The notes under the pieces: generated by a model | What the model saw: the letters and a program-made list of their open reading frames with translations, nothing else | The model's database searches: none | What the model was told of the DNA's origin: nothing | Part shown: positions 1 through 64,000 of the stretch, piece by piece | How positions within the stretch are numbered: position 1 is the first letter of the stretch | How the letters are laid out: each line of letters opens with the position of its first letter | DNA from: a virus | Lineage: Duplodnaviria > Caudoviricetes | Strand: one strand, 5' to 3' | DNA length: 64,000 bases | Virus record (IMG/VR): IMGVR_UViG_3300031760_000001 | Location: 160,001-224,000 of that record | Made by a program: the position numbers and the translations under genes

Positions 1-819
1 ACTTCCGCCAAGCAAACCGCCGTTTACCAGCAAATCATCACATTCTTCCTGACTTTTGTTTGATGTGTCATAGTAAGTATACCAACAATATGCAGGATGT
101 CTGCGACCGAATCCACCCATTTTTTCAAACCTGCCACCAGGGACAGACTCAAGATGAATCAAGTGTGTTCCGTCAGGTCCTGCCGTTACCTTGTAAACCA
201 AGTCACAGCCAAGGAATTTATTTTTTTCCTTCATATCAGCCGAAACCAAGGCAACATCATAAAGAGGCATTGCATACAATCCACCGAAACCAGCACCAGC
301 CATACCAGCGAAAGCAGCACCACCACCCAAACCAAGTTGACCGATTACACTTCCGCCAAAGCCAGCTGTAATACCACCGTAATTGGCAAATAATGCGGGG
401 TCAGTTGTCGGGTTTGTAACATAAAGGACTTTGTTGATTTCCCTACCAGCTGGAATTACATAAACCTGTCTGCCTGGTTCAATTTCAAAAAAATCTTTTT
501 TCAACTCCCAAGGACCACGTTGCTGCAGACCAACTTCTTTTGAAAAATAATATGAAAACTCCTTTGACATATCTAGGGTTCTGACAGATAAAGCCCAAGC
601 CCAGTCAGCGTTTGTCATTGAACTTAACCCTGTTTTACCATATAACGATGCCCAGTTGCTCTCGATAATGAAGTTCTGAATCTTTTCAGAATAGTTTCTC
701 TGTGCAATTTCTAGTAAACTGCACAACATTTCATCAGTAAGTTCAACTTTACGGATTGGGGCACCCAATTTATGTCTCACTAATTCAAATAATTCTTTTT
801 TTTCGTTGTCGATTATCAT
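1..819 (-). CDS. T4 gp13-like neck protein (runs off the left edge of the window)
   Basis: Not in the ORF track because no stop lies in the window. ATG at 819 gives MIIDNEKKELFELVRHKLGAPIRKVELTDEMLCSLLEIA, matching the gp13 N-terminal LGAPxxxVELT motif. The frame was open in the segments I translated (both ends). Confidence 0.8.
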   Translation of the reverse strand, partial: MIIDNEKKELFELVRHKLGAPIRKVELTDEMLCSLLEIAQRNYSEKIQNFIIESNWASLYGKTGLSSMTNADWAWALSVRTLDMSKEFSYYFSKEVGLQQRGPWELKKDFFEIEPGRQVYVIPAGREINKVLYVTNPTTDPALFANYGGITAGFGGSVIGQLGLGGGAAFAGMAGAGFGGLYAMPLYDVALVSADMKEKNKFLGCDLVYKVTAGPDGTHLIHLESVPGGRFEKMGGFGRRHPAYCWYTYYDTSNKSQEECDDLLVNGGLLGGS

Positions 820-843
820 AATCTTCGTGCAATTTATTATAAT

Positions 844-851
844 TATAAATA
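844..851 (-). promoter_or_regulatory. TATTTATA putative late-promoter element (gp13-like gene)
   Basis: 24 nt upstream of the ATG at 819; one of about 18 exact coding-strand copies. Confidence 0.6.
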
Positions 852-891
852 TTTATTGTTATAATAATTTAATGTATTATATTTATATAAT

Positions 892-1296
892 ATGGCACAG
901 TATTTTTCTATAAATAGAGGCTCCGAACTACCGAAATTGCGTGTAGAACTTATTCAGGACGGTAAAACCGACTTCCGTAAATTCTATCTTGCAATTCAGG
1001 CAGCTGACTCTGTATCCTTTACTATGACAAACCTTGAAACTGGTATCAAAAAGATTGCCAAGGCACCAGCTGAGGTTGTCTATGATGAAAATTCTGGTTG
1101 TGAGGAAAGGTATCTTCTCCAATACACTTGGAAAAAGAGGGATACAAATGAAAGTGGTACCTTTATAGGTCATTTCCATATCAATTTCAATGACCAGGTT
1201 GTCGCTGACGGTATGGTTTTCCCAAAGGGTGAATTGATTGTGCCGATTGAAGAAGATATTGTAATAATCGTGAAAGACTCTTGTATAAAAAAATGA
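892..1296 (+). CDS. Small virion protein, BppU N-terminal/Ig-like domain
   Basis: Pattern FSINRGSELPKLRVEL...LQYTWKKRDTNESGTFIGHFHINF...VFP resembles BppU_N-type domains. Confidence 0.5.
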   Translation: MAQYFSINRGSELPKLRVELIQDGKTDFRKFYLAIQAADSVSFTMTNLETGIKKIAKAPAEVVYDENSGCEERYLLQYTWKKRDTNESGTFIGHFHINFNDQVVADGMVFPKGELIVPIEEDIVIIVKDSCIKK

Positions 1297-3623
1297 ACAT
1301 AAATGAGGTTATAAATAAAATTGTTAGAAAGTTGTTAAACGAAACATATTTTAACACCGATTCTGTATCAGGACCGTATAAAGCTAACCGTACTATACAG
1401 TTGTTACATGACTATATAAATTCATTTCCACCACGTACAAGCAATTTTGTCATACCATATGTAAATTTAAATCCTAAACAGAAAAATATTTTAGCTTTAA
1501 TTGCTGAATGTAATGGAACTACACTTCAAAAAGTTCTTGATACTGTATATTACAGATATGCAAAAGTTAAAACAACAAAAGACATTGCCATTGTTCCAGA
1601 TGATTTTCTAGGTGAATTCTTAACAGCTGACACAAGGGAAAATGTTTATGTGACACAAGGCGAAAGAGACTCAGAAGCACAATTTGGTATGGCTTTAGTT
1701 GTTGGCAAATATTTAAACGATTTCAGAAACAGAATTGATTATGTACATTTTATTAAATATCTTAGTAAAGCATTAATAAAGTCTTATATAACCTGTATTG
1801 AGTCGCAATTAAAAAACCGTGTTGACTCACCATTAAGAAGTGACTTGTTCTTACCTACTGCTGGTAATAGTGTGTCATATAATGATGCTTTTAAAAATCA
1901 AGAAGAAAATATTTTACAAACAATACTTAATGATAAAAATATACGTTTAAAACCACAGGAAAGAACTATATTGCAAGCCTTTATGGAAGTTTGTGGTTCT
2001 AGTTTAAGTCCTGAAAACCTGGAAGCTTTGGCTGATTACCATGATACCAGAATAGCTAAAGGCAGCGATGGCAAATACGCTAAAGAAACCCAAGTGATAT
2101 ACAAAGAAATATCTGAAAGAACTGGAGTACCTCCTATTACTGTTGCAAAAGTGTTAAGTGGTATAATTAGCCAACTTAAAAAAAGTAAATATTCTAATTA
2201 TAACTGGAATTCTAATTTAAACATAGTTTCACCAAATGCACAACAGCCAGAACAAATTACCAACAACGTTCCTACTACACAACCAAAACAGGCTACTAAT
2301 AGAGTACCTAATCCACAGCAGACTTTCACACAAAAAATAACAAAAGCTGCTCCAGTTCAACAGCAGCCAACACAAAAACTAAGACCTAAAAAGAAACCAA
2401 ATAATTATACTATTAGTGGTGCCACACCAACCGATAATTATACCACTATGACTGAATCGAATAATAAAATCCAAAATAAAAACAAAATGAGAAAAAAAAT
2501 ACAATTAACCGAAAGTGTATTGAAACAAATGATTATCCGTGCAATTAACGAATCATTATATGAAGTAGGTAAACCAGTAAGCGCTTGGGAAAGCATTAAA
2601 AATTGGGCTTTTGCTGTTAGAAATGGAGCAGACCCAATTCATTGTAAGGAATTTAATGATTTTTATAAAATAATTATTGAAAACCCTTATTGTGAAAACG
2701 CTGTAAAAATGGGGTTTGCTTATGAAAGTAAAAATCAGAGTACTGTTGGTGGTAATACAACACTGAATATTGATAAAATGTTTGCAGTAACACCAAAAAT
2801 CGCTAGCGATGTTCTTACTGATTTTCTTACTGGCGAGAACTGCGTGGTAACAGATTTTCATACGAAAGATGGTGAAACTGTTGCTACAAAACCAGACTCA
2901 TTCGTCGGTGATAATGTGATTAAATGTGCAAAAGCTGCATTAAATGGTGAGACAAGCGACTTTTTCAATGTTCTTTGCAAACAACTTAGAACTTACGGTG
3001 CCCACTATTGTAGAAAACATTATGGCGAATTGTCAATGCAATGGGGTCTGGGTGCACAACAAATCGGTGGTGATAAATCAAATGCACTTGAAGATGAAGA
3101 AGATAGTGATTACACGGAAGATTTCAATGAACCAGGAAAAGATATTGAAATAGACGCTGGCAACAAGGTTGAAAGAGACCCATATTCAGGCGAAGAAGTT
3201 GACGACTCAAACGTTGGTTTTGATAAAGCGGCTGATGTAACTTCAGTTAAAAATGACTATGACGCACGTATGGTCAGACAACTTAGAAAAATCATTAACG
3301 ACCCACAAACCACTTTAGCACCACAAGAGAAAAAGGTTTTAAAGGCTATAATCTATATCAAATCACATGGCGTTAGTGACGACAGACTTGAGAAAATGCA
3401 AGGTGCATCTGAAACCCAGCAAAGACTAATATTATACGACCAAGTGGGAGAAATGCTTGGAATGCCTGTTATTAATGTCCAAAGAAGTATTTCATCTGCT
3501 ATTAGTAAAGCTAGACAAAGTAAACTAGCTAAAATGAATAATGTTGATGAACAAAGAAAGCAAAAACTCAATCAACTTATCAATGAGGTAATCAGAAAAG
3601 TTATGAAAAAATATTTAGGATAA
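1293..3623 (+). CDS. Tagged polyprotein with two tandem sigma-factor-like (region 2 / region 4 HTH) units
   Basis: ATG at 1293 overlaps the upstream stop (ATGA). Two homologous halves end in LxPQExxIL...YxEIxExxGxPxxxVxxxxSxxISxxK sigma-r4-like helices. Tag motifs occur at the N-terminus, the middle and the C-terminus. Confidence 0.55.
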   Translation: MNINEVINKIVRKLLNETYFNTDSVSGPYKANRTIQLLHDYINSFPPRTSNFVIPYVNLNPKQKNILALIAECNGTTLQKVLDTVYYRYAKVKTTKDIAIVPDDFLGEFLTADTRENVYVTQGERDSEAQFGMALVVGKYLNDFRNRIDYVHFIKYLSKALIKSYITCIESQLKNRVDSPLRSDLFLPTAGNSVSYNDAFKNQEENILQTILNDKNIRLKPQERTILQAFMEVCGSSLSPENLEALADYHDTRIAKGSDGKYAKETQVIYKEISERTGVPPITVAKVLSGIISQLKKSKYSNYNWNSNLNIVSPNAQQPEQITNNVPTTQPKQATNRVPNPQQTFTQKITKAAPVQQQPTQKLRPKKKPNNYTISGATPTDNYTTMTESNNKIQNKNKMRKKIQLTESVLKQMIIRAINESLYEVGKPVSAWESIKNWAFAVRNGADPIHCKEFNDFYKIIIENPYCENAVKMGFAYESKNQSTVGGNTTLNIDKMFAVTPKIASDVLTDFLTGENCVVTDFHTKDGETVATKPDSFVGDNVIKCAKAALNGETSDFFNVLCKQLRTYGAHYCRKHYGELSMQWGLGAQQIGGDKSNALEDEEDSDYTEDFNEPGKDIEIDAGNKVERDPYSGEEVDDSNVGFDKAADVTSVKNDYDARMVRQLRKIINDPQTTLAPQEKKVLKAIIYIKSHGVSDDRLEKMQGASETQQRLILYDQVGEMLGMPVINVQRSISSAISKARQSKLAKMNNVDEQRKQKLNQLINEVIRKVMKKYLG

Positions 3624-3648
3624 AACCTTGAAATATAAAACAACAATT

Positions 3649-3678
3649 AAACGGGACTTTTTTAGTTCCGTTTTTTTT
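3649..3678 (+). terminator. Rho-independent terminator
   Basis: aaacgggact-ttttt-agttccgttt hairpin followed by a T tract, downstream of the 1293-3623 gene. Confidence 0.75.
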
Positions 3679-3782
3679 ATCCATTTCAATAAAATTTGTA
3701 TATTTATAATTAAGAAATTCATATATGATGTCTATTCAATAGACTTAACTATATGTTATAATTAATTAAAATATAACTTATT

Positions 3783-6700
3783 ATGTCAGAATTAAAAAGA
3801 GCTAAAAAAGCCTCTAACGAGGAGGTTGATGCCTTTTTGAAAGGCTCAGACCCACAGGAACATATCATTAAAATCGAGTGTGGGTACGACGATTCCAAAG
3901 CCACGGTTATATGGCGTGACGAAAATTTCCAAAAACATTATTCTTTACAAAATTTTTATCCTTTCTGTTGGGCAAAACAGGAGGCTGGCAGACTTATGTT
4001 CGGTGGTGACCGAACCAAACTGAAACTGGAAATGGTTAACAGGGGTATAAGCTGCAAGGGTCTGACTGTTGCTAATGAAAACGGCGAAGTTCCTGAACGA
4101 ATGGCAAACGGATACCGTGTCCTGTTTTATGCAACAAGACCGATGTCCAATAAGGAGTTCAGTAAGTTTTTCGATGATGCAAAAGTTCCTCTCAAACCGA
4201 AAGAGCGTGACAAAACTTACGGTAAAAATTTATATAAAACCTGTGCGCCTAATGAACAGTTTATGATTGCAACAGGCAAACGTTTGTTCAAAGGATATGA
4301 GTCATATGATGATTTGCTGCGTATGCAATTCGATATTGAGACCACTGGTCTTGATAAAAAACACGATTTGATTGACCAGATTGGTGTCCGCACAAACAAG
4401 GGTTTTGAAAAAATTATACAGGTTGATGGTGACACTGTTGATGAAAAACTTGAAAACGGTAGAAAAGCCATTAACGAAATGTTTGATGATATTGACGAGA
4501 TTGACCCAGATGTTATAGCTGGATATAACAGTGAGGATTTCGATTTCGAGTTTTACGATGTCTTCCTAAGAGAACATTTTGGTGTGGAAATGGTAGATGA
4601 AACCAAACGCAGGACGCTTAAAAACGGTTGCTATAAAAAGAAACAACAATCTGTCCTTAAACTTGGTGGTGAAATGGAATATTATTATCCAACCGTTATC
4701 TGGGGTAAACATATTACTGACTGTCTATTTTCAGTTAGACGTGCACAAGCGCTTGACTCAAATATGAAAAAGGCTACCCTTAAATATGTGACCAAGTATT
4801 CAAAAATCAATAAGAAAAACCGTGTATACGTACCTGGTAAGATAATTACAGAGACATGGAATATTACAGAACCAGTATTTGCTTTTAATAATAATAACGG
4901 CGATTGGTATCGTGTAACAGAAAATCACCCACTGAAAGATGGATATGAAATGCAAACTGGTCGTTATATTGTGCAACGTTATTTGCTTGATGATATCTGG
5001 GAAACTGACAAGGTTGAATTACGTTACAATGAATCTAACTTCCTTGTGGGTAAAATGCTTCCAGTCAATTTTGAGCGTATGTGTACAATGGGTACCGCCA
5101 CTATCTGGAAGTATATTATGATGGCTTGGTCTTATGAACATGATTTGGCAATTCCATTAGAGACCAGTTCACGCTCATTCACTGGCGGTCTTTCGCGTTT
5201 GTTGACTGTCGGTTATATTCCAAACGTACAGAAACTTGACTATAACTCACTTTATCCGTCAATTATTCTTTCATTTGGTATTAAGTCGCCTATTGACATT
5301 TCTGGTGCTATGCCAGCTATGTTGGAATATATTCTTACCCAACGTGAGTATTTCAAGGGTTTGAAGGGTGATTACGGTAAACAGGCTAAGAAATATGGTA
5401 AACAATATGATGAAGAAGTTGAACAGCTTCGTCAGATTGAGGAATATATGGGGTTGGATGATAATGCCTTTGCTGTTGCAATTGCAAACAATGACCATTT
5501 AAGATTACTTAAAGAAAAACAGGAAGAAGCTTCAGCCCTTTCAACCAGGAATGACAAAATGCAGTTGCCTCTTAAGATTACTGGTAACGCTTATTTCGGT
5601 TCATTCGGTTCTGGTGGTGGCGTGTTTCCATGGTCTGATATTGACTGTGCTGAGGAAACCACTTGCTGTGGTCGTCAAATGCTTAGACTTATGTTGAAGT
5701 GGTTCACTGATTTAGGTTATCAGGGTATTGTTTGTGATACGGATGGTATGAACTTCAAACAACCTCCACAATTCAGATATACAGAGGAAAATCCGTATAT
5801 ATCCCCAGGTCTTAACCGTAATACCAAGAAAGGCGAGAAATATGTTGGTCCTTGGGCTGATTTGGCTGAGTTTAATGACTTGTTCATGCGTGTTAAGAAC
5901 GGTCTTGACATTGATGAGTTTGTTCCGTCATCCTGTTACTTGGCACGTAAAAATTATATGGACTTGCTTGATGTTGAAAAACAGACGGTGAAATTGGTTG
6001 GTAATACAATCAAGTCAAAGAAAATGCCAATCTATATTGAGAAATTCGTTGATGATGTTGTACGTGACCTTTTGAACGACCGTGGATATGAATATTTGGA
6101 AAAATATTATAATAAGATTGAAGAAATTTACAATCTGCGTATTCCTTTGAAGGACATTGCCACTGTTGGTAAAATCAAAACCAGTATCGAGGATTATAAA
6201 AAGAACTGTAACGAAAGAACTAAATCTGGCTCCAAGAAAGCTAGACAGGCTTGGTACGAGTTGGCAATCAAACACGGTCTTGATGTTCATATGGGTGATT
6301 CCATCTATTATATCAACACTGGTACCAAGAAGGGTGATTCAGATGTGAAACGTGTGACACATTATTATGAAATGATTAACGGAGTTAAAACCGATGTCAC
6401 CAAAAAATATGAAAAAGAGTGGAACGCACTTAAAAAACAGACTAAACTTGGTGATGCTGAAGCTCGTGCAAAGGTGTGGGATGAAACGGGTTCAAAACCC
6501 AAAGCGTTGAACCTTGAAAATTTCATCAAACGAAATTATCCAGATGTTTGGGATGAGGACGAAATTATCTTCAACTGTGTAATGCTTCCAAACAGTGTTG
6601 TTGAGGATGAAGAGGACCATTTCTGTGACGATGATTTTGAATACAATGTTGCAAAATACATTGAAATGTTCAACAACCGAATCAAACCGCACCTCGTCTG

Positions 6701-7292
6701 TTTTGACAAGAAAATCCGAATGAAACAGGTGGTGAACAAAAAAGGTGAACTTGTCGAGGAAAACAATATTATCATCACAAACCCGAAAGACAGGAAACAG
6801 TTTACCAGAGAGGAAACCAAACTTGTTTCAGGCCAACCATACAAGGAATCAGACCAGGATACATATGAACAGCTTATGACAATGGAAGACAAGGAAATTC
6901 GTTTCTGGATTTCCGTTGACAAGGAACCAGTCTACTGGCGTGAATGTGGTATGGATTGGGAACAAATCAAGAAGGAATACCTTGAACGCATGGAAATGCT
7001 TAAACGCGACGGCATCAGGGAAGAGGTTGAAGAATATGAGAAAATCATCAAGGGTGTTTCAGAATCGGATATTGACGCTTTGATTGTGGATGGAGTCATT
7101 CCTGAGGGTATTCTTGAATTCTGTGATTTCGATGCCGCCACTGGTGCATTTGTGTCAAAGAAATGGAATATAAAAATCGGAAGTATTTACGATATGCTTG
7201 ATGAAAATTTTGGTACTGAAACCGATGATGATGAGGAAGATTTGCAGAAAATATTCAATATGAAACCAATGGATGTTGAAATGTTGCAATAA
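3783..7292 (+). CDS. polB: Family B DNA polymerase with 3'-5' exonuclease domain
   Basis: ExoI FDIETTG, ExoII GYNSEDFD, ExoIII YLLDD, motif A LDYNSLYPSII, motif B KITGNAYFG, motif C CDTDG. Confidence 0.95.
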   Translation: MSELKRAKKASNEEVDAFLKGSDPQEHIIKIECGYDDSKATVIWRDENFQKHYSLQNFYPFCWAKQEAGRLMFGGDRTKLKLEMVNRGISCKGLTVANENGEVPERMANGYRVLFYATRPMSNKEFSKFFDDAKVPLKPKERDKTYGKNLYKTCAPNEQFMIATGKRLFKGYESYDDLLRMQFDIETTGLDKKHDLIDQIGVRTNKGFEKIIQVDGDTVDEKLENGRKAINEMFDDIDEIDPDVIAGYNSEDFDFEFYDVFLREHFGVEMVDETKRRTLKNGCYKKKQQSVLKLGGEMEYYYPTVIWGKHITDCLFSVRRAQALDSNMKKATLKYVTKYSKINKKNRVYVPGKIITETWNITEPVFAFNNNNGDWYRVTENHPLKDGYEMQTGRYIVQRYLLDDIWETDKVELRYNESNFLVGKMLPVNFERMCTMGTATIWKYIMMAWSYEHDLAIPLETSSRSFTGGLSRLLTVGYIPNVQKLDYNSLYPSIILSFGIKSPIDISGAMPAMLEYILTQREYFKGLKGDYGKQAKKYGKQYDEEVEQLRQIEEYMGLDDNAFAVAIANNDHLRLLKEKQEEASALSTRNDKMQLPLKITGNAYFGSFGSGGGVFPWSDIDCAEETTCCGRQMLRLMLKWFTDLGYQGIVCDTDGMNFKQPPQFRYTEENPYISPGLNRNTKKGEKYVGPWADLAEFNDLFMRVKNGLDIDEFVPSSCYLARKNYMDLLDVEKQTVKLVGNTIKSKKMPIYIEKFVDDVVRDLLNDRGYEYLEKYYNKIEEIYNLRIPLKDIATVGKIKTSIEDYKKNCNERTKSGSKKARQAWYELAIKHGLDVHMGDSIYYINTGTKKGDSDVKRVTHYYEMINGVKTDVTKKYEKEWNALKKQTKLGDAEARAKVWDETGSKPKALNLENFIKRNYPDVWDEDEIIFNCVMLPNSVVEDEEDHFCDDDFEYNVAKYIEMFNNRIKPHLVCFDKKIRMKQVVNKKGELVEENNIIITNPKDRKQFTREETKLVSGQPYKESDQDTYEQLMTMEDKEIRFWISVDKEPVYWRECGMDWEQIKKEYLERMEMLKRDGIREEVEEYEKIIKGVSESDIDALIVDGVIPEGILEFCDFDAATGAFVSKKWNIKIGSIYDMLDENFGTETDDDEEDLQKIFNMKPMDVEMLQ

Positions 7293-7293
7293 G

Positions 7294-7324
7294 AAAAAGG
7301 AGGCTAATAAAAGCCTCCTTTTTT
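7294..7324. terminator. Bidirectional terminator between convergent genes
   Basis: aaaaaggaggct-aataaa-agcctcctttttt. Confidence 0.85.
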
Positions 7325-7349
7325 GTTTTAATATTTGCTAAGTAAATTA

Positions 7350-8084
7350 TTAGTTATTTGGTACAGGCTGTTTACCTGCAATGCCTTCACGTTCGTCGCT
7401 TTCAGGAACAACCGTGTAAACAGGAACTGTTCTTAGAGTACCGTTGTCTGGCGATGACATGTCTTTAACCATGTAGGTGTATTCACCATCCAATACTGAC
7501 TTATATCCTTTACACACAAAATTGGTGTCGTTGCCTTCAGCATAGTTGTCAGCTGGGTCGAAACCTACGAATGTACCACCAGTCACATAGATATGTGCGG
7601 TTCCAGCTGTTCTGTTGGCATCATACAGATTTAAAAGGAAGTTTCTACCGTAAGGGTATTTCTCAGCTTCCTTTTCTGACTGTGTTCTCTGGTTAGGGTC
7701 AGGCTGGCCAAAAAACCAACCGCCGTTGATAATGCAATCACCTTTACAAACATAGACAACACTTGATGGGGCCGTGTAATTGCCACCGTTGATAGTCAAT
7801 TTACCAGTGATGCCTTCACCAGCAACTCTTTCAATTGTGCCGTCTTCGTGTATAATATGATTTTTCATATCACCGACAGTGATAGCCTGTGAATAATTGT
7901 CATGTGAATTGAACTGGTCTTTAGTGATATTTGAATAAGTATCAACACCGCCAGTAGTACCGTTGAAAACAGCTATTGATTCAACACCAACCAAAGCCCA
8001 AGGATATGAATTCAAAATACTGTTGGTTGACCAAACTTTATCTCCGAAATTAATTGTTACGTTGTTTTTTAAAATGTTTGCCAT
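7350..8084 (-). CDS. Putative fibre-associated beta-helix protein
   Basis: Repeated LTINGGNY / CIINGGWF / IYVTGGTFVGFDPA beta-helix-type motifs; last gene of the fibre cluster. Confidence 0.5.
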   Translation of the reverse strand: MANILKNNVTINFGDKVWSTNSILNSYPWALVGVESIAVFNGTTGGVDTYSNITKDQFNSHDNYSQAITVGDMKNHIIHEDGTIERVAGEGITGKLTINGGNYTAPSSVVYVCKGDCIINGGWFFGQPDPNQRTQSEKEAEKYPYGRNFLLNLYDANRTAGTAHIYVTGGTFVGFDPADNYAEGNDTNFVCKGYKSVLDGEYTYMVKDMSSPDNGTLRTVPVYTVVPESDEREGIAGKQPVPNN

Positions 8085-8101
8085 ATCTTGTTCCTCCAGT
8101 A

Positions 8102-9202
8102 TTAGTTGTTATTAGTAATAATTAATGAATCAGGTACATTTGAATTGTTACCGATAGTTACATTGTCACCCTGGTTGTTGACATTGTCAGCAACTGATTG
8201 TGAACTGACCTCGTAAGAAACCCAGGTAAGTCTCTCTTCAATGTACTTCTGGACATCAGCAACCGTGGCAATACCGTCAACAAATGCGGTTGAAGTCTCA
8301 TCCATGACATTGCCGTGGCCAGTCTTGAACGTACCGTATTTGACACCGATTGTGACATCAGCATCCTCACGTGTGGCTTCAACAAACTGGTTGTCTTTGT
8401 TTTCTTTGACTTCAACTTTAGCAACCAAATTCTCAATTGGGGCGGTTTGTTTCAGATTCTGATAATCTTCAGTGTATTGAATTCTTTCAGGGTCATCTTC
8501 TGGCTTTGTTAAATCTTCTGTTGCATAGACAACTTTATCTGGTTCTTCCTCACCATTAGTGTATTCAATAGAAGTTATTTCACCAGTCTCTGGGTCTTTT
8601 GTGATAACTTTCTCTGTATGGATTGTTTCCACCTTCGTCGGGTCACCAGTCTCTGGGTCTCTTTCAGTAACATGCTCGATTGTATATGCACCGTTAAGAA
8701 GAACATCCTGGATTTCTTTGATGGTATCAAGGGTTTTTTCAAGTTCCTCTGGGTCAATGGTACCAAGGATTTCCTCTTTAACTTTTTGAACAGTTCTTAC
8801 GGTAGCAAGTGGGTTGATAACACCATTGTCACTGTAAACACCATCGATTTTAACTACGAAATTGTTGTCACCTTTGTAAATCTTACCATCATTCTCTCCT
8901 GCATTACCTTTACCTTGACCGATATTGGCAATCAAAAGTTCTGATGTCTCATTTTCTGTGTCAACAGTGATTTCTGCCTGTGCATATTCAGCAACGCGCA
9001 TAGCCTCACGGAATTGTTCAAGCGTTGACACGCGATTAAGCAATTCTTGTAAGCCAGCATCCGAAAAACCGAAGGTTTGACCGTCGACATAAATCTCCTG
9101 ACATGCACCATTAAATACAACTAGGCCAGGGGTTTCGATTGACATCTGACAACCAATTTCATGTGTAAACTGACCGTACTTAAATTGAATTTTTGTAGCC
9201 AT
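8102..9202 (-). CDS. Putative tail/head fibre protein
   Basis: N-terminal anchor-like module (PGLVVFNGACQEIYVDG) and LDTIKEIQD fibre motif; shares modules with the 9309-11867 protein. Confidence 0.55.
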   Translation of the reverse strand: MATKIQFKYGQFTHEIGCQMSIETPGLVVFNGACQEIYVDGQTFGFSDAGLQELLNRVSTLEQFREAMRVAEYAQAEITVDTENETSELLIANIGQGKGNAGENDGKIYKGDNNFVVKIDGVYSDNGVINPLATVRTVQKVKEEILGTIDPEELEKTLDTIKEIQDVLLNGAYTIEHVTERDPETGDPTKVETIHTEKVITKDPETGEITSIEYTNGEEEPDKVVYATEDLTKPEDDPERIQYTEDYQNLKQTAPIENLVAKVEVKENKDNQFVEATREDADVTIGVKYGTFKTGHGNVMDETSTAFVDGIATVADVQKYIEERLTWVSYEVSSQSVADNVNNQGDNVTIGNNSNVPDSLIITNNN

Positions 9203-9260
9203 GAATTATGATTTGTTTTAAATATTATTATCTGTTTGTTTATTTTATTTGGTGGGGGAT

Positions 9261-9290
9261 GAATCCCGTGATTTTACTCACGGGATTTCC
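9261..9290. terminator. Intergenic hairpin (terminator or RNA-processing/stability element)
   Basis: aatcccgtga-ttttac-tcacgggatt inverted repeat between two co-oriented fibre genes. Confidence 0.55.
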
Positions 9291-9308
9291 TTTCCACTTG
9301 TTTATTTA

Positions 9309-11867
9309 TTATTCATACTCTTCCCAGCACATTGCTGATTTGTCATCAACATAGCTCTTGATAGCAGCAATGTCAGCACCAGTTACAGCACCAGCCTGAG
9401 CAGCAGCACTTGAACCAGCAGCTAAGTTAGCACTTGCACCAGTTGCACCACCAGCCTGTTCTGAAGGCGTATATGTAACACCTGCTGAAACATTGGTTAC
9501 AACAACGTCAGTAATTTTACCATTGGTTTCAACAACCTCAACAGTAGCAACAGCATCATCGTCTGAAGTTATGTCAGCGCCAAGGCCATTAATAGCATTA
9601 GTTACAGTTGACTGGGTAGCCAGTTTATTAGTTGAGTCGTCATAAGTACCATCAACAACAATGGTTGTATCCTGTGCACTTGCACTTGCGCCAATGAGAC
9701 CATCTGCTTCTTTGATACCCTTAATGGTAATTGAAGTCTGTCCAGTTGTTGTGGTTGTATCAACTGTTGCTTGAGCATATTCATCAACATCAAGGTCACT
9801 TACAACATTACTTACCTTATCATCAACATAATTCTTAATTGGGGTGATAGCATTACTATTCAAAAGACCCTCATTACCACTTGCAACACTAAGGTCTGGA
9901 CCAGTTGAACCTGAAGTAGCTGTATAAGTAACAGTTGATTGGGTTACTTCAACACCAACGGTCTGGTTGTTGTTAGTCTTTGTTCCAATAGTTGTGGTAA
10001 CATATGTACCGTCTTTACCTTTACTGATTGACTGAAGTGCGCTATTTGCATTGGTGATAGCGGTTTTCAAATCAGAAGCTGATACCTGATAATTAGCACC
10101 ATCAACAGTTGAAGTAACACTAACTTCTTTATTACCACTACCAAAGACAAGGTAATCATCGGTCAAAGTATCGCCAGCGGTTACCATTGTGTCGGTTTCA
10201 CGCTCGATGATTGTACAGTTAGAAGCGGTCAAAGTAACAGGGTCTGATGAAGTGGCTCCTTTATAAACAATCATGTCACCAGCCTCAACTGAGGTTGTAC
10301 CGATTGTGATTGGACCAGCTGCAAGATAGATATCACCAGAACGGATATCACCTGTACTAGTGTTAACTGGTGCGGTTGTAGTATTAATGTCACCATTGTA
10401 ACGCATACCACCAACCAATGAATCAACTCTACCATCCAATTCGTCGATAGCAGCCTGTACATCAGTAGCGGTCATACCAGAAGTTGTATTGGTATAACTT
10501 ACATCAGCAGCAGCACCAGTTGTGGCGACTTTTGCAAACTGTAATTCAGTGTCACCAGTACCCTGAGCAATTTTACCATCGGTTTCAGAAACACCCTTGA
10601 AGGTAAGTTTTGCACCAGTTGAACTTGTAGCAGCAGTATAATCTACGGCTTGTACGTCGTTTTGGGTATCAAGAGTCTCAACAACATTGTGAACAAATTC
10701 AGTTGTTGCAACATTGGTTGTGTCATCGCTTGTTGTCTGGGTTGTTGCAGTAATAACGCCAGCATTATCAACAGCTAAACCTGCACCACCAATAGCGTCA
10801 ATAGCGGTAGTTACTGTTGATTTGGTAGCAATCTTGTTGGTCTCAGCATTATAAGTACCGTCAAGGCTGATTGTGGTTGAACCACCGTCTTTAATTTTAC
10901 CATTCTCCTGCTGAACTGCATTGATTGTGATTGTTGAACCACTGATTGAAGCGGCACCTTTATCTTCGGCAACATCAAGAGCATTAATAGCCTCGGTTAC
11001 TGTTGATTTGGTAGCAATCTTGTTGTCGGTTGCATTATAAGTGCCATCAACGACAATGTTAGCAATCTTGTTTGAAACTATGGTTGTGTCATTGATTTTC
11101 ACATCGTCAACTTTACCAGCTTTAGTTGCTACATAGTCATCCAAATCAATCAAAGCTTCTTTAACGCTTTTATCATCTTTGATAATTTTTAATGAATCAG
11201 CGCTTAAATCAAGTGACATATCCTGTTCAAGACCGACTGAATTTGCAACAGCAGTGAAAGCTTCCTGGGTTACTTGTTCGTTTGCAATAACCTCATCAGC
11301 TAAACGAGCAACTTTCTTGTCGAGCTTATCGATATCACTATCGAGTGTATCGCCAGCCGCAATTGTATTGTCAGTAACAACTGTAGTCCAAGTCGATGAA
11401 AGGTGGTCAGTGTCATAAACAGCACCTGTTGCAGCACCTTTGTGTGTGTTGGTATGGATAGCGGTATCAAGAGCCTTGTCAGCGTTTACAAGGTTTGTAG
11501 CACTGGTTAAGTAGTTAGTTCCAGTGTAATCAAGGGTGTCATGGTTATCACCAGTTAAACCCATTTTAGTGTAAATCTGGTTGAAAACAGCCATCGTTTG
11601 TGATGCACTTGCAACATCACTGAAATTCAAAGTTTGGGTTGTAGCAGTACCTGCATTGTCATAATGGGTAATCGTTAATACATTGTTAGAAAATGTAACA
11701 TCGTTAGCACCTTTAATGACAAGTTTAGGTGTTTGACCACCAATCCAAAGTTCTCTAACGTCCACAAGATAAATAACTGCACCCTCAACAGCTTTCGCTG
11801 ATGTGATTTTGGTTGCAGATTCTGTAGAGTTGTTAAATTTGTAAAATTTAATACCAGTACTAGTCAT
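9309..11867 (-). CDS. Long tail fibre-like protein with internal repeats
   Basis: Thr/Ala/Asp-rich 852 aa. Three DGTYxxxxNKxATxSTVTxAI repeats, plus VATTEFV, AKVATTG and ATDVQAAIDEL fibre motifs. Confidence 0.7.
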   Translation of the reverse strand: MTSTGIKFYKFNNSTESATKITSAKAVEGAVIYLVDVRELWIGGQTPKLVIKGANDVTFSNNVLTITHYDNAGTATTQTLNFSDVASASQTMAVFNQIYTKMGLTGDNHDTLDYTGTNYLTSATNLVNADKALDTAIHTNTHKGAATGAVYDTDHLSSTWTTVVTDNTIAAGDTLDSDIDKLDKKVARLADEVIANEQVTQEAFTAVANSVGLEQDMSLDLSADSLKIIKDDKSVKEALIDLDDYVATKAGKVDDVKINDTTIVSNKIANIVVDGTYNATDNKIATKSTVTEAINALDVAEDKGAASISGSTITINAVQQENGKIKDGGSTTISLDGTYNAETNKIATKSTVTTAIDAIGGAGLAVDNAGVITATTQTTSDDTTNVATTEFVHNVVETLDTQNDVQAVDYTAATSSTGAKLTFKGVSETDGKIAQGTGDTELQFAKVATTGAAADVSYTNTTSGMTATDVQAAIDELDGRVDSLVGGMRYNGDINTTTAPVNTSTGDIRSGDIYLAAGPITIGTTSVEAGDMIVYKGATSSDPVTLTASNCTIIERETDTMVTAGDTLTDDYLVFGSGNKEVSVTSTVDGANYQVSASDLKTAITNANSALQSISKGKDGTYVTTTIGTKTNNNQTVGVEVTQSTVTYTATSGSTGPDLSVASGNEGLLNSNAITPIKNYVDDKVSNVVSDLDVDEYAQATVDTTTTTGQTSITIKGIKEADGLIGASASAQDTTIVVDGTYDDSTNKLATQSTVTNAINGLGADITSDDDAVATVEVVETNGKITDVVVTNVSAGVTYTPSEQAGGATGASANLAAGSSAAAQAGAVTGADIAAIKSYVDDKSAMCWEEYE

Positions 11868-11907
11868 AATTTTTAAATTTTGTTTTATTGTTTATTATTA
11901 TATTCAT

Positions 11908-12492
11908 TTATTCTTGGGAAAATTCTCCCCAAATAGTCATTATACATCCATTTTCATCCAAACCAATCGTATCACCGTCATATTTCACAACAAGCCTGTC
12001 ATGTTCATCAGTACCCAATCCATCACCAATTTTGATAACAAGCATACCGTCTTCATCTTTGTCAAATTCCTTTGAATTGTCTATGATATGTTCAATTATA
12101 GTTGCTGGTTGGACATCTTCCTTAAGTTGATTTACATTGTTGTTCAGTTTGATGATGCTTTTCCTTACACATTCAAGTTTGTTAATCAGATATCTGATTG
12201 ACAAACCATCCTTGTTGGTTCTCATGTAGTTGGTGCTGTCTGGGTGCACTTTTACACTGACAGTGTTTCCAACTTTCTGCACACCGTTTGTATATATCAA
12301 CTCATCCGTTGTTGACCCCTTGCGTTTTGGTCTATCAGGATTTGGGGTTGGTTTATCTGGCACTTGTGGAGTGTCACCGTCATCACAAGGATGCGGTGTT
12401 GGATATGTCTTCACAGAATCAGCTGGTTTGTTATCAGCAGGTTCTGGTGTAGTATGATTAGTTCTTTTTATTCTAGAGTCAGATTTATTCAT
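11908..12492 (-). CDS. Putative fibre-associated protein
   Basis: Short beta-repeat motifs (IKIGDGLGTDEHDRLVVKYDGDTIGLDENG) and a C-terminal WGEF; first gene of the fibre cluster. Confidence 0.45.
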   Translation of the reverse strand: MNKSDSRIKRTNHTTPEPADNKPADSVKTYPTPHPCDDGDTPQVPDKPTPNPDRPKRKGSTTDELIYTNGVQKVGNTVSVKVHPDSTNYMRTNKDGLSIRYLINKLECVRKSIIKLNNNVNQLKEDVQPATIIEHIIDNSKEFDKDEDGMLVIKIGDGLGTDEHDRLVVKYDGDTIGLDENGCIMTIWGEFSQE

Positions 12493-12568
12493 TACTAAAC
12501 ACGTTTATTACATATAAATATTAATAAAATAAAAAAATCCCCCATATTTTGGATGATTATTTAAAAAA

Positions 12569-13207
12569 TTAATCTACAATTTCAATAAACACGTTTTCCT
12601 GGTCGATTACGTGTGGGTTATTCTCTTTTGTCACCACTTTGACAACCATATGTTTTTTCTGGAACCACCTGCAAATGAAGAATTTTTTTGGCGGGTCTAC
12701 AGTTTCTTTCTTTGTTGATACAACAACGGTTTTTTCTGATTTGACCCTTGAATCGGCTGCAATCTGATTTGGGTATTGCAAATGGAGGTTTGTCTGAATC
12801 CATTCATCGCCCATCACAGTGTCCAGAACAAAATTCGGTTCCTTGAAAATCGTGTCAGATACATACACAGTGTCTTTTTTCTGGAATTCTGTTTCAAGCC
12901 ACATCAGTTGTTTTAATTGGTTATCCTTAATTTTCAATTCTTTCCTGGCTTCATTAAGTTTAATCATAATTGAGTCGCCGTAATATTCAAGTTGTTCTGC
13001 TTTCAATTTGAACATATTTGATTCAGCTTTCTGTTTATCCAACTGTAAAGCATATGCCTTGTTGTTCTCGACAGCCTGTTTCCATTTTTCCTCATAAGTG
13101 TTGTATCTGTTGATGAAGATTATGGCGGTAACCACAGCTGCCGCCAATAAACACAACCAGATTAATCTCTCTTTTGTGAAAATCTTTCCTAAAAACTTTT
13201 TAATCAT
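12569..13207 (-). CDS. Membrane-anchored coiled-coil protein (i-spanin/Rz-like; DUF6549-type)
   Basis: N-terminal TM helix LIWLCLLAAAVVTAIIFI, a coiled coil, DTVYVSDT, and C-terminal KKFFICRWFQKK...NPH. Confidence 0.5.
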   Translation of the reverse strand: MIKKFLGKIFTKERLIWLCLLAAAVVTAIIFINRYNTYEEKWKQAVENNKAYALQLDKQKAESNMFKLKAEQLEYYGDSIMIKLNEARKELKIKDNQLKQLMWLETEFQKKDTVYVSDTIFKEPNFVLDTVMGDEWIQTNLHLQYPNQIAADSRVKSEKTVVVSTKKETVDPPKKFFICRWFQKKHMVVKVVTKENNPHVIDQENVFIEIVD

Positions 13208-13260
13208 AATTTCTTATATTTTATATATTATAATCATTAAATAAATACAATTTAAATAAA

Positions 13261-13284
13261 AAAGCGGACAAATATTGCCCGCTT
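13261..13284 (-). terminator. Probable Rho-independent terminator
   Basis: aagcggacaa-atat-tgcccgctt imperfect hairpin with an A tract on the left. Confidence 0.55.
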
Positions 13285-13306
13285 ATGAATATTCTTTATT
13301 TTACGT

Positions 13307-15088
13307 TTATTCACTCACAACCGTGATTGTAACACTTACAACTGTGTTGTCGAATTTAATCTTGAATACCTGTGTTGGGTCAGCCTGGTAAGCTGCGACT
13401 ATTGCGGTAACCAATGAAACTGGTTGGGTGCAAGGAACGCCGATTTCCTTGTAATTACTACCTTTGTTGTCACCCTCATCATCCCAATCATAGTATTTGT
13501 ATTCAAACCTGATTGGTTCCACTTTGTTTGTACGGTACAAACCACCGAGCAAACGAGCGAAATCGTTCATAATATTTCTGCCACCTTCTCCGATGTCCGC
13601 AATGTTGATTGTATAGTTGATTAAATCTTCACCAAATTCAAATTCACCTTTGTATATGTATTCTGGGTCATATTGGTAAGCATAAGCCTCTTCAAATTTG
13701 GTTTGTACTGGTTTATGGTAATTGGTAACCATAACAGCTAATTCTTCAACCTCCCTTTCAAGGTTTGCAACTCTCTCGGTAAGTGATTCAAGTGTGCTGT
13801 TATCATTAATTGGTGTTACAATACCGTTTTTAATATAACACAATTCATCGGTTGATTTCAATATGAATGATGAATATTCATCAATTGAGTATTTCAACCA
13901 ATTCTCACCATCCCATTCATTAATGAAAGGTTTTGTTATGAATGAAGCGTCACCCTTGAATGAATTGTTGTTTTCTGTGTCATAGTCAAGGTTTGCGGTA
14001 ATCCACATCTTGCTTTTACCGTTTGCCGAACGCATGACACTTACAGGGTAAATTGTACCAAGAATCTTATCAGCACTGACAGCTTCAGCACCATCAATTT
14101 CCTTAACAAGTCTGATTGAACTGTATATTGCGTTGTCGATTAATGTCTGGTAAACCTGACCGCTTCTTGGTCCAGTTTTCTGGAACTGTTTTACCCAAGC
14201 CTGTGTATCATGCTCAGTCAAAGGTTTTCCCATTGTGCTGGTATTACACCAGAAACTAGCCTTTTCATCCCTGAAACTGACTGATTTTTCATCATCGTCA
14301 AATACATAACCACAGAATTCAAGACCAAAATTAGGTGAACCTTTCAATTCAACGCCAGCTTTCTGTCCAAGCCATTTACTTGGCATTGGTTTGTTATGGT
14401 CTCTGTAAACTGGTTTCTCGAAATAGTTCAATATATCGCCCCAGTCATATTTTGAAGCGATTTTCCAACCATTGCCCTCTTCTTCCAAAGCAGTCATTAC
14501 ATCGAAAATACCGTCAAAATTGTAGAATCTGCCGATATTGTCAATTGTTTCGTAAGTAATGTATCTATCACCAATGACAGCCTCTTCTGGAAGTTCATCA
14601 ACAACATCGTTGACTGGTTTTACCATACCGCTTCTCTGTGAATTGGCGATTGACAAAGGAGCCTCCAATGAACCGTCACCTGTCAAAGTGTTGTCGGTGT
14701 AAATACAATAGTCTTTAAGTAACTCTGCAACATCATTCAATGTAAGGAATCCCTCAACTTTAAGTGGTTCATGGTCACAGTCGTTGATACAAACTGTCAT
14801 AATGCCAGTTTCCTGGTCATAGTCAAAACTGAGACTTTCAATGTAATCATTGAAAATATTGTCACTTTCAATTGTAGAACCATTTACAAGATTGATAACC
14901 AATCTTTTTCCATCCTCAGAAACACTTATTGAATCTATATCACGTCCTTCCAAGACAAAAAAGTTGCTGTCAACTTCATCACCAGTCAGACTGTCGAATT
15001 TAGTTACATCAACATCTTCGAAATAATGGTAATTCTCTGGCAATTTGTAATATGTGATTTTTTGATATTTGTCACTGTTTGCGCTCAT
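13307..15088 (-). CDS. Virion protein with FISUMP (Fib_succ_major)-like domain
   Basis: Motifs GRFYNF, GWKIASKYDW, AGVELK, ASFWCNT, SSIRLVKE and MWITANLDY; TLTGDGS..APL fibre-type motif. Confidence 0.55.
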   Translation of the reverse strand: MSANSDKYQKITYYKLPENYHYFEDVDVTKFDSLTGDEVDSNFFVLEGRDIDSISVSEDGKRLVINLVNGSTIESDNIFNDYIESLSFDYDQETGIMTVCINDCDHEPLKVEGFLTLNDVAELLKDYCIYTDNTLTGDGSLEAPLSIANSQRSGMVKPVNDVVDELPEEAVIGDRYITYETIDNIGRFYNFDGIFDVMTALEEEGNGWKIASKYDWGDILNYFEKPVYRDHNKPMPSKWLGQKAGVELKGSPNFGLEFCGYVFDDDEKSVSFRDEKASFWCNTSTMGKPLTEHDTQAWVKQFQKTGPRSGQVYQTLIDNAIYSSIRLVKEIDGAEAVSADKILGTIYPVSVMRSANGKSKMWITANLDYDTENNNSFKGDASFITKPFINEWDGENWLKYSIDEYSSFILKSTDELCYIKNGIVTPINDNSTLESLTERVANLEREVEELAVMVTNYHKPVQTKFEEAYAYQYDPEYIYKGEFEFGEDLINYTINIADIGEGGRNIMNDFARLLGGLYRTNKVEPIRFEYKYYDWDDEGDNKGSNYKEIGVPCTQPVSLVTAIVAAYQADPTQVFKIKFDNTVVSVTITVVSE

Positions 15089-15128
15089 TTTATTAATTTG
15101 GTATTATTCTTTATTATTATATAAATAT

Positions 15129-16763
15129 TTATTTCTTCAAAATAAGAGACCGTTCAAAACGGGTATTCGCTAAAATTTTTGTAAAATCCTGGTTACAAGA
15201 ATAGAATTTAAATGATTTGATATATCCAGTGAAACTTCCACCGAATTCCTTTTCCAGGAAAAGAACATATTCTGGCAAATCCTTGTAGTTCTCATATACA
15301 ACATCAGCAAGACCTTGTGTACCACCTCCAAGTGATATGTTGTAAGGAACACCTTCTTGTTTTTCATATATGTCATTTAAAGCTCTTAAGTTAATCATTG
15401 GTAGTTCCTTCGAATACAGAACCAGTTTACCGTTTACATATATTACAAGTCTCATATAGTCATTTGACCTGATATATCCGAAATCTGTTATTCCGTATTT
15501 TACAACAGGCAGAATCCTCACGTCAATCGTGCTCCATTCATCATAAGGTACCAGCCCTGGAAATGACCATTCGGTTTCAATTGAATATTTGTCCTCATTT
15601 GAACAATCTTTTATCATATACTTGTATCCAACTGAGCCGTCTGGTTTAACCTGGAATGATATTGCGTTGTTGTACAAATCACCTAAGATGTTGTAATCAG
15701 CGTTTGATTCCTGCTGGAGTTCCTTGATTGTCCTGGCTGTATATCCACCTTTTGCTCTGTTCATTATAATGAAATAGTTTTCAGTTGAAAGATGTTTCTG
15801 CATTTCAATAACCTCTGGGTCGTCGAAGTGACCCATAGTTGCCTTGTATCCCTCTTTGGTACGGTTATATGTAATGAATTTGTTGTTGGTTTCCAAAACT
15901 TCAATCTGTTCATTGAGTGATATACCGCTTGCGGTTTCGGTTTCCGTGTTGTCTTTCGGGTCAACATAATATTTCCACCATTTGTTTTCAGCCCTTGTAC
16001 CCATGTAGAAGAATGTTCCTGCGTTATCTGGGTAAACATCGTTAAGGGTTGGCAAAGGGAAATCGTTAAGATAACCGTCGCTGTTGTAATTCTGTCCGAA
16101 ATATGATTTCTCAATGTCACTGTCACCGTCCCAACCGTCGCTGTTATATTCAATAACTGAATATTTCTCCTTTTTCATGTGATAGTCACTTTTGAACGGT
16201 TCTGGTTTCAATGTAAATTCAAGACAAATACCATCACCAAGTTCTGTCGGGAGAATATTGTAGTTACATCCGTTTCCTGTTTTGAAGAATCCCTGAAAAA
16301 AGCCGCCATCCAGTTTTGCAACTCTCATATCATCCTCTTTCACGAAACTGGAATCATATCGGTATATCTTGTTGTTACCGACAGCCTTGTTCAAATGGAG
16401 TCTTAAATCATCAGCATCCAATACAAGTTTGCTGTTGGTATACAACTCATTGAATTCCTCTTCGGTTATGGTGTCTTTATCATAAGTAATTAAACCGTTG
16501 TCAACACCAGTTAAACCTATATTGTTAAGTTCCACACCGTTGTTGACTGCTTCATCCCACACATAACCTGGCAACGACACCAGTTCAGAATCACCTATAC
16601 ATTCATCGAATGTTGTGTCTATATATGCAGCAAGACAATCTTCCTGTAAACCGTCCTTTATATCGCCACCAGCCTGGGATTCATACAAATGCATATCCCA
16701 ATAGTCAGACTTGGAAGTCTTTAATTTGAATACTGGTCTGTTATGGTTGAAAATATTGCCCAT
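15129..16763 (-). CDS. Putative virion structural protein, concanavalin/LamG-like beta-sandwich
   Basis: RLVIYVNGKLV, NISLGGG and FTGYIKSFKFY are LamG-type strands; TATTTATA lies upstream. Confidence 0.5.
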   Translation of the reverse strand: MGNIFNHNRPVFKLKTSKSDYWDMHLYESQAGGDIKDGLQEDCLAAYIDTTFDECIGDSELVSLPGYVWDEAVNNGVELNNIGLTGVDNGLITYDKDTITEEEFNELYTNSKLVLDADDLRLHLNKAVGNNKIYRYDSSFVKEDDMRVAKLDGGFFQGFFKTGNGCNYNILPTELGDGICLEFTLKPEPFKSDYHMKKEKYSVIEYNSDGWDGDSDIEKSYFGQNYNSDGYLNDFPLPTLNDVYPDNAGTFFYMGTRAENKWWKYYVDPKDNTETETASGISLNEQIEVLETNNKFITYNRTKEGYKATMGHFDDPEVIEMQKHLSTENYFIIMNRAKGGYTARTIKELQQESNADYNILGDLYNNAISFQVKPDGSVGYKYMIKDCSNEDKYSIETEWSFPGLVPYDEWSTIDVRILPVVKYGITDFGYIRSNDYMRLVIYVNGKLVLYSKELPMINLRALNDIYEKQEGVPYNISLGGGTQGLADVVYENYKDLPEYVLFLEKEFGGSFTGYIKSFKFYSCNQDFTKILANTRFERSLILKK

Positions 16764-16780
16764 TATTTTTAAATGTATTA

Positions 16781-16800
16781 TATTTATAAATATATAAATA
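16781..16800. promoter_or_regulatory. Overlapping divergent TATTTATA elements
   Basis: TATTTATA on + at 16781-16788 and on - at 16785-16792 and 16793-16800, between divergent genes. Confidence 0.6.
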
Positions 16801-16807
16801 TGCTAAA

Positions 16808-17053
16808 ATGAAAAGTAAAATAATTAAACTCAGTGAAGCACAGTATAAACAGCTGATAAATGAAGACTATCCATTTTCATATCTCGGAAATGAATCTTCA
16901 GATACAAATCATGCTAGTGAGGTAGGTGCTAATGTGCCGTATGATTCACCTGATATTGAACCTGAGCCAACTGATGCTGACAAAATCAGCCACACATTAA
17001 GTAATAACTCCTGGTGGAACAGACACTATGGATTCAACGGATATTGTCGATAA
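16808..17053 (+). CDS. Small tagged protein (putative internal head protein)
   Basis: N-terminus MKSKIIKLSEAQYKQLINE. Confidence 0.6.
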   Translation: MKSKIIKLSEAQYKQLINEDYPFSYLGNESSDTNHASEVGANVPYDSPDIEPEPTDADKISHTLSNNSWWNRHYGFNGYCR

Positions 17054-17056
17054 ACA

Positions 17057-18333
17057 TGATACATTTTATAACAGAGGGTGGTAACGGAAACAAAGAATTA
17101 AAGACTCACCGCTGGTTTCTTCCAGACGGTGTACGCCACCATTTGGAAAAAGTCAGGGATGACAATAAAAAGGAAGAATTATCTAAAAACCATACCACAA
17201 AGGAGGCTTGGGACCACTTGGAGTTTATTCTTAACAGTGAGAAAGGTATCGCTTATAACGAAATGAAACGTATCAAAAACTGGTTTGACAAAAATTACAA
17301 CGCCACCAAAACAAAACAATATGAATTGTATGGTGGAAACATAATGAAGACTTGGGTTGAAAACCAGTTGAACAGCGCCACCCTGTATGTGAAAAAACAC
17401 AAGGAGGCACAACGTGCTATGGGTAAGGAAAACGCTTTCATAAAACCGCATGAAGCTGACAGGCAGAACACAGTATCAAAAGTTGATTCAAAAGTGCCTA
17501 CTTATAATCCAGCTACATTGAACAAACAAAACCGTCTTAAAGAATTATCAGATTTACATGAAAATAAGGTTATTGTTCTGGATGAATCACAGAGAATGAC
17601 CTTAAAGGAAGTGTTGAGCAATAAAATCAGAAGTGATTTTTTCCAGGAATTGGACACTTATGCTTCTGTTGAGGATTACGGTGATTGTTTCAAACTTTGC
17701 AGACAATATCTAGATTATGCGATAGGAAGAGGTTCATCCAGGGCGGTGTTTCAATTGGATGATGAAAAAGTCCTTAAATTAGCTATGAGTGAACAGGGTA
17801 TAGCTCAAAATAAGGCTGAAATAGACGCTTATCGAAAAACCACAAAATATAAAGACCTGTTCCCACGGATATTTAGCGTTGGCTATAATAACACTTATTT
17901 TATTACGGAGTATGTTTTACCATTAAATATATTATCTGGTTCACCACAGGGTGATAACTATGTTGATGATATATATAACTGTTTAGGTGTTTCAGAAAAT
18001 GAATATATGAAATTAACAGAAATCATTAAAAATAATACATTTGATAATAATGGCACTCTTAAAATGGAAGACCTTAAGGTAATGCCATTTGAAGGTACTA
18101 ACATGAGTGTATATGATTTCTTGAATATGAAAATGAAAGAAAATGCAAATTTTAATTTACTAATGCAATATCTACTTGATAATCCTAATTTGGCAGGTGA
18201 ATCATTCAAACAGCCAAATATGGGAATGACTAAGAGAAACGGAAAGGCCTGGATAGTTATTTTGGATAACGGATGGGACGGTGACGTTGCTCAGTTATAC
18301 AATTATCCTAATTTCGGTAAATTAAATGTTTAA
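17057..18333 (+). CDS. Two-domain tagged protein with C-terminal protein-kinase-like domain
   Basis: Likely start MIHFITE at 17057. Internal tag LHENKVIVLDESQRMTLKE, then Gly loop GRGSSRAVF, VLKLA, helix C GIAQNKAE and ILDNG. Confidence 0.65.
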
Positions 18334-18376
18334 ATAAACTATTTATTATAATAATAAGATATTAATACTATATAAA

Positions 18377-18751
18377 ATGAGAAGTTGTCTTGAAATTTAT
18401 TCAATGGATGCGCGTCACGTAATGGAAACACGCAGTGACTATACAAGAGTTAACCAATATTCAGAAACACACCCAGATGCTCTTGCTACTGGTGACAGAC
18501 AAGGTAAGGGTACTGGTCATGCAGGACATGGACACTGGTTGCCTCATTGCACATCACAAATCGGGGTTTTTGATTATTCAAACTTTGATACAGCAATAAC
18601 AAGCCATGCTGGTAACGATATGGATAATGAAGCCAGAAATATAGCTTTGACTAGAAGTTTGTACGGTCCTACAAATGCTTATAACCAGGGTGCAAATGCT
18701 GTTGACACCTCAATGAATGTGCTTGAAGGTCAGTTTGTTTTAATTGATTAA
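18377..18751 (+). CDS. Hypothetical protein (probably late)
   Basis: 124-aa ORF with TATTTATT upstream at 18340-18347. Confidence 0.6.
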   Translation: MRSCLEIYSMDARHVMETRSDYTRVNQYSETHPDALATGDRQGKGTGHAGHGHWLPHCTSQIGVFDYSNFDTAITSHAGNDMDNEARNIALTRSLYGPTNAYNQGANAVDTSMNVLEGQFVLID

Positions 18752-18764
18752 AAAATGAATTAAT

Positions 18765-19688
18765 ATGGTCTTCGGCGGGTTGTTGGAACAGATATTGCTT
18801 AACGAATCAGCTTCTGTTGAGAATGTTGTAAAGGCTATGGATAACCATTCCAAGGTCATTATCAACTATCATAGTAACGGTGATGACAAGAATACTGGAA
18901 CACGTGTTATTGAGCCGATTACATATGGTCTGACAAAGGCTGGTAATCCTGTTATACGTGCATATCAACCATACGGTGACACAACCACCAGGACTCCTGG
19001 ATGGAAAATGTTCAGACTGGACAGGATTTCGTATTGGGAAGAGACAAAGGAAAAATTCTACAACGTTCCAAGTGTACCAGGACAAGAAGCAAACCTTGAC
19101 GGTGACGAAACAATGGCAACAGTCATCAAGTCATTCAGAAGCACAATGGGTAATGATGCGACAAACGGCGTGAATGTTGGTCCAAAGACAAAGGAGAAAG
19201 TGTATGCCAGAACATCAGGTGATGATACAGTCCAACTTGGAGCTCGAAACCTTAAAAGCCAGCAAAAGGGTATCAAGGCTGACATTGACAATAACAGGAA
19301 AGCCAATTCAAGTTTCAATATGTATACTAGCGGTACACAGGATGAAAAAGGTCCAAGAATCCCAGGTCAGAGTTACAAACCGAAAACAAACGGTTCAACT
19401 GAAGACGTTGACCCGAAAGAACTGGAAAGAGCAAGGGCACAGGTCAAATATGACACACCAGACGTTGACAACAAACTCAGTGACAAATACTGGAGTGACT
19501 ATGAACGCACATTAAGTCAGGAGGAACAAGACCAGATTGATATGGATATGAGAGATATGAATCGTCCAGACAGGAATATGAAGAGACGTGACGATAGATG
19601 GCAGTCCTCAACCGACAGTGGTTTCAAAAACAGGAAAGATTCAGGAAACAGAATATTATATAACATGGATAAAGAAAATAACAAATAA
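18765..19688 (+). CDS. WYL-domain protein with short leader ending LLNE
   Basis: VIINY...TRVIEPITYG...VIRAY...WKMFRLDRISYWE is the WYL pattern; long disordered C-terminal part. Confidence 0.75.
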   Translation: MVFGGLLEQILLNESASVENVVKAMDNHSKVIINYHSNGDDKNTGTRVIEPITYGLTKAGNPVIRAYQPYGDTTTRTPGWKMFRLDRISYWEETKEKFYNVPSVPGQEANLDGDETMATVIKSFRSTMGNDATNGVNVGPKTKEKVYARTSGDDTVQLGARNLKSQQKGIKADIDNNRKANSSFNMYTSGTQDEKGPRIPGQSYKPKTNGSTEDVDPKELERARAQVKYDTPDVDNKLSDKYWSDYERTLSQEEQDQIDMDMRDMNRPDRNMKRRDDRWQSSTDSGFKNRKDSGNRILYNMDKENNK

Positions 19689-19804
19689 AATAAATTAATA
19701 TAACGCAGACAATTTACCAATAAATGGAGGAGAAAATTGGTAAAAGTTAATAATTTTGATTTTTAATAAATCAAACATATATTAAATGATATAAGATTTA
19801 TATT

Positions 19805-20548
19805 ATGGCAAACGCAAAAAATTTATTAGATGCTGCAAAAAAACAGAAACAAAACGGTTCAAAACCCGCAGGGGCACAGAAACAACCCAGGCAAATGTTA
19901 CAGGAAGCATTTGTCTCAACTGATTTGAATGCCCTTGAAAATATGTATTTCAATCCACAGGAACAGAATAATGACCCCCTAAACGAGGCGTATGAGGTAT
20001 ATCCAAACGGTCAAAAACGTAAAGTGTATGACCCAGAGGAAGATATGAAAGAACTTGCATCATTCAACGTAAGCCAGGCAACATCAAAAATGCCAAAGGC
20101 TATCCTTGAGTCAATGATAAGAAACCCTTTGAATATGCCAACTGACCACATAGAGACAAGTGGCGACATTATGGATGAAGCACTACAGAACCGTACAATG
20201 GATATCCTTGACAAACTTGAAGCCAGGGATAGACAGGGTAAACCAACACAACAAAGGCAACAGCCACAGTCAGTCTATAATCAGCAAAGTTTGAATAAAG
20301 ACATTGACTATAACCTGGGCTCAGATATTGACTACAAGAAAATTGCTCAAATAATTGAAGCTGTTGTTGACAAGAAACTTGGACAATATAAACAGGTTCT
20401 TTTGAATGAATCCAGAAACGGTGGTCAGAATGCACCTAAAGTGTCGTTTCTTAAATTAGGTGATACATTTACCTTTATGGATGATGCTAACAATGTTTAT
20501 GAGTGCAAGATGGTTTATAAAGGAAAAGGTAAAGTTAAACAGAATTAA
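19805..20548 (+). CDS. Hypothetical protein with several [LI]-x-E sites (possible head core protein)
   Basis: 247-aa ORF with MLQEA, PLNEA, ILESM and LLNES sites. Confidence 0.5.
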   Translation: MANAKNLLDAAKKQKQNGSKPAGAQKQPRQMLQEAFVSTDLNALENMYFNPQEQNNDPLNEAYEVYPNGQKRKVYDPEEDMKELASFNVSQATSKMPKAILESMIRNPLNMPTDHIETSGDIMDEALQNRTMDILDKLEARDRQGKPTQQRQQPQSVYNQQSLNKDIDYNLGSDIDYKKIAQIIEAVVDKKLGQYKQVLLNESRNGGQNAPKVSFLKLGDTFTFMDDANNVYECKMVYKGKGKVKQN

Positions 20549-20590
20549 TACATAATCACTTTAGTTTTTTATTTTTATTATATTAATCGG

Positions 20591-20623
20591 ATGAATCGCT
20601 GGGAAGCGGTTCATTTTTTTTTT
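20591..20623 (+). terminator. Rho-independent terminator
   Basis: atgaatcgct-ggga-agcggttcat followed by a long T tract. Confidence 0.8.
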
Positions 20624-20650
20624 ACATGAAAATTTTTGTATATTATATAT

Positions 20651-21688
20651 ATGAGAATTCTAATTATAAATGCAGTTGAATGGCCGTTTAATGAAAACAG
20701 TCTAATTATAGCAGGTCTTGGTGGAAGCGAAACTTGGTGTGTTCAATTAGCAGAAGCTTTTAACAGAAAAAAACAAGATGTGACAGTTTTATGTTGTTGT
20801 GAAACACACCAAACACATTCAGGGGTGAAATATATAAATTATTATGAAATAAATAACGTACTTTCACAACAAAAATTTGATTTGATAATAATCAGTAGAC
20901 ATTATTCAAATTTATTGAGTGGGATTGATTATTATAAAACATCCGATAATGTTTTTATCCAAGCCCATGATTATGTTATTTCAGGTGACGATATAGATAA
21001 AATTAAAACTTTCCCTTGTTTCAAAGGCGTTTCAACTTTATCAGCTTACCAAGAAAGAAGTATTCATGCAAATTGTCATGTTGATTGGCGATATATGGTC
21101 AGAGTTGGTAACGGTATTGATTCAAATCTGTTTGAAAATTTGGATTTAAATCCAAATAACAAAAGATTGTTATTCAGTAGTAATCCATTAAGGGGTGGAT
21201 ATATTCTAAAAGATATTGTCATTCCAAAATTGATTAATAATGGTGTTGATACTGGTGTTGATTTTTGCTCGTATGACACAACTGTTGTAGAGCAAAACGA
21301 ATACACAAATGTTCTCGGAAGTCTGTCAAAAGAATCTCTATATAAAGAAATGTCCAATCGTTACTGTTGGTTTTATCCTGGGGTATTCAATGAAACGTTT
21401 TGTATTTCAATGATTGAAAATATTATGTGTGGAAATGATATAATAGCCCCATTGACTTATGGATTATCCTCTGTTATTGAACCGTTTGTAAATGACGTAA
21501 CAATGAAACACCGTTTTGATACTACTGAAGATGAATTCTGGATGGCGGTGGATGAAGCAAGTAATAGAATTAATGAATCGTTCTGTAATTACGAAAAAGG
21601 TGAAGAGTTAAGAAAAGAACTTAAAAACTACATATTGTCCAATTATACATGGGACATAATTGCAGATAAATGGTTGAAATTGATTTAA
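20651..21688 (+). CDS. Glycosyltransferase, GT-B fold (GT4-like)
   Basis: GLGGSETW near the N-terminus, NGID, ETFCISMIE (E-x7-E) and C-terminal YTWDIIADKW. Confidence 0.85.
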   Translation: MRILIINAVEWPFNENSLIIAGLGGSETWCVQLAEAFNRKKQDVTVLCCCETHQTHSGVKYINYYEINNVLSQQKFDLIIISRHYSNLLSGIDYYKTSDNVFIQAHDYVISGDDIDKIKTFPCFKGVSTLSAYQERSIHANCHVDWRYMVRVGNGIDSNLFENLDLNPNNKRLLFSSNPLRGGYILKDIVIPKLINNGVDTGVDFCSYDTTVVEQNEYTNVLGSLSKESLYKEMSNRYCWFYPGVFNETFCISMIENIMCGNDIIAPLTYGLSSVIEPFVNDVTMKHRFDTTEDEFWMAVDEASNRINESFCNYEKGEELRKELKNYILSNYTWDIIADKWLKLI

Positions 21689-21716
21689 TATGTAAAAAAT
21701 TTTGTATATTAGAGGT

Positions 21717-22127
21717 ATGAGTAAGAATAGTCCATACATAAAAACCAAACTTCTTAAAAAACTTAAAAAAAGTGCAAGAAAAAGATATAAGTTTGAAGAA
21801 GTGTATACCAGAAACGAACAGCAACAGAGTGTACCTTTATATAGAGTCCTTGATACGATTTATGATTATGATGATTGTTATCGTGTTCAAAAAGAAACAA
21901 CCAATAAAGAAGAGGCTTGGAGTTTTTATTTATCAAAATACAGAGAGTTTATTTTTGAAAAATTAGACGACTATTACAAATATTGTAATAAAACGCCAAA
22001 AAGTATTCGTAAAAACCAAGAAACTAGATTGACTGCGGGTATAATTAGGCCAACAATTGATTTTCTTGTAAGGGATGAAAAAGTGATGTTAAAAATTAAA
22101 CAACAATCGAATAAAATTAAAATTTAA
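21717..22127 (+). CDS. Hypothetical basic protein
   Basis: ORF with ATG at 21717 downstream of an AAAATTTTGTATATT motif. Confidence 0.55.
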   Translation: MSKNSPYIKTKLLKKLKKSARKRYKFEEVYTRNEQQQSVPLYRVLDTIYDYDDCYRVQKETTNKEEAWSFYLSKYREFIFEKLDDYYKYCNKTPKSIRKNQETRLTAGIIRPTIDFLVRDEKVMLKIKQQSNKIKI

Positions 22128-22132
22128 ATCTT

Positions 22133-22756
22133 ATGTTAACAGAAGAAAAACTTAATGCAAATTACTTGAAATTTATCAATTACCTCCAGAAGTACAACTG
22201 CTACTCAGAGGATATGATGAAAGAACTTGGAGAAAAAATTAAATTGGCTCCTTATTCAATGGAGCGTGATATGGGTGGCGCTTATGATGGCGCTATGATT
22301 GATGTTACACTTAATACATTGTGTAAAATTGGTGCTCAGATTAATAACAATGCTATGGGTGCCAACGGTGGAGATAAAATTGCACACCCTTTGCTTGCTG
22401 TAAATAACAATATGCTCATGCGTGTGTTGCTTCTTATCAACATTGCAAAGGCTGAAATGTTTACTCCCAACAAAAGTGAGTGGCACAGAAAGAATCTTGG
22501 TCGAATGTATGAGTTTGTTGAAAACAAAACCAAACTTAAACTTGGTGCAAGAAGCCTTTATCTTTGTCAAAAGTACGGTATTCAACTTGAAGAGGAAGAG
22601 TTTGAGGCTTTCCTGACCATTGATAACCCAGATGACACTGGTGAGCGTTTCCAGTCACCTTTGTATACAATGGTTAAAGCAACCCAAATGTTTACTCTTG
22701 TTGAATTGAGACAGAAACAATTAGCTTTAAGTAAAACCGAAACACAAGAAATGTAA
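22133..22756 (+). CDS. HD-domain-like protein with degenerate metal-binding residues
   Basis: Layout APxS...GAYDGAMIDVTL...LLLINIAK...GARSLYL...GIQLEEEEFEAF parallels phage HD hydrolases, but the H and HD residues are absent. Confidence 0.55.
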   Translation: MLTEEKLNANYLKFINYLQKYNCYSEDMMKELGEKIKLAPYSMERDMGGAYDGAMIDVTLNTLCKIGAQINNNAMGANGGDKIAHPLLAVNNNMLMRVLLLINIAKAEMFTPNKSEWHRKNLGRMYEFVENKTKLKLGARSLYLCQKYGIQLEEEEFEAFLTIDNPDDTGERFQSPLYTMVKATQMFTLVELRQKQLALSKTETQEM

Positions 22757-23070
22757 TGACTGAGTTAGAAAATATAATGGCTGAATGTTATCACCACAGT
22801 GCTGATAGAACCTTTCACTGGTGTGTTGAAAAACAGAAACCATGCACTTATCCAGATTGTAACATTTACAAAAAAAGAAAAACATTATCGGAAACGTTGA
22901 CTGAGCCAAAACCACTTGTTGGTTGTGTGAAATGTGGGAAAGAAATTGCAGGTCATATATACGGTAATATGTGCAGGGAAAGTGAAAGCTATTGTAAAGA
23001 ATGCTATGATAAACTAAGCCAGCAAGAAAAAGACTTATTAGACTGGCATTTTTCTTGTGATTGGTTTTAA
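22756..23070 (+). CDS. Cys-rich zinc-finger-like protein
   Basis: CVKC...YCKEC and further Cys/His residues. Confidence 0.55.
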   Translation: MTELENIMAECYHHSADRTFHWCVEKQKPCTYPDCNIYKKRKTLSETLTEPKPLVGCVKCGKEIAGHIYGNMCRESESYCKECYDKLSQQEKDLLDWHFSCDWF

Positions 23071-23091
23071 TAAAACAAAAAATTATATAAT

Positions 23092-23559
23092 ATGAATAAC
23101 CCTAAATTAAAAATATGTAATAAGTCACCACATGAGAATCCCAGTTATGCTAAACCTGGTGATAGTGGTATGGATTTAAGAGCATGGGTAACCAATGATG
23201 CACCGATAGCGATAGTATTAAAACCACTTGAACGTGCATTGATTCATACTGGTATCTATGTTGAAATACCTTATGGATATGAAATTCAAGTTAGACCTAA
23301 GAGTGGTCAGGCTTTGAAAAGAGGTTTAGTTGTACTTAATACCCCTGGAACGGTTGATGTGAATTATCGTGGTGAAATTTGTGTAATTGCAATCAATCTT
23401 TCAAATGAAGAGATTATAATTGAAGATGGTGAAAAGATTGCACAAATGGTGTTATGCCCAGTTCAGCATGAAGGTTTGGTTGATATAGAAGTTGTTGATG
23501 AAATTTCAACTGATACTGAACGAGGGTCTGGTGGATTCGGTCACACTGGTGTTCAATAA
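23092..23559 (+). CDS. dut: Trimeric dUTPase
   Basis: All five motifs: SGMDLRA, RPKSG, GTVDVNYRGEI, IAQMV, RGSGGFGHTG. Confidence 0.95.
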   Translation: MNNPKLKICNKSPHENPSYAKPGDSGMDLRAWVTNDAPIAIVLKPLERALIHTGIYVEIPYGYEIQVRPKSGQALKRGLVVLNTPGTVDVNYRGEICVIAINLSNEEIIIEDGEKIAQMVLCPVQHEGLVDIEVVDEISTDTERGSGGFGHTGVQ

Positions 23560-23581
23560 CTTTTAAATAATAATAAAAAAT

Positions 23582-23612
23582 AAAGCACTCTGATTTCAGG
23601 GTGCTTTTTTTT
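23582..23612 (+). terminator. Rho-independent terminator
   Basis: aaagcactctga-tt-tcagggtgcttt followed by a T tract. Confidence 0.8.
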
Positions 23613-23678
23613 ATTTTTGTTTTTTTATCTATATTGTTATATATTAAGATTAAATAATAATATAAAACAGAATTTAAT

Positions 23679-24134
23679 ATGGGACTTTTAGATGATTACC
23701 AGAAAATGGTTGAAGAAGACGAAAAAAATTTGAATAACAACGCTCCAATGGACGGTCTTGAAATGACCGAGGAAGAAATGAAGGAATATGAAAAACGCCT
23801 TAATAAAATGCGTGAAGAAATCAAGAATAACGAGGATTGTGGGGTTGATTGTGAAAAAGCTTGGAATAAAGAAGTAAGACCTCTAGATAAATATAAAGAG
23901 GAAGATTTGAAAACTGATTATGTTAAGGTTACACCGATGGTTAAGAGAGCTTATTGCCCAGAATGTGGTAAAGAAATTATTAACCGTGGTCCTGTAATGT
24001 ACAATCCATTCAGTTTTGAGAAAACTTGCCCACATGTATGTGAGTGTGGTTGGAAGGGTGATTTGGAATATTCATACCCACGTGTTGTGTTTGTTACCGA
24101 GGATGGCACACAAATCGAGGCTTATGCAAAATAA
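23679..24134 (+). CDS. Zinc-ribbon protein
   Basis: CPECG...CECGW. Confidence 0.6.
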   Translation: MGLLDDYQKMVEEDEKNLNNNAPMDGLEMTEEEMKEYEKRLNKMREEIKNNEDCGVDCEKAWNKEVRPLDKYKEEDLKTDYVKVTPMVKRAYCPECGKEIINRGPVMYNPFSFEKTCPHVCECGWKGDLEYSYPRVVFVTEDGTQIEAYAK

Positions 24135-24152
24135 TTTGAAACAAATTTAAAT

Positions 24153-24758
24153 ATGACAATAGCAATTGACATTAATGATGTAATCAGGGATAATATGTTC
24201 CAGTTCAGGTACATTTACCAGAAATACATTGACAGTACTTTCGAAATTAACCTGGATGACATTGACACATACAATATGTTAGACCATTATCCTTTCGAGG
24301 ATGAAAGTGAACTTAACCAGTTCAAGTATCTTGACTACCCGTTTGAACTTTACGGTCGTGCCGAAGCTTGTGACAAGAGGCTTCCTTTCGCACTTAATGA
24401 TTATCTGGAAAAGACACTTAAAGACCTTGATGAGGTTCCTAATGTAATTTTGTTCTCGCCTTTTGAGATTGGTTTGACAATTCAGTCAACTTTTTCTTTC
24501 CTTTCAGCCAGGACAATCAGAGCCAGGGAAATTTATTTCCCGATTGACTCAATGACAATCTATGACCGTGCTGATGTCGTGATTACCGCACAGCCAAATC
24601 TTATTGAAAATTGCCCTGAGAACAAAACTGTCATCAAGGTTACCAAACCATATAACAAGGAAATTGAAACCAAATATTCATTTGATTCAATGATGGACAT
24701 TATCAATGACCCAAATGAAACACTTATTAAAATAATTGAAAATAAAATTGAAAAATAA
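24153..24758 (+). CDS. HAD-fold 5'(3')-deoxyribonucleotidase-like protein
   Basis: N-terminal IAIDINDVIRD (variant of DxDGV) and C-terminal IKVTKPYNK. Confidence 0.6.
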   Translation: MTIAIDINDVIRDNMFQFRYIYQKYIDSTFEINLDDIDTYNMLDHYPFEDESELNQFKYLDYPFELYGRAEACDKRLPFALNDYLEKTLKDLDEVPNVILFSPFEIGLTIQSTFSFLSARTIRAREIYFPIDSMTIYDRADVVITAQPNLIENCPENKTVIKVTKPYNKEIETKYSFDSMMDIINDPNETLIKIIENKIEK

Positions 24759-25144
24759 TGAATAGCAATTATTTGGAAATTGAAGGCAAATACTATGCCA
24801 TTGATATGGGTAAGGTTATTGAATTCATCAGTGAAAGTGAATCATCAACCCAGACTATAAACCAGTCATACGGCATACCTTTGACTGATGACGGAACTGT
24901 GGCTGGTGATATTAGGTTAATCAGTAAGGAAATTGCCGAAACAAAAGAATCGGTTGGTGAAAATATGTCTAACTTGAGATATTCAATGCTGACATATCTG
25001 TTGAATATTTTACTTTCACCACTATCGGACGGAAGTGGTAACGTTGTAGTGGCTGAAAGTATGAGAAGCTTGCATCTTGGACAGGTGATTTCATTTAACA
25101 CTCTGTTTGAGATGGGAATAATTTACGAAATTGAAAACAACTAA
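24758..25144 (+). CDS. Hypothetical protein
   Basis: 128-aa ORF with stop/start overlaps to both neighbours. Confidence 0.65.
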   Translation: MNSNYLEIEGKYYAIDMGKVIEFISESESSTQTINQSYGIPLTDDGTVAGDIRLISKEIAETKESVGENMSNLRYSMLTYLLNILLSPLSDGSGNVVVAESMRSLHLGQVISFNTLFEMGIIYEIENN

Positions 25145-26316
25145 TGGCTACAAAAGAAGAAGCAATTAAGAGACTTGAAGATGAGATTAATAAATTAAAA
25201 AATAAGGATTTTAATATATTTTTCTTTACTGTTGACAGCAAAAACGTACCAAGCGGAAGTCTTGTGTATTCATACGAATTGGCTTTGTCGTTGAAGAAAC
25301 TTGGATATAATGTAACAATGTTGTATCAGTTGGAAAATGAAATGCATGATAGACAGAAAAAGAAATTGATTGAAAAGGGTACATATAACCCTATGGATGA
25401 TAACGTGTTCTGTGGTGTTGGTGACTGGATGGGTCAGGAATATGCAGACCTGCCACATTTGAACATTGCAAAGAAAAATGCATGGTCAGTATCACCATCG
25501 GATTTCCTTTTCATACCTGAAGCGTTTGCTAGTCTTATGTCACAGACTTATGTGTATAAAATCCCATGCCAACGATATGTTCTGTTATATAATTTTGATT
25601 ATGTTACGGATATGATACCTTTCGGTGCAAGCTGGATTAACTTTGGTATCAAGGATTGTGTCACAACCACCGATTTGCAAGCAAGGTTAATCGAGGATGT
25701 TATGCCTTATGTCAAAACAAATGTGATTAAACCATATATTCCAGAATATTTCCGTAAACCAGTCAAACCCAAAAACCTTGTTGTCAACGTTATTTCAAAA
25801 CGCCAGACAGATGTCAAGAAACTTATGAAGACTTTCTATTGGAAATATCCAGTGTATAAATTTGTTGCATTCAAAGACCTTAGGGGTATGACACGTGAAC
25901 ATTATGCTGATATGTTAAAAGAGGGTGCTATTACGGTATGGATTGACACAGAGACACCATTCGGTTTCGGTGCCCTTGAAGCAATGCGCTGTGACAACAT
26001 CGTAATCGGTAAACTTCCAGAGAATACACAAGAGTGGATGGTTGATGAGAACGATGAACTTCGTGACAATGTTATTTGGTTTGACAATATGACCGAACTT
26101 CCAGACCTTTTGGCTGATGTTGTAGGTTCCTGGATGCAGGATGAAATTCCACAGGTACTTTACACTGAAATGGAAAAGACCAACACAATGTACACCAAAA
26201 AGGAATGGGATGAAAATGTAGAGGTGTTCGTTAACCAAATGGTTGAAAGACGGCTCAACGAGTTCGAAGTATTCAAGAACAATATGTTTAATAAAGATAA
26301 AAAAGACGAAGAATAA
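25144..26316 (+). CDS. Glycosyltransferase, GT-B fold
   Basis: SGSLVYSYELALSLKKLGYNV and TPFGFGALEAMRCDNIVIG donor-binding motif. Confidence 0.75.
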   Translation: MATKEEAIKRLEDEINKLKNKDFNIFFFTVDSKNVPSGSLVYSYELALSLKKLGYNVTMLYQLENEMHDRQKKKLIEKGTYNPMDDNVFCGVGDWMGQEYADLPHLNIAKKNAWSVSPSDFLFIPEAFASLMSQTYVYKIPCQRYVLLYNFDYVTDMIPFGASWINFGIKDCVTTTDLQARLIEDVMPYVKTNVIKPYIPEYFRKPVKPKNLVVNVISKRQTDVKKLMKTFYWKYPVYKFVAFKDLRGMTREHYADMLKEGAITVWIDTETPFGFGALEAMRCDNIVIGKLPENTQEWMVDENDELRDNVIWFDNMTELPDLLADVVGSWMQDEIPQVLYTEMEKTNTMYTKKEWDENVEVFVNQMVERRLNEFEVFKNNMFNKDKKDEE

Positions 26317-27110
26317 TGAAAGACATTACTGTTATAATTCCAGTTCTAGAAGCTCAATTGGATTCAAATGAATTAGTAAACGCAGTTAACAGCGTAAAAG
26401 AGTGTCAAAAGTACTATAACGACGGCAAATTAAAAGTTCTTATTGTCGTTGAGAAAGTTGAAAATGGCTTTGATTATACGACTTTTGACGATATTAAGTA
26501 TAAGTATATTGTAAATGATAGTGGCAAATATGACTATTGTTCACAAATTAATTTTGGTGTAAAACATGTTGATACTGAATATTTCTCTATTCTTGAATAT
26601 GATGACTATTACACAAAGAAATGGTTCAAGATGTTCAATGACTATTACACAACCAATGAGAATGTAAGTGTGTTCCTCCCAATCAACGTGCTTCATAACG
26701 CAAAAACAAATGAACGTGAATTTGTAAACGACATTATCTGGTCAAGTGGTTTTGCCAATGAGATTGGCTACATCGACTTTGACTGTTTACAGGCAACTGC
26801 TTCATTCAATCTTACGGGCGGAATATTCAAAACGAGTGACTGGCTTGGTTACAAACCGTCTATTTCAATTGCTTTCAACTATGAATATCTTCTGAGAGCT
26901 ACAAAGAAAGAACAGAAAGTGTTCGTTATTCCAAAAGAGGGATATCATCATGAGATTTTCAAAGAGGGAAGTCTATCAGAATATTATTTGAACAATATTA
27001 GTGACGATGACAACGCTAAATGGTTTGAACTGGCTAAAAAGGAATATGCCTTTGACAAAGACAGAAACAAAGACATTGAGAATATAAATGATGAAGATGA
27101 GAAGAAATAA
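26316..27110 (+). CDS. Glycosyltransferase family 2
   Basis: ITVIIPV at the N-terminus and NFGVKHVDTEYFSILEYDDYY. Confidence 0.8.
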   Translation: MKDITVIIPVLEAQLDSNELVNAVNSVKECQKYYNDGKLKVLIVVEKVENGFDYTTFDDIKYKYIVNDSGKYDYCSQINFGVKHVDTEYFSILEYDDYYTKKWFKMFNDYYTTNENVSVFLPINVLHNAKTNEREFVNDIIWSSGFANEIGYIDFDCLQATASFNLTGGIFKTSDWLGYKPSISIAFNYEYLLRATKKEQKVFVIPKEGYHHEIFKEGSLSEYYLNNISDDDNAKWFELAKKEYAFDKDRNKDIENINDEDEKK

Positions 27111-27917
27111 ATGGCTGACGAAACCGAAATTAAGGATTTAACCACAACAGGTGTCGAAGAGGCACCTGTTGTTGAATCTTTACCGAAAAAGAGGGGAAGA
27201 AAACCAAACCCCAATAAAAAGAATATGTATTTCTCAGAATATGAGGAAGACATATTCAAACAGTATTTAAACAGTGAGGATGAGGGATTCAGGAACAAAG
27301 TGTTCAATGAGGTTCTTTATCCAGTGTTCACCAAAATGGTTGAGTCTATTATACGCAGGTATATACTGTTTACACCTGGTGAGGATTTCCAGGATACTTT
27401 CAATGATGCAATGTCACACTTAATATCCAAAGTAAAGCATTTCAAGCCCGAAAAAAACAAGAAAGCGTTCTCATATTGCGGTACAATCTGTAAAAACTAC
27501 GCTTTACATAAGAGACAGAAAACACAAGACAAACTCCAAAAATATGTTTCATATGATGTGGTGTACAACGACATACACCCAGATATGAGGACAACTAATG
27601 ACCCAATGTTCGGTGATGTCAATTTCACTCAGTCAATTATGATTCGTTCAGCGGAGGAAATTAAAAAAATGGTAGATGATTCCAGTAGGTATAATTTGAA
27701 TGACTCGGATATAAAGGTTGGAATGGCTTTGGTTAATCTGCTTACCAATTGGGATGAAATATTTATGAATCTTGAATCCAAGAAATATAATAAAAGTGAG
27801 GTGGATTCCTTTATTAAAGAGACCACATTACTTTCAACCAAACAAATCAGGGATGCCAAGAAAAAATTTTCCAATGTATACTTTAAACTTAAAGAGCAAA
27901 TGTTAAATGAGGACTAA
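27111..27917 (+). CDS. gp55-like phage late sigma factor
   Basis: MYFSE...KMVESIIRRY...DAMSHLISKVKHFKPEKNKKAFSYCGTICKNY resembles region 2 of gp55-family sigma factors (F.PEK...AF.Y...I..). Confidence 0.7.
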   Translation: MADETEIKDLTTTGVEEAPVVESLPKKRGRKPNPNKKNMYFSEYEEDIFKQYLNSEDEGFRNKVFNEVLYPVFTKMVESIIRRYILFTPGEDFQDTFNDAMSHLISKVKHFKPEKNKKAFSYCGTICKNYALHKRQKTQDKLQKYVSYDVVYNDIHPDMRTTNDPMFGDVNFTQSIMIRSAEEIKKMVDDSSRYNLNDSDIKVGMALVNLLTNWDEIFMNLESKKYNKSEVDSFIKETTLLSTKQIRDAKKKFSNVYFKLKEQMLNED

Positions 27918-27925
27918 TTATTATT

Positions 27926-28315
27926 ATGAGACAGTTGAAACAGTATAAATTAAAGGTAGATTCAAAGGAAAAGATTGAGGAACTTTTACAGGAAATCTAC
28001 AACGAGGCTTGCAAGAATATTGAGGAGGCTCAGAATGAAATCAACAAGATTAGTCATTCAACCGACCTCAACACCGAGATTATTGACGGCAAGGCAAAAT
28101 ATGCCAAAGCTATAAATGATTTTATTACAACAAAAGACAAGGCAATCGCAAGAAAATTCGAGATTGCCAAACTTTTGACTGAAATCATTAAATTCAACGG
28201 AAATGTCCAGCAAGCATTCACAGAAGGTGATGTCCCAGGTAATTGGGATGATATTGTTGTGACATCACCCAATATAGACAATAATAATGGACCTATTGAA
28301 TATACACTCAGATAA
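27926..28315 (+). CDS. Hypothetical helical protein
   Basis: 129-aa ORF in an operon. Confidence 0.65.
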   Translation: MRQLKQYKLKVDSKEKIEELLQEIYNEACKNIEEAQNEINKISHSTDLNTEIIDGKAKYAKAINDFITTKDKAIARKFEIAKLLTEIIKFNGNVQQAFTEGDVPGNWDDIVVTSPNIDNNNGPIEYTLR

Positions 28316-30405
28316 TGGCAACGGAACAGACCAAACAAGAGGCAATGAATAAACTAAATGGCGTTATTGCTGCTTTAAACAATTATCCTGATTTAAACAC
28401 CACTAACACTTTGTTTTCATATGACAAATCAACCAACCCAACTGATTTGCTTGTTGATTTTTTCAAGACAACCAAAGGATATGACTGGCTGATTATTGCT
28501 GTATCCAAGTTCATTGCTATAACAATTCCAGTGCTTGAACTGGCGGTCAAGGGTGTTCTGTTATCAAATATACGTACAATGCTGAGCTGTTCAACTAATC
28601 CACTTATAACGGAACAGATGATACAAGAGGGTGTGGTGTTCAACCTTAACAGGGTTGACATTTTCAATATGTTCAAATATTCACCACTTAACAAGAAAAA
28701 AGATAATCCAGGAAAATATTATTATTTCGGTTGTGACCCAGAGGATGGTATTGTTGATTTCACCGACTTAAAATATTCACGTGATTTCAATGCTGTTTTA
28801 TGGTATGCCAAAAATGCACCAGGTGAAAGAATTGCCTGGAGGCGTGAAGGCGATGTTGGTAAACCATATAATATATCCAAACGTGGTGTTGGTGAGATTG
28901 TAACTTGGACTAAACAAGTGAAAAGTAATGGTATTACAACAATACAATATAACGGAAGGTCTTCTGGACTAAGTAAAGCTGATGGTAGTGAAATGTTTGT
29001 CCAAGAACCGATTGAAAATTGTATACATGTTTTTATTGGATATTGTGTTCCAGAGAAAACTGGTGATAAAACCACTGAAATTGAGGCTTGTACAAAAAAA
29101 GTTTCATTATTTAATGAATTTTATGAGAAAATTGATGATTATTATAAAAAAATAAGACAAGGGAAAAGGTCACAAAAAAAAGATGCTTCTGACCGTGGGG
29201 CATCGGCTGAAGAATTAAACAATATTGAATTAATTGCTAAACAAGACAGGGAATTAATTGATAGAATAATATACGCTATTGATGGTATAAATAAAGACAA
29301 TCCTGCATCAACAGATACAGCAATTGAAGTTATACTTGGTGGTACAAGTTTCATTATACAGACATTACATGAAACAATCACCATACCAACTGAATTACTT
29401 GGTAGTAATAGAATGGAACAAAGAGCAAGAAAAGTGAATCTGCTTGATGAAGACAGTCATAAGATAACTTCTTTTCCTGACCCGAAATCAAATTACTATT
29501 ACAGACACCCGTTGTTTGAATGGAATACTGACTTTGTTATGTCAATGAAATTGTTTGATGAAAAGGTTGTTGCTGCAATGTTAATTGATGGTATAACTGG
29601 GTGTCTCAAAAACAGTGTGGATATTTCACTAACTTTCCAAATGCAGTTTATGCAGGAACAATTACATGAAATGATTAAAAAAGTAATTGAAACTGATGAG
29701 GGAGTTGTCAGCGACTGTTTTTTCTCATTTACCAATGATTCATATAATGCAATGTTGAATGAGGTTGAATTGAACAGGGCAAATTTACATAATCTCAACA
29801 ATCAAACTGTCAACACTATACCATCAGCCGATGAAGTTATGGCATCATTGAACACATTAAGTCATGATGCTTCAAAAGAAGAACTTACAAGTGCAATCAG
29901 TGGCTCGATATTCAGTGCTGTTGCGTGTTCAACTCCAATAGATAAGAAATTTGATTTAAATGTTGAGTATAATTTCGAATTCAATGCAAATATGTCCGTT
30001 ATGGATAAACTGCTTGAAATGTTGGTATACGCTATCGTCAATGTCATATTGCAACCAAAAGTCTATATATTGTTGATGACTAACCTGAAATTGCTTGGCG
30101 GTGAACCTAATTTTGATATATTCAAATTTATGCAACAGTTCAGAGATTTGATTGCTGATATTATAAAAACTGTCAGGGACAACATTCTTGAATATTTCAA
30201 GAATGAAATGATGGATATATTAAGTAATTTAACCAAGGATTTGGCGATAAAACTGACTTTGGAACAATATCAATACTACATAACACTGTTGACACATTGC
30301 ACCGATTGTTTTAAGGTACATGGAAATGAACTTGATTGGGTGCAAGATGATGTCAACTATGCTGATATATTAGAATTAAATCAAGAATTAAATCAAGAAT
30401 GTTAA
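28315..30405 (+). CDS. Large hypothetical protein (baseplate/tail region)
   Basis: 696-aa ORF upstream of the gp5-like gene. Confidence 0.6.
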   Translation: MATEQTKQEAMNKLNGVIAALNNYPDLNTTNTLFSYDKSTNPTDLLVDFFKTTKGYDWLIIAVSKFIAITIPVLELAVKGVLLSNIRTMLSCSTNPLITEQMIQEGVVFNLNRVDIFNMFKYSPLNKKKDNPGKYYYFGCDPEDGIVDFTDLKYSRDFNAVLWYAKNAPGERIAWRREGDVGKPYNISKRGVGEIVTWTKQVKSNGITTIQYNGRSSGLSKADGSEMFVQEPIENCIHVFIGYCVPEKTGDKTTEIEACTKKVSLFNEFYEKIDDYYKKIRQGKRSQKKDASDRGASAEELNNIELIAKQDRELIDRIIYAIDGINKDNPASTDTAIEVILGGTSFIIQTLHETITIPTELLGSNRMEQRARKVNLLDEDSHKITSFPDPKSNYYYRHPLFEWNTDFVMSMKLFDEKVVAAMLIDGITGCLKNSVDISLTFQMQFMQEQLHEMIKKVIETDEGVVSDCFFSFTNDSYNAMLNEVELNRANLHNLNNQTVNTIPSADEVMASLNTLSHDASKEELTSAISGSIFSAVACSTPIDKKFDLNVEYNFEFNANMSVMDKLLEMLVYAIVNVILQPKVYILLMTNLKLLGGEPNFDIFKFMQQFRDLIADIIKTVRDNILEYFKNEMMDILSNLTKDLAIKLTLEQYQYYITLLTHCTDCFKVHGNELDWVQDDVNYADILELNQELNQEC

Positions 30406-30406
30406 T

Positions 30407-30805
30407 ATGAAATGGGTAGAAAACATAACAAAAGCAATAAACACAACACTCAACTCATTGAGACCGCCAGTTATACCTATACCACCGATAATGTTGTTGT
30501 GTGAGATAATGGACAGACCTGGTTTGTCAGCAATAACACTGACATCAGCTGTCATAGCAAGACTTCCTGAGGCTGGTATTCCAACAGACGTGAATCCAGA
30601 TGGAACTGCCAATATGATTAACCAATATACCAGGATATTGTGTGAAGAAATTATAAAGGAATTCCAAAATCATGCGGTGGTAAACGGTGCTGTTGCTCCA
30701 GGAAGCATAAACATAACTGGTACAGGCACAGCTGCAGGTATTGCTCCAGTGGCTGTCACAGGTACAAATGTTTTGGCTAGTATTGTAAATTCAATTATCC
30801 GTTAA
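30407..30805 (+). CDS. Hypothetical baseplate-region protein
   Basis: 132-aa ORF with a C-terminal beta-rich Gly/Thr segment. Confidence 0.6.
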   Translation: MKWVENITKAINTTLNSLRPPVIPIPPIMLLCEIMDRPGLSAITLTSAVIARLPEAGIPTDVNPDGTANMINQYTRILCEEIIKEFQNHAVVNGAVAPGSINITGTGTAAGIAPVAVTGTNVLASIVNSIIR

Positions 30806-30815
30806 AATATCTTAT

Positions 30816-30992
30816 ATGATGATGGAATATGAAAAAATGTCAAATAAAGAATTAAGTGATGAACTTACAACTCTTGAAGAAAGTTTCAATGAATATAAAA
30901 CTTTATTGGAAGAGATTTATACCAATATGTCCGAATTATCTGAAAAATATAATAACATTAAGGAAATCTTAGATAAACGAAATGGAAAATGA
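30816..30992 (+). CDS. Small coiled-coil protein (58 aa, below the ORF-track cut-off)
   Basis: MMMEYEKMSNKELSDELTTLEESFNEYKTLLEEIYTNMSELSEKYNNIKEILDKRNGK* fills the gap and overlaps the next start. Confidence 0.6.
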   Translation: MMMEYEKMSNKELSDELTTLEESFNEYKTLLEEIYTNMSELSEKYNNIKEILDKRNGK

Positions 30993-31836
30993 ATATATAT
31001 TAAGGGAAGCTAAAGTTTACAGTGTTGATGATGAATATGACGGAATGCGTATCAAAGTACGCCTTGACGGTTTGGATGGGCATTTGAGTGATGATGAACT
31101 TCCATATTGTTTTCCGTTGTTACCTAAACTCATACACATAGCCCCAAAAGTTGGTGAAGCTGTTATTGTAATTCTCGGAAGATGTGGTGCAGCAACCAGC
31201 AACAGGTATTATATTGGTCCAATATTATCACAACCATATTACTACAAAGAGGAACTGTATGATTTAAGTGCATTGAATATGTTGTTAAACCGAAAAACAA
31301 CACCAATCCAGAAAGCAGAACGTGACCCATTGAATAACGGTACACTTCCTGATATTGAAGATATTGCACTTATTGGTAGGGAAAATGCAGACATTACATT
31401 AAAAACTAATGAAGTTAGGCTAAGATGTGGCTATAAATCCACCCCAAACGGTAAAGTTGAAGACCGCTTGCATTTTAATGAGATTAATCCAGCCTATATT
31501 CAAATGAAATACAAAAAAATGACCGATGAAAGGGGTAAGGAAATAAATAGTTTTGTTAATATTGTTGCTGACAAAATAAATTTAATGAATCATAATTTAC
31601 TAATAGACAGAACTGATGTAATTAATGAAGATGATTTAATGGATTTCATAAACAACAGTGGTCATCCGCTTGTGTATGGTGATGAGGTTGTTGCACTTCT
31701 GAAAGACATTCTGAATATAATACAAACACATACACATCCGTTTGCAATGTGTCCACCTAAGTTTGACAAGAGTGATTTGAAGGTGTTTGACACAAATTTG
31801 AATGCAATGTTGTCTGATACAGTAAGAATTAGTTAA
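30982..31836 (+). CDS. gp5/gpV-like baseplate spike protein (OB-fold N-terminus)
   Basis: VYSVDD...RIKVRL...LPYCFPL...PKVGEAVIV...YYIG OB-fold pattern and a C-terminal HTH (His-Thr-His) metal-binding tip motif. Confidence 0.75.
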   Translation: MENEYILREAKVYSVDDEYDGMRIKVRLDGLDGHLSDDELPYCFPLLPKLIHIAPKVGEAVIVILGRCGAATSNRYYIGPILSQPYYYKEELYDLSALNMLLNRKTTPIQKAERDPLNNGTLPDIEDIALIGRENADITLKTNEVRLRCGYKSTPNGKVEDRLHFNEINPAYIQMKYKKMTDERGKEINSFVNIVADKINLMNHNLLIDRTDVINEDDLMDFINNSGHPLVYGDEVVALLKDILNIIQTHTHPFAMCPPKFDKSDLKVFDTNLNAMLSDTVRIS

Positions 31837-31840
31837 AAAA

Positions 31841-31862
31841 AACGCCACACATTTGTGGCGTT
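31841..31862. terminator. Hairpin / probable terminator
   Basis: aacgccaca-catt-tgtggcgtt. Confidence 0.55.
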
Positions 31863-31892
31863 AACTATTTATATTATATATAATACAATATT

Positions 31893-33275
31893 ATGGCAAT
31901 CGTTACACATACATTTCTAGATAAAACAAACACCATTATTGAAGGTGAAAAGGTTAATTTGGGTATGAACCCTATACTTGAACTCTATTACGGTGTACCT
32001 GTATCAAGGGGTTTAATTCATTTTGATATCAACAATATAAAAAACAAGGTTGAAGATAAGACATATCCTGACATAACCAAACTCCATCACAGACTTAAAA
32101 TGAAGAATGTTGCAGGTCTCAGAACCCCATATCAACACAAGTTCAACAGATACAACCATGCTGAAAGAGCCAAATCTTTTGATTTGGTGTTCTTTGGGAT
32201 TGACAGAGATTGGGATATGGGTGGCGGTTTCGATTACCTGAAAGACGGTTATGACACAGTAAACATAATATACTCGGAACACGGTTCCAACTGGTATCAA
32301 TGCAAAGACTACACAAAATGGGCTAACGACGGCGTGTTCACCAGGGAATACATCCAAACCAACGCGATGTACATGCAGCATTTCGATGTCGGCAATGAGG
32401 ATATCGACATTGACATTACTGGTTACGTCAACGAGTGTCTGGCAGGAACCCGTGACAATTACGGATTTGGTGTTGCATTTTCCCATGACCTTGATGAAAT
32501 TGAAACACCAGCACTCAACTATGTCGGTTTCTTCACTGACCACACACACACGTTCTACCATCCGTATGTCGAAACAAGGTATGACGACTATATCTCGGAC
32601 GACAGGACAAACTTTTATCTGGACAAAGACAACAGGCTTTATTTTTATGCCAATGTAGGCGGTAAAATGGTCAACCTGGATGAACTGCCCACCTGTTGTG
32701 TTTCGTGCACCGACGTGCCCGTAAAACAAGCCACAAAGGGGGTATATTATATAGAGGTGAATCTCAACTCAAGTGAGTTTGAAGAAGAGACCATGTATTA
32801 TGACACATGGAGCAACCTGAAGTATAACGGGGTTAAGTTGCCAGATGTCGAACTCTACTTCACAACCAAAGCACCGAGAGCCTATTTCACGTTCGGTTTG
32901 CCTTATGAAACCAAAAAACAGGAGACTATTGTCCCTTCAATTAGTGGCATTAACCACAGGGAACAGATTGAACAGGGTGATGTGAGAAAAATCAATGTCA
33001 ACTGCAAGATTGCCTACACAACCAAACAGCAGTATGCTGTTGACGGATTGGAATACAGGCTGTACAGCAAAGCAAGTGACATTGAAGTCGATGTCATTGA
33101 GTGGACGCCAGTGGAACGCGGATATAACGAGAATTTCTTCCTGGTTGACACTAAAGAACTGGCACCAGGGAAATACTTCATTGCAATCAAAGTGATGAAA
33201 GATATGGAAGAGATAATTCACAGGGAACTTTGTGAGTTTGATATACTGGATAATAAGAAAGATTTAAGAGGATAA
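31893..33275 (+). CDS. Putative virion structural protein
   Basis: SRGLIHFD, DIDITGYV...NYGFGV...FF...T.T.Y.PYVE pattern; TATTTATA at 31866-31873. Confidence 0.55.
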   Translation: MAIVTHTFLDKTNTIIEGEKVNLGMNPILELYYGVPVSRGLIHFDINNIKNKVEDKTYPDITKLHHRLKMKNVAGLRTPYQHKFNRYNHAERAKSFDLVFFGIDRDWDMGGGFDYLKDGYDTVNIIYSEHGSNWYQCKDYTKWANDGVFTREYIQTNAMYMQHFDVGNEDIDIDITGYVNECLAGTRDNYGFGVAFSHDLDEIETPALNYVGFFTDHTHTFYHPYVETRYDDYISDDRTNFYLDKDNRLYFYANVGGKMVNLDELPTCCVSCTDVPVKQATKGVYYIEVNLNSSEFEEETMYYDTWSNLKYNGVKLPDVELYFTTKAPRAYFTFGLPYETKKQETIVPSISGINHREQIEQGDVRKINVNCKIAYTTKQQYAVDGLEYRLYSKASDIEVDVIEWTPVERGYNENFFLVDTKELAPGKYFIAIKVMKDMEEIIHRELCEFDILDNKKDLRG

Positions 33276-33356
33276 AAAAAAATAAAATTTTTACGGAAAA
33301 AACATTGAGATTTTGGTTATAGGGTAAAAGTTATACAATTTTAACCCAAAATTAAA

Positions 33357-34730
33357 ATGAAAAAAAAATCACGTAAAACAAAGGAATTCCTCAATTTTAC
33401 TAATGAGGAAATGGGTGTAATTATTAAGAGAATCTTTAATTACACATTAGGTCAACTTGCATGTGGATATGTAGATAACTCAATGGATGAAAATGGAGGT
33501 ATATTTGCCTGGAACGGAAAACTCAATATCAGACCGCCATTTCAACGAGCATATGTGGTTGATGCAAAACAAGATTGGAAAACAAAATTAATTAGTAGTA
33601 TTATCCACGATAAGCCAATTGGTTGTATCTATTTTGGGCAGCAAAATACTGATGTTGATTATTATATGTTGCTTGATGGTCAACAACGACTAATCACTGT
33701 TTTTGAATTCATTAACAACTTATCAACTATGCCAGTCATGAAGGATGGCAAGGTTAAAGAGTGTTTGTTTAGCCAACTAACGCAAGAAGAGCAAAATAAA
33801 ATTCTAAACTATAAACCAACAATATATGTAGCCACAGGAAGCCAGAGTGCCATATTGGAATGGTTTATTACCATTAACCAACAGATTACCATTCTAACTG
33901 ACCAAGAAATCCGTAACGCAGCGTTTAATGGTCCGTTTGTTGAGTCCGCTAAACGTTATTTTTGTCGTGTACGTGCAACACAAAAACCCACTAGTTACAA
34001 CTATCTGGTTATGCATCAGGATAGTGATTATTCATATTTAAAATATACTAACTGCAAATCACCAGAAAGTTGTGATGTGTTAGAGGTTGCTCTTGATTGG
34101 TTGACATATGAAGAATATCCAGAAATGCGTGTTGACAACACTATGGATGAACGAATTCGCCGATATATGTCAGAACATGCTAATGACGATAATGCGGATG
34201 ACCTTTTAAATCATTATAAAACCGTATATGATTGGGTGCGAAATACATTTACTTGTTGGCAAAAATCAATGAAAAAAGTTGATTGGGGCCGTCTATATAC
34301 CGAATATCATAATAAAGATTATGATATTAATGACCTTAATATGAAAGTAGATGAATATATGAATAATGAAGAGGTTACAGCTAACAGTGCCGTGTTTGAA
34401 TTTGTATTACTTGGCTGTCCAGAAAACAAAGTGAATATGCTAATTCCTCGTAATTTTAAAGAACGTCAAAAACAAAAACAATATCAACTCCAAGGTGGAT
34501 TAGACCCCGTAACAATGGAACCGTTGTTGACTGGAAAGGGTAAAAAACATTATGTTGCACATCACATTATTCCTTTCTATGTTGGAGGTAAAACCGATGA
34601 AAGTAATATTGTACTGATAAATCCAGAAACCCATGCCCTGATTCATGATGGATGTGAGTATTCGCCTGAGAAAATCAAAATATTGCGCGACCATTTAATG
34701 CAATTGATTGCAAATAATAATAAAAAGTGA
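33357..34730 (+). CDS. DUF262 (GmrS-like) plus C-terminal HNH endonuclease
   Basis: PPFQRAYV, LLDGQQRLIT, FITIN, and HNH-like AHHIIPFYVGGKTDESNIVLINPETH. Confidence 0.85.
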   Translation: MKKKSRKTKEFLNFTNEEMGVIIKRIFNYTLGQLACGYVDNSMDENGGIFAWNGKLNIRPPFQRAYVVDAKQDWKTKLISSIIHDKPIGCIYFGQQNTDVDYYMLLDGQQRLITVFEFINNLSTMPVMKDGKVKECLFSQLTQEEQNKILNYKPTIYVATGSQSAILEWFITINQQITILTDQEIRNAAFNGPFVESAKRYFCRVRATQKPTSYNYLVMHQDSDYSYLKYTNCKSPESCDVLEVALDWLTYEEYPEMRVDNTMDERIRRYMSEHANDDNADDLLNHYKTVYDWVRNTFTCWQKSMKKVDWGRLYTEYHNKDYDINDLNMKVDEYMNNEEVTANSAVFEFVLLGCPENKVNMLIPRNFKERQKQKQYQLQGGLDPVTMEPLLTGKGKKHYVAHHIIPFYVGGKTDESNIVLINPETHALIHDGCEYSPEKIKILRDHLMQLIANNNKK

Positions 34731-34744
34731 TATATTATATTTAT

Positions 34745-35893
34745 ATGATAAATGAAATTTATATACCAGACGGGTTTGAGTATGTATATTCACCATTAAT
34801 AAAAAAAATGGTTCTCAAACCAAAACAAGGGTTTTCTGATAATTATTTACAAGACAACCAATTTGTACCATTACATGAATGTAATTTAGATAATGAGGAA
34901 AACGATTCAAACGAACCACAAAAGAAAACAAATAAAAATCTTCATAAAGCCAAAAAAATAAAGAATGACGAATTCTATACCACTCTTGGTTCTATTGTCA
35001 ATGAGGTAAAACATTACCAAGACCAATTTAAAGATAAAATTGTTTATTGCCCGTGTGATAAAGTATTTAACAAAGGGCGTAGTAATTTTTTTGAATACTT
35101 TTCAACAATGTTCCATGTTCTGGGATTAAAAAAACTAATATGTACACAGTACAACCCAGACAGTAATGGTAAAGCTATTATTTTCCAAGGACGGGGTATT
35201 CGTTGGGATTATAATGGTGAAATTGATGATAATATACATATTGATGAATGTGGGGTGGAAACAACAATACTTAAAGGGAATGGGTCTTTCGATAGTGAGG
35301 AATGTCAAGAAATCATGTCTCAATGTGATATTGTTGTCACAAACCCGCCATTTTCATTGTTAAGGTCTTTCATTGCCCAAATAATAAAGCACAATAAACA
35401 ATTTCTAATCATTGGTCCACAAAATGCCATAACTTGTAAAGAAATTTTTCCTTTGATACAAGAAAATAAAATGTGGCTTGGATATACTTATGTGAAAGAA
35501 TTTGAAGTCCCAATTACTGAAATAACATCAAAAACCCAATATTATGATGAAACAACAGGAAAATTTTATCAGAAATTTGGTAATATATGTTGGTATACTA
35601 ATTTGATGCATAATAAACGCACAGAAATGATACCGTTGGTTAAAAAATATGAAGAAAATGCATATTTAATTTACGATAATTATAATGCTATTAATGTTGA
35701 TAAAGTTGAAAACATCCCTTATGATTACAACGGTATTTTAGGGGTTCCTATAACTTTTCTAACCAAATACAACCCCAATCAATTTCAAATTATTGGTTTG
35801 GACAGGTATGTTGAAGGAAATAAGTACCCAAACAAAAGAATGTTTATAAACGGAAAAGAACAATACGCTAGAATATTAATAAAAATTAAATAA
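34745..35893 (+). CDS. EcoRI-family adenine-specific DNA methyltransferase
   Basis: KAKKIKNDEFYT, VYCPCD, LKGNGSFDS, DIVVTNPPFS, GVPITFL and YARILIK. The start codon is uncertain. Confidence 0.88.
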   Translation: MINEIYIPDGFEYVYSPLIKKMVLKPKQGFSDNYLQDNQFVPLHECNLDNEENDSNEPQKKTNKNLHKAKKIKNDEFYTTLGSIVNEVKHYQDQFKDKIVYCPCDKVFNKGRSNFFEYFSTMFHVLGLKKLICTQYNPDSNGKAIIFQGRGIRWDYNGEIDDNIHIDECGVETTILKGNGSFDSEECQEIMSQCDIVVTNPPFSLLRSFIAQIIKHNKQFLIIGPQNAITCKEIFPLIQENKMWLGYTYVKEFEVPITEITSKTQYYDETTGKFYQKFGNICWYTNLMHNKRTEMIPLVKKYEENAYLIYDNYNAINVDKVENIPYDYNGILGVPITFLTKYNPNQFQIIGLDRYVEGNKYPNKRMFINGKEQYARILIKIK

Positions 35894-35917
35894 GGTGGAA
35901 TTCATTCCATCTTATTT
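35888..35917. terminator. Bidirectional terminator between convergent genes
   Basis: aaataaggtggaa-ttca-ttccatcttattt. Confidence 0.7.
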
Positions 35918-35923
35918 GTTTAT

Positions 35924-36559
35924 TTAATATCCAAATGAAGCTTTAATTAGTGAGTCAATTGTTGTATTTCCGTGATATATTTCCTGTCCATTAACATCAC
36001 GAGCTCTAAAATCTATATTCTTACCAGTCCCTTTAAGATATGGTTCAATGATAACATCCCTATCACGGTCTAATACCATACCCAGTCTTGAAATAGAATA
36101 CCTTTGAGCAATTAATTTCCTTACTTCATCGGTAATTTTCATATTATTTTTATTGCCAACAAATATAAGTGGGACAAATTCATCTTCTGGATGTTGTTCT
36201 TGATATTCAGCTAATGGTATTTCATTTCGATTTCTTCTTCCTCCACCAATTCCATTGTTTACCCGTGTAACCTCAAATGTTCTTGGGTTGATTTTAACAC
36301 CTTTTGGTAAATTTCTGGTATAGATTACATGCCCGAAATTATCAACTTCCAAGGCTCGTGGGTCAATGATGCCATCGCGAATTGGCTGTGCAAGTTTTTG
36401 TTTGACAAATTTTAACGACATTTCTTTACTATTTCCAAATTTGCCAAAATCAACACCTTCATTTATATAATTTTTGATACCTTCATTAAGGTATGTTTTT
36501 ATACTCGTTTCAATAATTTTTTCAAGTATGGTTTCATTTAATTTTATTATTTTCTTCAT
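35924..36559 (-). CDS. Tagged hypothetical protein
   Basis: N-terminus MKKIIKLNETILEKIIETSIKTYLNEGIKNYINE. Confidence 0.65.
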   Translation of the reverse strand: MKKIIKLNETILEKIIETSIKTYLNEGIKNYINEGVDFGKFGNSKEMSLKFVKQKLAQPIRDGIIDPRALEVDNFGHVIYTRNLPKGVKINPRTFEVTRVNNGIGGGRRNRNEIPLAEYQEQHPEDEFVPLIFVGNKNNMKITDEVRKLIAQRYSISRLGMVLDRDRDVIIEPYLKGTGKNIDFRARDVNGQEIYHGNTTIDSLIKASFGY

Positions 36560-36579
36560 ATATTTATTTTAATATTATT

Positions 36580-37056
36580 TTATTTAATCTTAGTCAATTG
36601 TTCCATTTGTTCCTCATTCAACTTAATGAGTTTCCTCATATGTTCGGTTGGTTTGGATTCAATCTCGTTCTGTATACTTTCAGTCCAACTTCTGAAAAGT
36701 ATGTTCCCTTTAAGGTAAGCTTCCTCTTCAAGTTTCATTAGTCTATCATCCCCAATAATCTCCTGACCGCTGTAAGCGTCGTTTGCAAGCCTTCCTTCAA
36801 GGTTCTGGTAATGGTGTATGCATTCATGTGCAAAACTTCTTAGAACGTCCTTGGGATGCCTTCCACGGGCAAATAGCATGACAAGTTTTTCCTCTGGATT
36901 ATACCACCCAGTTTTGATGAACACTTCATCCTCGCCCTGGTTCCTGTTTGATAATTTAATCTTAGGATATGGTTTAATTTTATATGTTTTATTAATAAAT
37001 TCAGCAAGGCTTTTTATATAAGGCTCGTAATTGAAGTGTTTATTCTTTTTTCCCAT
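36580..37056 (-). CDS. HExxH zinc-metallopeptidase-like protein with C-terminal tag
   Basis: LRSFAHECIHHYQ...LEEEAY; C-terminal MRKLIKLNEEQMEQL. Confidence 0.7.
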   Translation of the reverse strand: MGKKNKHFNYEPYIKSLAEFINKTYKIKPYPKIKLSNRNQGEDEVFIKTGWYNPEEKLVMLFARGRHPKDVLRSFAHECIHHYQNLEGRLANDAYSGQEIIGDDRLMKLEEEAYLKGNILFRSWTESIQNEIESKPTEHMRKLIKLNEEQMEQLTKIK

Positions 37057-37078
37057 TTGTATAAAAAAATATTTATAT

Positions 37079-37585
37079 TTATTCACCTTCAGGTTTTAAA
37101 CCAACGTATTTCCAACTATCGCCATCGTTTAATTCAAATGACATGTATACAGGTTGCCCATTCATATGACTGTAAGGTTCACCACATTGAAAATAATTCC
37201 TGGTGTATGTTTTCGGTGGGACAGCACTAGCTAATTCTTCAACAACTTCATTTGATACCAACGTACCTGGTTTCAAATTGTCCAAGTTTTTATCATATTG
37301 CCAATTTGACATATTATAAACGCCATCACCCTCATATGGGGTCGGCTCCACTTCATCATTATATGGTTGTGAGTATCCATTAGCTTCAGCCCACTCAACT
37401 AAATCTTTGTTTCCGAGCCAATTCATTAATTGTAAAGCAATTTCTTTCCATCCTTTCCATGAAACATCTTGTGATTCAAAATATTCCATAATATCCTCAG
37501 CCTCCCTTTCCTCCATTTCATATGAAATGGCTTCCATAATCATATTTTTTAGGGTGGACTCGTTAATTTTAATTACTTTTGCCAT
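37079..37585 (-). CDS. Tagged hypothetical protein
   Basis: N-terminus MAKVIKINESTLKNMIMEAISYE. Confidence 0.65.
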   Translation of the reverse strand: MAKVIKINESTLKNMIMEAISYEMEEREAEDIMEYFESQDVSWKGWKEIALQLMNWLGNKDLVEWAEANGYSQPYNDEVEPTPYEGDGVYNMSNWQYDKNLDNLKPGTLVSNEVVEELASAVPPKTYTRNYFQCGEPYSHMNGQPVYMSFELNDGDSWKYVGLKPEGE

Positions 37586-38034
37586 TACTTTTTAATACCT
37601 TTTATATTATTAATAGCCTTTGTTACTGCTTCATTAAGTCTTGCATCCGACACATTATCAAAATTGGCAAGATATACCTTCTGAGCCATATCTGATTTGA
37701 AGTCATCAATGATTGATACGATACCTGTGTATTTATCATTCTTTTCAATAGCTTTTCTCAATCCTTCAACCAAGTCAACAACATTCTTACATACTGCAGC
37801 AATGTCACTTGATTTCTTGACAGAAAGTCTTAATGAAAAATCGTTGAAGTTTGGTTTACCAGTATGTCCAAAAGCTTTTTCAGCCAAATCATCGGCAAAT
37901 TCCATGATTGTATCCCTCACTTCATCACACAATGTGTGACAATGCATCTTCCTGGTTGTGTAATGTATCATCTTGCACATATCAGCGTACAAGAACAATC
38001 TCATCACTATGTTTGCAATTTCTTTTTTGTTCAT
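37585..38034 (-). CDS. Ferritin/Dps-like four-helix protein with C-terminal tag
   Basis: MIHYTT..HCHTLCDE......ADDLAE pattern of phage Dps-like proteins; C-terminal RLNEAVTKAINNI. Confidence 0.6.
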   Translation of the reverse strand: MNKKEIANIVMRLFLYADMCKMIHYTTRKMHCHTLCDEVRDTIMEFADDLAEKAFGHTGKPNFNDFSLRLSVKKSSDIAAVCKNVVDLVEGLRKAIEKNDKYTGIVSIIDDFKSDMAQKVYLANFDNVSDARLNEAVTKAINNIKGIKK

Positions 38035-38109
38035 TATAATATACCTTTTAATATATAATATAAATATATTGGTATTTATTATTATACACAAAAAACTTTA
38101 CCACACTAT

Positions 38110-38916
38110 ATGAAAAAAACTATATTTTTAACCGAATCGGATTTAAAACATCTTATATCGGAGTGTGTCTTGGAATACTGTACACATAACAGGGTTGAAG
38201 AAGGGAAAACAGGCAATATATTAACCGCATTAGGTCTTGTTGCTGGCGGGATAACTGGATTGGGATATACAGATACACCGAATACAAAGCAACAGCAAAT
38301 TATCCCACCACAGACGATGTACCAAATGGATAAAAGCCCAAAAAACAATGACTCAACTATCAACTATTACGATTACGTAAAAAACCAAATAACGAATCGT
38401 TTCAAACAAACCGACAACAATCCGAAACAAGAAAAACCTCAAATACAAAGAGAATATTATCCAAGCGACAATGTGATTAATTTCATAAAGTCGTATGAAT
38501 CATTCCATGAAGGATGGATTGACGACGGAGATGGTAATTTGACAACAGGGTGGGGTTTCAAAATGACCCCAGAACTTAAAAAAAGATTCCCTACAGGAAT
38601 GCACCGTGATAAAAACGGCAACACACCAGAAGCAGATGCTTACTTGAAGGAATATATAAATAATAATCTTGGATTGTTTAAAAAATATACACCAAACCTT
38701 GATAAACTTCCGCAAGAATATGCTGATGCTTTGTTTGATGTATATTACAATGTTGGCCCAAATGTATACAAAAACAGTCCAAATCTACAACATGCGTTGA
38801 AAAATGTAGATTTGCCACAAATTGCAAACAACCTTAAATACGGAAAACTAAAAGGACACAAAAAACGTAGTGCAGACAGAAAAAACATGTTGAAAGGAAA
38901 TTATAAACGTAGTTAA
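38110..38916 (+). CDS. GH24 (T4-type) lysozyme with N-terminal tag and hydrophobic segment
   Basis: Catalytic triad E-x8-D-x5-T in KSYESFHEGWIDDGDGNLTTGWG, and DALFDVYYNVG. N-terminus MKKTIFLTESDLKHLISECVLE. Confidence 0.8.
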   Translation: MKKTIFLTESDLKHLISECVLEYCTHNRVEEGKTGNILTALGLVAGGITGLGYTDTPNTKQQQIIPPQTMYQMDKSPKNNDSTINYYDYVKNQITNRFKQTDNNPKQEKPQIQREYYPSDNVINFIKSYESFHEGWIDDGDGNLTTGWGFKMTPELKKRFPTGMHRDKNGNTPEADAYLKEYINNNLGLFKKYTPNLDKLPQEYADALFDVYYNVGPNVYKNSPNLQHALKNVDLPQIANNLKYGKLKGHKKRSADRKNMLKGNYKRS

Positions 38917-39236
38917 TTAGTGTTTTTTATTATCTCTCTAAAATCAACACTAGCCTTTTCTAACGTCTCATCATCAAATTGACTAATATCAATCCAATCA
39001 CTGTTATCAAATTCAACAAATTCTCCGTTATATATCTTAACCTCTCTCAATAGCTCTTCAGTTAATTCAAACTCTTTATAATTCGGGTTTTTATAAACAT
39101 ATTTAATCAAACCACAATCCCAAATTCTATCATATCCAAGTTCACGAGCCATTTCAAGTTCAGTCATTGATTTGTCAAAACCATAATTTAATAATCGTAT
39201 AAAAACCTTTAATAAAAACAAACTTAAATGGGTCAA
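38913..39236 (-). pseudogene. Remnant of Hef-like homing endonuclease C-terminus
   Basis: YGFDKSMTELEMARELGYDRIWDCGLIKYVYK resembles the C-terminal motif of Hef-like phage endonucleases. The nuclease core and a convincing start are missing. Confidence 0.55.
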
Positions 39237-39247
39237 AAAAAGACAAT

Positions 39248-39280
39248 AAAAAAAGCGTGACCGAAATCACGCTTTTCTTT
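39248..39280 (-). terminator. Terminator after the major capsid gene
   Basis: aaaagcgtga-ccgaaa-tcacgctttt flanked by A and T tracts. Confidence 0.85.
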
Positions 39281-39300
39281 TATAAACGATTGAGTTTCAA

Positions 39301-41364
39301 TTATCTCATCTCGTTGATGTCCCAGTGCATCAAACCATCGCACTTGATAGCACCATAATATCTGTTGTTAACGAGTTTCTTCGCATAACGTGTGCAGATA
39401 CCCTTGATAGGAGCAAAGTTGAATGGGTTGTACATGGTTGGGGTAAGTGCCATAGGAACGTATGGAGCGTAGATGTAACCAGTGTCAAGCAAGCTTGTAC
39501 CGTGGTGACCCATAATCAATGACCAGTGTGGAGCATATGGGTCAACAGTTACGTTGTAACGGCCCTGGAGAGCACCGATTTTCTCAATACCCATGTTGTA
39601 AGTGTCGCTTTCTGCGCTAGCGTCAGTTACGTGGAAGTATTCGAGGTCGTTCAAAACAGCGCTGATTTCAGCTGAAACGATAATCCAGTTTGCACCACCA
39701 CGAAGGGTTGATTTCTGAATCTGAGCACTGATTTGGTTAATCTTAGTCATAATTGTCTGGTTCCAGTCTTTCTGTGTGTAAACAGTTGAAGTGGTACCAA
39801 GTCTCTGCCAACCGTTGTAGTCCCAACGAGCAGTCCAAGGAGCGCTCTTACGGATGTCACGGAGGATTTCGCGGTCGATTTCAGCAGCAATCTGCTCTGA
39901 AAGGATAGCGGTCAATTCAGCCTCTGCGTCAAGGTTGTGGAATGCGCTAACGTCCTGAGCAAGTTCTGGTGACCAGGTTGCACGGAGTTTACGTTCCTCA
40001 ACAGCAACGTCAACTGAAGTAAGCTGGAAGCTGACCTCACCCATTTCAGTTTCAAGCTCAAGGCTGTCATATGAACACCAAGCAATCTTGAAGAAACCAT
40101 CAATTGGGTCAGTAAGTTTGGTAAGGTCTGCCAATGCAGGTGACTGTGGGTCAATACCAATGTAACCGTCAAGACTCAAACCTTGTTTTGTAGCAGGTTT
40201 AGTGAGGTCAAGTTCGATGTACATGTTACCGTTAGCGTCAGCAACTTCCTGTTGATTCCAGTTTACGAGCTGGTCGCCGTATTTCTGGGTAACAACGCGG
40301 AACTGAATACTTTCATTAGCTGCGAAAGTTGAGAAGTCACCAGTTGTTTTGGTGATAGGTTGTGAAGCAATAACTTTCAATGAAGCCAAGAAAGCCTCGG
40401 TGTCCATTTCATTGCCGTCAGGACCAGTAAGGTGACCTGCATTGTATGAATGGAAACCACTAAGTTCAACTAAAAGTGAACGGACTGAACCATCCTGTGC
40501 ATAAACTGGAATGGTGCTGATTTTCTGATATGAACCGTCTGGGGCAATCTGAACAGGAACTGCTGTACCCATGCAGATAGTGATTTTACCCTTTGAATTG
40601 TCATACAAGAAATCGTTGTAGAAGAGGTCATAAAGGGTCTTCTTCATGTACTGAGTAACGATTGGCTCAACAACACCTTTACCAATAAGCTCTAAAGTCT
40701 TACCAGTTGTGTCATAAGTGTTCTTACTACCGTCAGGTCTTACTGATGGTTTGTTGATTTCATAGTAATCAGTACCATCTGTCCAAACGCGAACACCGTC
40801 TTCTTTAACGAAGTATTGTTCAACTTTAGTGATACCTTCACCCTGAACTGTTACACTCTCATCTGGGAGGTAGTAACGGTTATTCTGGGCACCGCCATTA
40901 CCAATCATGTTGTGCTTAGCGTCATATGAATAAGCGTTACGGTCAGTTCTTTCATAACCCATAAGACCACGATGACGACCAGTGTCACCAGCAGTAAGCT
41001 GACCTGGAGTCTGGAAGTTCCATTCGCGCTCTGAAGTAACAGGTTTAATGTAGAACAACTTACCGATAGGAAGGTTCATAGCCTGAACTGAAACGATGTC
41101 GTTAGCAAGGAGCTTGCTGAATACACGACGGATAAGTGGGAAAACAACAGTTTCAAATGAACCACTGTTGTCAGAAGCGGTAGCTTCTCTCAAAAGGTGT
41201 TTAGCCTGGTTCTCATAAAGGGTAGCAACAGTCTCTTTAATGTTGCCTTCAAGACCCTTGACCAATCCAAGGCGGTCCCAACGTGCCTGGATGTCTTCTC
41301 TGATTTTTTTCTGTGCGTTGAGCTCAATGTTGCCAACTGCACCTGATGTGAGTAATTCTCTCAT
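39301..41364 (-). CDS. gp23: Major capsid protein, T4 gp23-like
   Basis: PLIRRVF..LLANDIVSVQAMNLPIG, RKLRATWSPELAQD..AFH.LDAEAEL..ILSEQI..EIDREI and YAPYVPM...F.P..G..TRYA; strongly biased codon use. Confidence 0.95.
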   Translation of the reverse strand: MRELLTSGAVGNIELNAQKKIREDIQARWDRLGLVKGLEGNIKETVATLYENQAKHLLREATASDNSGSFETVVFPLIRRVFSKLLANDIVSVQAMNLPIGKLFYIKPVTSEREWNFQTPGQLTAGDTGRHRGLMGYERTDRNAYSYDAKHNMIGNGGAQNNRYYLPDESVTVQGEGITKVEQYFVKEDGVRVWTDGTDYYEINKPSVRPDGSKNTYDTTGKTLELIGKGVVEPIVTQYMKKTLYDLFYNDFLYDNSKGKITICMGTAVPVQIAPDGSYQKISTIPVYAQDGSVRSLLVELSGFHSYNAGHLTGPDGNEMDTEAFLASLKVIASQPITKTTGDFSTFAANESIQFRVVTQKYGDQLVNWNQQEVADANGNMYIELDLTKPATKQGLSLDGYIGIDPQSPALADLTKLTDPIDGFFKIAWCSYDSLELETEMGEVSFQLTSVDVAVEERKLRATWSPELAQDVSAFHNLDAEAELTAILSEQIAAEIDREILRDIRKSAPWTARWDYNGWQRLGTTSTVYTQKDWNQTIMTKINQISAQIQKSTLRGGANWIIVSAEISAVLNDLEYFHVTDASAESDTYNMGIEKIGALQGRYNVTVDPYAPHWSLIMGHHGTSLLDTGYIYAPYVPMALTPTMYNPFNFAPIKGICTRYAKKLVNNRYYGAIKCDGLMHWDINEMR

Positions 41365-41396
41365 AATATTATTTCCTTTTTTTATTCGTTATAATT

Positions 41397-41404
41397 TATA
41401 AATA
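41397..41404 (-). promoter_or_regulatory. TATTTATA putative late-promoter element (major capsid gene)
   Basis: 32 nt upstream of the MCP start on the coding strand. Confidence 0.65.
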
Positions 41405-41425
41405 TTACCTGTTTGCAAAAAGTTA

Positions 41426-43114
41426 TTATTTGCCAAGTCTCATAAGTCTTTCGTTGAGGTCAAGGATTTTGTTCAAGTCCTCTGACTGGTTGAGCATATT
41501 AGTCTCGACAATCATATTCTTGTTCTGACCTTTGGCTTCTGACAACTGTTTGTCAAGCAAGTTGCTGTTGTTAACTTTGTGTGCGCTTTTCAGCTCGGTT
41601 GAAATCTGGCTGTAAAGGTTCTTGCACTCGTTAAGCGATTGTACTTTGTTAAAGCGATTCAAGATATTAATCTTTTCCTCTCTTGATGTAGCGTTTTCGG
41701 TTATAAGCTTGATGACTTTTGCTAAACTTGCGTTGATAAGGACAGCTTCGTTAAGCTGCTGCTTAATCTGGGCTGCGATATCTTTCAGTTCTTTGTTTTC
41801 GGCAAGTACAGCGCTAGCCTGTCTTTCGATAGCCGCAATTCTGTTCTTGTTTTCGTCAACTTCTTTGTAGCCATCGCCAGTACCTCTAAATTTGCTTGGC
41901 TCTTCGGCATTGTGGTGACCGTTTCTGATTTGACCACGGTCAGTATCATTACCTCTTTGTTTACGGGTAACACCACGACCGAAACCACCATGTCTGCCAC
42001 TTGTGCTGCTAGCAGCTTCATCAACTGGCATGTCAGGTGTGTTAGGCATATTCATCTCAACCTCGAAAATGGTTTCTTCGTTGCACTCATTGTTGCACTC
42101 ATTGTTACCACATTCGTCAGTGTTTTCACTCATAGGTTGTTTGGTTTTCTGTGAATATGGGTTACCGCCATTCTGACCATCGTGTCCTACCCAGCGTTTC
42201 TTGTTGTTAGCACCGCCTTTAGGAGCACCGTCGTCGAAACGGCTGTCGCCTTCACCTTCGCCTTTATCGGTTGGCATAGTCATCGCTGATTTGTTCTGAT
42301 AATTGTCAGTATAACCTAAATTAACATTACCTTCATTTACCATGTCGTCATTTTGTGTTTCGTCATTATCATCGCCAAGTTCGAGTTCGAATGTCGTTTC
42401 ACCGTCCTCGCCCTGGTTGTCACTTTCGATATTTCCCAAATCAATGTCATCCATCATACCTTCGCCACCCTCAGTGCCTTCTGGACTCATACCATCGTCA
42501 CCGTCAATAGCGTTGCCTTCTGGATTCATATCATTTTCGAAATCGTTTGGCTCGGCATTGTCGCCGTCATCGGTTATATCAATGACAAATTCAGTGTCAC
42601 CGTCCTCGGTCTCAACTGTTGCAGTCTCGTCATCATTTTTGATGAAGCGAAGACCGTCACCAGGTTCCATATTCTGGATGACCTTCAAAACTGTCTTGAT
42701 ATCTTTTCCTCTCAGGTCGTATTCACCGTCACTGTCCATACAGTCAGAAATCTCGTCCCAAACATCACCACCTTCGGCATTGGCATCGCATTCGCCGCCT
42801 TCGCAAGCGTCAGCATTGTCGTTACCGCTTTCCAGGTCAACATTGACATCAGCGTTATCACCTTCTGGTGCAGCACCTTCGTCGTTGTTGTCATTTTCAG
42901 GCTCGGCATTGAACTCAGGCTGGTCGGTGTCAACCTCTTCTTCGTAAGAATCATTATCAGATTCAGCAAGCATTTGTCTCAAACTCCTGTTAACCTTCTC
43001 GTCAAGCAAAGAACTTAAAGACTCTTTTGTAGATTCCTCAAGTACCTTAGCCATAGCGTCTTTGTCAGCTACAAGACTTTTGATATACTTAGTTCTAATT
43101 TCTTTCTTAGCCAT
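41426..43114 (-). CDS. Prohead core/scaffold protein (gp22-like position)
   Basis: Very acidic disordered middle and C-terminal coiled coil; immediately upstream of the MCP; many [LIV]-x-E sites. Confidence 0.75.
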   Translation of the reverse strand: MAKKEIRTKYIKSLVADKDAMAKVLEESTKESLSSLLDEKVNRSLRQMLAESDNDSYEEEVDTDQPEFNAEPENDNNDEGAAPEGDNADVNVDLESGNDNADACEGGECDANAEGGDVWDEISDCMDSDGEYDLRGKDIKTVLKVIQNMEPGDGLRFIKNDDETATVETEDGDTEFVIDITDDGDNAEPNDFENDMNPEGNAIDGDDGMSPEGTEGGEGMMDDIDLGNIESDNQGEDGETTFELELGDDNDETQNDDMVNEGNVNLGYTDNYQNKSAMTMPTDKGEGEGDSRFDDGAPKGGANNKKRWVGHDGQNGGNPYSQKTKQPMSENTDECGNNECNNECNEETIFEVEMNMPNTPDMPVDEAASSTSGRHGGFGRGVTRKQRGNDTDRGQIRNGHHNAEEPSKFRGTGDGYKEVDENKNRIAAIERQASAVLAENKELKDIAAQIKQQLNEAVLINASLAKVIKLITENATSREEKINILNRFNKVQSLNECKNLYSQISTELKSAHKVNNSNLLDKQLSEAKGQNKNMIVETNMLNQSEDLNKILDLNERLMRLGK

Positions 43115-43144
43115 TTTTTATCAATATAAGATTATTATTTTAAT

Positions 43145-43152
43145 TATAAATA
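43145..43152 (-). promoter_or_regulatory. TATTTATA putative late-promoter element (scaffold gene)
   Basis: ACTATTTATA on the coding strand, 30 nt upstream of the start. Confidence 0.65.
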
Positions 43153-43250
43153 GTGTGTATTTTAAAAAATTATATCCAAATAGTATATTTTTATACGTTT
43201 GTGTAAAATATTTACAATGTTACTGGACATTTTAGCTAATTTAATATGTT

Positions 43251-46200
43251 CTATTCAAAGGTAAAAGTATCACTTGTTGTACCGACATCAACCCTCACAA
43301 CGTCACCACTACTGAAGTTTCTGGTAGTAAATACAGCTATGTGGTCTGTTACAGTAACTGTCTCTATAAATGTGTTGTTTACATATAATGATGCGGAATT
43401 TCCAGCGTTTGTGTAGCATTTAATCACCCTGTCTGTCATTCTTGTATAGTCTTTTCCACAAATATGAACAAACAACTGTGAACTCCACTCCGCTTTATAA
43501 ATATAGAAAGTGTCTTTTTTTGTTATATGGTCTCTTTCAACCAAACCTTTGTTGTTCAGTCTTCTCAATTCATCATCAGTCGATGTTGTCTCACCGTCAA
43601 GACAAACCGTGTATCCTTCATTTCTGCTGGAAACCGCAATATCAAACAACTGCCATTGTGATGTGAACAACAACTGTGGGAAATTCCTGATTGCAGTAAT
43701 ATGTCCCTCATGTAGCCACATCTGGTATTCAATATCATGACGTTCATAATTACCTTTTGTTGTGGTTGTCTGCGGGTCTTCCGAGTGGCAATTCTGTGTA
43801 CCTCCAGCGCCATATTCGGAAAAGGCTAGTGGTTTATGTAGATTGGTTATGATGTTTGCCACACGGGTGTTAAGCTGTGATGTTGGGTCGTTCGACGCTT
43901 TGTCGATATACCAGCCAACATATATGTTACAACCAAACCAATCCACGTTCGGGTTGTTGTAATATGAACTTGGGTTGTTGTAACTATGTGACATTACATA
44001 ACCAACAAGACGTTCTGTATCCAAAGATTTAATCAGTGTTGTATAATATTCAATCTTGGTTTTTGCAAAATCCTTGTCATCGGTTGTAGTCTCATTACTT
44101 AATCCCCAGAACATTATACAAGGGTGATTGAAGTGCTGGTTGACCATATCCGTATATTGTGTTTCAAGGTGTGTGTAATAGTCAGTAGGCATTGTTGACT
44201 GCAGTTTGTTTACACAAGGGGCTTCCGTCTGGACAATAATGCCGAGTTGGTCACACCTATCATAAACCTCTTTCGGGTGTGGATAGTGGGCCAGACGCAA
44301 GAAATTACATCCAAGTTCCTGGATAATGGCAAACTCCTGTGTATAATCCGAATCAGTCAATGCGTTGGCTTTTCCAGCCAGGTCATCGTGCATACAGACA
44401 CCTCTTAGATAATAAGGGGAACCATTCAATAAGAATCCAGTGTACGACTGTCCCTGTATAACTGTTGTGTCATTGATTACATAGCTATAGTATCTTAAAC
44501 CATACGGCCTTGAATAACTGTGGTACAAATCATCATCCTTATATATTTCCATTGTAATGGTATAAAGGTGTGGGTCGGTTGTACCGTTCCAAAGGTGTGG
44601 ATTTGATATTGTGGCTGTGAATTTCTGTTCGAGGCCAGTACTATCATCTTCATCACTCCATGTATATGTGCCGTCTGTGATTGTGCATACAATAGTTGCA
44701 CCCACTGGCACGGTGGTTATCACGTTTATCGTCGCCGATGAAGATGTAACGGTTGAAGTGACATGGAAGCCGTCATAACCGTATTTCATATCAGGCAAAT
44801 ATGGACTTGTGAATAATTTCACATTGCCTAACGTTGCATTGAAGTTGAAGTCACCAGATGCTGGAGCCAAATAGTTTCCTTCATTGTTCTTCAAAGCCAC
44901 TTTAATATTGTTTGTCCCTCTGTGTACATAACTTGATATATCCACAAAGAATGCTGTATATCCACCCCAGTGTTTTTCAACCAGAGTGTTGTCCACATAT
45001 ACCGATGCTGACTGGTCTGCGTGTTGGAACCACAAATAAGCTGGATTTACATCGTGTAAATTGAAACTTGTCTCGAAATTAAACGTACCTTTAGCATAAC
45101 TGCCAGAATGGCCGTCAATCCTGTTTACGGAATAGGGGGCTGTTATTGTCTGGTTGTTGTATGTCCATGAGCTTAATGTCTTGTTTGATTTTTGATATGG
45201 AGTTTCTTCCACATATTCACAGTTCATCGACACAACTGGACTGGTCTGTGAATCCAGCTCTGAATAAGCTTCGACATATGTTGTGGCATTAATCAAAATC
45301 GGGTCGGTATACAGAATATATCCACCAGTCTGGTTTAATTTGTAATATATACTGGCACCAGGAGTGTCACAGTCTATACTAATCTCTTCACCATCAAATG
45401 AAATTTCTGGTGTTAATAACAAAATATTATCATACACAGCCCAGTTTGTTGGAATACCACTCTGACTCCTTGCCCAGGTTACATTTTCGGCTTTGACAAA
45501 ATTACCTGAAGATGCAACATTCTGAGTCCAATTGGAACAATTGCTCGTAGATACCCCAGAAGTTGCCATACATTTAATATAATTAAGATTACTACAACCA
45601 ATAAACATGGCATAATAAGCTTGACTTGGTATTGTTGTTGCAAGAAGGTCTGGCGCTGTTGTAAATGCACACTCTTCAAACATATAGTAATAACAACCTG
45701 TAGACAATGTTGTTGCAGGTAACGCTGGCGGCGTATCCAATAACGTTGCTTTACTGAACATTGCACGATAACAGTAGTTAGTCAATGTTGTAGCTGGCAA
45801 TATCAAATTTTCAGCTGAAATTACTTTCGATAATTTAAACATTGAACAGAAATTATATGTTCCTGTCAATATATTGTTTCCAATAAAGTTATCGCCATAT
45901 ACCATTGACATTATATTGCCTTCAACATCAAACTCAGCTGTACCTCCTTCAAATCCAGAGTAGTTACTCTTGTCTTTTGCATAAGAAGTATTTGTTCCTT
46001 TGAATCTGACAACATCACCGCTTGTGACATTTATAGTTGTAGGTGTGGATGTTGCAGTTATCTCAGTCCATGTTCCTCCGTTAACACTGTATTGAATTGT
46101 TTTGGCTTGACCTGAACCAATTGACTTCCAAGCAATTGTTCCATCACTTAATACTCTGAATGTTAAATAGTCACTACTGTAATCATGTGTTGGTTCATAT

Positions 46201-49088
46201 TCACATGTTTCGGTGACTGTCTGGCTTGTCTGGTTTCTGTAAGTTGAATAAGCCTCAACAACAGTGTCTTCTGTTATTGGTATTTGTTGTGTATATAATG
46301 AGAATTCACCAGTTTCATTAAGTCTGTAATAAATTTCAGACCTATTGGTAGCACAGGTTATTGTTACTAATTGTCCATCACATGTTATAACAGGGCTGGC
46401 CAATACTACTGGGACATACACACAGGTTTCTTTTACAACCTCACTGCTTCGTCCGTCGACTGTTGAATAAGCTTCAACAACAGTGGTTGCATATATATTT
46501 ATAGGATTTTCATATAATATATAACTACCAGTTTCATTTAATCTATAATAAATGTCAACACTAGGTGTTTCACAGTTTATGTAAACCATCTCACCATCAC
46601 AACTTATCGTCGGTTCCTCAATCTGGTCATCATATATACAAGTTTCCTTAACAATTTCACTGGTGTTGCTGTTAAGTGTTGAATAAGCCTCAACAACGGT
46701 ATCTGTGAAAATTTCTATCGGTGTTGTGTAAAGAGAATATGAACCATATTCATTAAGTCTGTAGTATATACTTGCACCAGCTGTCGGGCAGGTTATTGAA
46801 ACCTGCATACCGTCACAAGTGATGACTGGCTCATCCAATACCTTTGATAATTTCGTGATTGAGAATTCGGATACATTGATGTTCGAATAACGATAAGGGT
46901 CACCGTTTGCATCCAAAGCATGTCCAATACAAACTGTAAGATATTGAAGTTCAGGTAGGTCTGGAAACACCTTACTAGCTTGATATATGGTTGTATCATT
47001 AATCAAATCCTTTGCAACAAAATTATTGCTTGCAGCCGTTGGGTCATATATAATTTCAATGTCATATTCACCAACATTGGTAGAAATGTTTCTTGCGGGT
47101 AAAATGGTTGTATTTGTATTACTGCCAGTTGAAAACTGGGTACCCAATATAATGTTTTTGGTTGTGTTTGATTGCCTCAACTGGAAACCATACCAAGGTT
47201 CTGGTGTGGCACGTTTCATTGTAAGAATGTTGTGGTGGTTTTCATTCTGGTTTGGTGGTTGGTGGGCAAAATCAATTGTAAAATGAATGTGTGTCCTGAA
47301 TCCCTCCGTTACATCGAAACCATAGAATTCAGTGTTTACACCATCACCATTAAATGTTTTTTCACCACTGGTGCTGTCACTGGTGTCAATATCATAACCA
47401 GTCACGGTTGGGTCTCCATTCTCGTCATACTCAATATTCTGGATTGAATTGTTACCATCACTATCAACATTCTTGTTTGTGGTATCCGTAGGGTCACCGT
47501 CAGCGTTGTAGTTGGTTGTTGATGAAGTTGATGAGCCATCAGTGTTTTCTGTGGTTGTGTTTGTCTGTGTACCACTTACATCACCATTCTCGTCATAATT
47601 GGTTGTATTGGTATTTGAAGTCACAGAACCAGTCTCTGGGTCTGGAGCTGATGTGGTTGTTGTAGATTCACTTGAAGTACCGTCAATGTTGGTTGTTGTT
47701 GACGAACTTGATGATGAACCATCGGTGTTCGTGGTTGTCTCTGTTGTTGTCTGGCTGGTTGAACCATCTACGTTTGTTGTGGTTGACGTACTTTCAGTTG
47801 TTGTTACACCAGTGCTTGGGTCTGTTGTTTCTGTTGTGGTTGTCTCGGTTACAGAACCGTCTGGGTTGATAACAGTTTCCTGGGTTGTATTGGCTTGATA
47901 CACCACTTCAACATCCTTTGTTTTTGTTAACCCATTAAAAACAGCCTGGATTGTTATATTGCCAGATTGTAATATGGTAATTTCACCATGTTCATTAATA
48001 GTGGCATTTGAACCACCAGCTATGATGCTCCATGTCGGTACACACTCATTGTTATTATATGTGGCAACGCAAGTACCAGAAGTACCAGTAATTGTATCTG
48101 GACATGAAATCACAAGTTGGTTGTCATATGAAATTTCAATTGTTTTCTGGTCGGTGTATACATCATATGTCGCTTGAATGGTAATGTTCTGGCTCACAGT
48201 TCCAGGTGCAATATCAACACGTCCGTATTGAGTCAGTGTTGCATACTGACCACCATTCAACAGCACCCATTGTGCGTTAACTTGATTTCCGTCATATTTT
48301 GCTTGGAGATTGAAGTTCTTTCCAGTATATTCATCTGGACCGACAATTTGATAGTCATGTGCCACACTACCAGGATAACCAACTACCTTATACAACACTC
48401 TACCGTCCGTGTTGGCTGATGTTGTTGCTGTTCCATACAATGATGTTGTTCTAGTGAATATTATGCTTGTTTTATCACCAGACACAGCTGCTGTAACAGC
48501 TAATAACCTATTTCGATTGTTTGGATTTTGAAGTACGGCTGAACCAATGAAATGTCCGAACGGACTTTGGTTCATACCACTTAAATCTATGTTTATTACA
48601 CTTGATGCTGTTGTGTCGGAGCCAGTTCCACCAGAACGGATATACAGTTTCAGTTTTTGGTATTTTTCCAAATTCAAACCAGTAATCTGCCAACTTGGTG
48701 TTTGTGACATATCCGTTTCAGTTGCCAGTTTTCCGTCACTTACGGTCTGTGCTTGCCACACAACCTCTGGCTTGTCCTTTGACAATGTGTATATACATTT
48801 AGCCGATGGGTATTGGTCATGTGTTGAAGCCGAAGATAATGAAGTGACCTTGTTTATCAATTGTTCAAATGAACCCAAACTTATAGTTATTGTGCTGCTG
48901 TCTACTTTGGTCAATGTCAAAATGCCAGTCACTGGGTCCAATGAAGCGTCTTTTATGTCAGAGCTGAAACAGTCTCCGCCGACATATATGTTTCCAGTAT
49001 TGTTGTCGAACACAACAACACCGTCTACAGCGTCAGTCGCTGAGTTATAGTTTTTCTTTCTTAAAATGATTCTCTTATTTGATGGCAT
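43251..49088 (-). CDS. Giant modular fibre protein with C-terminal GH2 glycoside hydrolase
   Basis: N-terminal anchor, Ig-like repeats, Thr-rich stalk, FN3-associated repeats, BspA-like LRRs, then GH2 (HWGGYTAF, LRGVCMHDD, RLAHYPH, WGLSNE, FSEYG, NNKGLV). Confidence 0.85.
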   Translation of the reverse strand: MPSNKRIILRKKNYNSATDAVDGVVVFDNNTGNIYVGGDCFSSDIKDASLDPVTGILTLTKVDSSTITISLGSFEQLINKVTSLSSASTHDQYPSAKCIYTLSKDKPEVVWQAQTVSDGKLATETDMSQTPSWQITGLNLEKYQKLKLYIRSGGTGSDTTASSVINIDLSGMNQSPFGHFIGSAVLQNPNNRNRLLAVTAAVSGDKTSIIFTRTTSLYGTATTSANTDGRVLYKVVGYPGSVAHDYQIVGPDEYTGKNFNLQAKYDGNQVNAQWVLLNGGQYATLTQYGRVDIAPGTVSQNITIQATYDVYTDQKTIEISYDNQLVISCPDTITGTSGTCVATYNNNECVPTWSIIAGGSNATINEHGEITILQSGNITIQAVFNGLTKTKDVEVVYQANTTQETVINPDGSVTETTTTETTDPSTGVTTTESTSTTTNVDGSTSQTTTETTTNTDGSSSSSSTTTNIDGTSSESTTTTSAPDPETGSVTSNTNTTNYDENGDVSGTQTNTTTENTDGSSTSSTTNYNADGDPTDTTNKNVDSDGNNSIQNIEYDENGDPTVTGYDIDTSDSTSGEKTFNGDGVNTEFYGFDVTEGFRTHIHFTIDFAHQPPNQNENHHNILTMKRATPEPWYGFQLRQSNTTKNIILGTQFSTGSNTNTTILPARNISTNVGEYDIEIIYDPTAASNNFVAKDLINDTTIYQASKVFPDLPELQYLTVCIGHALDANGDPYRYSNINVSEFSITKLSKVLDEPVITCDGMQVSITCPTAGASIYYRLNEYGSYSLYTTPIEIFTDTVVEAYSTLNSNTSEIVKETCIYDDQIEEPTISCDGEMVYINCETPSVDIYYRLNETGSYILYENPINIYATTVVEAYSTVDGRSSEVVKETCVYVPVVLASPVITCDGQLVTITCATNRSEIYYRLNETGEFSLYTQQIPITEDTVVEAYSTYRNQTSQTVTETCEYEPTHDYSSDYLTFRVLSDGTIAWKSIGSGQAKTIQYSVNGGTWTEITATSTPTTINVTSGDVVRFKGTNTSYAKDKSNYSGFEGGTAEFDVEGNIMSMVYGDNFIGNNILTGTYNFCSMFKLSKVISAENLILPATTLTNYCYRAMFSKATLLDTPPALPATTLSTGCYYYMFEECAFTTAPDLLATTIPSQAYYAMFIGCSNLNYIKCMATSGVSTSNCSNWTQNVASSGNFVKAENVTWARSQSGIPTNWAVYDNILLLTPEISFDGEEISIDCDTPGASIYYKLNQTGGYILYTDPILINATTYVEAYSELDSQTSPVVSMNCEYVEETPYQKSNKTLSSWTYNNQTITAPYSVNRIDGHSGSYAKGTFNFETSFNLHDVNPAYLWFQHADQSASVYVDNTLVEKHWGGYTAFFVDISSYVHRGTNNIKVALKNNEGNYLAPASGDFNFNATLGNVKLFTSPYLPDMKYGYDGFHVTSTVTSSSATINVITTVPVGATIVCTITDGTYTWSDEDDSTGLEQKFTATISNPHLWNGTTDPHLYTITMEIYKDDDLYHSYSRPYGLRYYSYVINDTTVIQGQSYTGFLLNGSPYYLRGVCMHDDLAGKANALTDSDYTQEFAIIQELGCNFLRLAHYPHPKEVYDRCDQLGIIVQTEAPCVNKLQSTMPTDYYTHLETQYTDMVNQHFNHPCIMFWGLSNETTTDDKDFAKTKIEYYTTLIKSLDTERLVGYVMSHSYNNPSSYYNNPNVDWFGCNIYVGWYIDKASNDPTSQLNTRVANIITNLHKPLAFSEYGAGGTQNCHSEDPQTTTTKGNYERHDIEYQMWLHEGHITAIRNFPQLLFTSQWQLFDIAVSSRNEGYTVCLDGETTSTDDELRRLNNKGLVERDHITKKDTFYIYKAEWSSQLFVHICGKDYTRMTDRVIKCYTNAGNSASLYVNNTFIETVTVTDHIAVFTTRNFSSGDVVRVDVGTTSDTFTFE

Positions 49089-49106
49089 AAAATATGAATT
49101 AATATT

Positions 49107-49832
49107 TTAATCGTAATATCCAACGATTTTGTACATAATCCTACCGTTGTTGTTTGCGTCGGTCGCTTCAGTACCATACAATGATGTGCACCTGCTGAAC
49201 AATACACTTGTCTTGTTTTCCGATATAGCAACCGATACCGCTAATAGCCGATTCCTGTCGTTTGGAGCTTGTACCACAGCGGAACCAATAAAATGTCCGA
49301 ATGAACTCTTGTTCATGTTGTCCAGGTCTATTTCAACCACAATTGATGGGGTATAGCTTACATTGGCACTCCCACCAGCTCTGATATATACTTCAACATA
49401 CTTGAAACCACTCATATCCAAGCCAGTCAATTGCCAATTAGGGTTTTGTGATATGTCTGTTTCTGCTGCTAAAATACCTTCAGACGATGTTGTGGCTTGC
49501 CAAACAACAACTGGTTTCAACCTGATACTGTCATACACACATTTGGCTGACGGATATTGTGTATCCGTTGAAGCGGCTGACAATGATGTCACTTTGTTCG
49601 ATGTCTGTTCAAATGAAGCCAGGTTTACTGTTATAGTACTGTTATCGGCTTTCGTGATAGTCAACACACCAGTGTTTTGATTCAATGAAGCATCTGTAAC
49701 CTCAGAACTGAAACAGTCGCCACCGACATATATTTTACCAGTAGCGTTGTCGAACACAACAACACCGTTAACAGCGTCGGTTGAGGCGTTATATACTTTC
49801 TTTCTTAATTTTAATTGTACATTAGTCGACAT
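49107..49832 (-). CDS. Short fibre protein, paralogue of the N-terminal ~240 aa of the 43251-49088 protein
   Basis: Shares GVVVFDNxTGxIYVGGDCFSS, NKVTSLSxAST..QYPSAKC, FGHFIGSAV, RNRLLAV and TSLYGT. Confidence 0.75.
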   Translation of the reverse strand: MSTNVQLKLRKKVYNASTDAVNGVVVFDNATGKIYVGGDCFSSEVTDASLNQNTGVLTITKADNSTITVNLASFEQTSNKVTSLSAASTDTQYPSAKCVYDSIRLKPVVVWQATTSSEGILAAETDISQNPNWQLTGLDMSGFKYVEVYIRAGGSANVSYTPSIVVEIDLDNMNKSSFGHFIGSAVVQAPNDRNRLLAVSVAISENKTSVLFSRCTSLYGTEATDANNNGRIMYKIVGYYD

Positions 49833-49895
49833 AATATGATGCAATTTATACTATTATATAAATATAATATTTTATATTAATTTTATCAAGAAAAT

Positions 49896-49925
49896 AAAAA
49901 AGCGAGTTCATTAAAAACTCGCTTT
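49896..49925 (-). terminator. Terminator after the prohead protease gene
   Basis: aaagcgagtt-cattaaa-aactcgcttt with an A tract on the left. Confidence 0.75.
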
Positions 49926-49951
49926 CCTTGTTTGTGGAAATTTATTTTGTA

Positions 49952-50698
49952 TTATAACAAAATCTGATTAATTCTGTTTATTTTCTCATTAACCAAAGGT
50001 TTATCATTCTTTGATTCATCTGATTCAATGAACTGAACCAAATCCTGCATGTTTTTTGCAATATAAGCATTTGGGGTACTTGGTTCAAGAACGATATCCC
50101 AACCAATAAGTTCAAAATCGTTACCAACTTCAAGAACACCAAGTCTTTCCTCAACTGAACCAACACCACGTGATGAAACACCAATCAAAATATCATTTAA
50201 TATCATGTTAGCTGCCAAGTCACCACTTGTGCCAGGAATACCGTAACGTCTGTAACCTGGAGTCAAATGTAATTCCATTTCACCAATTAAGGTATGACCT
50301 TTCCATTCCAAGTTAGTGATAACATGACTAACATCATGTCCTGAAAGTGTACTTGATTCTGGGTGGTCTAATGCACCAACAGAAGCTCTAACTCTTACTC
50401 TTTCATTGATATATTTGTCAACCTCACGTTTCAAAATCATTTCTGGGTAAACCCTGCCGTTAGCATTTTTAATTCCATATTTCTGGAAAACAGCACTTAC
50501 GATAAATTTATCAGGAATAACAAATTCCTTGTGATGCTCAATATCTTCTTTAATCTGAGCAACCATATCGCGGTTTCCGATAACATGACCTGCATCGTGT
50601 TCAATCAACAAGCCAGTACCAGTCTCACCTTTCTTTACCTCAGTGAGATTACCACGTTTGTCACCATATTTTCTTAATATTTCTTGTGTTATATACAT
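49952..50698 (-). CDS. gp21: Prohead core protease, T4 gp21-like
   Basis: KNANGRVYP, GALDHP, VSHVIT, GVSSRGVGS and DIVLEPSTPNAY. Confidence 0.93.
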   Translation of the reverse strand: MYITQEILRKYGDKRGNLTEVKKGETGTGLLIEHDAGHVIGNRDMVAQIKEDIEHHKEFVIPDKFIVSAVFQKYGIKNANGRVYPEMILKREVDKYINERVRVRASVGALDHPESSTLSGHDVSHVITNLEWKGHTLIGEMELHLTPGYRRYGIPGTSGDLAANMILNDILIGVSSRGVGSVEERLGVLEVGNDFELIGWDIVLEPSTPNAYIAKNMQDLVQFIESDESKNDKPLVNEKINRINQILL

Positions 50699-50715
50699 AA
50701 TATAATTAATCTGAA

Positions 50716-51069
50716 TTAATATTCTTCATTATATTCATCATCCCAGCCTAAATAACGATTGATGGTGTTTATGGTTCTAGTTGATAACCTTGGACTATCC
50801 TGTATATAGAAATGGTCATCATGCAACCTGTTGTCACCTCTTCTGAAATATACATATCTTGGGTCGTTTTCAGCAGTTCTGCTTTTCCATATCTGTACAT
50901 ATGCAATATCACCACTAACTTCAACATTACCATTTCTTAATCCCTGCATGAAAGCCCTGGCTTCGCTTTTCCATTGTTCTGCAGCGTCTTCATTTAACCT
51001 GATACGGTTAACGGTTTCCATAACCAGTTTTGATATATCATTTTCTGTCAATCTAATAACCTTTTTCAT
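50716..51069 (-). CDS. Tagged hypothetical protein (putative internal head protein)
   Basis: N-terminus MKKVIRLTENDISKLVMETVNRIRLNE. Confidence 0.7.
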   Translation of the reverse strand: MKKVIRLTENDISKLVMETVNRIRLNEDAAEQWKSEARAFMQGLRNGNVEVSGDIAYVQIWKSRTAENDPRYVYFRRGDNRLHDDHFYIQDSPRLSTRTINTINRYLGWDDEYNEEY

Positions 51070-51104
51070 ATTATTCTATATTAATATAATATAAATATAC
51101 TTAT

Positions 51105-51135
51105 AAAAAAAAAGTACACATTTTAGTGTGTACTT
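51105..51135 (-). terminator. Rho-independent terminator
   Basis: aagtacaca-ttttag-tgtgtactt with a long A tract on the left. Confidence 0.7.
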
Positions 51136-51141
51136 GATTAA

Positions 51142-51573
51142 TTATTTTATAATTTCAAATCCCACTTCCTTGCATTCGCTTCCGATTATTGTGTTTATTT
51201 TTCCTGTTATGTCCATTATCCCTGGTTTATACATGGCTAATGGTTGTCTGTAATTCGGTTTTACATAAACCTGATACTTAAATCTGAATGGTTTATTGTA
51301 CAAAATACCCTTTTCAGTGAAATCACAGGTGAAAATGTAATGTTCGTTTATCCAGTCAAATGTTTTGAAAACCTCACCAACTTTTTTGATGGTATTGTCT
51401 TTTAATTGTTTGGATTCTTCCTTGTAATCCTTTTTCTTTTCAAGTGGTTTAATTCTTCCTCTGACATTAATTGATATGATATCACATACCTTTTCATTCA
51501 AACTGCCGTATGTCAATGTTGTTCCGTCGTTTATGTTCTCCTTGTATTCATTGGTCAATAATCTGCTAGCCAT
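51142..51573 (-). CDS. Hypothetical protein
   Basis: 143-aa ORF with its own upstream AAAATTTGTATATT motif. Confidence 0.65.
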   Translation of the reverse strand: MASRLLTNEYKENINDGTTLTYGSLNEKVCDIISINVRGRIKPLEKKKDYKEESKQLKDNTIKKVGEVFKTFDWINEHYIFTCDFTEKGILYNKPFRFKYQVYVKPNYRQPLAMYKPGIMDITGKINTIIGSECKEVGFEIIK

Positions 51574-51596
51574 TTAAATTAATATAATACAATTAT

Positions 51597-51626
51597 TACG
51601 CGCACACGCGCACGTGCACACATATA
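51597..51626. repeat. 30-nt perfectly alternating pyrimidine-purine tract
   Basis: tacgcgcacacgcgcacgtgcacacatata inside an otherwise very AT-rich intergenic region. Confidence 0.8.
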
Positions 51627-51688
51627 ATATACAAATTTTTTTGAAATTATGTAAAATTAAGTTAAAAATGTAACCTATTAATACAAAG

Positions 51689-51717
51689 GAAGCGGACTAA
51701 ATTAAAAAGTCCGCTTC
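51689..51717 (-). terminator. Hairpin / probable terminator
   Basis: gaagcggact-aaattaaaa-agtccgcttc. Confidence 0.6.
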
Positions 51718-51747
51718 AATCATATGGGTTCGGTTTAGTTTAATAAA

Positions 51748-52146
51748 CTAATAAGTTGTAAGATTCCAGTCTGAGTCAGACACAAGATTACCATTTCTAT
51801 CAAACCATCCTTTATAATCAATCCACTTATCACCCCTTTCTAAATGCCATAAATAATCACCATCAAAATAATGGTTCTTAATATTCCTTATTTTTTGTCT
51901 GATTGGGGTAATATCGCCACCTTCATTCTCAACATCTTCAATACTATATCTTAGATTGCGTAATTCTCGGTAGGCTGCACGGATTTCTGGACGATTATCA
52001 AAATTCATATGACTTCTAGTTCTGTCTTCCTTATCTTGAGCACTTGGTATTTGTCCCATGTCGACCTCTTCTTGTATAATCCTATTCACACTTTCTCTAA
52101 TTAGGTTTTTTAATTCACTTTCCTTGAGTCTAACAACTTTCTTCAT
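51748..52146 (-). CDS. Tagged hypothetical protein (putative internal head protein)
   Basis: N-terminus MKKVVRLKESELKNLIRESVNRIIQE. Confidence 0.7.
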   Translation of the reverse strand: MKKVVRLKESELKNLIRESVNRIIQEEVDMGQIPSAQDKEDRTRSHMNFDNRPEIRAAYRELRNLRYSIEDVENEGGDITPIRQKIRNIKNHYFDGDYLWHLERGDKWIDYKGWFDRNGNLVSDSDWNLTTY

Positions 52147-52263
52147 ATAATAAATTTTGTTTTTATTCAATTATTTAATTATAAATAGTATGGACTAAAA
52201 AAAAATAAGCACCATATTTCTATGGTGCCCTTAGTATTACATCGTAATTGTTCTTTTCTTCAT

Positions 52264-53199
52264 CTAGTCTTCAATTTCATTCTTGATTTCAATGAATTCT
52301 GCGATGTCAGTCAAGGCTGTTTTTGACTCGAAAACTTTGGAATTTAGTTTATTAAGGATTTCATTCCAACTTTCAACATCCTTTCCTTCCTTGATTTGTT
52401 CATTGACCAATGAGACTACTTCTGATTTGTATTTGCTGAATAATTTCTTGGCTTTCATTGGGTCGTTGACTTCCATAACCAACTTCATTTCATCTTCGTT
52501 AAGTTCGTTTTCATGTTTTCTGACAACTTCGTTAACTTTTTCATCATACAGTTCGTCAATGTTTTTGGATTCAGTTAGCATAGTGTTGTTTTCAGTAACA
52601 TACTCACATAACTTGTGTTGGATTTCATTGTATTTGTTGATGTTCTTGAAGTCCTTGTTGTGTAGAATCAGATATTCGATATTCTCGAAAAGCTCAATTT
52701 CATTGTCATCAACACTAATGTTTTCATTCAGTTTATACTCTTTGAATAGGTTGATAAGTTTTTCATTGTTCTCGCGGATGGTTTTCTTTGAATAACGAGT
52801 GATAAGTGACATAGCTTCATTAACGTATTCATCTGGATTCTCAACATTGGTTGGATTTGTGAAAGCGTTGTAAGCGTTGAACTCGTCGTTAAGAACCTTG
52901 TTCTCGCGGATAAGACCCATTATTTTCTTTAATTTTTTCTGGCTTGCTTTATTACTCAACAATTGTCTGGTGTTTGATTCAAAAATCTTGTAAATCATAC
53001 CAAAATTCCTATTCCCGCCATACCTTAAAGAAATTTTGCCTTCATCCGTGTTAGCACGGGTGTTGGCTTCAGTCAAAAAACTACCAGCTTCCTGGTAAGC
53101 CTTGTACGCTTTTGCGTATTCCCCATTCTCATAGCGTTTCAAGGCTTCATTCAACAATTTAATGCCTTTATCGATGTTTATACTGATTTCGTTAGTCAT
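52264..53199 (-). CDS. Hypothetical helical protein in the head module
   Basis: 311-aa ORF directly downstream of the portal gene. Confidence 0.65.
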   Translation of the reverse strand: MTNEISINIDKGIKLLNEALKRYENGEYAKAYKAYQEAGSFLTEANTRANTDEGKISLRYGGNRNFGMIYKIFESNTRQLLSNKASQKKLKKIMGLIRENKVLNDEFNAYNAFTNPTNVENPDEYVNEAMSLITRYSKKTIRENNEKLINLFKEYKLNENISVDDNEIELFENIEYLILHNKDFKNINKYNEIQHKLCEYVTENNTMLTESKNIDELYDEKVNEVVRKHENELNEDEMKLVMEVNDPMKAKKLFSKYKSEVVSLVNEQIKEGKDVESWNEILNKLNSKVFESKTALTDIAEFIEIKNEIED

Positions 53200-53235
53200 A
53201 GCTTTAATTTATTTATATATAAATATTGTGATTCT

Positions 53236-55287
53236 TTATTTTTTTTCATCGGTTATGTGCTTCTCCAAACCTTTCGCAATTGAATTAAGTTCCTCATTCA
53301 CCAGGAAACTTTTCTTATACAACGGTGTATTCAATTCCTGTCTTTCCCTTTCTTTCGCTTCATTCACTTTTTTCAAGAGCAAATGCTGATAATGTTTGGT
53401 TTTAGTCATAAGGTCTTTTTTAACTGTTTTCTGCTCGTTTATGGTTTTCTTCATCAATCGGTCGAAAAAGATTTCATTCAATGGCTCAGCACTTTCACTA
53501 CCACTGTCATCACCACCTTCTGATGCTGCTGCATCATCCATAGACATGTCACCCTCGGCACCAGTCATTTCGCCACCCATATCATCGCCAAGGCCACCAT
53601 CGTCTAATCCTCCAGGCATTCCACCGCCAGGCATTCCGCCTCCGCCTCCCATGTCATCTTCCTGTCCTTGACCGCCAGCTGTGTCGCTATATTCAGCGCC
53701 AGGTTCACCATAAAGGTTGTCAACCTTGTCAAACAATCCAGTGCGTTTGATAATCATTATTGTCTTTTCAAGTTCAGCAGCCAAAGCCTTTTCAAGTCTC
53801 AATTCTTCAAGGTTGTCACTAATCTGTTTGTCACTCCAGCCAAGAATCTCTTTCTGGGCACGGGTAATTGAGTACAACGGCAATCCGCCACCTGGGTCAG
53901 CAACCGCACTTTTAGCCATTTCAATTTTCTTGCTTAAATTGTCAAGTTCCATCATTTCAGCCTGTGATGAAGGGTTGTTCATTGTCAAACTGAAATTGGT
54001 AAGGTCATCCTCAAAACCAAGCAAATACAAATGGATGATACACACTTTGGTAAGTTCCATAAGCATCATCTGCTGCACTCGGTTTATTGTTTTGGTAAAC
54101 CTGACATCCAACAATGAAAGGTTTTTGCCATCACCAGCAACCTCCTCAAAATTAATGAACGGTTTTGGAACCCTTAACGCTGTGCAAAGTTTATTCTGGA
54201 CAAATTTAATGTCATCCATTGCGGTAAGGTTGTTACCAGCGGACAATGTTTCAATAGGATTCGGTTCACTTGGGTCACGTACTGGAATAAAATAATCATC
54301 CATATTGGACAATATGTTTCTTCTCAAGTCAATCTGACCAGTCAACGGGTCATAAATTGGAGTTCTTTTGAAGTTATTGGCAACCTCATCCATATATGCT
54401 GGAACATCCTGCTCGTCAATTGCGCCCACGTTGACCTTGAACACACGTCTTTCAACTGAACGTTCAAGACGGTACATAAGCATCATATCCTCCATCATTG
54501 AAAGCATACGCCAGTGACGACGGGCTTTATTCAAAGCACTTACGCCATATGGCAAATACAATGAGTCATAAAGGAGTCTGAAATGTGCAATCTGCCAGTT
54601 CCTGTAAGGGGTAAATTCGTTCTTTCCAACCCAGATGAATTTTGTTGAATCTGGTAAATCCACATCAATGTTAGCCACGTTAGCGAATCCTGAACTGTAT
54701 GGATTATCCATACCATTCTCAAAACGCTGCATCTCATATACTGGAAGCTGTTTCCATCCAATGATACCGTTATCCTCTGTTATGTTCAAGAGCATAAATG
54801 TATTACCGTACTTGACAGTGCTTCTTGTAATCATAGGGAATATGATGTCAGCTGACAGACGGTTATATATCAAATCTTCAAGGATTGATTTGATACGTTC
54901 TGATTTCGATGTGACATTAATCATCATACCATTTGGTTTGATGTATGTTGCCTCTTCCATATATATATCTAGGGCTGCACCGATTTCAGGGAACAAGTCC
55001 ATCATATCGGCTTCCCTGTACATCATCTGCACCTCAGTCATGTTGGCTAGGGCATTGTTCTGGGTTTCATACTGAGCCCTTTTCCATTGTTTAGCTAATA
55101 ACCTCTGTTGTCTTAACTGAGTCAGCTTTTGTGTATAGTCTTCCTTTGACCTGGTTGTGTATATCACGTCATTACTACCAAGCCCAGCGTAATTATGAAT
55201 ACTACGGCTGTAGTTGGTAGAAGTTGGTGATGGTATCGCTGTTCCACCGCCAAAGGTCTTGTTTAATCTCTGAAATATAGTTGGCAT
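53236..55287 (-). CDS. gp20: Portal protein, T4 gp20-like
   Basis: YR..D..PEI..ALDI..EE, L.MMEDMMLMYRLERSVERRVFKVNVG, DYFIPVR, IETL..G.NL..MDDIKF...L..ALRVP. Confidence 0.95.
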   Translation of the reverse strand: MPTIFQRLNKTFGGGTAIPSPTSTNYSRSIHNYAGLGSNDVIYTTRSKEDYTQKLTQLRQQRLLAKQWKRAQYETQNNALANMTEVQMMYREADMMDLFPEIGAALDIYMEEATYIKPNGMMINVTSKSERIKSILEDLIYNRLSADIIFPMITRSTVKYGNTFMLLNITEDNGIIGWKQLPVYEMQRFENGMDNPYSSGFANVANIDVDLPDSTKFIWVGKNEFTPYRNWQIAHFRLLYDSLYLPYGVSALNKARRHWRMLSMMEDMMLMYRLERSVERRVFKVNVGAIDEQDVPAYMDEVANNFKRTPIYDPLTGQIDLRRNILSNMDDYFIPVRDPSEPNPIETLSAGNNLTAMDDIKFVQNKLCTALRVPKPFINFEEVAGDGKNLSLLDVRFTKTINRVQQMMLMELTKVCIIHLYLLGFEDDLTNFSLTMNNPSSQAEMMELDNLSKKIEMAKSAVADPGGGLPLYSITRAQKEILGWSDKQISDNLEELRLEKALAAELEKTIMIIKRTGLFDKVDNLYGEPGAEYSDTAGGQGQEDDMGGGGGMPGGGMPGGLDDGGLGDDMGGEMTGAEGDMSMDDAAASEGGDDSGSESAEPLNEIFFDRLMKKTINEQKTVKKDLMTKTKHYQHLLLKKVNEAKERERQELNTPLYKKSFLVNEELNSIAKGLEKHITDEKK

Positions 55288-55307
55288 TTTAATAAAATAT
55301 TATATTA

Positions 55308-55315
55308 TATAAATA
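55308..55315 (-). promoter_or_regulatory. TATTTATA putative late-promoter element (portal gene)
   Basis: 20 nt upstream of the portal start on the coding strand. Confidence 0.65.
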
Positions 55316-55428
55316 TAATGAATCTTAAACTAATAAACAAGTAGTTTTATGTATATATCAGTTTTTATGATAAGATTCACAGAATGTGACTATTTATAAT
55401 TAAATAACAAATAAATTTGAATTATAGT

Positions 55429-56061
55429 ATGAAACAAACAATACGACTCACGGAAAACGAACTAACAGAGCTCATTAAGGAAAGTGTGTATAGAATGTTG
55501 AATGAAAAGGTTAACGAATTTAATGATTGGAAAGCGCAGATGCTCTATGGAGGAAGTACCAAGGATTATGAAGGTAATCCGACCAACTTCAAAAACTTTG
55601 ATGGTATTGACAAGGCTAATAAAATAGCAAAGGGTCAGTATAATGCCGACGCAGCTGGTTCAGACTATGTTGATACGTCAAAGGATTACAACACACTGCA
55701 GCTTGACCCTAATTATGGGTTCATGCAGAGTAGTGAGAACGGTCAAAATGGACGCACACATAATTATTTCACTATACGTGCTCCAAAGACATACGGGAAA
55801 AATGACCGTGGTGAGATGTCATACAACAGTAATAACAATGCCGTAGGTGGTGGTGAATACATGGGCAACATGAAAACCAATAAAGCTAAGAATTTCCAGC
55901 AGAGGCTTGGTAATGACATGATAGACTATTATAACGGTAATTATAAAGAAAGGTTAAAGCAAAAATCATCACAACTTGGAAACGCAAACAGTGGTCAAGA
56001 TTTTACTCCTAAAGTTTTAAAGGAGGCTGTTTCCCGTGCCATCCGAAATTATCTTTATTAA
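55429..56061 (+). CDS. Doubly tagged hypothetical protein inserted antisense between portal and terminase
   Basis: N-terminus MKQTIRLTENELTELIKESVYRMLNE; C-terminus VLKEAVSRAIRNYLY. Confidence 0.7.
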   Translation: MKQTIRLTENELTELIKESVYRMLNEKVNEFNDWKAQMLYGGSTKDYEGNPTNFKNFDGIDKANKIAKGQYNADAAGSDYVDTSKDYNTLQLDPNYGFMQSSENGQNGRTHNYFTIRAPKTYGKNDRGEMSYNSNNNAVGGGEYMGNMKTNKAKNFQQRLGNDMIDYYNGNYKERLKQKSSQLGNANSGQDFTPKVLKEAVSRAIRNYLY

Positions 56062-56073
56062 TCAATCTACTAT

Positions 56074-57966
56074 TTATTGTTTCTTCCTGAAACCAGCCAA
56101 CATCATCATTGCCACAAGCTGTTTCTGTCTGCGTTTGTCCGCATTTGATGAAGTGTAGAAAGGCATTGGGGTCGGCTTTGAAATCAATGTATTGTTTTCT
56201 TCCATTGCTGCTGTTTTGTTTTTCCTGAAAACATTGTTTGTCCTGAATGATGTTAATATCTGTTTCGACAAAGCCTTGTCCTTGTCGTTCTTGATTACAT
56301 AGAACTGTATTACAAACAAAGCCATAGCCAGACAAGTCAAACTGTCATCATGACAACCGTCCATATGGTCAGGTCTTCCGTTCTTCCAAATCCAGGTATC
56401 CATTTCAGTAATGACACGGGTGCTTCTGACTCTGAAAACATTCTCTTTCAACATAGCGACAAAATTGCCAATCATCTGTACACGCACTGCGTTGGTTCTG
56501 AAGCCAGGAAGTTTGTCACCTGGTTTGATATTGAATGTTGAATAAGCCTTTTCAACTGTATATGTCTTCAATCCTGGGTCATCATAATAGATGTTTTTAT
56601 ACTTCTTAGCCATTAACGTCAATATGATAGCATCACCATAACCACCGATACATTCAACAACAACTAGCGCGTTATTAAATGCTGTGGCATAGTTATATAC
56701 AATTTCACCAATTTCATCACCAGTACGTTTGCCGTAATATTCCAGTACCTGGTCGAAGTATGGCATACCTGTTTCCTCATCAATAGCATCAATATCTATA
56801 ATTTCGATTGCGGTTCGGTCTTCTGCTGAACCCGAAGAAGCGTCAATTGCACAGACATATCTATGACCAGGTATTGGGTCTTTCCAAATCCAGGTTTCCT
56901 TGACAAACGGGTCCCAGAGTTCCCAATTATCAATCTTCGTAACATCAACCACATTTTGTCTCATATGGGCTTCAATTACATTGACTGGTATAACGTTATC
57001 CGATGAACCAAGGAATGACACATCCAACTCCTGGGCAATTTTCTGCTCGTCGTTGTTGAACGATTTACACATTTTGGTATACCACGGACTTTCAGGCAAC
57101 CATCCCTCACGTTCAAGTCTGCGCCATCTTTCCTCATCATATGGTATTTCACCGTTTGGTCCTATCACTGGGTCAACATCCCATTCAATTTCACCAGTCT
57201 TTTCATTTTTACGTGACCATTTCAAATTCCTTTGATAACGCAAGTCCTGGAACCACTTGAATTCAACTGCGTGATAGTTGTTCTTGTGTGTCAGAGCCTG
57301 TTCATAAGTTCTGTAATACAACTGGTCTTTACCATTAGGCGTAGAAACCATTATAATTTTAGCGTGTTTTACTGAAGCTGTTGCAGCAACAGCTTGTGAA
57401 TATACGGCAGGACCGTTCTCAATGAACGCTGCCTCATCAAATATAAGGATTGATACAGCCGAGATACCACGGGCTGCGTTAGGACCTGATGAACGGGCAT
57501 ATACCTTACATCCGTTAAATAATTCAATTTTATCCTTGTTTCTTGTCTTGAATATTGATTTAGTGTTTTTCTCACTGTTCGGGTCTGGTGACCAGAATTC
57601 ACTGCCCCACATCCATCTTGGAACCTGGGCAATGAAATAACTTAATTTTTCAAGCAACTGTTCAGAAATATCAAGTTTGTTACCAATACACAATATAGTT
57701 TCTGGAGCATCTTTCTTGGCAAAAACACACTGTGCCGTCGCCCAGGCAGCGGATACTGTTGTGATACCAGCCTGACGGTGTTTAATTGCAATTGTGTTGT
57801 CGTTTTCACATATGCTTTTGAGAAATTCATACTGTCTTGGGAATACCTTGAATGGCACTTCATGACCTTCATCAGCACTGAATGTTGAAAGGTAGTGCTC
57901 AATGAAATATTTTCTTGTCTTGTCGTTGTAGCATTTCAGATATTCCTCTTTAAAATTAAACGCCAT
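56074..57966 (-). CDS. terL: Terminase large subunit, T4 gp17-like
   Basis: Q-motif FPRQ, Walker A KHRQAGITT, Walker B LIFDEAAF, motif III STPNG, nuclease IDASSG...D and HDD. Confidence 0.95.
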   Translation of the reverse strand: MAFNFKEEYLKCYNDKTRKYFIEHYLSTFSADEGHEVPFKVFPRQYEFLKSICENDNTIAIKHRQAGITTVSAAWATAQCVFAKKDAPETILCIGNKLDISEQLLEKLSYFIAQVPRWMWGSEFWSPDPNSEKNTKSIFKTRNKDKIELFNGCKVYARSSGPNAARGISAVSILIFDEAAFIENGPAVYSQAVAATASVKHAKIIMVSTPNGKDQLYYRTYEQALTHKNNYHAVEFKWFQDLRYQRNLKWSRKNEKTGEIEWDVDPVIGPNGEIPYDEERWRRLEREGWLPESPWYTKMCKSFNNDEQKIAQELDVSFLGSSDNVIPVNVIEAHMRQNVVDVTKIDNWELWDPFVKETWIWKDPIPGHRYVCAIDASSGSAEDRTAIEIIDIDAIDEETGMPYFDQVLEYYGKRTGDEIGEIVYNYATAFNNALVVVECIGGYGDAIILTLMAKKYKNIYYDDPGLKTYTVEKAYSTFNIKPGDKLPGFRTNAVRVQMIGNFVAMLKENVFRVRSTRVITEMDTWIWKNGRPDHMDGCHDDSLTCLAMALFVIQFYVIKNDKDKALSKQILTSFRTNNVFRKNKTAAMEENNTLISKPTPMPFYTSSNADKRRQKQLVAMMMLAGFRKKQ

Positions 57967-58009
57967 AAAAATTTGATTTAGTTAATTATTCCAAATTTTG
58001 CAAAATTTA

Positions 58010-58017
58010 TATAAATA
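58010..58017 (-). promoter_or_regulatory. TATTTATA putative late-promoter element (terminase gene)
   Basis: ACTATTTATA on the coding strand, 43 nt upstream of the start. Confidence 0.6.
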
Positions 58018-58037
58018 GTGGCGTTTTTCAAAAAATG

Positions 58038-59171
58038 TTAATTTTGCTCAATTTCTTTCAAAAGTTCAGCTGCTGTATATTCATTGTTGTCGTTAATTGA
58101 ATACTTTGAATTATTAACTTGAACAAAGTTGTCAAAGTCATCAGCTTCTTTGTTATATTGTATGGTATCAATAAGTTCTTTTGTCATTGACAAACCCTTT
58201 TTAGTTTGCTTAAATGCGTTTTGTAGATACAAATTGAATATTTCAGGTTTTAATCTGGAAAGTTCCATTATAATGAAATTTGAACCAGTTTCATCCAGGT
58301 TTCCACCACAATTTTCAATGTCAGACATAAGTATACTCCATAAAGGAATGCCAAGTCTCATATCCCAATTTTCAGCTAATCTATAATCAGCTTTTTTCAA
58401 AATATAGTCGATTTTGTCCTCATCATCTGGCAATCCCTGCTGTGCTGCTGTTTCAAACAAACCCCTGACGGTATATTCCAAAAGAACTGGAAAAATTATA
58501 CCTTCAGCATCAATTTTGATTCTCTCGCCATTATTACCAATATACACATCCACTTTACCACTGCAACATCTTTCAATGCTTTTTATTGTATCTGGTTGAT
58601 TATACAACAAAGCTATATTGTATTTGGTTATTTCAGCATACAAAGGAACCAGTCTTGGATTTATTTTATAAACCTCACGAATATAATATTCAATATTGGT
58701 TCCGTAATACATTGATGCGCCAGTAATTAAAGCATTCACCATCCTCCTCTTGTATATTTCATCGCTTAAATATCTCATTTCATCAATATCATTGAATGAG
58801 AAGTCTGATGTTGCCTCAGGTGTCATCCTGTACTTTGACATATCACATTCTTCAACCAAATGTGACTCAATGTCAATGGTGTCCTCTGGTATATCGAAAA
58901 TAGTTGCACAAACGTCAGCACATAATTTTTCAAGCGCTTCCTTGTTAGTTGATTCAATTTTCTGGCACTCAGTTAAAAGTTCACTTAGTTTTTTTGCAAT
59001 TTCTTTAGTTGACATTTCCTGACCTTCAAATGCTGACATTACACGATTGTACTGAGTTTTCAAAAGAAAACCAATAAATGTCTCTTCCTCTTCTGGAGGA
59101 AATGCTGGATGGTCACCCAATGATGTGGTGTTGTTCTTAATAGCTTGTATTAAAAAATCAGGTAGTTTCAT
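58038..59171 (-). CDS. Hypothetical protein upstream of terL
   Basis: 377-aa ORF coupled to the upstream gene by a stop/start overlap. Confidence 0.65.
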   Translation of the reverse strand: MKLPDFLIQAIKNNTTSLGDHPAFPPEEEETFIGFLLKTQYNRVMSAFEGQEMSTKEIAKKLSELLTECQKIESTNKEALEKLCADVCATIFDIPEDTIDIESHLVEECDMSKYRMTPEATSDFSFNDIDEMRYLSDEIYKRRMVNALITGASMYYGTNIEYYIREVYKINPRLVPLYAEITKYNIALLYNQPDTIKSIERCCSGKVDVYIGNNGERIKIDAEGIIFPVLLEYTVRGLFETAAQQGLPDDEDKIDYILKKADYRLAENWDMRLGIPLWSILMSDIENCGGNLDETGSNFIIMELSRLKPEIFNLYLQNAFKQTKKGLSMTKELIDTIQYNKEADDFDNFVQVNNSKYSINDNNEYTAAELLKEIEQN

Positions 59172-59563
59172 TATCTCAGAAATTTTTCAATGGTAACTAA
59201 TTTTGAATTCTCTTTCAGTTTTCTCAAACGGATTTCATCCAACTGTTTTTTAGAAATTATAACAGATTCAAGTTTAGAATCACCACCAACGGTTATTGTT
59301 TGTTGTTTGTTATCATTATCTGGGTCAGCATTAATTGAAACATCATTATTAATGTTTGAGTTATTTGGAACCTTTTCAGCTGCCTTTGTTGCAGCAACAA
59401 TGGCGTTGCCAATTTGACCTGCTGTTTTTGGTGTTGTATTACCAGGGGTATTGTAATGAAGTGACAAACTACCGCCGTTTGGGTCAAGAACCTCTTCCAG
59501 GTTTTCTTTGATAATGTTTCTAATCTCTTTATCCTGTTGCTCACTAATTTTAATCTTTTTCAT
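59171..59563 (-). CDS. Tagged small protein
   Basis: N-terminus MKKIKISEQQDKEIRNIIKENLEE. Confidence 0.6.
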   Translation of the reverse strand: MKKIKISEQQDKEIRNIIKENLEEVLDPNGGSLSLHYNTPGNTTPKTAGQIGNAIVAATKAAEKVPNNSNINNDVSINADPDNDNKQQTITVGGDSKLESVIISKKQLDEIRLRKLKENSKLVTIEKFLR

Positions 59564-59603
59564 TTTAAAAAACGTTTTATTATAAATATATTCAATTTAA
59601 TAA

Positions 59604-59641
59604 AAATAAAAAAGCCTCTGTTTTAAAGAGGCTTTTTATTT
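59604..59641. terminator. Rho-independent terminator
   Basis: aaaaagcctct-gtttta-aagaggcttttt. Confidence 0.8.
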
Positions 59642-59652
59642 GTAATCATTTT

Positions 59653-60399
59653 TTATTTTCTACCATAAGGTTTTCCTCTGTAACCCTGTCTTTCTTCCTG
59701 GTCAACCTTTGCTGCTGGTTTGTTTTTATTCTTCATCAAGTCACCAATAATTTCATTCACAACTTCATTGACTCTTGATTCCATCATTTGCTGTGGCTGG
59801 TCACCACCCATCATAGGGTCGCCATCAGCAGGAGGCATCGCATTTGGGTCGCCACCCGTCATATCAGGATTGTCGCCCATATTGTTCATATCATCACCAT
59901 TTTCATTATCACTGTCATTGTTGTCACCATCACTTTCGCCACTGCCATTCAATTTATCACTCAAATATTCAATCATTGAATTTCTGTCCTCATCATTCAT
60001 ACCGTCAACAATAGCGGAAGCAATCATACCCAAAACCTCTTTCTTTTTATCCTCATGAGTGTTGATTCCATCGTTTTTAAGGTCATTACGGAAGATTGAA
60101 GCCAACTGACCAGCCAATGACTCAGCTTTTTTTTCTGGGTCGCCAGAAACATCAGCGTCACCTTCACCACCATCAAATGGGTTTGCACCCATTACAGGAG
60201 CATTCGGGTCAGCCATAGCATTTGGGTCACCAGGGTCACCCTGTGCACCAACAACACCACCGTCTGGGTCAGTACCCGTCATAGGGTCAGCTCCTGGAAC
60301 AGGAGGCATAAAAGAAGCGTCACCGCCCATAGGGTTCATACCCATAGGTTGTGACGCTTGGTTGTTATTTCCTAAATCTAGGAAAGTGTTTTCATTCAT
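59653..60399 (-). CDS. Acidic Gly/Pro/Met-rich low-complexity protein (putative head core protein)
   Basis: Repeated GGDPxxM segments; MMESRVNEVVNEII near the C-terminus. Confidence 0.6.
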   Translation of the reverse strand: MNENTFLDLGNNNQASQPMGMNPMGGDASFMPPVPGADPMTGTDPDGGVVGAQGDPGDPNAMADPNAPVMGANPFDGGEGDADVSGDPEKKAESLAGQLASIFRNDLKNDGINTHEDKKKEVLGMIASAIVDGMNDEDRNSMIEYLSDKLNGSGESDGDNNDSDNENGDDMNNMGDNPDMTGGDPNAMPPADGDPMMGGDQPQQMMESRVNEVVNEIIGDLMKNKNKPAAKVDQEERQGYRGKPYGRK

Positions 60400-62012
60400 T
60401 CTTTTTTTTTACCTAAAGCGGTAACCACAGCGTTAGTAATAGCGCTTACGACATCCTCGAATGGGTCGCCACTGTGACCGATTTTCAAACCATAAGGTTT
60501 CTCACCCTTAGCTGATTCGTCATTCCAGTCCTCACCCCATTTTGAACCATCTGCATTTGGAGGAAGTGACATAACTTTCTTCTGGTAGGCTGGGTGTTTA
60601 CCAAAGTCGTCAAGTTTTGTCTCAACAATTCTCTTGATTGATTCATAAAGCATATTCATGCCATCTTCATCCTCAGGAGTTTCCATAGCATTATCACCAA
60701 ACTGTGCATCGCCTTCAGCATCATTGATTGGATTGAAGTCATCGTCATCCATTGGAAGATTTGCAAGTGGGTCTTCGTCAAAGTCAACACCAAGCGAACC
60801 AGCGCCTTCACCATACTGGTCAAGGTGGTTGTAGATATCGTCATCATTAAGGTCACTGTTGATTGTTGTGCCATCACCACCGAAATCACTGCCAAGGATA
60901 TTCTCAGCTGAACCCTCAACTTCTGGATTTTCGAAATCACCGCCAAGTTCAACCTCAAAAACATTTTCGGTTACAGGTTGAGTTACACCATTCTGGTTCT
61001 CGAAAGGCTCTTTATATTTCTTGGGGTCGCCGATACCAGCGCTTGATGGAAGACCATCATCCCATTCAGTAGTTTCAAAATTCTCATTAACGTTAACAGT
61101 GTCATCATATGGAGCTGTGTCACCGATTTCAGTGCCGTGTGAACGGTCAAGTTCGCTGTCACTTGATGGGTGTACAAATGCTCTGTCATCTCTCCAAGCC
61201 AAAACTTGTTTTTTCTGTTCTTCGGTAAGTTTAAGTACACGTTTAGCTTTACCTTCGTTAGTAACACTCTTACCTTGTTCTTTTGAAGTCTTAGCTTTTT
61301 CCTGGTAAGCGTTGCCACCTTCCTTGTCGATGTTGTTGTCACCACAAGCAGCTTTATATTCACCGCTTGGACTTGTACCTTTAACACCATTCTTGTTGTA
61401 TACAGTTTCAGGATTTACCTGTTTACCGTCATCAACATAGCTTTTATCCTTGATACCAAGGTTCTGTTGTTTGCCTTTTGGACCTTCTGTACCGCCACCA
61501 TCTTTGGTTGAAGGGTTGTTTGTGAAAGGAGCGTTTTTATCCTCTTTGATGTAGTGAACATTTTCACTGAGGATATTGTCAACGTTCTCACACAACTGGT
61601 AGAAACGGTCCAATTCAGCTTTAGCTTCCTTGTTCTCTTTGTTTTCCCATTCAGCTGATTCATTGATATTGAACTGTGACTTGACAGGTTCCTTGCTTCC
61701 GTTTGCCTCATTAACGTGGATAAGCTCCAGATTAAGGGCGTTTGAAGCCTTGGTGTATGAATCATAGCTTTTACGGTTAAGGTAACCGCCGATATAATCA
61801 TAGTCTTCAGCCAAAATCTCGGTATTTTTCTTAGGAGCAACCTTTACGAAATATTTTGTACCTTCACGAAGAATTCCATAGGTTTTTCCGTCAGCACCAA
61901 CCTGGCTATATTCAACGATACCGTTTGTGTTAACAGTATTCTTTGATTCGTTTATGCCGTACATCATAAGACGCTGCATAGTTTCGAGTTCTTTTGTATA
62001 ATCTTTACTCAT
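60396..62012 (-). CDS. Acidic protein with many protease-type sites (putative head core protein)
   Basis: GINES, NINES, TNEGKAKRVLKLTEEQKK, VTENVFEVEL and MLYESIKRIVET. Confidence 0.6.
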   Translation of the reverse strand: MSKDYTKELETMQRLMMYGINESKNTVNTNGIVEYSQVGADGKTYGILREGTKYFVKVAPKKNTEILAEDYDYIGGYLNRKSYDSYTKASNALNLELIHVNEANGSKEPVKSQFNINESAEWENKENKEAKAELDRFYQLCENVDNILSENVHYIKEDKNAPFTNNPSTKDGGGTEGPKGKQQNLGIKDKSYVDDGKQVNPETVYNKNGVKGTSPSGEYKAACGDNNIDKEGGNAYQEKAKTSKEQGKSVTNEGKAKRVLKLTEEQKKQVLAWRDDRAFVHPSSDSELDRSHGTEIGDTAPYDDTVNVNENFETTEWDDGLPSSAGIGDPKKYKEPFENQNGVTQPVTENVFEVELGGDFENPEVEGSAENILGSDFGGDGTTINSDLNDDDIYNHLDQYGEGAGSLGVDFDEDPLANLPMDDDDFNPINDAEGDAQFGDNAMETPEDEDGMNMLYESIKRIVETKLDDFGKHPAYQKKVMSLPPNADGSKWGEDWNDESAKGEKPYGLKIGHSGDPFEDVVSAITNAVVTALGKKKE

Positions 62013-62088
62013 AATATTTTTTTATTAAGTATACTTATTATTCAATTCTTTATTAAAATATAATATAAATAGTTGTATTTTCAAAAAA

Positions 62089-63897
62089 TTAACGTCGATA
62101 ATATGTATTAAGTATTTCTTCGGATAATCCTGAATCAATTACAACCAGTTCAGGACTACCGTCACGCATAACCATTCCGTATGTTGAAATCCTTGTCAAA
62201 TCACCAAAAGGCAATTGATAGTCACCCATCAGATTAAATATACGTGGCACAAAACCGTAGTCATCTTCATCATATAATTTATCAACAAGTGCGTCCGCCT
62301 CATCTGTTGTCATGGTAAACAAATGAGTCTGTCTGCCATTATAACAATACCTGTTATAATAATATCTAACTAAATCACAATAAGTCTCAAAAGGTAAACC
62401 AATCAATCTTTCAAAATCTTCCTCTTTTGCAGGAACACAATTTTCCTCAACGAGCCACATATAATTGTCATCACAATCAAACACCTGTACAACCATACTG
62501 CCATATCTAGATGTCTGTTCTTCAAACTCATTTTGGGCAATGCCTTTTTTGTTTTTAGCTAGTTTCAAAACTTTTTCATCATCTATCTCAAAAATAATCC
62601 TGGATGAACCAGAACCGAATGATGGACCCAACATCTGTTTGCAATATTTCAATCTGCCAGCAAATGATTTAATTGATGAAAGCGTCTGTAAATTAAATTC
62701 TGTCATAGCCGCTTCATTAATGGCGCTGACATCATCTGTGTTTATGAAATTATCCATGTTAGCTGCTGGCATTCCGTCATCTTCAGGCGCTGGTGGTTCA
62801 GGCGTTCTGAACGGATTTTCTTCTGGAGTGTTTGGCAGTATTGGTTCAGGTGTGGGTTGGGCTTCAATATTAAGCAGTTTTTTAAGTTGTGCTATACGGT
62901 CAGTCAAAAGCCATTCAAGGTCTCGCTTACTATATACCCCAGGTGTAATCTGTTTGATTCCCATCCTTTGCACTGCATCGTGTAAATCTGCTGTTGTGAT
63001 TGTATTGCACTTTAACACTTTTTTGAAACGTCCTAACCAGGAATTCAAATACACATTGCCATATCCTGGATTACCACCCTCTTTTAAAAGTTTCGCCTGT
63101 TTTTCTGTAATCCTGACAATCTTTCCAGTGACTTCATCAATGGTGTTACTGCGGTCATATACATTGTTTATGTAATTCCACAGTTTTTCAATGTACCCCA
63201 TATGTTTTATCACTTTCCATATGATGTTTCCAGTTGACATTTCCTTTTCGCTGGAAGCCAGACCTTCGCTACGCATGTTTTTAAGTTTCGTGTATATGTT
63301 CTCAACCTCGGTCGAAAGCTTCTTCATTTTGACCTTATCATCCTCGTTGTCCAATTTGTCAAACAAGTCATCCAGTTTGGTCATCTGTTTTGCACAGAAA
63401 CTTTTGATATATTCTTTGTTAAGTTTTGAATCATTCAAATTTTCAGGTTCCTTCACCCACTTGTTCTTCTCCAGTGAATAAACACCAGTCGATTTGGCTG
63501 GGTCTGATGAATCCTCGACACTTATCTCAACTGGAAAATCCTTAATTGTCAATTCCGTATGTGTGCTGTTCCACAATTCTTTCTTTGAATTGAAATAATC
63601 TTTAACGAAATCAGTTTTCTTATATATGTCACTGAAATTATATACAATGTGAATATCCACATCCGAATATTTTGACCAGTTGTAGTTGGCAATTGAACCA
63701 GTCAGAACAATATCGGACGGTTTGACCCACTTCACTTCCAGGGATTCCACAAAGTCGTCGGCAATATCCAGCAACTTCAGCCTAATCTGGGAGTCAAGTT
63801 GACCGTCTTCATTAAAGAACTCAGGGTTGAGTTTGTCCTTAACCTTAAACGGTTTCATATCAATATCGTTTGTTTCAACCTCGTTAATATTTTTCAT
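62089..63897 (-). CDS. Tagged polyprotein: nucleotidyltransferase plus protein-kinase-like domain
   Basis: Pol-beta-type LTGSIANYNWSKYSDVDIHI; internal tag GKIVRITEKQAKLLKE; then AINE followed by GSGSSRIIF...VLKLA...GIAQNEFE...GDL...VIDSG. Confidence 0.75.
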   Translation of the reverse strand: MKNINEVETNDIDMKPFKVKDKLNPEFFNEDGQLDSQIRLKLLDIADDFVESLEVKWVKPSDIVLTGSIANYNWSKYSDVDIHIVYNFSDIYKKTDFVKDYFNSKKELWNSTHTELTIKDFPVEISVEDSSDPAKSTGVYSLEKNKWVKEPENLNDSKLNKEYIKSFCAKQMTKLDDLFDKLDNEDDKVKMKKLSTEVENIYTKLKNMRSEGLASSEKEMSTGNIIWKVIKHMGYIEKLWNYINNVYDRSNTIDEVTGKIVRITEKQAKLLKEGGNPGYGNVYLNSWLGRFKKVLKCNTITTADLHDAVQRMGIKQITPGVYSKRDLEWLLTDRIAQLKKLLNIEAQPTPEPILPNTPEENPFRTPEPPAPEDDGMPAANMDNFINTDDVSAINEAAMTEFNLQTLSSIKSFAGRLKYCKQMLGPSFGSGSSRIIFEIDDEKVLKLAKNKKGIAQNEFEEQTSRYGSMVVQVFDCDDNYMWLVEENCVPAKEEDFERLIGLPFETYCDLVRYYYNRYCYNGRQTHLFTMTTDEADALVDKLYDEDDYGFVPRIFNLMGDYQLPFGDLTRISTYGMVMRDGSPELVVIDSGLSEEILNTYYRR

Positions 63898-64000
63898 ATA
63901 TAAGGAATATATCATATATAAATATAATCCAATTAAATAAAATAAAATAAAACAGTAAATTCATGGAAAAAATAAGCATTTTTTGGTTGTATAGACAAAT

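Follow-up and report, generated by a model that had tools for sequence, protein, structure and literature searches.

In phage T4, the prohead protease gp21 is described as cleaving after L/I-X-E, the first 10 residues of the internal protein IPIII as enough for targeting, and Alt as trimmed at both termini (PMC9026906). The diverse T4 internal proteins have only this capsid-targeting sequence (CTS) in common (PMC3012670). In phiKZ, 201phi2-1 and SPN3US, propeptides of head and inner-body proteins are reported to be cut after Glu by diverged gp21 homologues, and phages of this type to eject packaged proteins into the host (PMC9026906, PMC5694885, PMC7411985, PMC10052503). The polyvalent proteins of phages and conjugative elements are strings of unrelated modules predicted to be packaged and injected; their processing is assigned to built-in peptidase domains, and a shared address peptide is not mentioned in the cited parts of that study (Iyer et al. 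2017, PMC5512222).

The window analyzed here, a stretch of 64,000 nucleotides, belongs to a 244,784-bp record (genome 69% complete) of an uncultured giant phage, T4-like and associated with rumen bacteria. Many of its unrelated late proteins have a common N-terminal opening of 22-26 residues, the leader or tag, with the consensus MKxxIRLTESDLxxxIKESVxxxLxE. The best reading, which we hold with moderate confidence and on circumstantial evidence, is that the leader is a putative capsid-targeting propeptide. The tag, its portability, selection at the protein level, the late-type promoter, the location of tagged genes next to the protease and the motif where modules meet are directly supported.

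As with the T4 CTS and propeptides (IPI, IPII, IPIII, Alt, gp67 and gp68), a short N-terminal peptide is common to unrelated proteins. The likeness to T4 extends to a protease of the gp21 (S77) family, an L/I-x-E-type border, a fast turnover of cargo genes among relatives, small tagged genes between portal and protease in the manner of gp67 and gp68, and C-terminal elements as in Alt. In contrast to the 10-residue T4 CTS, the tag comprises a strand and a helix and is 2-3 times longer; strong copies number 15 in this incomplete genome and 7-19 in megaphages, and repeats act as joints within single proteins. A search of the T4 genome with the tag profile gave no match at E ≤ 10, and a targeting function of the tag is here a prediction from sequence. 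The resemblance to the phiKZ-type phages, as far as the four accounts cited above describe it, lies in the many head proteins cut after Glu with few other determinants and in redundant sites within propeptides. One conserved leader recurs here, whereas the cited parts of those accounts mention no common propeptide sequence. Unlike the diverged phiKZ-type protease, the present one belongs to S77 proper as a canonical member. Domain types overlap with those given for polyvalent proteins in the cited part of PMC5512222 (InPase, NUDIX, metallopeptidase-like and methyltransferase), but the present proteins consist of small and mostly orphan modules, with the repeated leader between them.

The PHROG matches for the major capsid protein (MCP), portal, TerL and protease are those of a T4-like head module, which includes the following genes.

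39301..41364, minus strand: MCP, gp23-like (phrog_138, 2.2e-65; T4 gp23 chains, E 1e-25)
41426..43114, minus strand: acidic scaffold-like protein of 562 aa, encoded upstream of the MCP gene (sequence; promoter motif)
49952..50698, minus strand: prohead protease of the T4 gp21 (S77) family (PHROG, Pfam and structure matches)
53236..55287, minus strand: portal protein, gp20-like (phrog_213, 2.7e-55)

The gp21-like protease proposed in the initial annotation is well supported, by Pfam Peptidase_S77 (82.7 bits; cut-off 27) and by the T4 gp21 structure 5jbl (E 2.5e-15), in whose alignment one His and one Ser of the query fall in conserved blocks. The final 14 residues of the protease are similar to the helix part of the tag. 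Because the scaffold-like protein has no family match in the PHROG and Pfam comparisons, its role is deduced from position and composition; its C-terminus is predicted to be helical, and homologues with 26-30% identity occupy the same slot in five other genomes (G001-G005). In the MCP, the candidate maturation sites are I-K-E|T (residues 42-45) and L-R-E|A (58-61). The LLRE|A sequence previously proposed as the capsid cleavage site is present at residues 57-61, but it is less certain as a maturation site, as the mature T4 N-terminus maps near residue 45, beside I-x-E, by ungapped extrapolation from a weak first block (11 bits, E 1.1) with the mature T4 gp23 chain as reference. The earlier interpretation is supported in part: protease, portability, late-type promoter, clustering near the protease and a hydrophobic-x-Glu end speak for it, and encapsidation, cleavage and injection are its predicted steps.

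Re-translation of the coordinates located all 13 tag copies that had been listed before, seven of them strong.

2487..2552, plus strand: internal tag, 22 aa, in ORF 1281-3623 (36.8 bits at residue 404)
36482..36559, minus strand: N-terminal tag, 26 aa, on a 211-aa protein (35924-36559; 24.8 bits)
37517..37585, minus strand: N-terminal tag, 23 aa, on a 168-aa protein (37079-37585; 35.1 bits)
38110..38175, plus strand: N-terminal tag, 22 aa, on a 268-aa protein (38110-38916; 41.9 bits)
50989..51069, minus strand: N-terminal tag, 27 aa, on a 117-aa protein (50716-51069; 39.0 bits)
52069..52146, minus strand: N-terminal tag, 26 aa, on a 132-aa protein (51748-52146; 36.1 bits; promoter motif)
55429..55506, plus strand: N-terminal tag, 26 aa, on a 210-aa protein (55429-56061; 36.9 bits; promoter motif)

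An HMM trained on these seven copies only and run over the whole genome retrieved eight more, all beyond the window (E 3e-10 to 0.002), the best score below them in this first pass being 9.3 bits. After iteration, the genome record held 15 strong copies in 14 genes (24.8-41.9 bits), 13 of the 15 at the N-terminus. The highest score in any of 50 residue-shuffled proteomes was 8.8 bits, whereas 15 copies in the real proteome score 15 bits or more. The attached domains are unrelated, as had been claimed: with tags removed, the bodies of 17 tagged proteins gave no pairwise BLASTP match at E < 0.01, except that the two halves of ORF 1281-3623 matched each other. These halves (28% identity over 122 aa, E 1e-9) are divided by the internal tag, which begins at an in-frame ATG. 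Polymerase-sized, dUTPase-region, glycosyltransferase and fibre-like ORFs carried no strong copy, in agreement with the initial annotation. The leader observation is thus confirmed and is more extensive than first claimed.

The 268-aa tagged protein contains a divergent lysozyme domain (Phage_lysozyme, 29.5 bits, cut-off 22.3, residues 127-247; phrog_7 endolysin match) and a Gly/Ala-rich hydrophobic segment that could alternatively mark a membrane-tethered endolysin; a separate, untagged lysozyme of the canonical kind is encoded elsewhere (genome 78329-78913, 125.5 bits). Further cargo includes a protein matching EcoRI_methylase (1e-90); a NUDIX domain occurs in a 1417-aa late protein and InPase on one of 150 tagged database proteins. 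By analogy, such cargo types overlap with proteins known to be packaged or injected (cf. the cited part of PMC5512222).

The remaining six listed copies are weak half-tags, none individually significant (profile score ≤ 9.3 bits). They are given below with two helix-only elements.

16808..16864, plus strand: N-terminal half-tag, Q variant, on an 81-aa protein (9.3 bits; enriched Q-variant class; promoter motif)
17563..17610, plus strand: internal half-tag in a 439-aa protein (17014-18333; Q-variant pattern, alone not significant)
36583..36639, minus strand: C-terminal half-tag on a 168-aa protein (36580-37086; 5.2 bits; Q-variant class)
37588..37641, minus strand: C-terminal helix-only half-tag on a 168-aa protein (37585-38091; helix-core regex)
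56014..56058, plus strand: C-terminal helix-only half-tag on the 210-aa protein 55429-56061 (helix-core regex)
59504..59563, minus strand: N-terminal half-tag, Q variant, on a 130-aa protein (59171-59563; Q-variant class; promoter motif)
61209..61244, minus strand: internal half-tag in a 538-aa head-module protein (60396-62012; Q-variant pattern, alone not significant)
63079..63126, minus strand: internal half-tag in a 608-aa protein (62089-63915; Q-variant pattern)

Taken together, the weak half-tags are more frequent than in shuffled sequence: h-x-h-[STND]-E-x-Q has 11 matches, where 200 shuffles gave 2.0 ± 1.4 and never more than 6. The helix-core regex has seven matches in the real proteome, compared with 0.36 in shuffles; three of those seven lie within 12 residues of the C-terminus, where 0.02 are expected. 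Protein 36580-37086 carries an HExxH motif with sub-threshold matches to the metallopeptidase families DUF6782, M76 and M91, and protein 62089-63915 a nucleotidyltransferase domain (NTP_transf_2, 23.9 bits, cut-off 21). The 130-aa protein is kept at the same position in all four relatives examined (L013, L014, L016 and L017).

Of 246 database copies of the leader, 229 have [ILMV]-x-E terminating at tag register 21 or 25; shuffles gave 76, with at most 100 in any of 500. The same hydrophobic-x-Glu motif is also present inside the leader and where modules join in multi-module proteins, and internal copies often have ..E-S.. just before them. One cargo module begins directly after the tag-end Glu in five of six aligned homologues, regardless of the preceding sequence. 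The module borders at this Glu are candidate cleavage-type borders, to be read with the low information of L/I-x-E in Glu/Leu/Ile-rich helices, where 47% of shuffled 16-residue segments contain it; the small residues after the Glu would fit a plain helix end or cap equally well.

The strand-plus-helix architecture is borne out as a prediction of moderate confidence. For a 77-aa two-tag protein, AlphaFold2 places strands at 4-8 and 54-58 and helices at 9-22 and 59-75, one pair for each tag, and the two strands presumably pair with each other in the model. This geometry would suit a general pairing or oligomerization module, half of a ribbon-helix-helix (RHH) fold that gathers late proteins mutually or onto DNA with no part in capsid loading or proteolysis, as well as it would suit core binding. 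Like the RHH proteins (RelB-like antitoxins, Pfam PF25734, DUF6290), the tag alternates along a strand and continues into an amphipathic helix, and sub-threshold matches occur in the window to RelB_like_antitoxin (E 0.015, residues 5-33 of protein 55429-56061) and DUF6290 (E 0.028). RelB_like_antitoxin is also matched in five of 150 database proteins (best 2.5e-5), and 110 of the top 150 contain 2-3 tag copies. However, every RHH family match is under the curated cut-off, the second helix is missing, the sequence after the tag is unrelated among hundreds of bodies, no toxin partner is present, the model has low-to-moderate confidence (mean pLDDT 63) and Foldseek found no match for it. A pairing role also leaves the protease-side clustering and the hydrophobic-x-Glu module borders unexplained. 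We consider it rather unlikely as the sole function; it is compatible with targeting, since pairing could be the mode by which leader and core bind.

A promoter-like motif, TATTTAT[AT], occurs 132 times in the genome, 77 of them in intergenic DNA (5.9% of the genome), and lies upstream of the MCP, scaffold-like, portal, TerL, tail sheath, tail tube and baseplate wedge genes. It precedes nine of 14 tagged genes and 49 of 265 others (Fisher p 3.5e-4), which supports the proposed link to late genes and suggests that tagged genes are expressed late. Gene 50716-51069, a positional analogue of T4 gp67/gp68, is 18 nt from the protease gene with a late-type promoter 28 nt upstream; gene 51748-52146 (89% identical to its ortholog in L013) lies between portal-side genes and protease, and gene 55429-56061 between the terminase and portal genes. 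In T4, the processed core proteins gp67 and gp68 occupy the slot beside the protease where tagged genes crowd here. In five of six genomes, the start of a tag is no more than 1.2 kb away from the S77 gene, for which uniform placement gives a chance of 2e-5, a figure that ignores shared ancestry. In three genomes (G001, G003 and G004) the genes run from the portal-side 311-aa homologue through the 144-aa gene and the small tagged genes to the protease, then scaffold and MCP, the portal gene itself lying within the stretch of G004 only; G002 has tagged genes on either side of the protease and G005 degenerate copies in the slot. Among relatives with 74-94% identical portals, head genes are conserved while tagged genes are gained and lost: L013 has three before the protease and five after it, the present window two. 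This turnover resembles that of T4 internal proteins. The co-occurrence of tag and S77 is largely due to common descent; S77 was undetectable in one tag-bearing record rated 95% complete, whose capsid gene also looks fragmented.

The leader might instead be recognized by a phage ClpB/Hsp100-like AAA+ unfoldase or another late quality-control factor, and so control folding, timing or degradation. The genome encodes an 825-aa double-AAA+ protein (AAA_2, 6.9e-57; ClpB_D2-small) with a late-type promoter, directly upstream of the tagged gene 229131-229502 (genome numbering), and homologues occur in all five complete tag-bearing megaphage records. Common descent alone predicts such co-occurrence, however, and tags lie within 3 kb of the AAA+ gene in only about three of six genomes, a looser association than that with S77. 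To our knowledge, the tag resembles no known Clp degron, which also counts against this explanation, and we regard it as very improbable.

Public metagenomes contain the leader in 7,253 protein clusters, and it often recurs two or three times in one protein. It is not covered by any Pfam family, a literature search found no paper describing it, none of 50,697 phage records searched by tblastn matched it, and it is not known from any cultured phage. Lone copies occur in Prevotella chromosomes without the protease: all five bacterial genomes tested (two isolates, three MAGs) have 1-2 copies and lack S77, a point against the targeting reading. Promoter-leader-cargo cassettes are also carried within IS1595 elements. 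Both this carriage and the lone chromosomal copies are new; the initial annotation had overlooked them, together with the wide spread, the repeats within proteins and the C-terminal half-tags.

An IS1595 transposase (DDE_Tnp_IS1595, 146 bits) adjoins the tagged gene at 10 of 17 bacterial-genome and 13 of 98 viral loci. As in IS1595 elements with a passenger gene, the transposase and one further ORF lie between terminal inverted repeats, clearly so in one element (L081; 28-nt repeats, 89% complementary); here, the passenger differs in always opening with a phage late-type promoter and leader before a variable body. In these mobile cassettes the promoter motif, untranslated leader and first ~27 codons are near-identical upstream of unrelated bodies. 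Together with the turnover of tagged genes among close relatives, this could indicate that the leader exists chiefly as a consequence of genes being mobile, promoter and first codons being a handle for recombination or transposition and the peptide doing little. Against this, leader copies in the phage genome share at most 68% pairwise nucleotide identity, and conserved residues are kept with differing synonymous codons (Leu by four codons, Thr by four, Ser by AGT, TCG and TCA), so that selection acts at the protein level. Moreover, no IS1595 transposase was found in the phage genome record, internal and C-terminal copies have no promoter, and the peptide pattern is retained throughout the metagenomic clusters. 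Mobility explains the spread of the leader, not the conservation of the peptide, and as an account of the leader itself it is improbable.

On this reading, the leader belongs to a clade of uncultured T4-like jumbo phages, probably with Prevotella hosts. If the leader is a capsid-targeting propeptide, many unrelated proteins would be made late in infection, each opening with a short β-strand and an amphipathic helix that may tether cargo to the scaffolding core, or cargo to cargo, while the prohead shell closes. The gp21-family protease would then cleave after hydrophobic-x-Glu at the leader end. The mature cargo, with the tagged lysozyme, the EcoRI-like DNA methyltransferase, the HExxH protein and numerous orphans as candidates, would stay in the head and may be ejected along with the DNA.

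The tag, a shared opening of 22-26 residues (strand plus helix) on many otherwise unrelated late proteins, was found in 13 of the 13 places where the initial annotation had located a copy. A hidden Markov model (HMM) built from the seven clear copies in the window and searched across the whole genome record added eight further copies, all outside the window (E 3e-10 to 0.002), below which the next score falls sharply to 9.3 bits. Two iterations returned 15 copies with scores of 24.8-41.9 bits in 14 genes. Thirteen of these 15 strong copies stand at the N-terminus; the protein at genome 60102-60695 carries two, and the copy at window 2487 is internal and begins at an in-frame ATG. In 50 shuffled proteomes no score reached 9 bits, which rules out chance or low complexity as the origin of the tag. 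Six shorter copies proposed in the initial annotation are not significant singly, but they belong to an enriched class of degenerate, weak half-tags (the Q variant), whose pattern occurs 11 times against 2.0 ± 1.4 in shuffles. The helix-only core occurs seven times (0.36 expected), and three of these seven lie within 12 residues of the C-terminus (0.02 expected). The C-terminal copies were missed by a helix-only HMM and recovered by a short regular expression.

Over the first 60 bases, nucleotide identity between the copies of this genome is at most 68%, and several synonymous codons encode the conserved Leu, Thr and Ser of the tag; among copies borne on insertion sequences (IS), the serine codon is AGT in some and TCA in others. 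The low nucleotide identity together with the differing codons rules out an RNA element or a recent duplication as the cause of the conservation. An RNA-level or translational element is likewise excluded by the synonymous differences combined with internal and C-terminal copies that have no promoter. A signal peptide is not supported, as the leader is charged and amphipathic and has no hydrophobic core.

The proteins attached to the tag are indeed unrelated: with the tags removed, 17 bodies showed no BLASTP similarity to one another except for the two halves of the ORF at window 1281-3623. A family could be assigned for few tagged bodies only. Besides the two proteins listed here, weak metallopeptidase-like and phosphoribosyltransferase-like matches were seen.

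Tagged lysozyme and methyltransferase of this genome
window 38110-38916, + strand: divergent lysozyme, tagged
genome 22654-23649: EcoRI-like adenine methyltransferase (1e-90), tagged

A canonical lysozyme encoded elsewhere in the genome (78329-78913, 125.5 bits) has no tag. In the tagged lysozyme (38110-38916 (+)), a Gly/Ala-rich hydrophobic stretch directly follows the leader and resembles a signal-arrest-release or membrane-insertion segment. The ORF at 1281-3623 (+) encodes 780 residues in two homologous halves (28% identity over 122 aa). Between the halves come a linker rich in Gln, Pro and Thr and a complete tag starting at an in-frame ATG. The ORF has a helix-like half-tag at either end, and in make-up it resembles two tandem cassettes fused together. 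Outside the window, genome 64540-68793 (-; 4540-8793 of fetched locus L004) encodes a 1417-aa late protein with WG repeats and a C-terminal NUDIX domain assigned by Pfam.

The window covers bases 160001-224000 of one virus record of 244,784 bp (G+C 36%, CheckV completeness 69%) and contains a T4-type head module comprising the major capsid protein (phrog_138, 2.2e-65), the portal protein (phrog_213, 2.7e-55), the large terminase and the head maturation protease (phrog_207, 7.2e-36). The proposal that a gp21-like protease is encoded here is well founded, as the product matches Peptidase_S77 (PF03420) with 82.7 bits against a cut-off of 27 and the T4 gp21 structure 5jbl with an E value of 2.5e-15. 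Its conserved blocks contain a His and a Ser, presumably the catalytic residues of gp21. By eye, the C-terminal 14 residues of the protease resemble the tag helix. Two ORFs of 1945 aa (window 43251-49088 (-)) and 245 aa (49107-49844 (-)), with near-identical N-termini, separate the protease from the scaffold-like gene, an insertion that is unusual in a T4-type head module; relatives have other genes at the 43251-49844 position. In some relatives the S77 ORF is 402-609 aa long (5807-7633 of locus L139 in genome G002; G012:C1:30848-31858) and its family match is split in two by about 350 extra residues, which, judged from the sequences, could be an insertion in the protease (intein-like or a domain).

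The motif TATTTAT[AT] occurs 132 times, 77 of them in the intergenic DNA that makes up 5.9% of the genome. It lies within 100 nt (mostly 10-60 nt) upstream of the capsid, scaffold-like, portal and terminase genes, and is also found upstream of the tail sheath, tail tube and baseplate wedge genes and ahead of a ClpB-like AAA+ gene and an SSB-like gene. The late promoter of T4 resembles this motif. From this likeness and the genes it precedes, we infer that TATTTAT[AT] is a late promoter. The motif stands before 9 of 14 tagged genes and 49 of 265 other genes (Fisher p 3.5e-4). The AAA+ gene (genome 229517-231994 (-), outside the window; 5517-7994 of locus L009) encodes an 825-aa ClpB/Hsp100-like double AAA+ protein, has a late-type promoter and lies directly upstream of a tagged gene; homologues with 34-36% identity occur in all five complete megaphage records.

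The stretch between the portal-side genes and the protease contains two tagged genes (50716-51069 and 51748-52146); in T4, exactly this slot holds the processed core proteins gp67 and gp68. In five of six genomes no more than 1.2 kb separates the protease gene from the start of a tag; under uniform placement the chance of such proximity is 2e-5, and as the genomes are related the real significance is lower.

Passages of two papers state that gp21 cleaves after L/I-X-E (PMC9026906) and that the diverse internal proteins of T4 have only a targeting sequence in common (PMC3012670). Among the database copies of the tag, hydrophobic-x-Glu ends at register 21 or 25, one helical turn apart, in 229 of 246, against 76 in composition-preserving shuffles. 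In 122 of 239 cases this Glu is followed by Ser, Ala, Gly or Asn (background 25%). The motif is of low information, occurring three times per tag as part of the amphipathic pattern, and 47% of shuffled 16-residue segments contain it. An alignment of six modular homologues showed modules reshuffled between proteins with tags as joints. One cargo module starts directly after the Glu of the motif in all five sequences that carry it, whether it is preceded by a tag or by another module, and ..E-S.. often precedes internal tag copies. The putative borders of the tag thus fit the gp21 cleavage rule and the precedent of the T4 internal proteins. As to the matching LLRE/A site that had been proposed in the major capsid protein, L-R-E/A (58-61) and I-K-E/T (42-45) are both candidate sites. 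An ungapped extrapolation from the first block of the alignment to the mature T4 chain, a weak block (11 bits, E 1.1), favours I-K-E/T.

The suggested make-up of the tag, a strand followed by a helix, agrees with an AlphaFold2 model computed from the single sequence of a natural two-tag protein of 77 aa (mean pLDDT 63, a modest confidence), in which each tag forms a five-residue strand and then a helix. The two predicted strands probably pair with each other. The model also agrees, again with modest confidence, with weak ribbon-helix-helix (RHH)-like profile matches. A true RHH domain, a strand-helix-helix unit of about 45 residues scoring above the curated threshold, was not found. The best RHH-type match reached 15.6 bits against a cut-off of 27, matches were confined to 5 of 150 database members at E values of at least 2.5e-5, and only one helix of the tag is conserved where an RHH unit needs two. 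Foldseek comparison of the 77-aa model with the PDB gave no match at E<=0.001, and the AlphaFold2 model of this genome's own two-tag protein (6-row alignment) was unusable, with a pLDDT of 47. That the leader serves as a general pairing module is unlikely, and such a role would be compatible with a capsid address.

Cultured relatives of the phage are distant. Its portal shares no more than 35% identity with the portals of Microcystis phage Mel-JY01, Flavobacterium phage immuto and Rhodothermus phage RM378; the 2,234 records matched in the portal search are all below 60% identity. No match was obtained among cultured phages by tblastn with a 30-aa tag or with a two-tag protein. Across IMG/VR contigs with 74-94% portal identity, the order of head genes is constant and tagged genes are gained and lost, with eight around the protease in locus L013 against two in the window. 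The initial 23-35 residues of the relatives' tagged genes match and the remainder does not. Five records of 295-413 kb, rated 100% complete, encode capsid proteins 57-62% identical to that of this phage; each has the S77 protease and 7-19 tag matches. Three of them (G001, G003 and G004) share the order portal-side 311-aa homologue, 144-aa gene, one to four tagged small genes, protease, scaffold and capsid, the portal gene itself lying within the fetched stretch in G004 only. The protease of G002 is flanked by tagged genes, and G005 has degenerate tag copies in the portal/protease slot. S77 was found in five of ten further records, including two of the three rated at least 90% complete; in the exception, G017, where S77 was not detected, the capsid matches are fragmentary too. 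Overall, S77 is present in seven of the eight tag-bearing viral records rated at least 90% complete. The ClpB-like AAA+ protein co-occurs with the tag in five of five records, a distribution that would also suit a leader acting as a recognition tag for that protein, although we consider this role highly improbable.

A tag profile aligned from 31 copies (A1) was searched against 1.84 billion representative proteins and matched 7,253 at E<=0.001, 69 of them at E<=1e-10. Among the best 150 of the 7,253, two copies are present in 106 proteins and three in four, additive scores favouring multi-copy proteins, and in 136 the first copy begins no further than 10 residues from the N-terminus. The tag falls under no Pfam family in the tagged proteins of this genome or in these best 150, of which five have a sub-threshold RelB_like_antitoxin match and single members carry InPase, SH3b_T, His_Phos_2 and others. 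For 10 clusters the source name is 'hypothetical protein' or missing. A homology search with residues 1-40 returned four close orthologues only, and the ESM Atlas gave no match above 0.80. A DNA pattern for 13 consensus residues was found in 98 IMG/VR stretches, many on contigs of 240-413 kb, and in 17 stretches among 185,579 species genomes (13 Prevotellaceae, two other Bacteroidales, one unclassified and one alphaproteobacterial MAG, the last on a 3-kb contig), most of them from rumen MAGs. From the taxa of these genomes we infer that the host of the phage is Prevotella.

Five bacterial genomes (two isolates and three MAGs) carry one or two tags each, and no S77 protease was found in these five. 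The tagged ORFs of the isolates are as follows.

Tagged ORFs in bacterial isolates
locus L126, 6932-7195, Segatella bryantii DSM 11371 chromosome: 87-aa tagged ORF in a low-GC islet, phage-type promoter
locus L129, 5795-6823, Prevotella sp. MA2016: 342-aa ORF with an internal tag, abutting an IS1595 transposase in a low-GC islet, phage-type promoter

Both strains are candidate hosts of such phages. A prophage origin is ruled out in both, as the low-GC islets lie beside ordinary chromosomal genes or an IS1595 transposase; the S. bryantii islet is flanked, by eye, by a large glycosidase-like gene and an apparent rRNA region. The tagged gene has an IS1595 transposase or its remnant as a neighbour in 10 of 17 bacterial and 13 of 98 viral loci, against none of 10 portal loci, and the two genes are convergent. 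The transposase matches DDE_Tnp_IS1595 (PF12762, 146.4 bits) and has a zinc ribbon (PF12760, 36.3 bits). At locus L081, 28-nt inverted repeats (2446-2473 and 3937-3964, 89% complementary) enclose transposase and tagged ORF, so that the transposase, zinc ribbon and enclosing repeats of an IS1595 element are all present; convincing inverted repeats were not found in three other loci examined. Among the IS-borne ORFs, the upstream promoter-like motif, some 30 nt of leader RNA and the initial codons (about 27) are all nearly identical, and the bodies differ. Because such promoter-leader-cargo cassettes ride on an insertion sequence, they account for part of the spread of the tag and for its lone copies in hosts. 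IS1595 cassettes with a late-type promoter and leader were seen at L081 (2446-3964) and at bacterial loci L118, L120, L125, L127-L130 and L132, as well as at viral loci L028, L043, L053 and L116. No IS1595 transposase was found in the genome record of this phage. The leader might be a largely passive handle of these cassettes, a role that appears decidedly unlikely.

Sequence and analogy give a slightly better than even chance that the leader is a capsid address or targeting propeptide. This reading unites the S77 protease, the late-type promoter, the gp67/gp68 slot, the turnover of tagged genes, the borders and the multi-module proteins, and T4 offers a direct precedent; several of these supports lose weight through common descent or through the low information of the cleavage motif. 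As in T4, a shared N-terminal peptide is present on otherwise unrelated proteins of this phage. A candidate gp21 site of the L/I-x-E type would lie at its end. Searched against the complete T4 genome, profile A1 had no match at E<=10, compared with 7-19 in each of five megaphage records; the leader is therefore an analogue rather than a homologue of the T4 targeting sequence (CTS). Compared with the CTS, it is longer, two-part and repeated within proteins, has C-terminal half-forms, occurs in thousands of clusters and is partly IS-borne. The principle of capsid targeting is already known from T4. Seven-letter tag strings were not found in any paper, and the search of the article literature, outside supplementary files, yielded no description of such a leader. 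The matched passages of the Jug-phage paper (PMC12880540) do not mention the leader and use 'N-terminal' 0 times.

Even if the leader is merely a pairing module, it constitutes an unannotated motif in 7,253 protein clusters. If it is a capsid address, each carrier protein becomes a candidate injected protein. Proteins of this kind confront host defences before any other phage protein does, and those of T4 include anti-restriction factors (IPI) and host-takeover enzymes (Alt). With a capsid address, thousands of candidate effectors of jumbo phages from gut and rumen, for which culture is not yet possible, could be catalogued by sequence alone. The address would also offer a ready-made peptide with which foreign proteins could be packaged into such capsids, and would illustrate cargo gene exchange as promoter-leader-cargo cassettes, partly on insertion sequences. 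It is a long shot that the leader is a readable capsid-loading address throughout this clade of uncultured Prevotella jumbo phages, which would let more than 7,000 protein clusters be named by sequence alone as candidate injected effectors, and that the IS1595-borne cassettes stay silent in hosts until phage late transcription and are then loaded into capsids. Were the host cassettes so loaded, this could be a transposon whose protein travels as a hitch-hiker, or a 'poison pill' that the host smuggles into progeny virions.

Follow-up and report, generated by a model that had tools for sequence, protein, structure and literature searches.

Two sigma-like modules in tandem within one reading frame of a T4-related phage, bounded by peptides that may direct them to the phage head

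Our results support the presence, in the single open reading frame 1293-3623, of two paralogous and highly diverged modules that resemble factors of the sigma-70 family. The frame lies in the window, the whole 64,000-nucleotide stretch that was analyzed (positions 160,001 to 224,000 of the virus record IMGVR_UViG_3300031760_000001). The record comprises 245 kb, is estimated to be 69% complete, and comes from an uncultured giant phage that is T4-related and has T4-like head genes. The modules are bounded by a probable capsid-loading peptide, and the phage may therefore carry promoter-recognition factors of its own into the cell together with its DNA. The best explanation of the whole, to which we give slightly less than an even chance, is that these paralogous sigma-like modules are loaded through their tags, cut, and injected. 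The features are as follows (window coordinates, strand).

849-856 and 879-887, + strand: upstream motif (C/A)TATTTAT(A), present twice ahead of the operon, within a divergent intergenic region of 72 nt
892..1296, + strand: upstream gene of 134 aa, translationally coupled to the 776-aa frame through an ATGA overlap
1293..1343, + strand: N-terminal tag, aa 1-17 (MNINEVINKIVRKLLNE), which matches the tag HMM and ends in L-N-E17
1368..1841, + strand: predicted sigma-2-like domain of module A, aa ~26-183 (AF2 model m367febd00dd4, core pLDDT 81-92)
1884..2204, + strand: predicted sigma-4-like helix-turn-helix of module A, aa ~198-304 (VIA-align)
2205..2486, + strand: Q/P/T/N-rich linker, aa 305-398, recognized by composition and differing in length among homologues
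2448-2459, + strand: junction motif M-T-E388-S; hydrophobic-x-E-S-N-N is kept in 7-8 of eight homologues
2487..2552, + strand: internal ATG and full N-type tag, aa 399-420 (MRKKIQLTESVLKQMIIRAINE), with L-T-E407 and I-N-E420
2571..3047, + strand: predicted sigma-2-like domain of module B, aa ~427-585 (AF2 model m6cc387f9758d)
3057..3254, + strand: linker between the two domains of module B, aa 589-654, acidic and disordered (32% D+E, pI 4.1, pLDDT 30-37)
3252..3536, + strand: predicted sigma-4-like helix-turn-helix of module B, aa ~654-748 (VIA-align)
3576..3623, + strand: C-terminal tag, aa 762-776 (LINE765-VIRKVMKKYLG), and stop codon, an ending found across the family
3649..3683, + strand: terminator-like hairpin and T-run, closing the two-gene operon before the DNA polymerase gene
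49952..50698, - strand: T4 gp21-type prohead protease (Pfam Peptidase_S77, E 3e-23, 82.7 bits against a cut-off of 27)

The frame encodes 776 aa, from ATG 1293 to the stop codon at 3621-3623, and its first codon shares bases with the TGA that ends the upstream gene (ATGA). We rejected TTG 1281 as the start because homologues begin with MNIN and ATG 1293 overlaps the upstream stop. The 134-aa upstream gene had no match in Pfam, PHROG, or PDB sequences; it also precedes the homologue found on the metagenome contig L016. The 776-aa gene adjoins the DNA polymerase gene and lies outside the head module.

It had been proposed from the sequence that the protein consists of two homologous halves separated by a Gln/Pro/Thr linker, and this was borne out. 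BLASTP of aa 1-396 against aa 399-776 gave an E value of 1e-10 with 28% identity over 122 columns; the alignment spans the pairs ILNDKNIRLKPQER / IINDPQTTLAPQEK and IYKEISERTG / LYDQVGEMLG. Comparison of the first-half and second-half profiles (8 and 19 sequences, respectively) with hhalign gave a probability of 99.5% and an E value of 3.2e-22 over 289 colinear columns, and the pair DDFLGEFLTAD / SDVLTDFLTGE lies within this alignment; all three pairs quoted earlier were thus recovered by BLASTP and hhalign. A search of the genome with the second-half profile also matched the helix-turn-helix of the first half (E 4.6e-18). Between the halves, Q, P, T, and N make up 56% of aa 305-398, against 25% of the whole protein.

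The sequence-only reading had further taken the halves for two divergent sigma-like factors made in one frame. The predicted fold, the language-model neighbours, and the sub-threshold region 4 matches argue for this. In the models, a flexible linker joins a sigma-2-like domain to a sigma-4 helix-turn-helix in each half, and region 2 is recognizable by fold only. When the models were compared with a list of 48,161 chains in VIA-align, a sigma-2-like and then a sigma-4 domain were found in both halves with moderate Z scores of 5-7.3; in helical proteins, a Z below 8 may be due to a widespread arrangement. Only 8 and 12 sequences underlie the models, whose mean pLDDT is 66. The sigma-2-like domain of module A aligned with region 2 of sigmaE at Z 7.3 (100 of 106 residues, rmsd 3.0), with SigB, SigI6, and SigW at 7.3, 7.0, and 6.9, and with chain 7d7d_F of the T4 gp45-dependent transcription activation complex at 6.9 (117/137). 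Its counterpart in module B aligned with sigmaE region 2 at Z 6.1 (98/106), with SigI6 at 6.4 (99 aligned), and with SigW, SigK, and SigC at 6.2, 5.8, and 5.2, the SigC match covering 88 of 89 residues. The module B domain also contains a near-invariant Y-x-x-H-Y-x-R-x-x-Y helix, in which the invariant A2 columns are Y170, Y174, R176, and Y179.

For the sigma-4-like domains, the scores in module A were 5.8 for SigF and SigH, 5.4 for SigD4, and 5.2 for SigR region 4; in module B they were 6.5 for SigF, 6.4 for SigH and SigD4, 6.1 for sigma-28 and SigR region 4, and 6.0 for sigmaA domain 4. Most of the best 50 VIA-align rows per module were sigma-2 domains, sigma-4 domains, or whole sigma factors, as were 10 of the top 11 rows for module A. 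Full-length sigma factors headed both Foldseek listings (E 0.1-2). The nearest ESM Atlas clusters of the modules were viral Sigma70 region 2 and region 4 families (0.93-0.95), and the neighbours include clusters that are 100% Sigma70_r2.

Sub-threshold Pfam Sigma70_r4 and r4_2 matches were present in both halves. Sigma70_r4_2 matched seven of the eight full-length members, the best at E 2.8e-5 and below the cut-off, and Sigma70_r4 matched module B at E 0.039; the region 4 scores, 13.9 and 13.3 bits, fell short of the cut-offs of 24.1 and 25.7. Pfam region 2 had no match in either half, and the curated Sigma70_r2 / Sigma70_r4 cut-offs were not reached. The alignment by hhalign of either half with the three canonical sigma factors of this phage was not significant (best P 0.027), so kinship with them is not shown at the sequence level. 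The A1 and A2 profiles retrieved nothing significant from PDB sequences, nor did tblastn and megablast from 50,697 phage records, and PHROGs gave only matches of E > 0.01 for the 776-aa protein. A zinc site in module B was considered and rejected, since the cysteines are kept only among close homologues.

Each half follows the order of ECF / group 4 sigma factors and T4 gp55 (sigma-2-like domain, flexible linker, sigma-4 helix-turn-helix) and shares the pattern L-x-P-Q-E-K...I-Y-x-E-I-x-x-x-x-G with two-domain sigma factors. It differs from these in a 20-35-residue insertion inside region 4 and in region 3, which is replaced by a 66-residue acidic linker in module B and by none in module A; moreover, two complete modules are here fused in tandem and carry terminal tags. 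Sigma activity of the modules seems somewhat more likely than not.

Tags had been claimed at both ends of the protein, with a full one in its interior; all three are real and resemble one another. LNE17 is invariant, and E407 and E420 are kept, in all eight full-length homologues, and the N-terminal tag resembles the C-terminal one in the second alignment of the BLASTP of the halves. The internal tag matches an N-terminal tag that about 14 other ORFs of the genome carry from Met1. At E < 1e-3, the tag search of the genome returned 15 matches, spread over 14 genes, and in each of them [ILV]-x-E stands at a fixed position. The tagged ORFs are otherwise unrelated; many lie beside portal, protease, and capsid genes, and one has a lysozyme domain. 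A second ORF (positions 60102-60653 of the genome) has an internal tag that lacks a Met, a point in favour of cutting as opposed to re-initiation alone.

At the other end, nearly all family members finish with hydrophobic-hydrophobic-N-E plus 8-13 residues; the exceptions are two members with the motif a few residues away and one with Q for N. The C-tag HMM found no other significant C-terminal copy in the genome. By eye, looser look-alikes were seen on three ORFs. The C-terminus of the phage protease, LVNE-KINRINQILL, resembles the C-tag. A candidate scaffold gene is located at 52264-53199. Hydrophobic-x-Glu is a low-information motif, with 13 sites in the protein, and only the border sites are kept in at least six of the eight full-length homologues; this restriction to the borders is in part a circular argument, since it is the tags that are conserved.

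We read the tag as a likely counterpart of the capsid-targeting propeptide of T4. The T4 capsid-targeting sequences are N-terminal propeptides of 10-20 residues, and T4-family head proteases cut after Glu (PMC5694885). T4 Alt, an injected modifier of RNA polymerase, has N- and C-terminal propeptides that are removed by gp21 (PMC9026906). As in the T4 cargo proteins IPI-III and Alt, a short N-terminal peptide ending in hydrophobic-x-Glu is here attached to unrelated proteins, and a gp21-family protease is encoded as well. By analogy with Alt, which likewise has peptides at both termini, the 776-aa protein would act on the host RNA polymerase after injection. Compared with the T4 capsid-targeting sequence, to which it is unrelated in sequence, the tag is longer, at about 22-26 residues, and contains two Glu sites and a predicted amphipathic helix; it also occurs internally, dividing a two-module chain, and the putative cargo is a promoter-specificity factor and not an enzyme. 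We rejected a role of the tag as a phage-nucleus import signal, since the 245-kb record yielded no multisubunit polymerase and its head genes are T4-like. Like the T4 sequence, such a portable tag could serve to load foreign proteins into phage heads.

In the mechanism that we propose, the tag would draw the 776-aa protein into the prohead core, where the gp21-type protease would cut after the conserved hydrophobic-x-Glu sites E17, E388, E407, E420, and E765 and free two sigma-like proteins of about 42 and 39 kDa. These would leave the capsid with the DNA and, as infection begins, bind the core of the host RNA polymerase. We regard loading and cutting of the protein as evenly balanced, and injection with early promoter redirection as less likely than not. 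The full course of events, in which a tagged tandem sigma pair is loaded into the head, cut by the protease, and injected, and the host polymerase is reprogrammed before phage gene expression, seems to us somewhat unlikely. For packaging speak the tag shared with head-module ORFs and the lysozyme ORF, the gp21-type protease, the conservation of border sites only, and the head-gene-type motif; against it speaks the place of the gene beside that of the DNA polymerase, outside the head module.

No homologue of the beta or beta-prime subunit of RNA polymerase was found in the 245-kb record, at its estimated 69% completeness, and the phage encodes three canonical sigma factors, all of which lack the tag and pass the Pfam region 2 cut-off. 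The phage should therefore depend on the host polymerase. With three ordinary sigma genes, an injected sigma factor may be unneeded. The phage fits the 'group 2' jumbo phages, which lack an RNA polymerase of their own and rely on phage sigma factors (Iyer et al. 2021, PMC7824862).

Two routes by which phages gain control of transcription are known: injection of a complete RNA polymerase, and expression of sigma factors or polymerase modifiers after entry. With injected virion RNA polymerases, the early genes are independent of host promoter recognition. If our explanation is true, the tandem pair would be the sigma-type equivalent of the virion RNA polymerases that N4, phiKZ-like, and crAss-like phages inject. 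The strategy would be the same, transcription specificity brought in with the DNA, but the phage would supply no more than the specificity subunit and make use of the core enzyme of its host. A capsid-delivered sigma factor would constitute a third route and would explain an early escape from host promoter recognition in large phages without a polymerase. In the literature searched, no packaged, injected, or virion-delivered sigma factor and no sigma polyprotein was described.

Two other systems show partial likeness. In Bacillus sporulation, the N-terminal pro-peptides of pro-sigmaE and pro-sigmaK are removed by a dedicated protease; the analogy would lie in a sigma factor with an N-terminal pro-peptide destined for removal, and the pro-sigmaK complex 8vjl_B is among the structural matches of module A. 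However, the proteases there are the membrane proteins SpoIIGA / SpoIVFB and here would be a prohead serine protease, the pro-sequences are unrelated, and the Bacillus system has neither tandem modules nor a capsid. The polyvalent proteins of phages and conjugative elements are thought to enter the recipient with the DNA (Iyer et al. 2017, cited in PMC7824862) and likewise string several effector modules in one chain. They are much larger and combine different enzymatic domains, whereas here one transcription-factor module is duplicated, with protease-type joints.

Three other explanations have to be weighed. The modules might be generic helix-turn-helix DNA-binding proteins, such as LuxR/GerE-like regulators or DNA-associated internal head proteins, whose likeness to sigma-2 arose by chance. 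LuxR/GerE-type proteins do equal sigma-4 in score for the C-terminal domain of module B (DesR at 6.6, GerE, DegU, RcsB), no sequence method reached a curated sigma threshold, and Z < 8 is common for helical bundles. We nevertheless consider this improbable in view of the near-complete coverage of sigma-2 (sigmaE region 2 and SigC, above), the sigma-2 domains that top the whole chain list ahead of unrelated bundles, the domain order and whole-chain matches to SigB, sigma-32, SigH, and WhiG, which fit a sigma factor, and the language-model clusters consisting wholly of Sigma70_r2. It is also conceivable, though in our opinion rather doubtful, that the protein is a transcription factor that is never packaged, both sigma-like modules acting inside the infected cell as middle or late sigma factors (T4 gp55-like) or as decoys that compete with the host sigma; the terminal helices would then be docking or oligomerization peptides for a hub other than the prohead core. 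This would suit a gene that adjoins the DNA polymerase gene and not the head module, and phage sigma factors normally act in the cell (PMC7824862; PMC12282133). In the model the tag forms an amphipathic helix and might serve as a motif for interaction, and T4 gp55 reportedly interacts with the terminase (according to a citation in PMC6669764). Yet the three canonical sigma factors of the phage are untagged, and the same tag occurs on the lysozyme-domain protein and on small ORFs located between the genes for portal, protease, and capsid. The likeness of the protease's own C-terminus to the C-tag also weighs against it, and two complete sigma modules in tandem would be hard to fit on one polymerase unless they were cut or made separately.

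Separate synthesis is itself a real possibility, which we place below an even chance: module B would be translated mainly from 2487, no proteolysis would be needed, and the fused chain would be a by-product of a stop codon lost between tandem paralogues. An internal start at this ATG, in an A-rich context, had been suggested, and it is strongly supported by the sequence context and by stand-alone homologues that begin there. The stretch ahead is A-rich and unstructured, the start context ranks first among the 1656 internal in-frame ATGs of the genome and scores above 77% of the called gene starts, and the A-rich leader before the internal Met is kept in the 45%-identical homologue L016. Stand-alone second halves form at least nine clusters, on contigs of up to 402 kb, and begin at the Met equivalent to 2487 (P0006, P0008-P0010, P0012-P0015, P0018); fused and short forms even occur inside single 90% clusters (P0007/P0036/P0037 and P0014/P0033). 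Module B can very probably still be translated alone from 2487. However, none of the eight full-length homologues, even at identities as low as 19-45%, interrupts the reading frame through the A-rich linker, and the hydrophobic-x-E-S motif is kept just before the internal Met. The first half was never found alone among the homologues and is therefore always made attached to module B. For module B, separate translation is compatible with the explanation by loading, cutting, and injection, and it leaves room for cutting.

The protein family, to which the tandem fusion is particular, is rare, with 18 relatives among 1.8 billion representative proteins, and is restricted to uncultured phages of about 330-400 kb. 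In related phages of that size, gene calling gave module B a separate gene, whose first Met is the equivalent of 2487, and module B appears to be the ancestral unit. Contigs of 326-402 kb carry P0008, P0029, P0030, and P0031. Genomes with a stand-alone second half may lack the first half or, as P0033 with its 45-residue leader suggests, may carry only a short leader of it; scans of viral, genome, and metagenome contigs for the DNA around stand-alone second halves found no such DNA. One metagenome scan yielded the 2.3-kb contig L016, with a frameshifted fused homologue. The family may illustrate how cargo evolves: a tagged sigma-like gene underwent tandem duplication and fusion, and the first module is present in some natural variants and absent from others.

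Upstream of the operon, the head-gene-type motif ATATTTAT(A/T) occurs 43 and 13 nt before the ATG in an AT-rich region, and the second copy of the upstream motif lies only 5 nt from that ATG. In front of the capsid, portal, terminase, and protease-neighbour genes, the upstream motif stands at a distance of 25-45 nt from the ATG, and it is 17-30 times enriched in upstream regions; among tagged genes the enrichment reached only p = 0.058. Before this operon the motif is suggestive only, because the intergenic region is very AT-rich. The TTGTATAT and (C/A)TATTTATA classes are candidate promoters; the two motif classes are combined in a hybrid at the DNA polymerase gene.

The start codon of the target ORF (P0001, 776 aa), ATG 1293, overlaps the stop codon of an upstream 134-aa gene (ATGA); the ORF ends at 3623, with a terminator-like hairpin 3' of it at 3649-3673. 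All the features described by the sequence-only reading (homologous halves, linker, internal ATG and tags) were found, which confirmed that observation. The halves matched each other by BLASTP across the helix-turn-helix part (E 1e-10) and, when compared as profiles, over 289 colinear columns (probability 99.5%, E 3.2e-22), where DDFLGEFLTAD pairs with SDVLTDFLTGE. Q, P, T and N make up 56% of the linker (aa 305-398), whose length differs from homologue to homologue. One small HMM matched the three tag-like peptides at E 1e-8, 1e-8 and 5e-6.

Near-full-length relatives were rare, with only four among 5.8 billion protein clusters, and a profile searched against 1.84 billion representatives gave a family of 18 proteins. 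The fused two-module form of the target was present in eight proteins, and the second half occurred alone in at least nine clusters (P0006, P0008-P0010, P0012-P0015 and P0018; 337-425 aa). These stand-alone second halves start with a tag from the Met equivalent to 2487 and end with a C-terminal tag. Contigs on which gene calling gave the short forms reach 326-402 kb, so most of these forms are unlikely to be contig-end artefacts, and single 90% clusters contained both fused and short forms. The first half alone was found neither among the representatives nor in a dedicated search of 30-425-aa proteins. In P0033, a protein from a Logan contig, the fused form's N-terminal leader (~33 residues) is followed by the junction SESNKNNKNKQNM and then by the second half; judged by this layout, it is a natural family variant without the first sigma-like body. 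The 2.3-kb metagenome contig L016 carries a frameshifted fused homologue behind the same upstream gene as in the target operon.

The start context of the internal ATG was scored with a log-odds model built from 245 called gene starts versus 1656 internal in-frame ATGs of the same genome. ATG 2487 obtained 11.1 bits, the highest value of the 1656 internal ATGs and above 77% of true starts; part of this score is due to the MKK-type tag start, because the model takes in the first downstream codons. Its surroundings are A-rich and unstructured, and they are alike in the 45%-identical homologue on L016. Initiation at this ATG is well supported as a prediction.

Pfam gave weak Sigma70 region 4 matches in both halves, at E 0.04 and 0.06, and Sigma70_r4_2 matches recurred, with E values down to 2.8e-5, in 7 of the 8 full-length members. 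Residues 1-310 and 399-776 were modelled with AlphaFold2 from shallow alignments; the mean pLDDT was 66, with domain cores at 80-92. VIA-align comparison of these models with 48,161 chains gave the following matches, in which the Z values of the modules lie under the safe level for helical folds:

Module A, sigma-2: sigmaE region 2, Z 7.3 (100/106, rmsd 3.0); SigB, 7.3; SigI6, 7.0
Module A, sigma-2: T4 late-transcription complex chain 7d7d_F, Z 6.9
Module A, sigma-2, further matches: SigW, ShbA, SigC, AlgU, sigmaA domain 2, pro-sigmaK
Module A, sigma-4 (aa 198-304): Z 5-5.8
Module A, whole chain: sigma-32, HrdB, BldN, T. aquaticus sigmaA
Module B, sigma-2: Z 5.2-6.4, including 98/106 of sigmaE region 2
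Module B, sigma-4: Z 5.6-6.5
Module B, whole chain: SigB, WhiG, SigH, sigma-32

LuxR-type helix-turn-helix proteins matched the C-terminal domains as well as sigma-4 did. Foldseek placed full-length sigma factors on top for both halves, yet only at E 0.1-2, and profile comparison of the modules with the phage's own sigma factors did not reach significance. By language model, viral families of Sigma70 region 2 and of region 4 made up the nearest ESM Atlas clusters (scores 0.93-0.95). In module B, the near-invariant helix T-Y-G-A-H-Y-C-R-K-H-Y is reminiscent of the primary-sigma region 2.3 signature T-Y-A-x-W-W-I-R-Q. The proposal of two sigma-like factors in one chain found its support in the fold. 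Judging from the models, both modules very probably have a sigma-like fold, and the balance leans modestly towards true sigma activity. Neither a virion-delivered sigma factor nor a tandem sigma polyprotein was found described in the literature searched.

An HMM that combined the internal tag with similar peptides detected 15 tag copies in 14 genes of the genome (E < 1e-3), with the pattern M-(K/N)-(K/Q)-x-(I/V)-x-(L/I)-(T/N)-E-S-x-L-x-x-h-h-x-x-x-h-(L/I)-N-E. All copies start from Met1 except the one at 2487 and the second copy of the two-tag ORF; this ORF is a second small two-module chain. Carriers and associated head genes were as follows (G000:C1, whole record):

G000:C1 60102-60653, minus strand: two-tag ORF, 183 aa, with an N-terminal copy and an internal copy without Met
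Window 35924-36559: tag carrier
Window 37079-37585: tag carrier
Window 38110-38916, plus strand: tag carrier with a Phage_lysozyme domain (PF00959, E 1e-6) after the N-terminal tag
Window 49952-50698, minus strand: gp21-type prohead protease (Peptidase_S77, 82.7 bits)
Window 50716-51069: tag carrier, between protease and portal
Window 51748-52146: tag carrier, between protease and portal
Window 52264-53199, minus strand: highly charged 311-aa ORF immediately 3' of the portal gene, with 19 [ILVM]-x-E sites
Window 55429-56061, plus strand: tag carrier, 210 aa, between portal and terminase, with the C-tag-like end VLKE-AVSRAIRNYLY

Instead of a plain endolysin, the lysozyme-domain protein may be a wall-degrading enzyme carried in the virion. 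The C-terminal tag has a fixed position in nearly all family members (hydrophobic-hydrophobic-N-E, then 8-13 residues to the end). It is resembled by the C-terminus of the protease (PLVNE-KINRINQILL), which would fit reports that related proteases process their own C-termini. The 311-aa ORF, in which the stretch KVNEVVRKHE resembles the tag, is likely a scaffold or core protein and possibly a docking partner for the tags.

The T4 cleavage consensus was reportedly given as Leu/Ile-x-Glu by Black, Showe and Steven in 1994. P0001 has 13 hydrophobic-x-Glu sites. Those kept in at least six of the eight full-length homologues (E17, E388, E407, E420, E753 and E765) all lie at module borders, and none inside the domains is conserved in these eight. 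Cuts at the borders would give products of ~42 kDa (aa 18-388, pI 9.2) and ~39 kDa (aa 421-765, pI 5.1). T4-family head proteases cleave after Glu, and T4 capsid-targeting sequences are N-terminal propeptides of 10-20 residues that carry unrelated proteins into the prohead core (PMC5694885). From T4 Alt, an injected modifier of host RNA polymerase, gp21 removes N- and C-terminal propeptides; a "cleavage logo" and the site LIE-9 are also mentioned for T4 cleavage (PMC9026906). Context and the T4 analogy together form a coherent basis from which we infer that the sigma-like protein would be packaged, cut and injected.

The IMG/VR virus record, of which the window covers bases 160001-224000, has 244,784 bp (~36% G+C) and a CheckV completeness of 69%, which puts the full phage at roughly 350 kb. 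Its other head and transcription genes are:

Window 39301-41364, minus strand: major head protein, T4-type
Window 53236-55287, minus strand: portal, T4-type
Window 56074-57966, minus strand: large terminase, T4-type
Window 27111-27917, plus strand: canonical sigma-70-family gene
G000:C1 70853-71533, minus strand: canonical sigma-70-family gene
G000:C1 42697-43596, minus strand: canonical sigma-70-family gene

The terminase is ~25% identical to its counterparts in T4-like, cyanobacterial and Flavobacterium phages and in a 484-kb uncultured phage. The three canonical sigma factors are above the Pfam Sigma70_r2 cut-off and all lack the tag. Homologues of catalytic RNA polymerase subunits were not detected in the 244,784-bp part of the genome. 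This gene pattern is that of the "group 2" jumbo phages, which have phage sigma factors and a T4-like capsid without a polymerase (Iyer et al., 2021; PMC7824862). A 1945-aa ORF (window 43251-49088, minus strand) that separates the protease/scaffold region from the capsid gene had no PHROG matches.

The genome showed two prominent upstream motif classes, probably two promoter classes. (C/A)TATTTATA is found 25-45 nt 5' of the ATG in the genes for capsid, portal and terminase and in many large genes, and TTGTATAT(TA) lies 5' of many small genes and one of the three canonical sigma genes. Examples of upstream motifs are:

Window 41365-41410
Window 55288-55320

In the target operon, ATATTTAT occurs at -43 and -13, and the downstream DNA polymerase gene has a hybrid of both motifs. 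The first motif was present in 6 of the 9 tagged genes that have an upstream region of their own versus 46 of 126 overall (p = 0.058), an enrichment that is suggestive only. No tRNA genes were found within the window; outside it, at G000:C1 ~3915-3940, GGTGGTTCGAGTCCACC upstream of a gene resembles the 3' portion of a tRNA gene.
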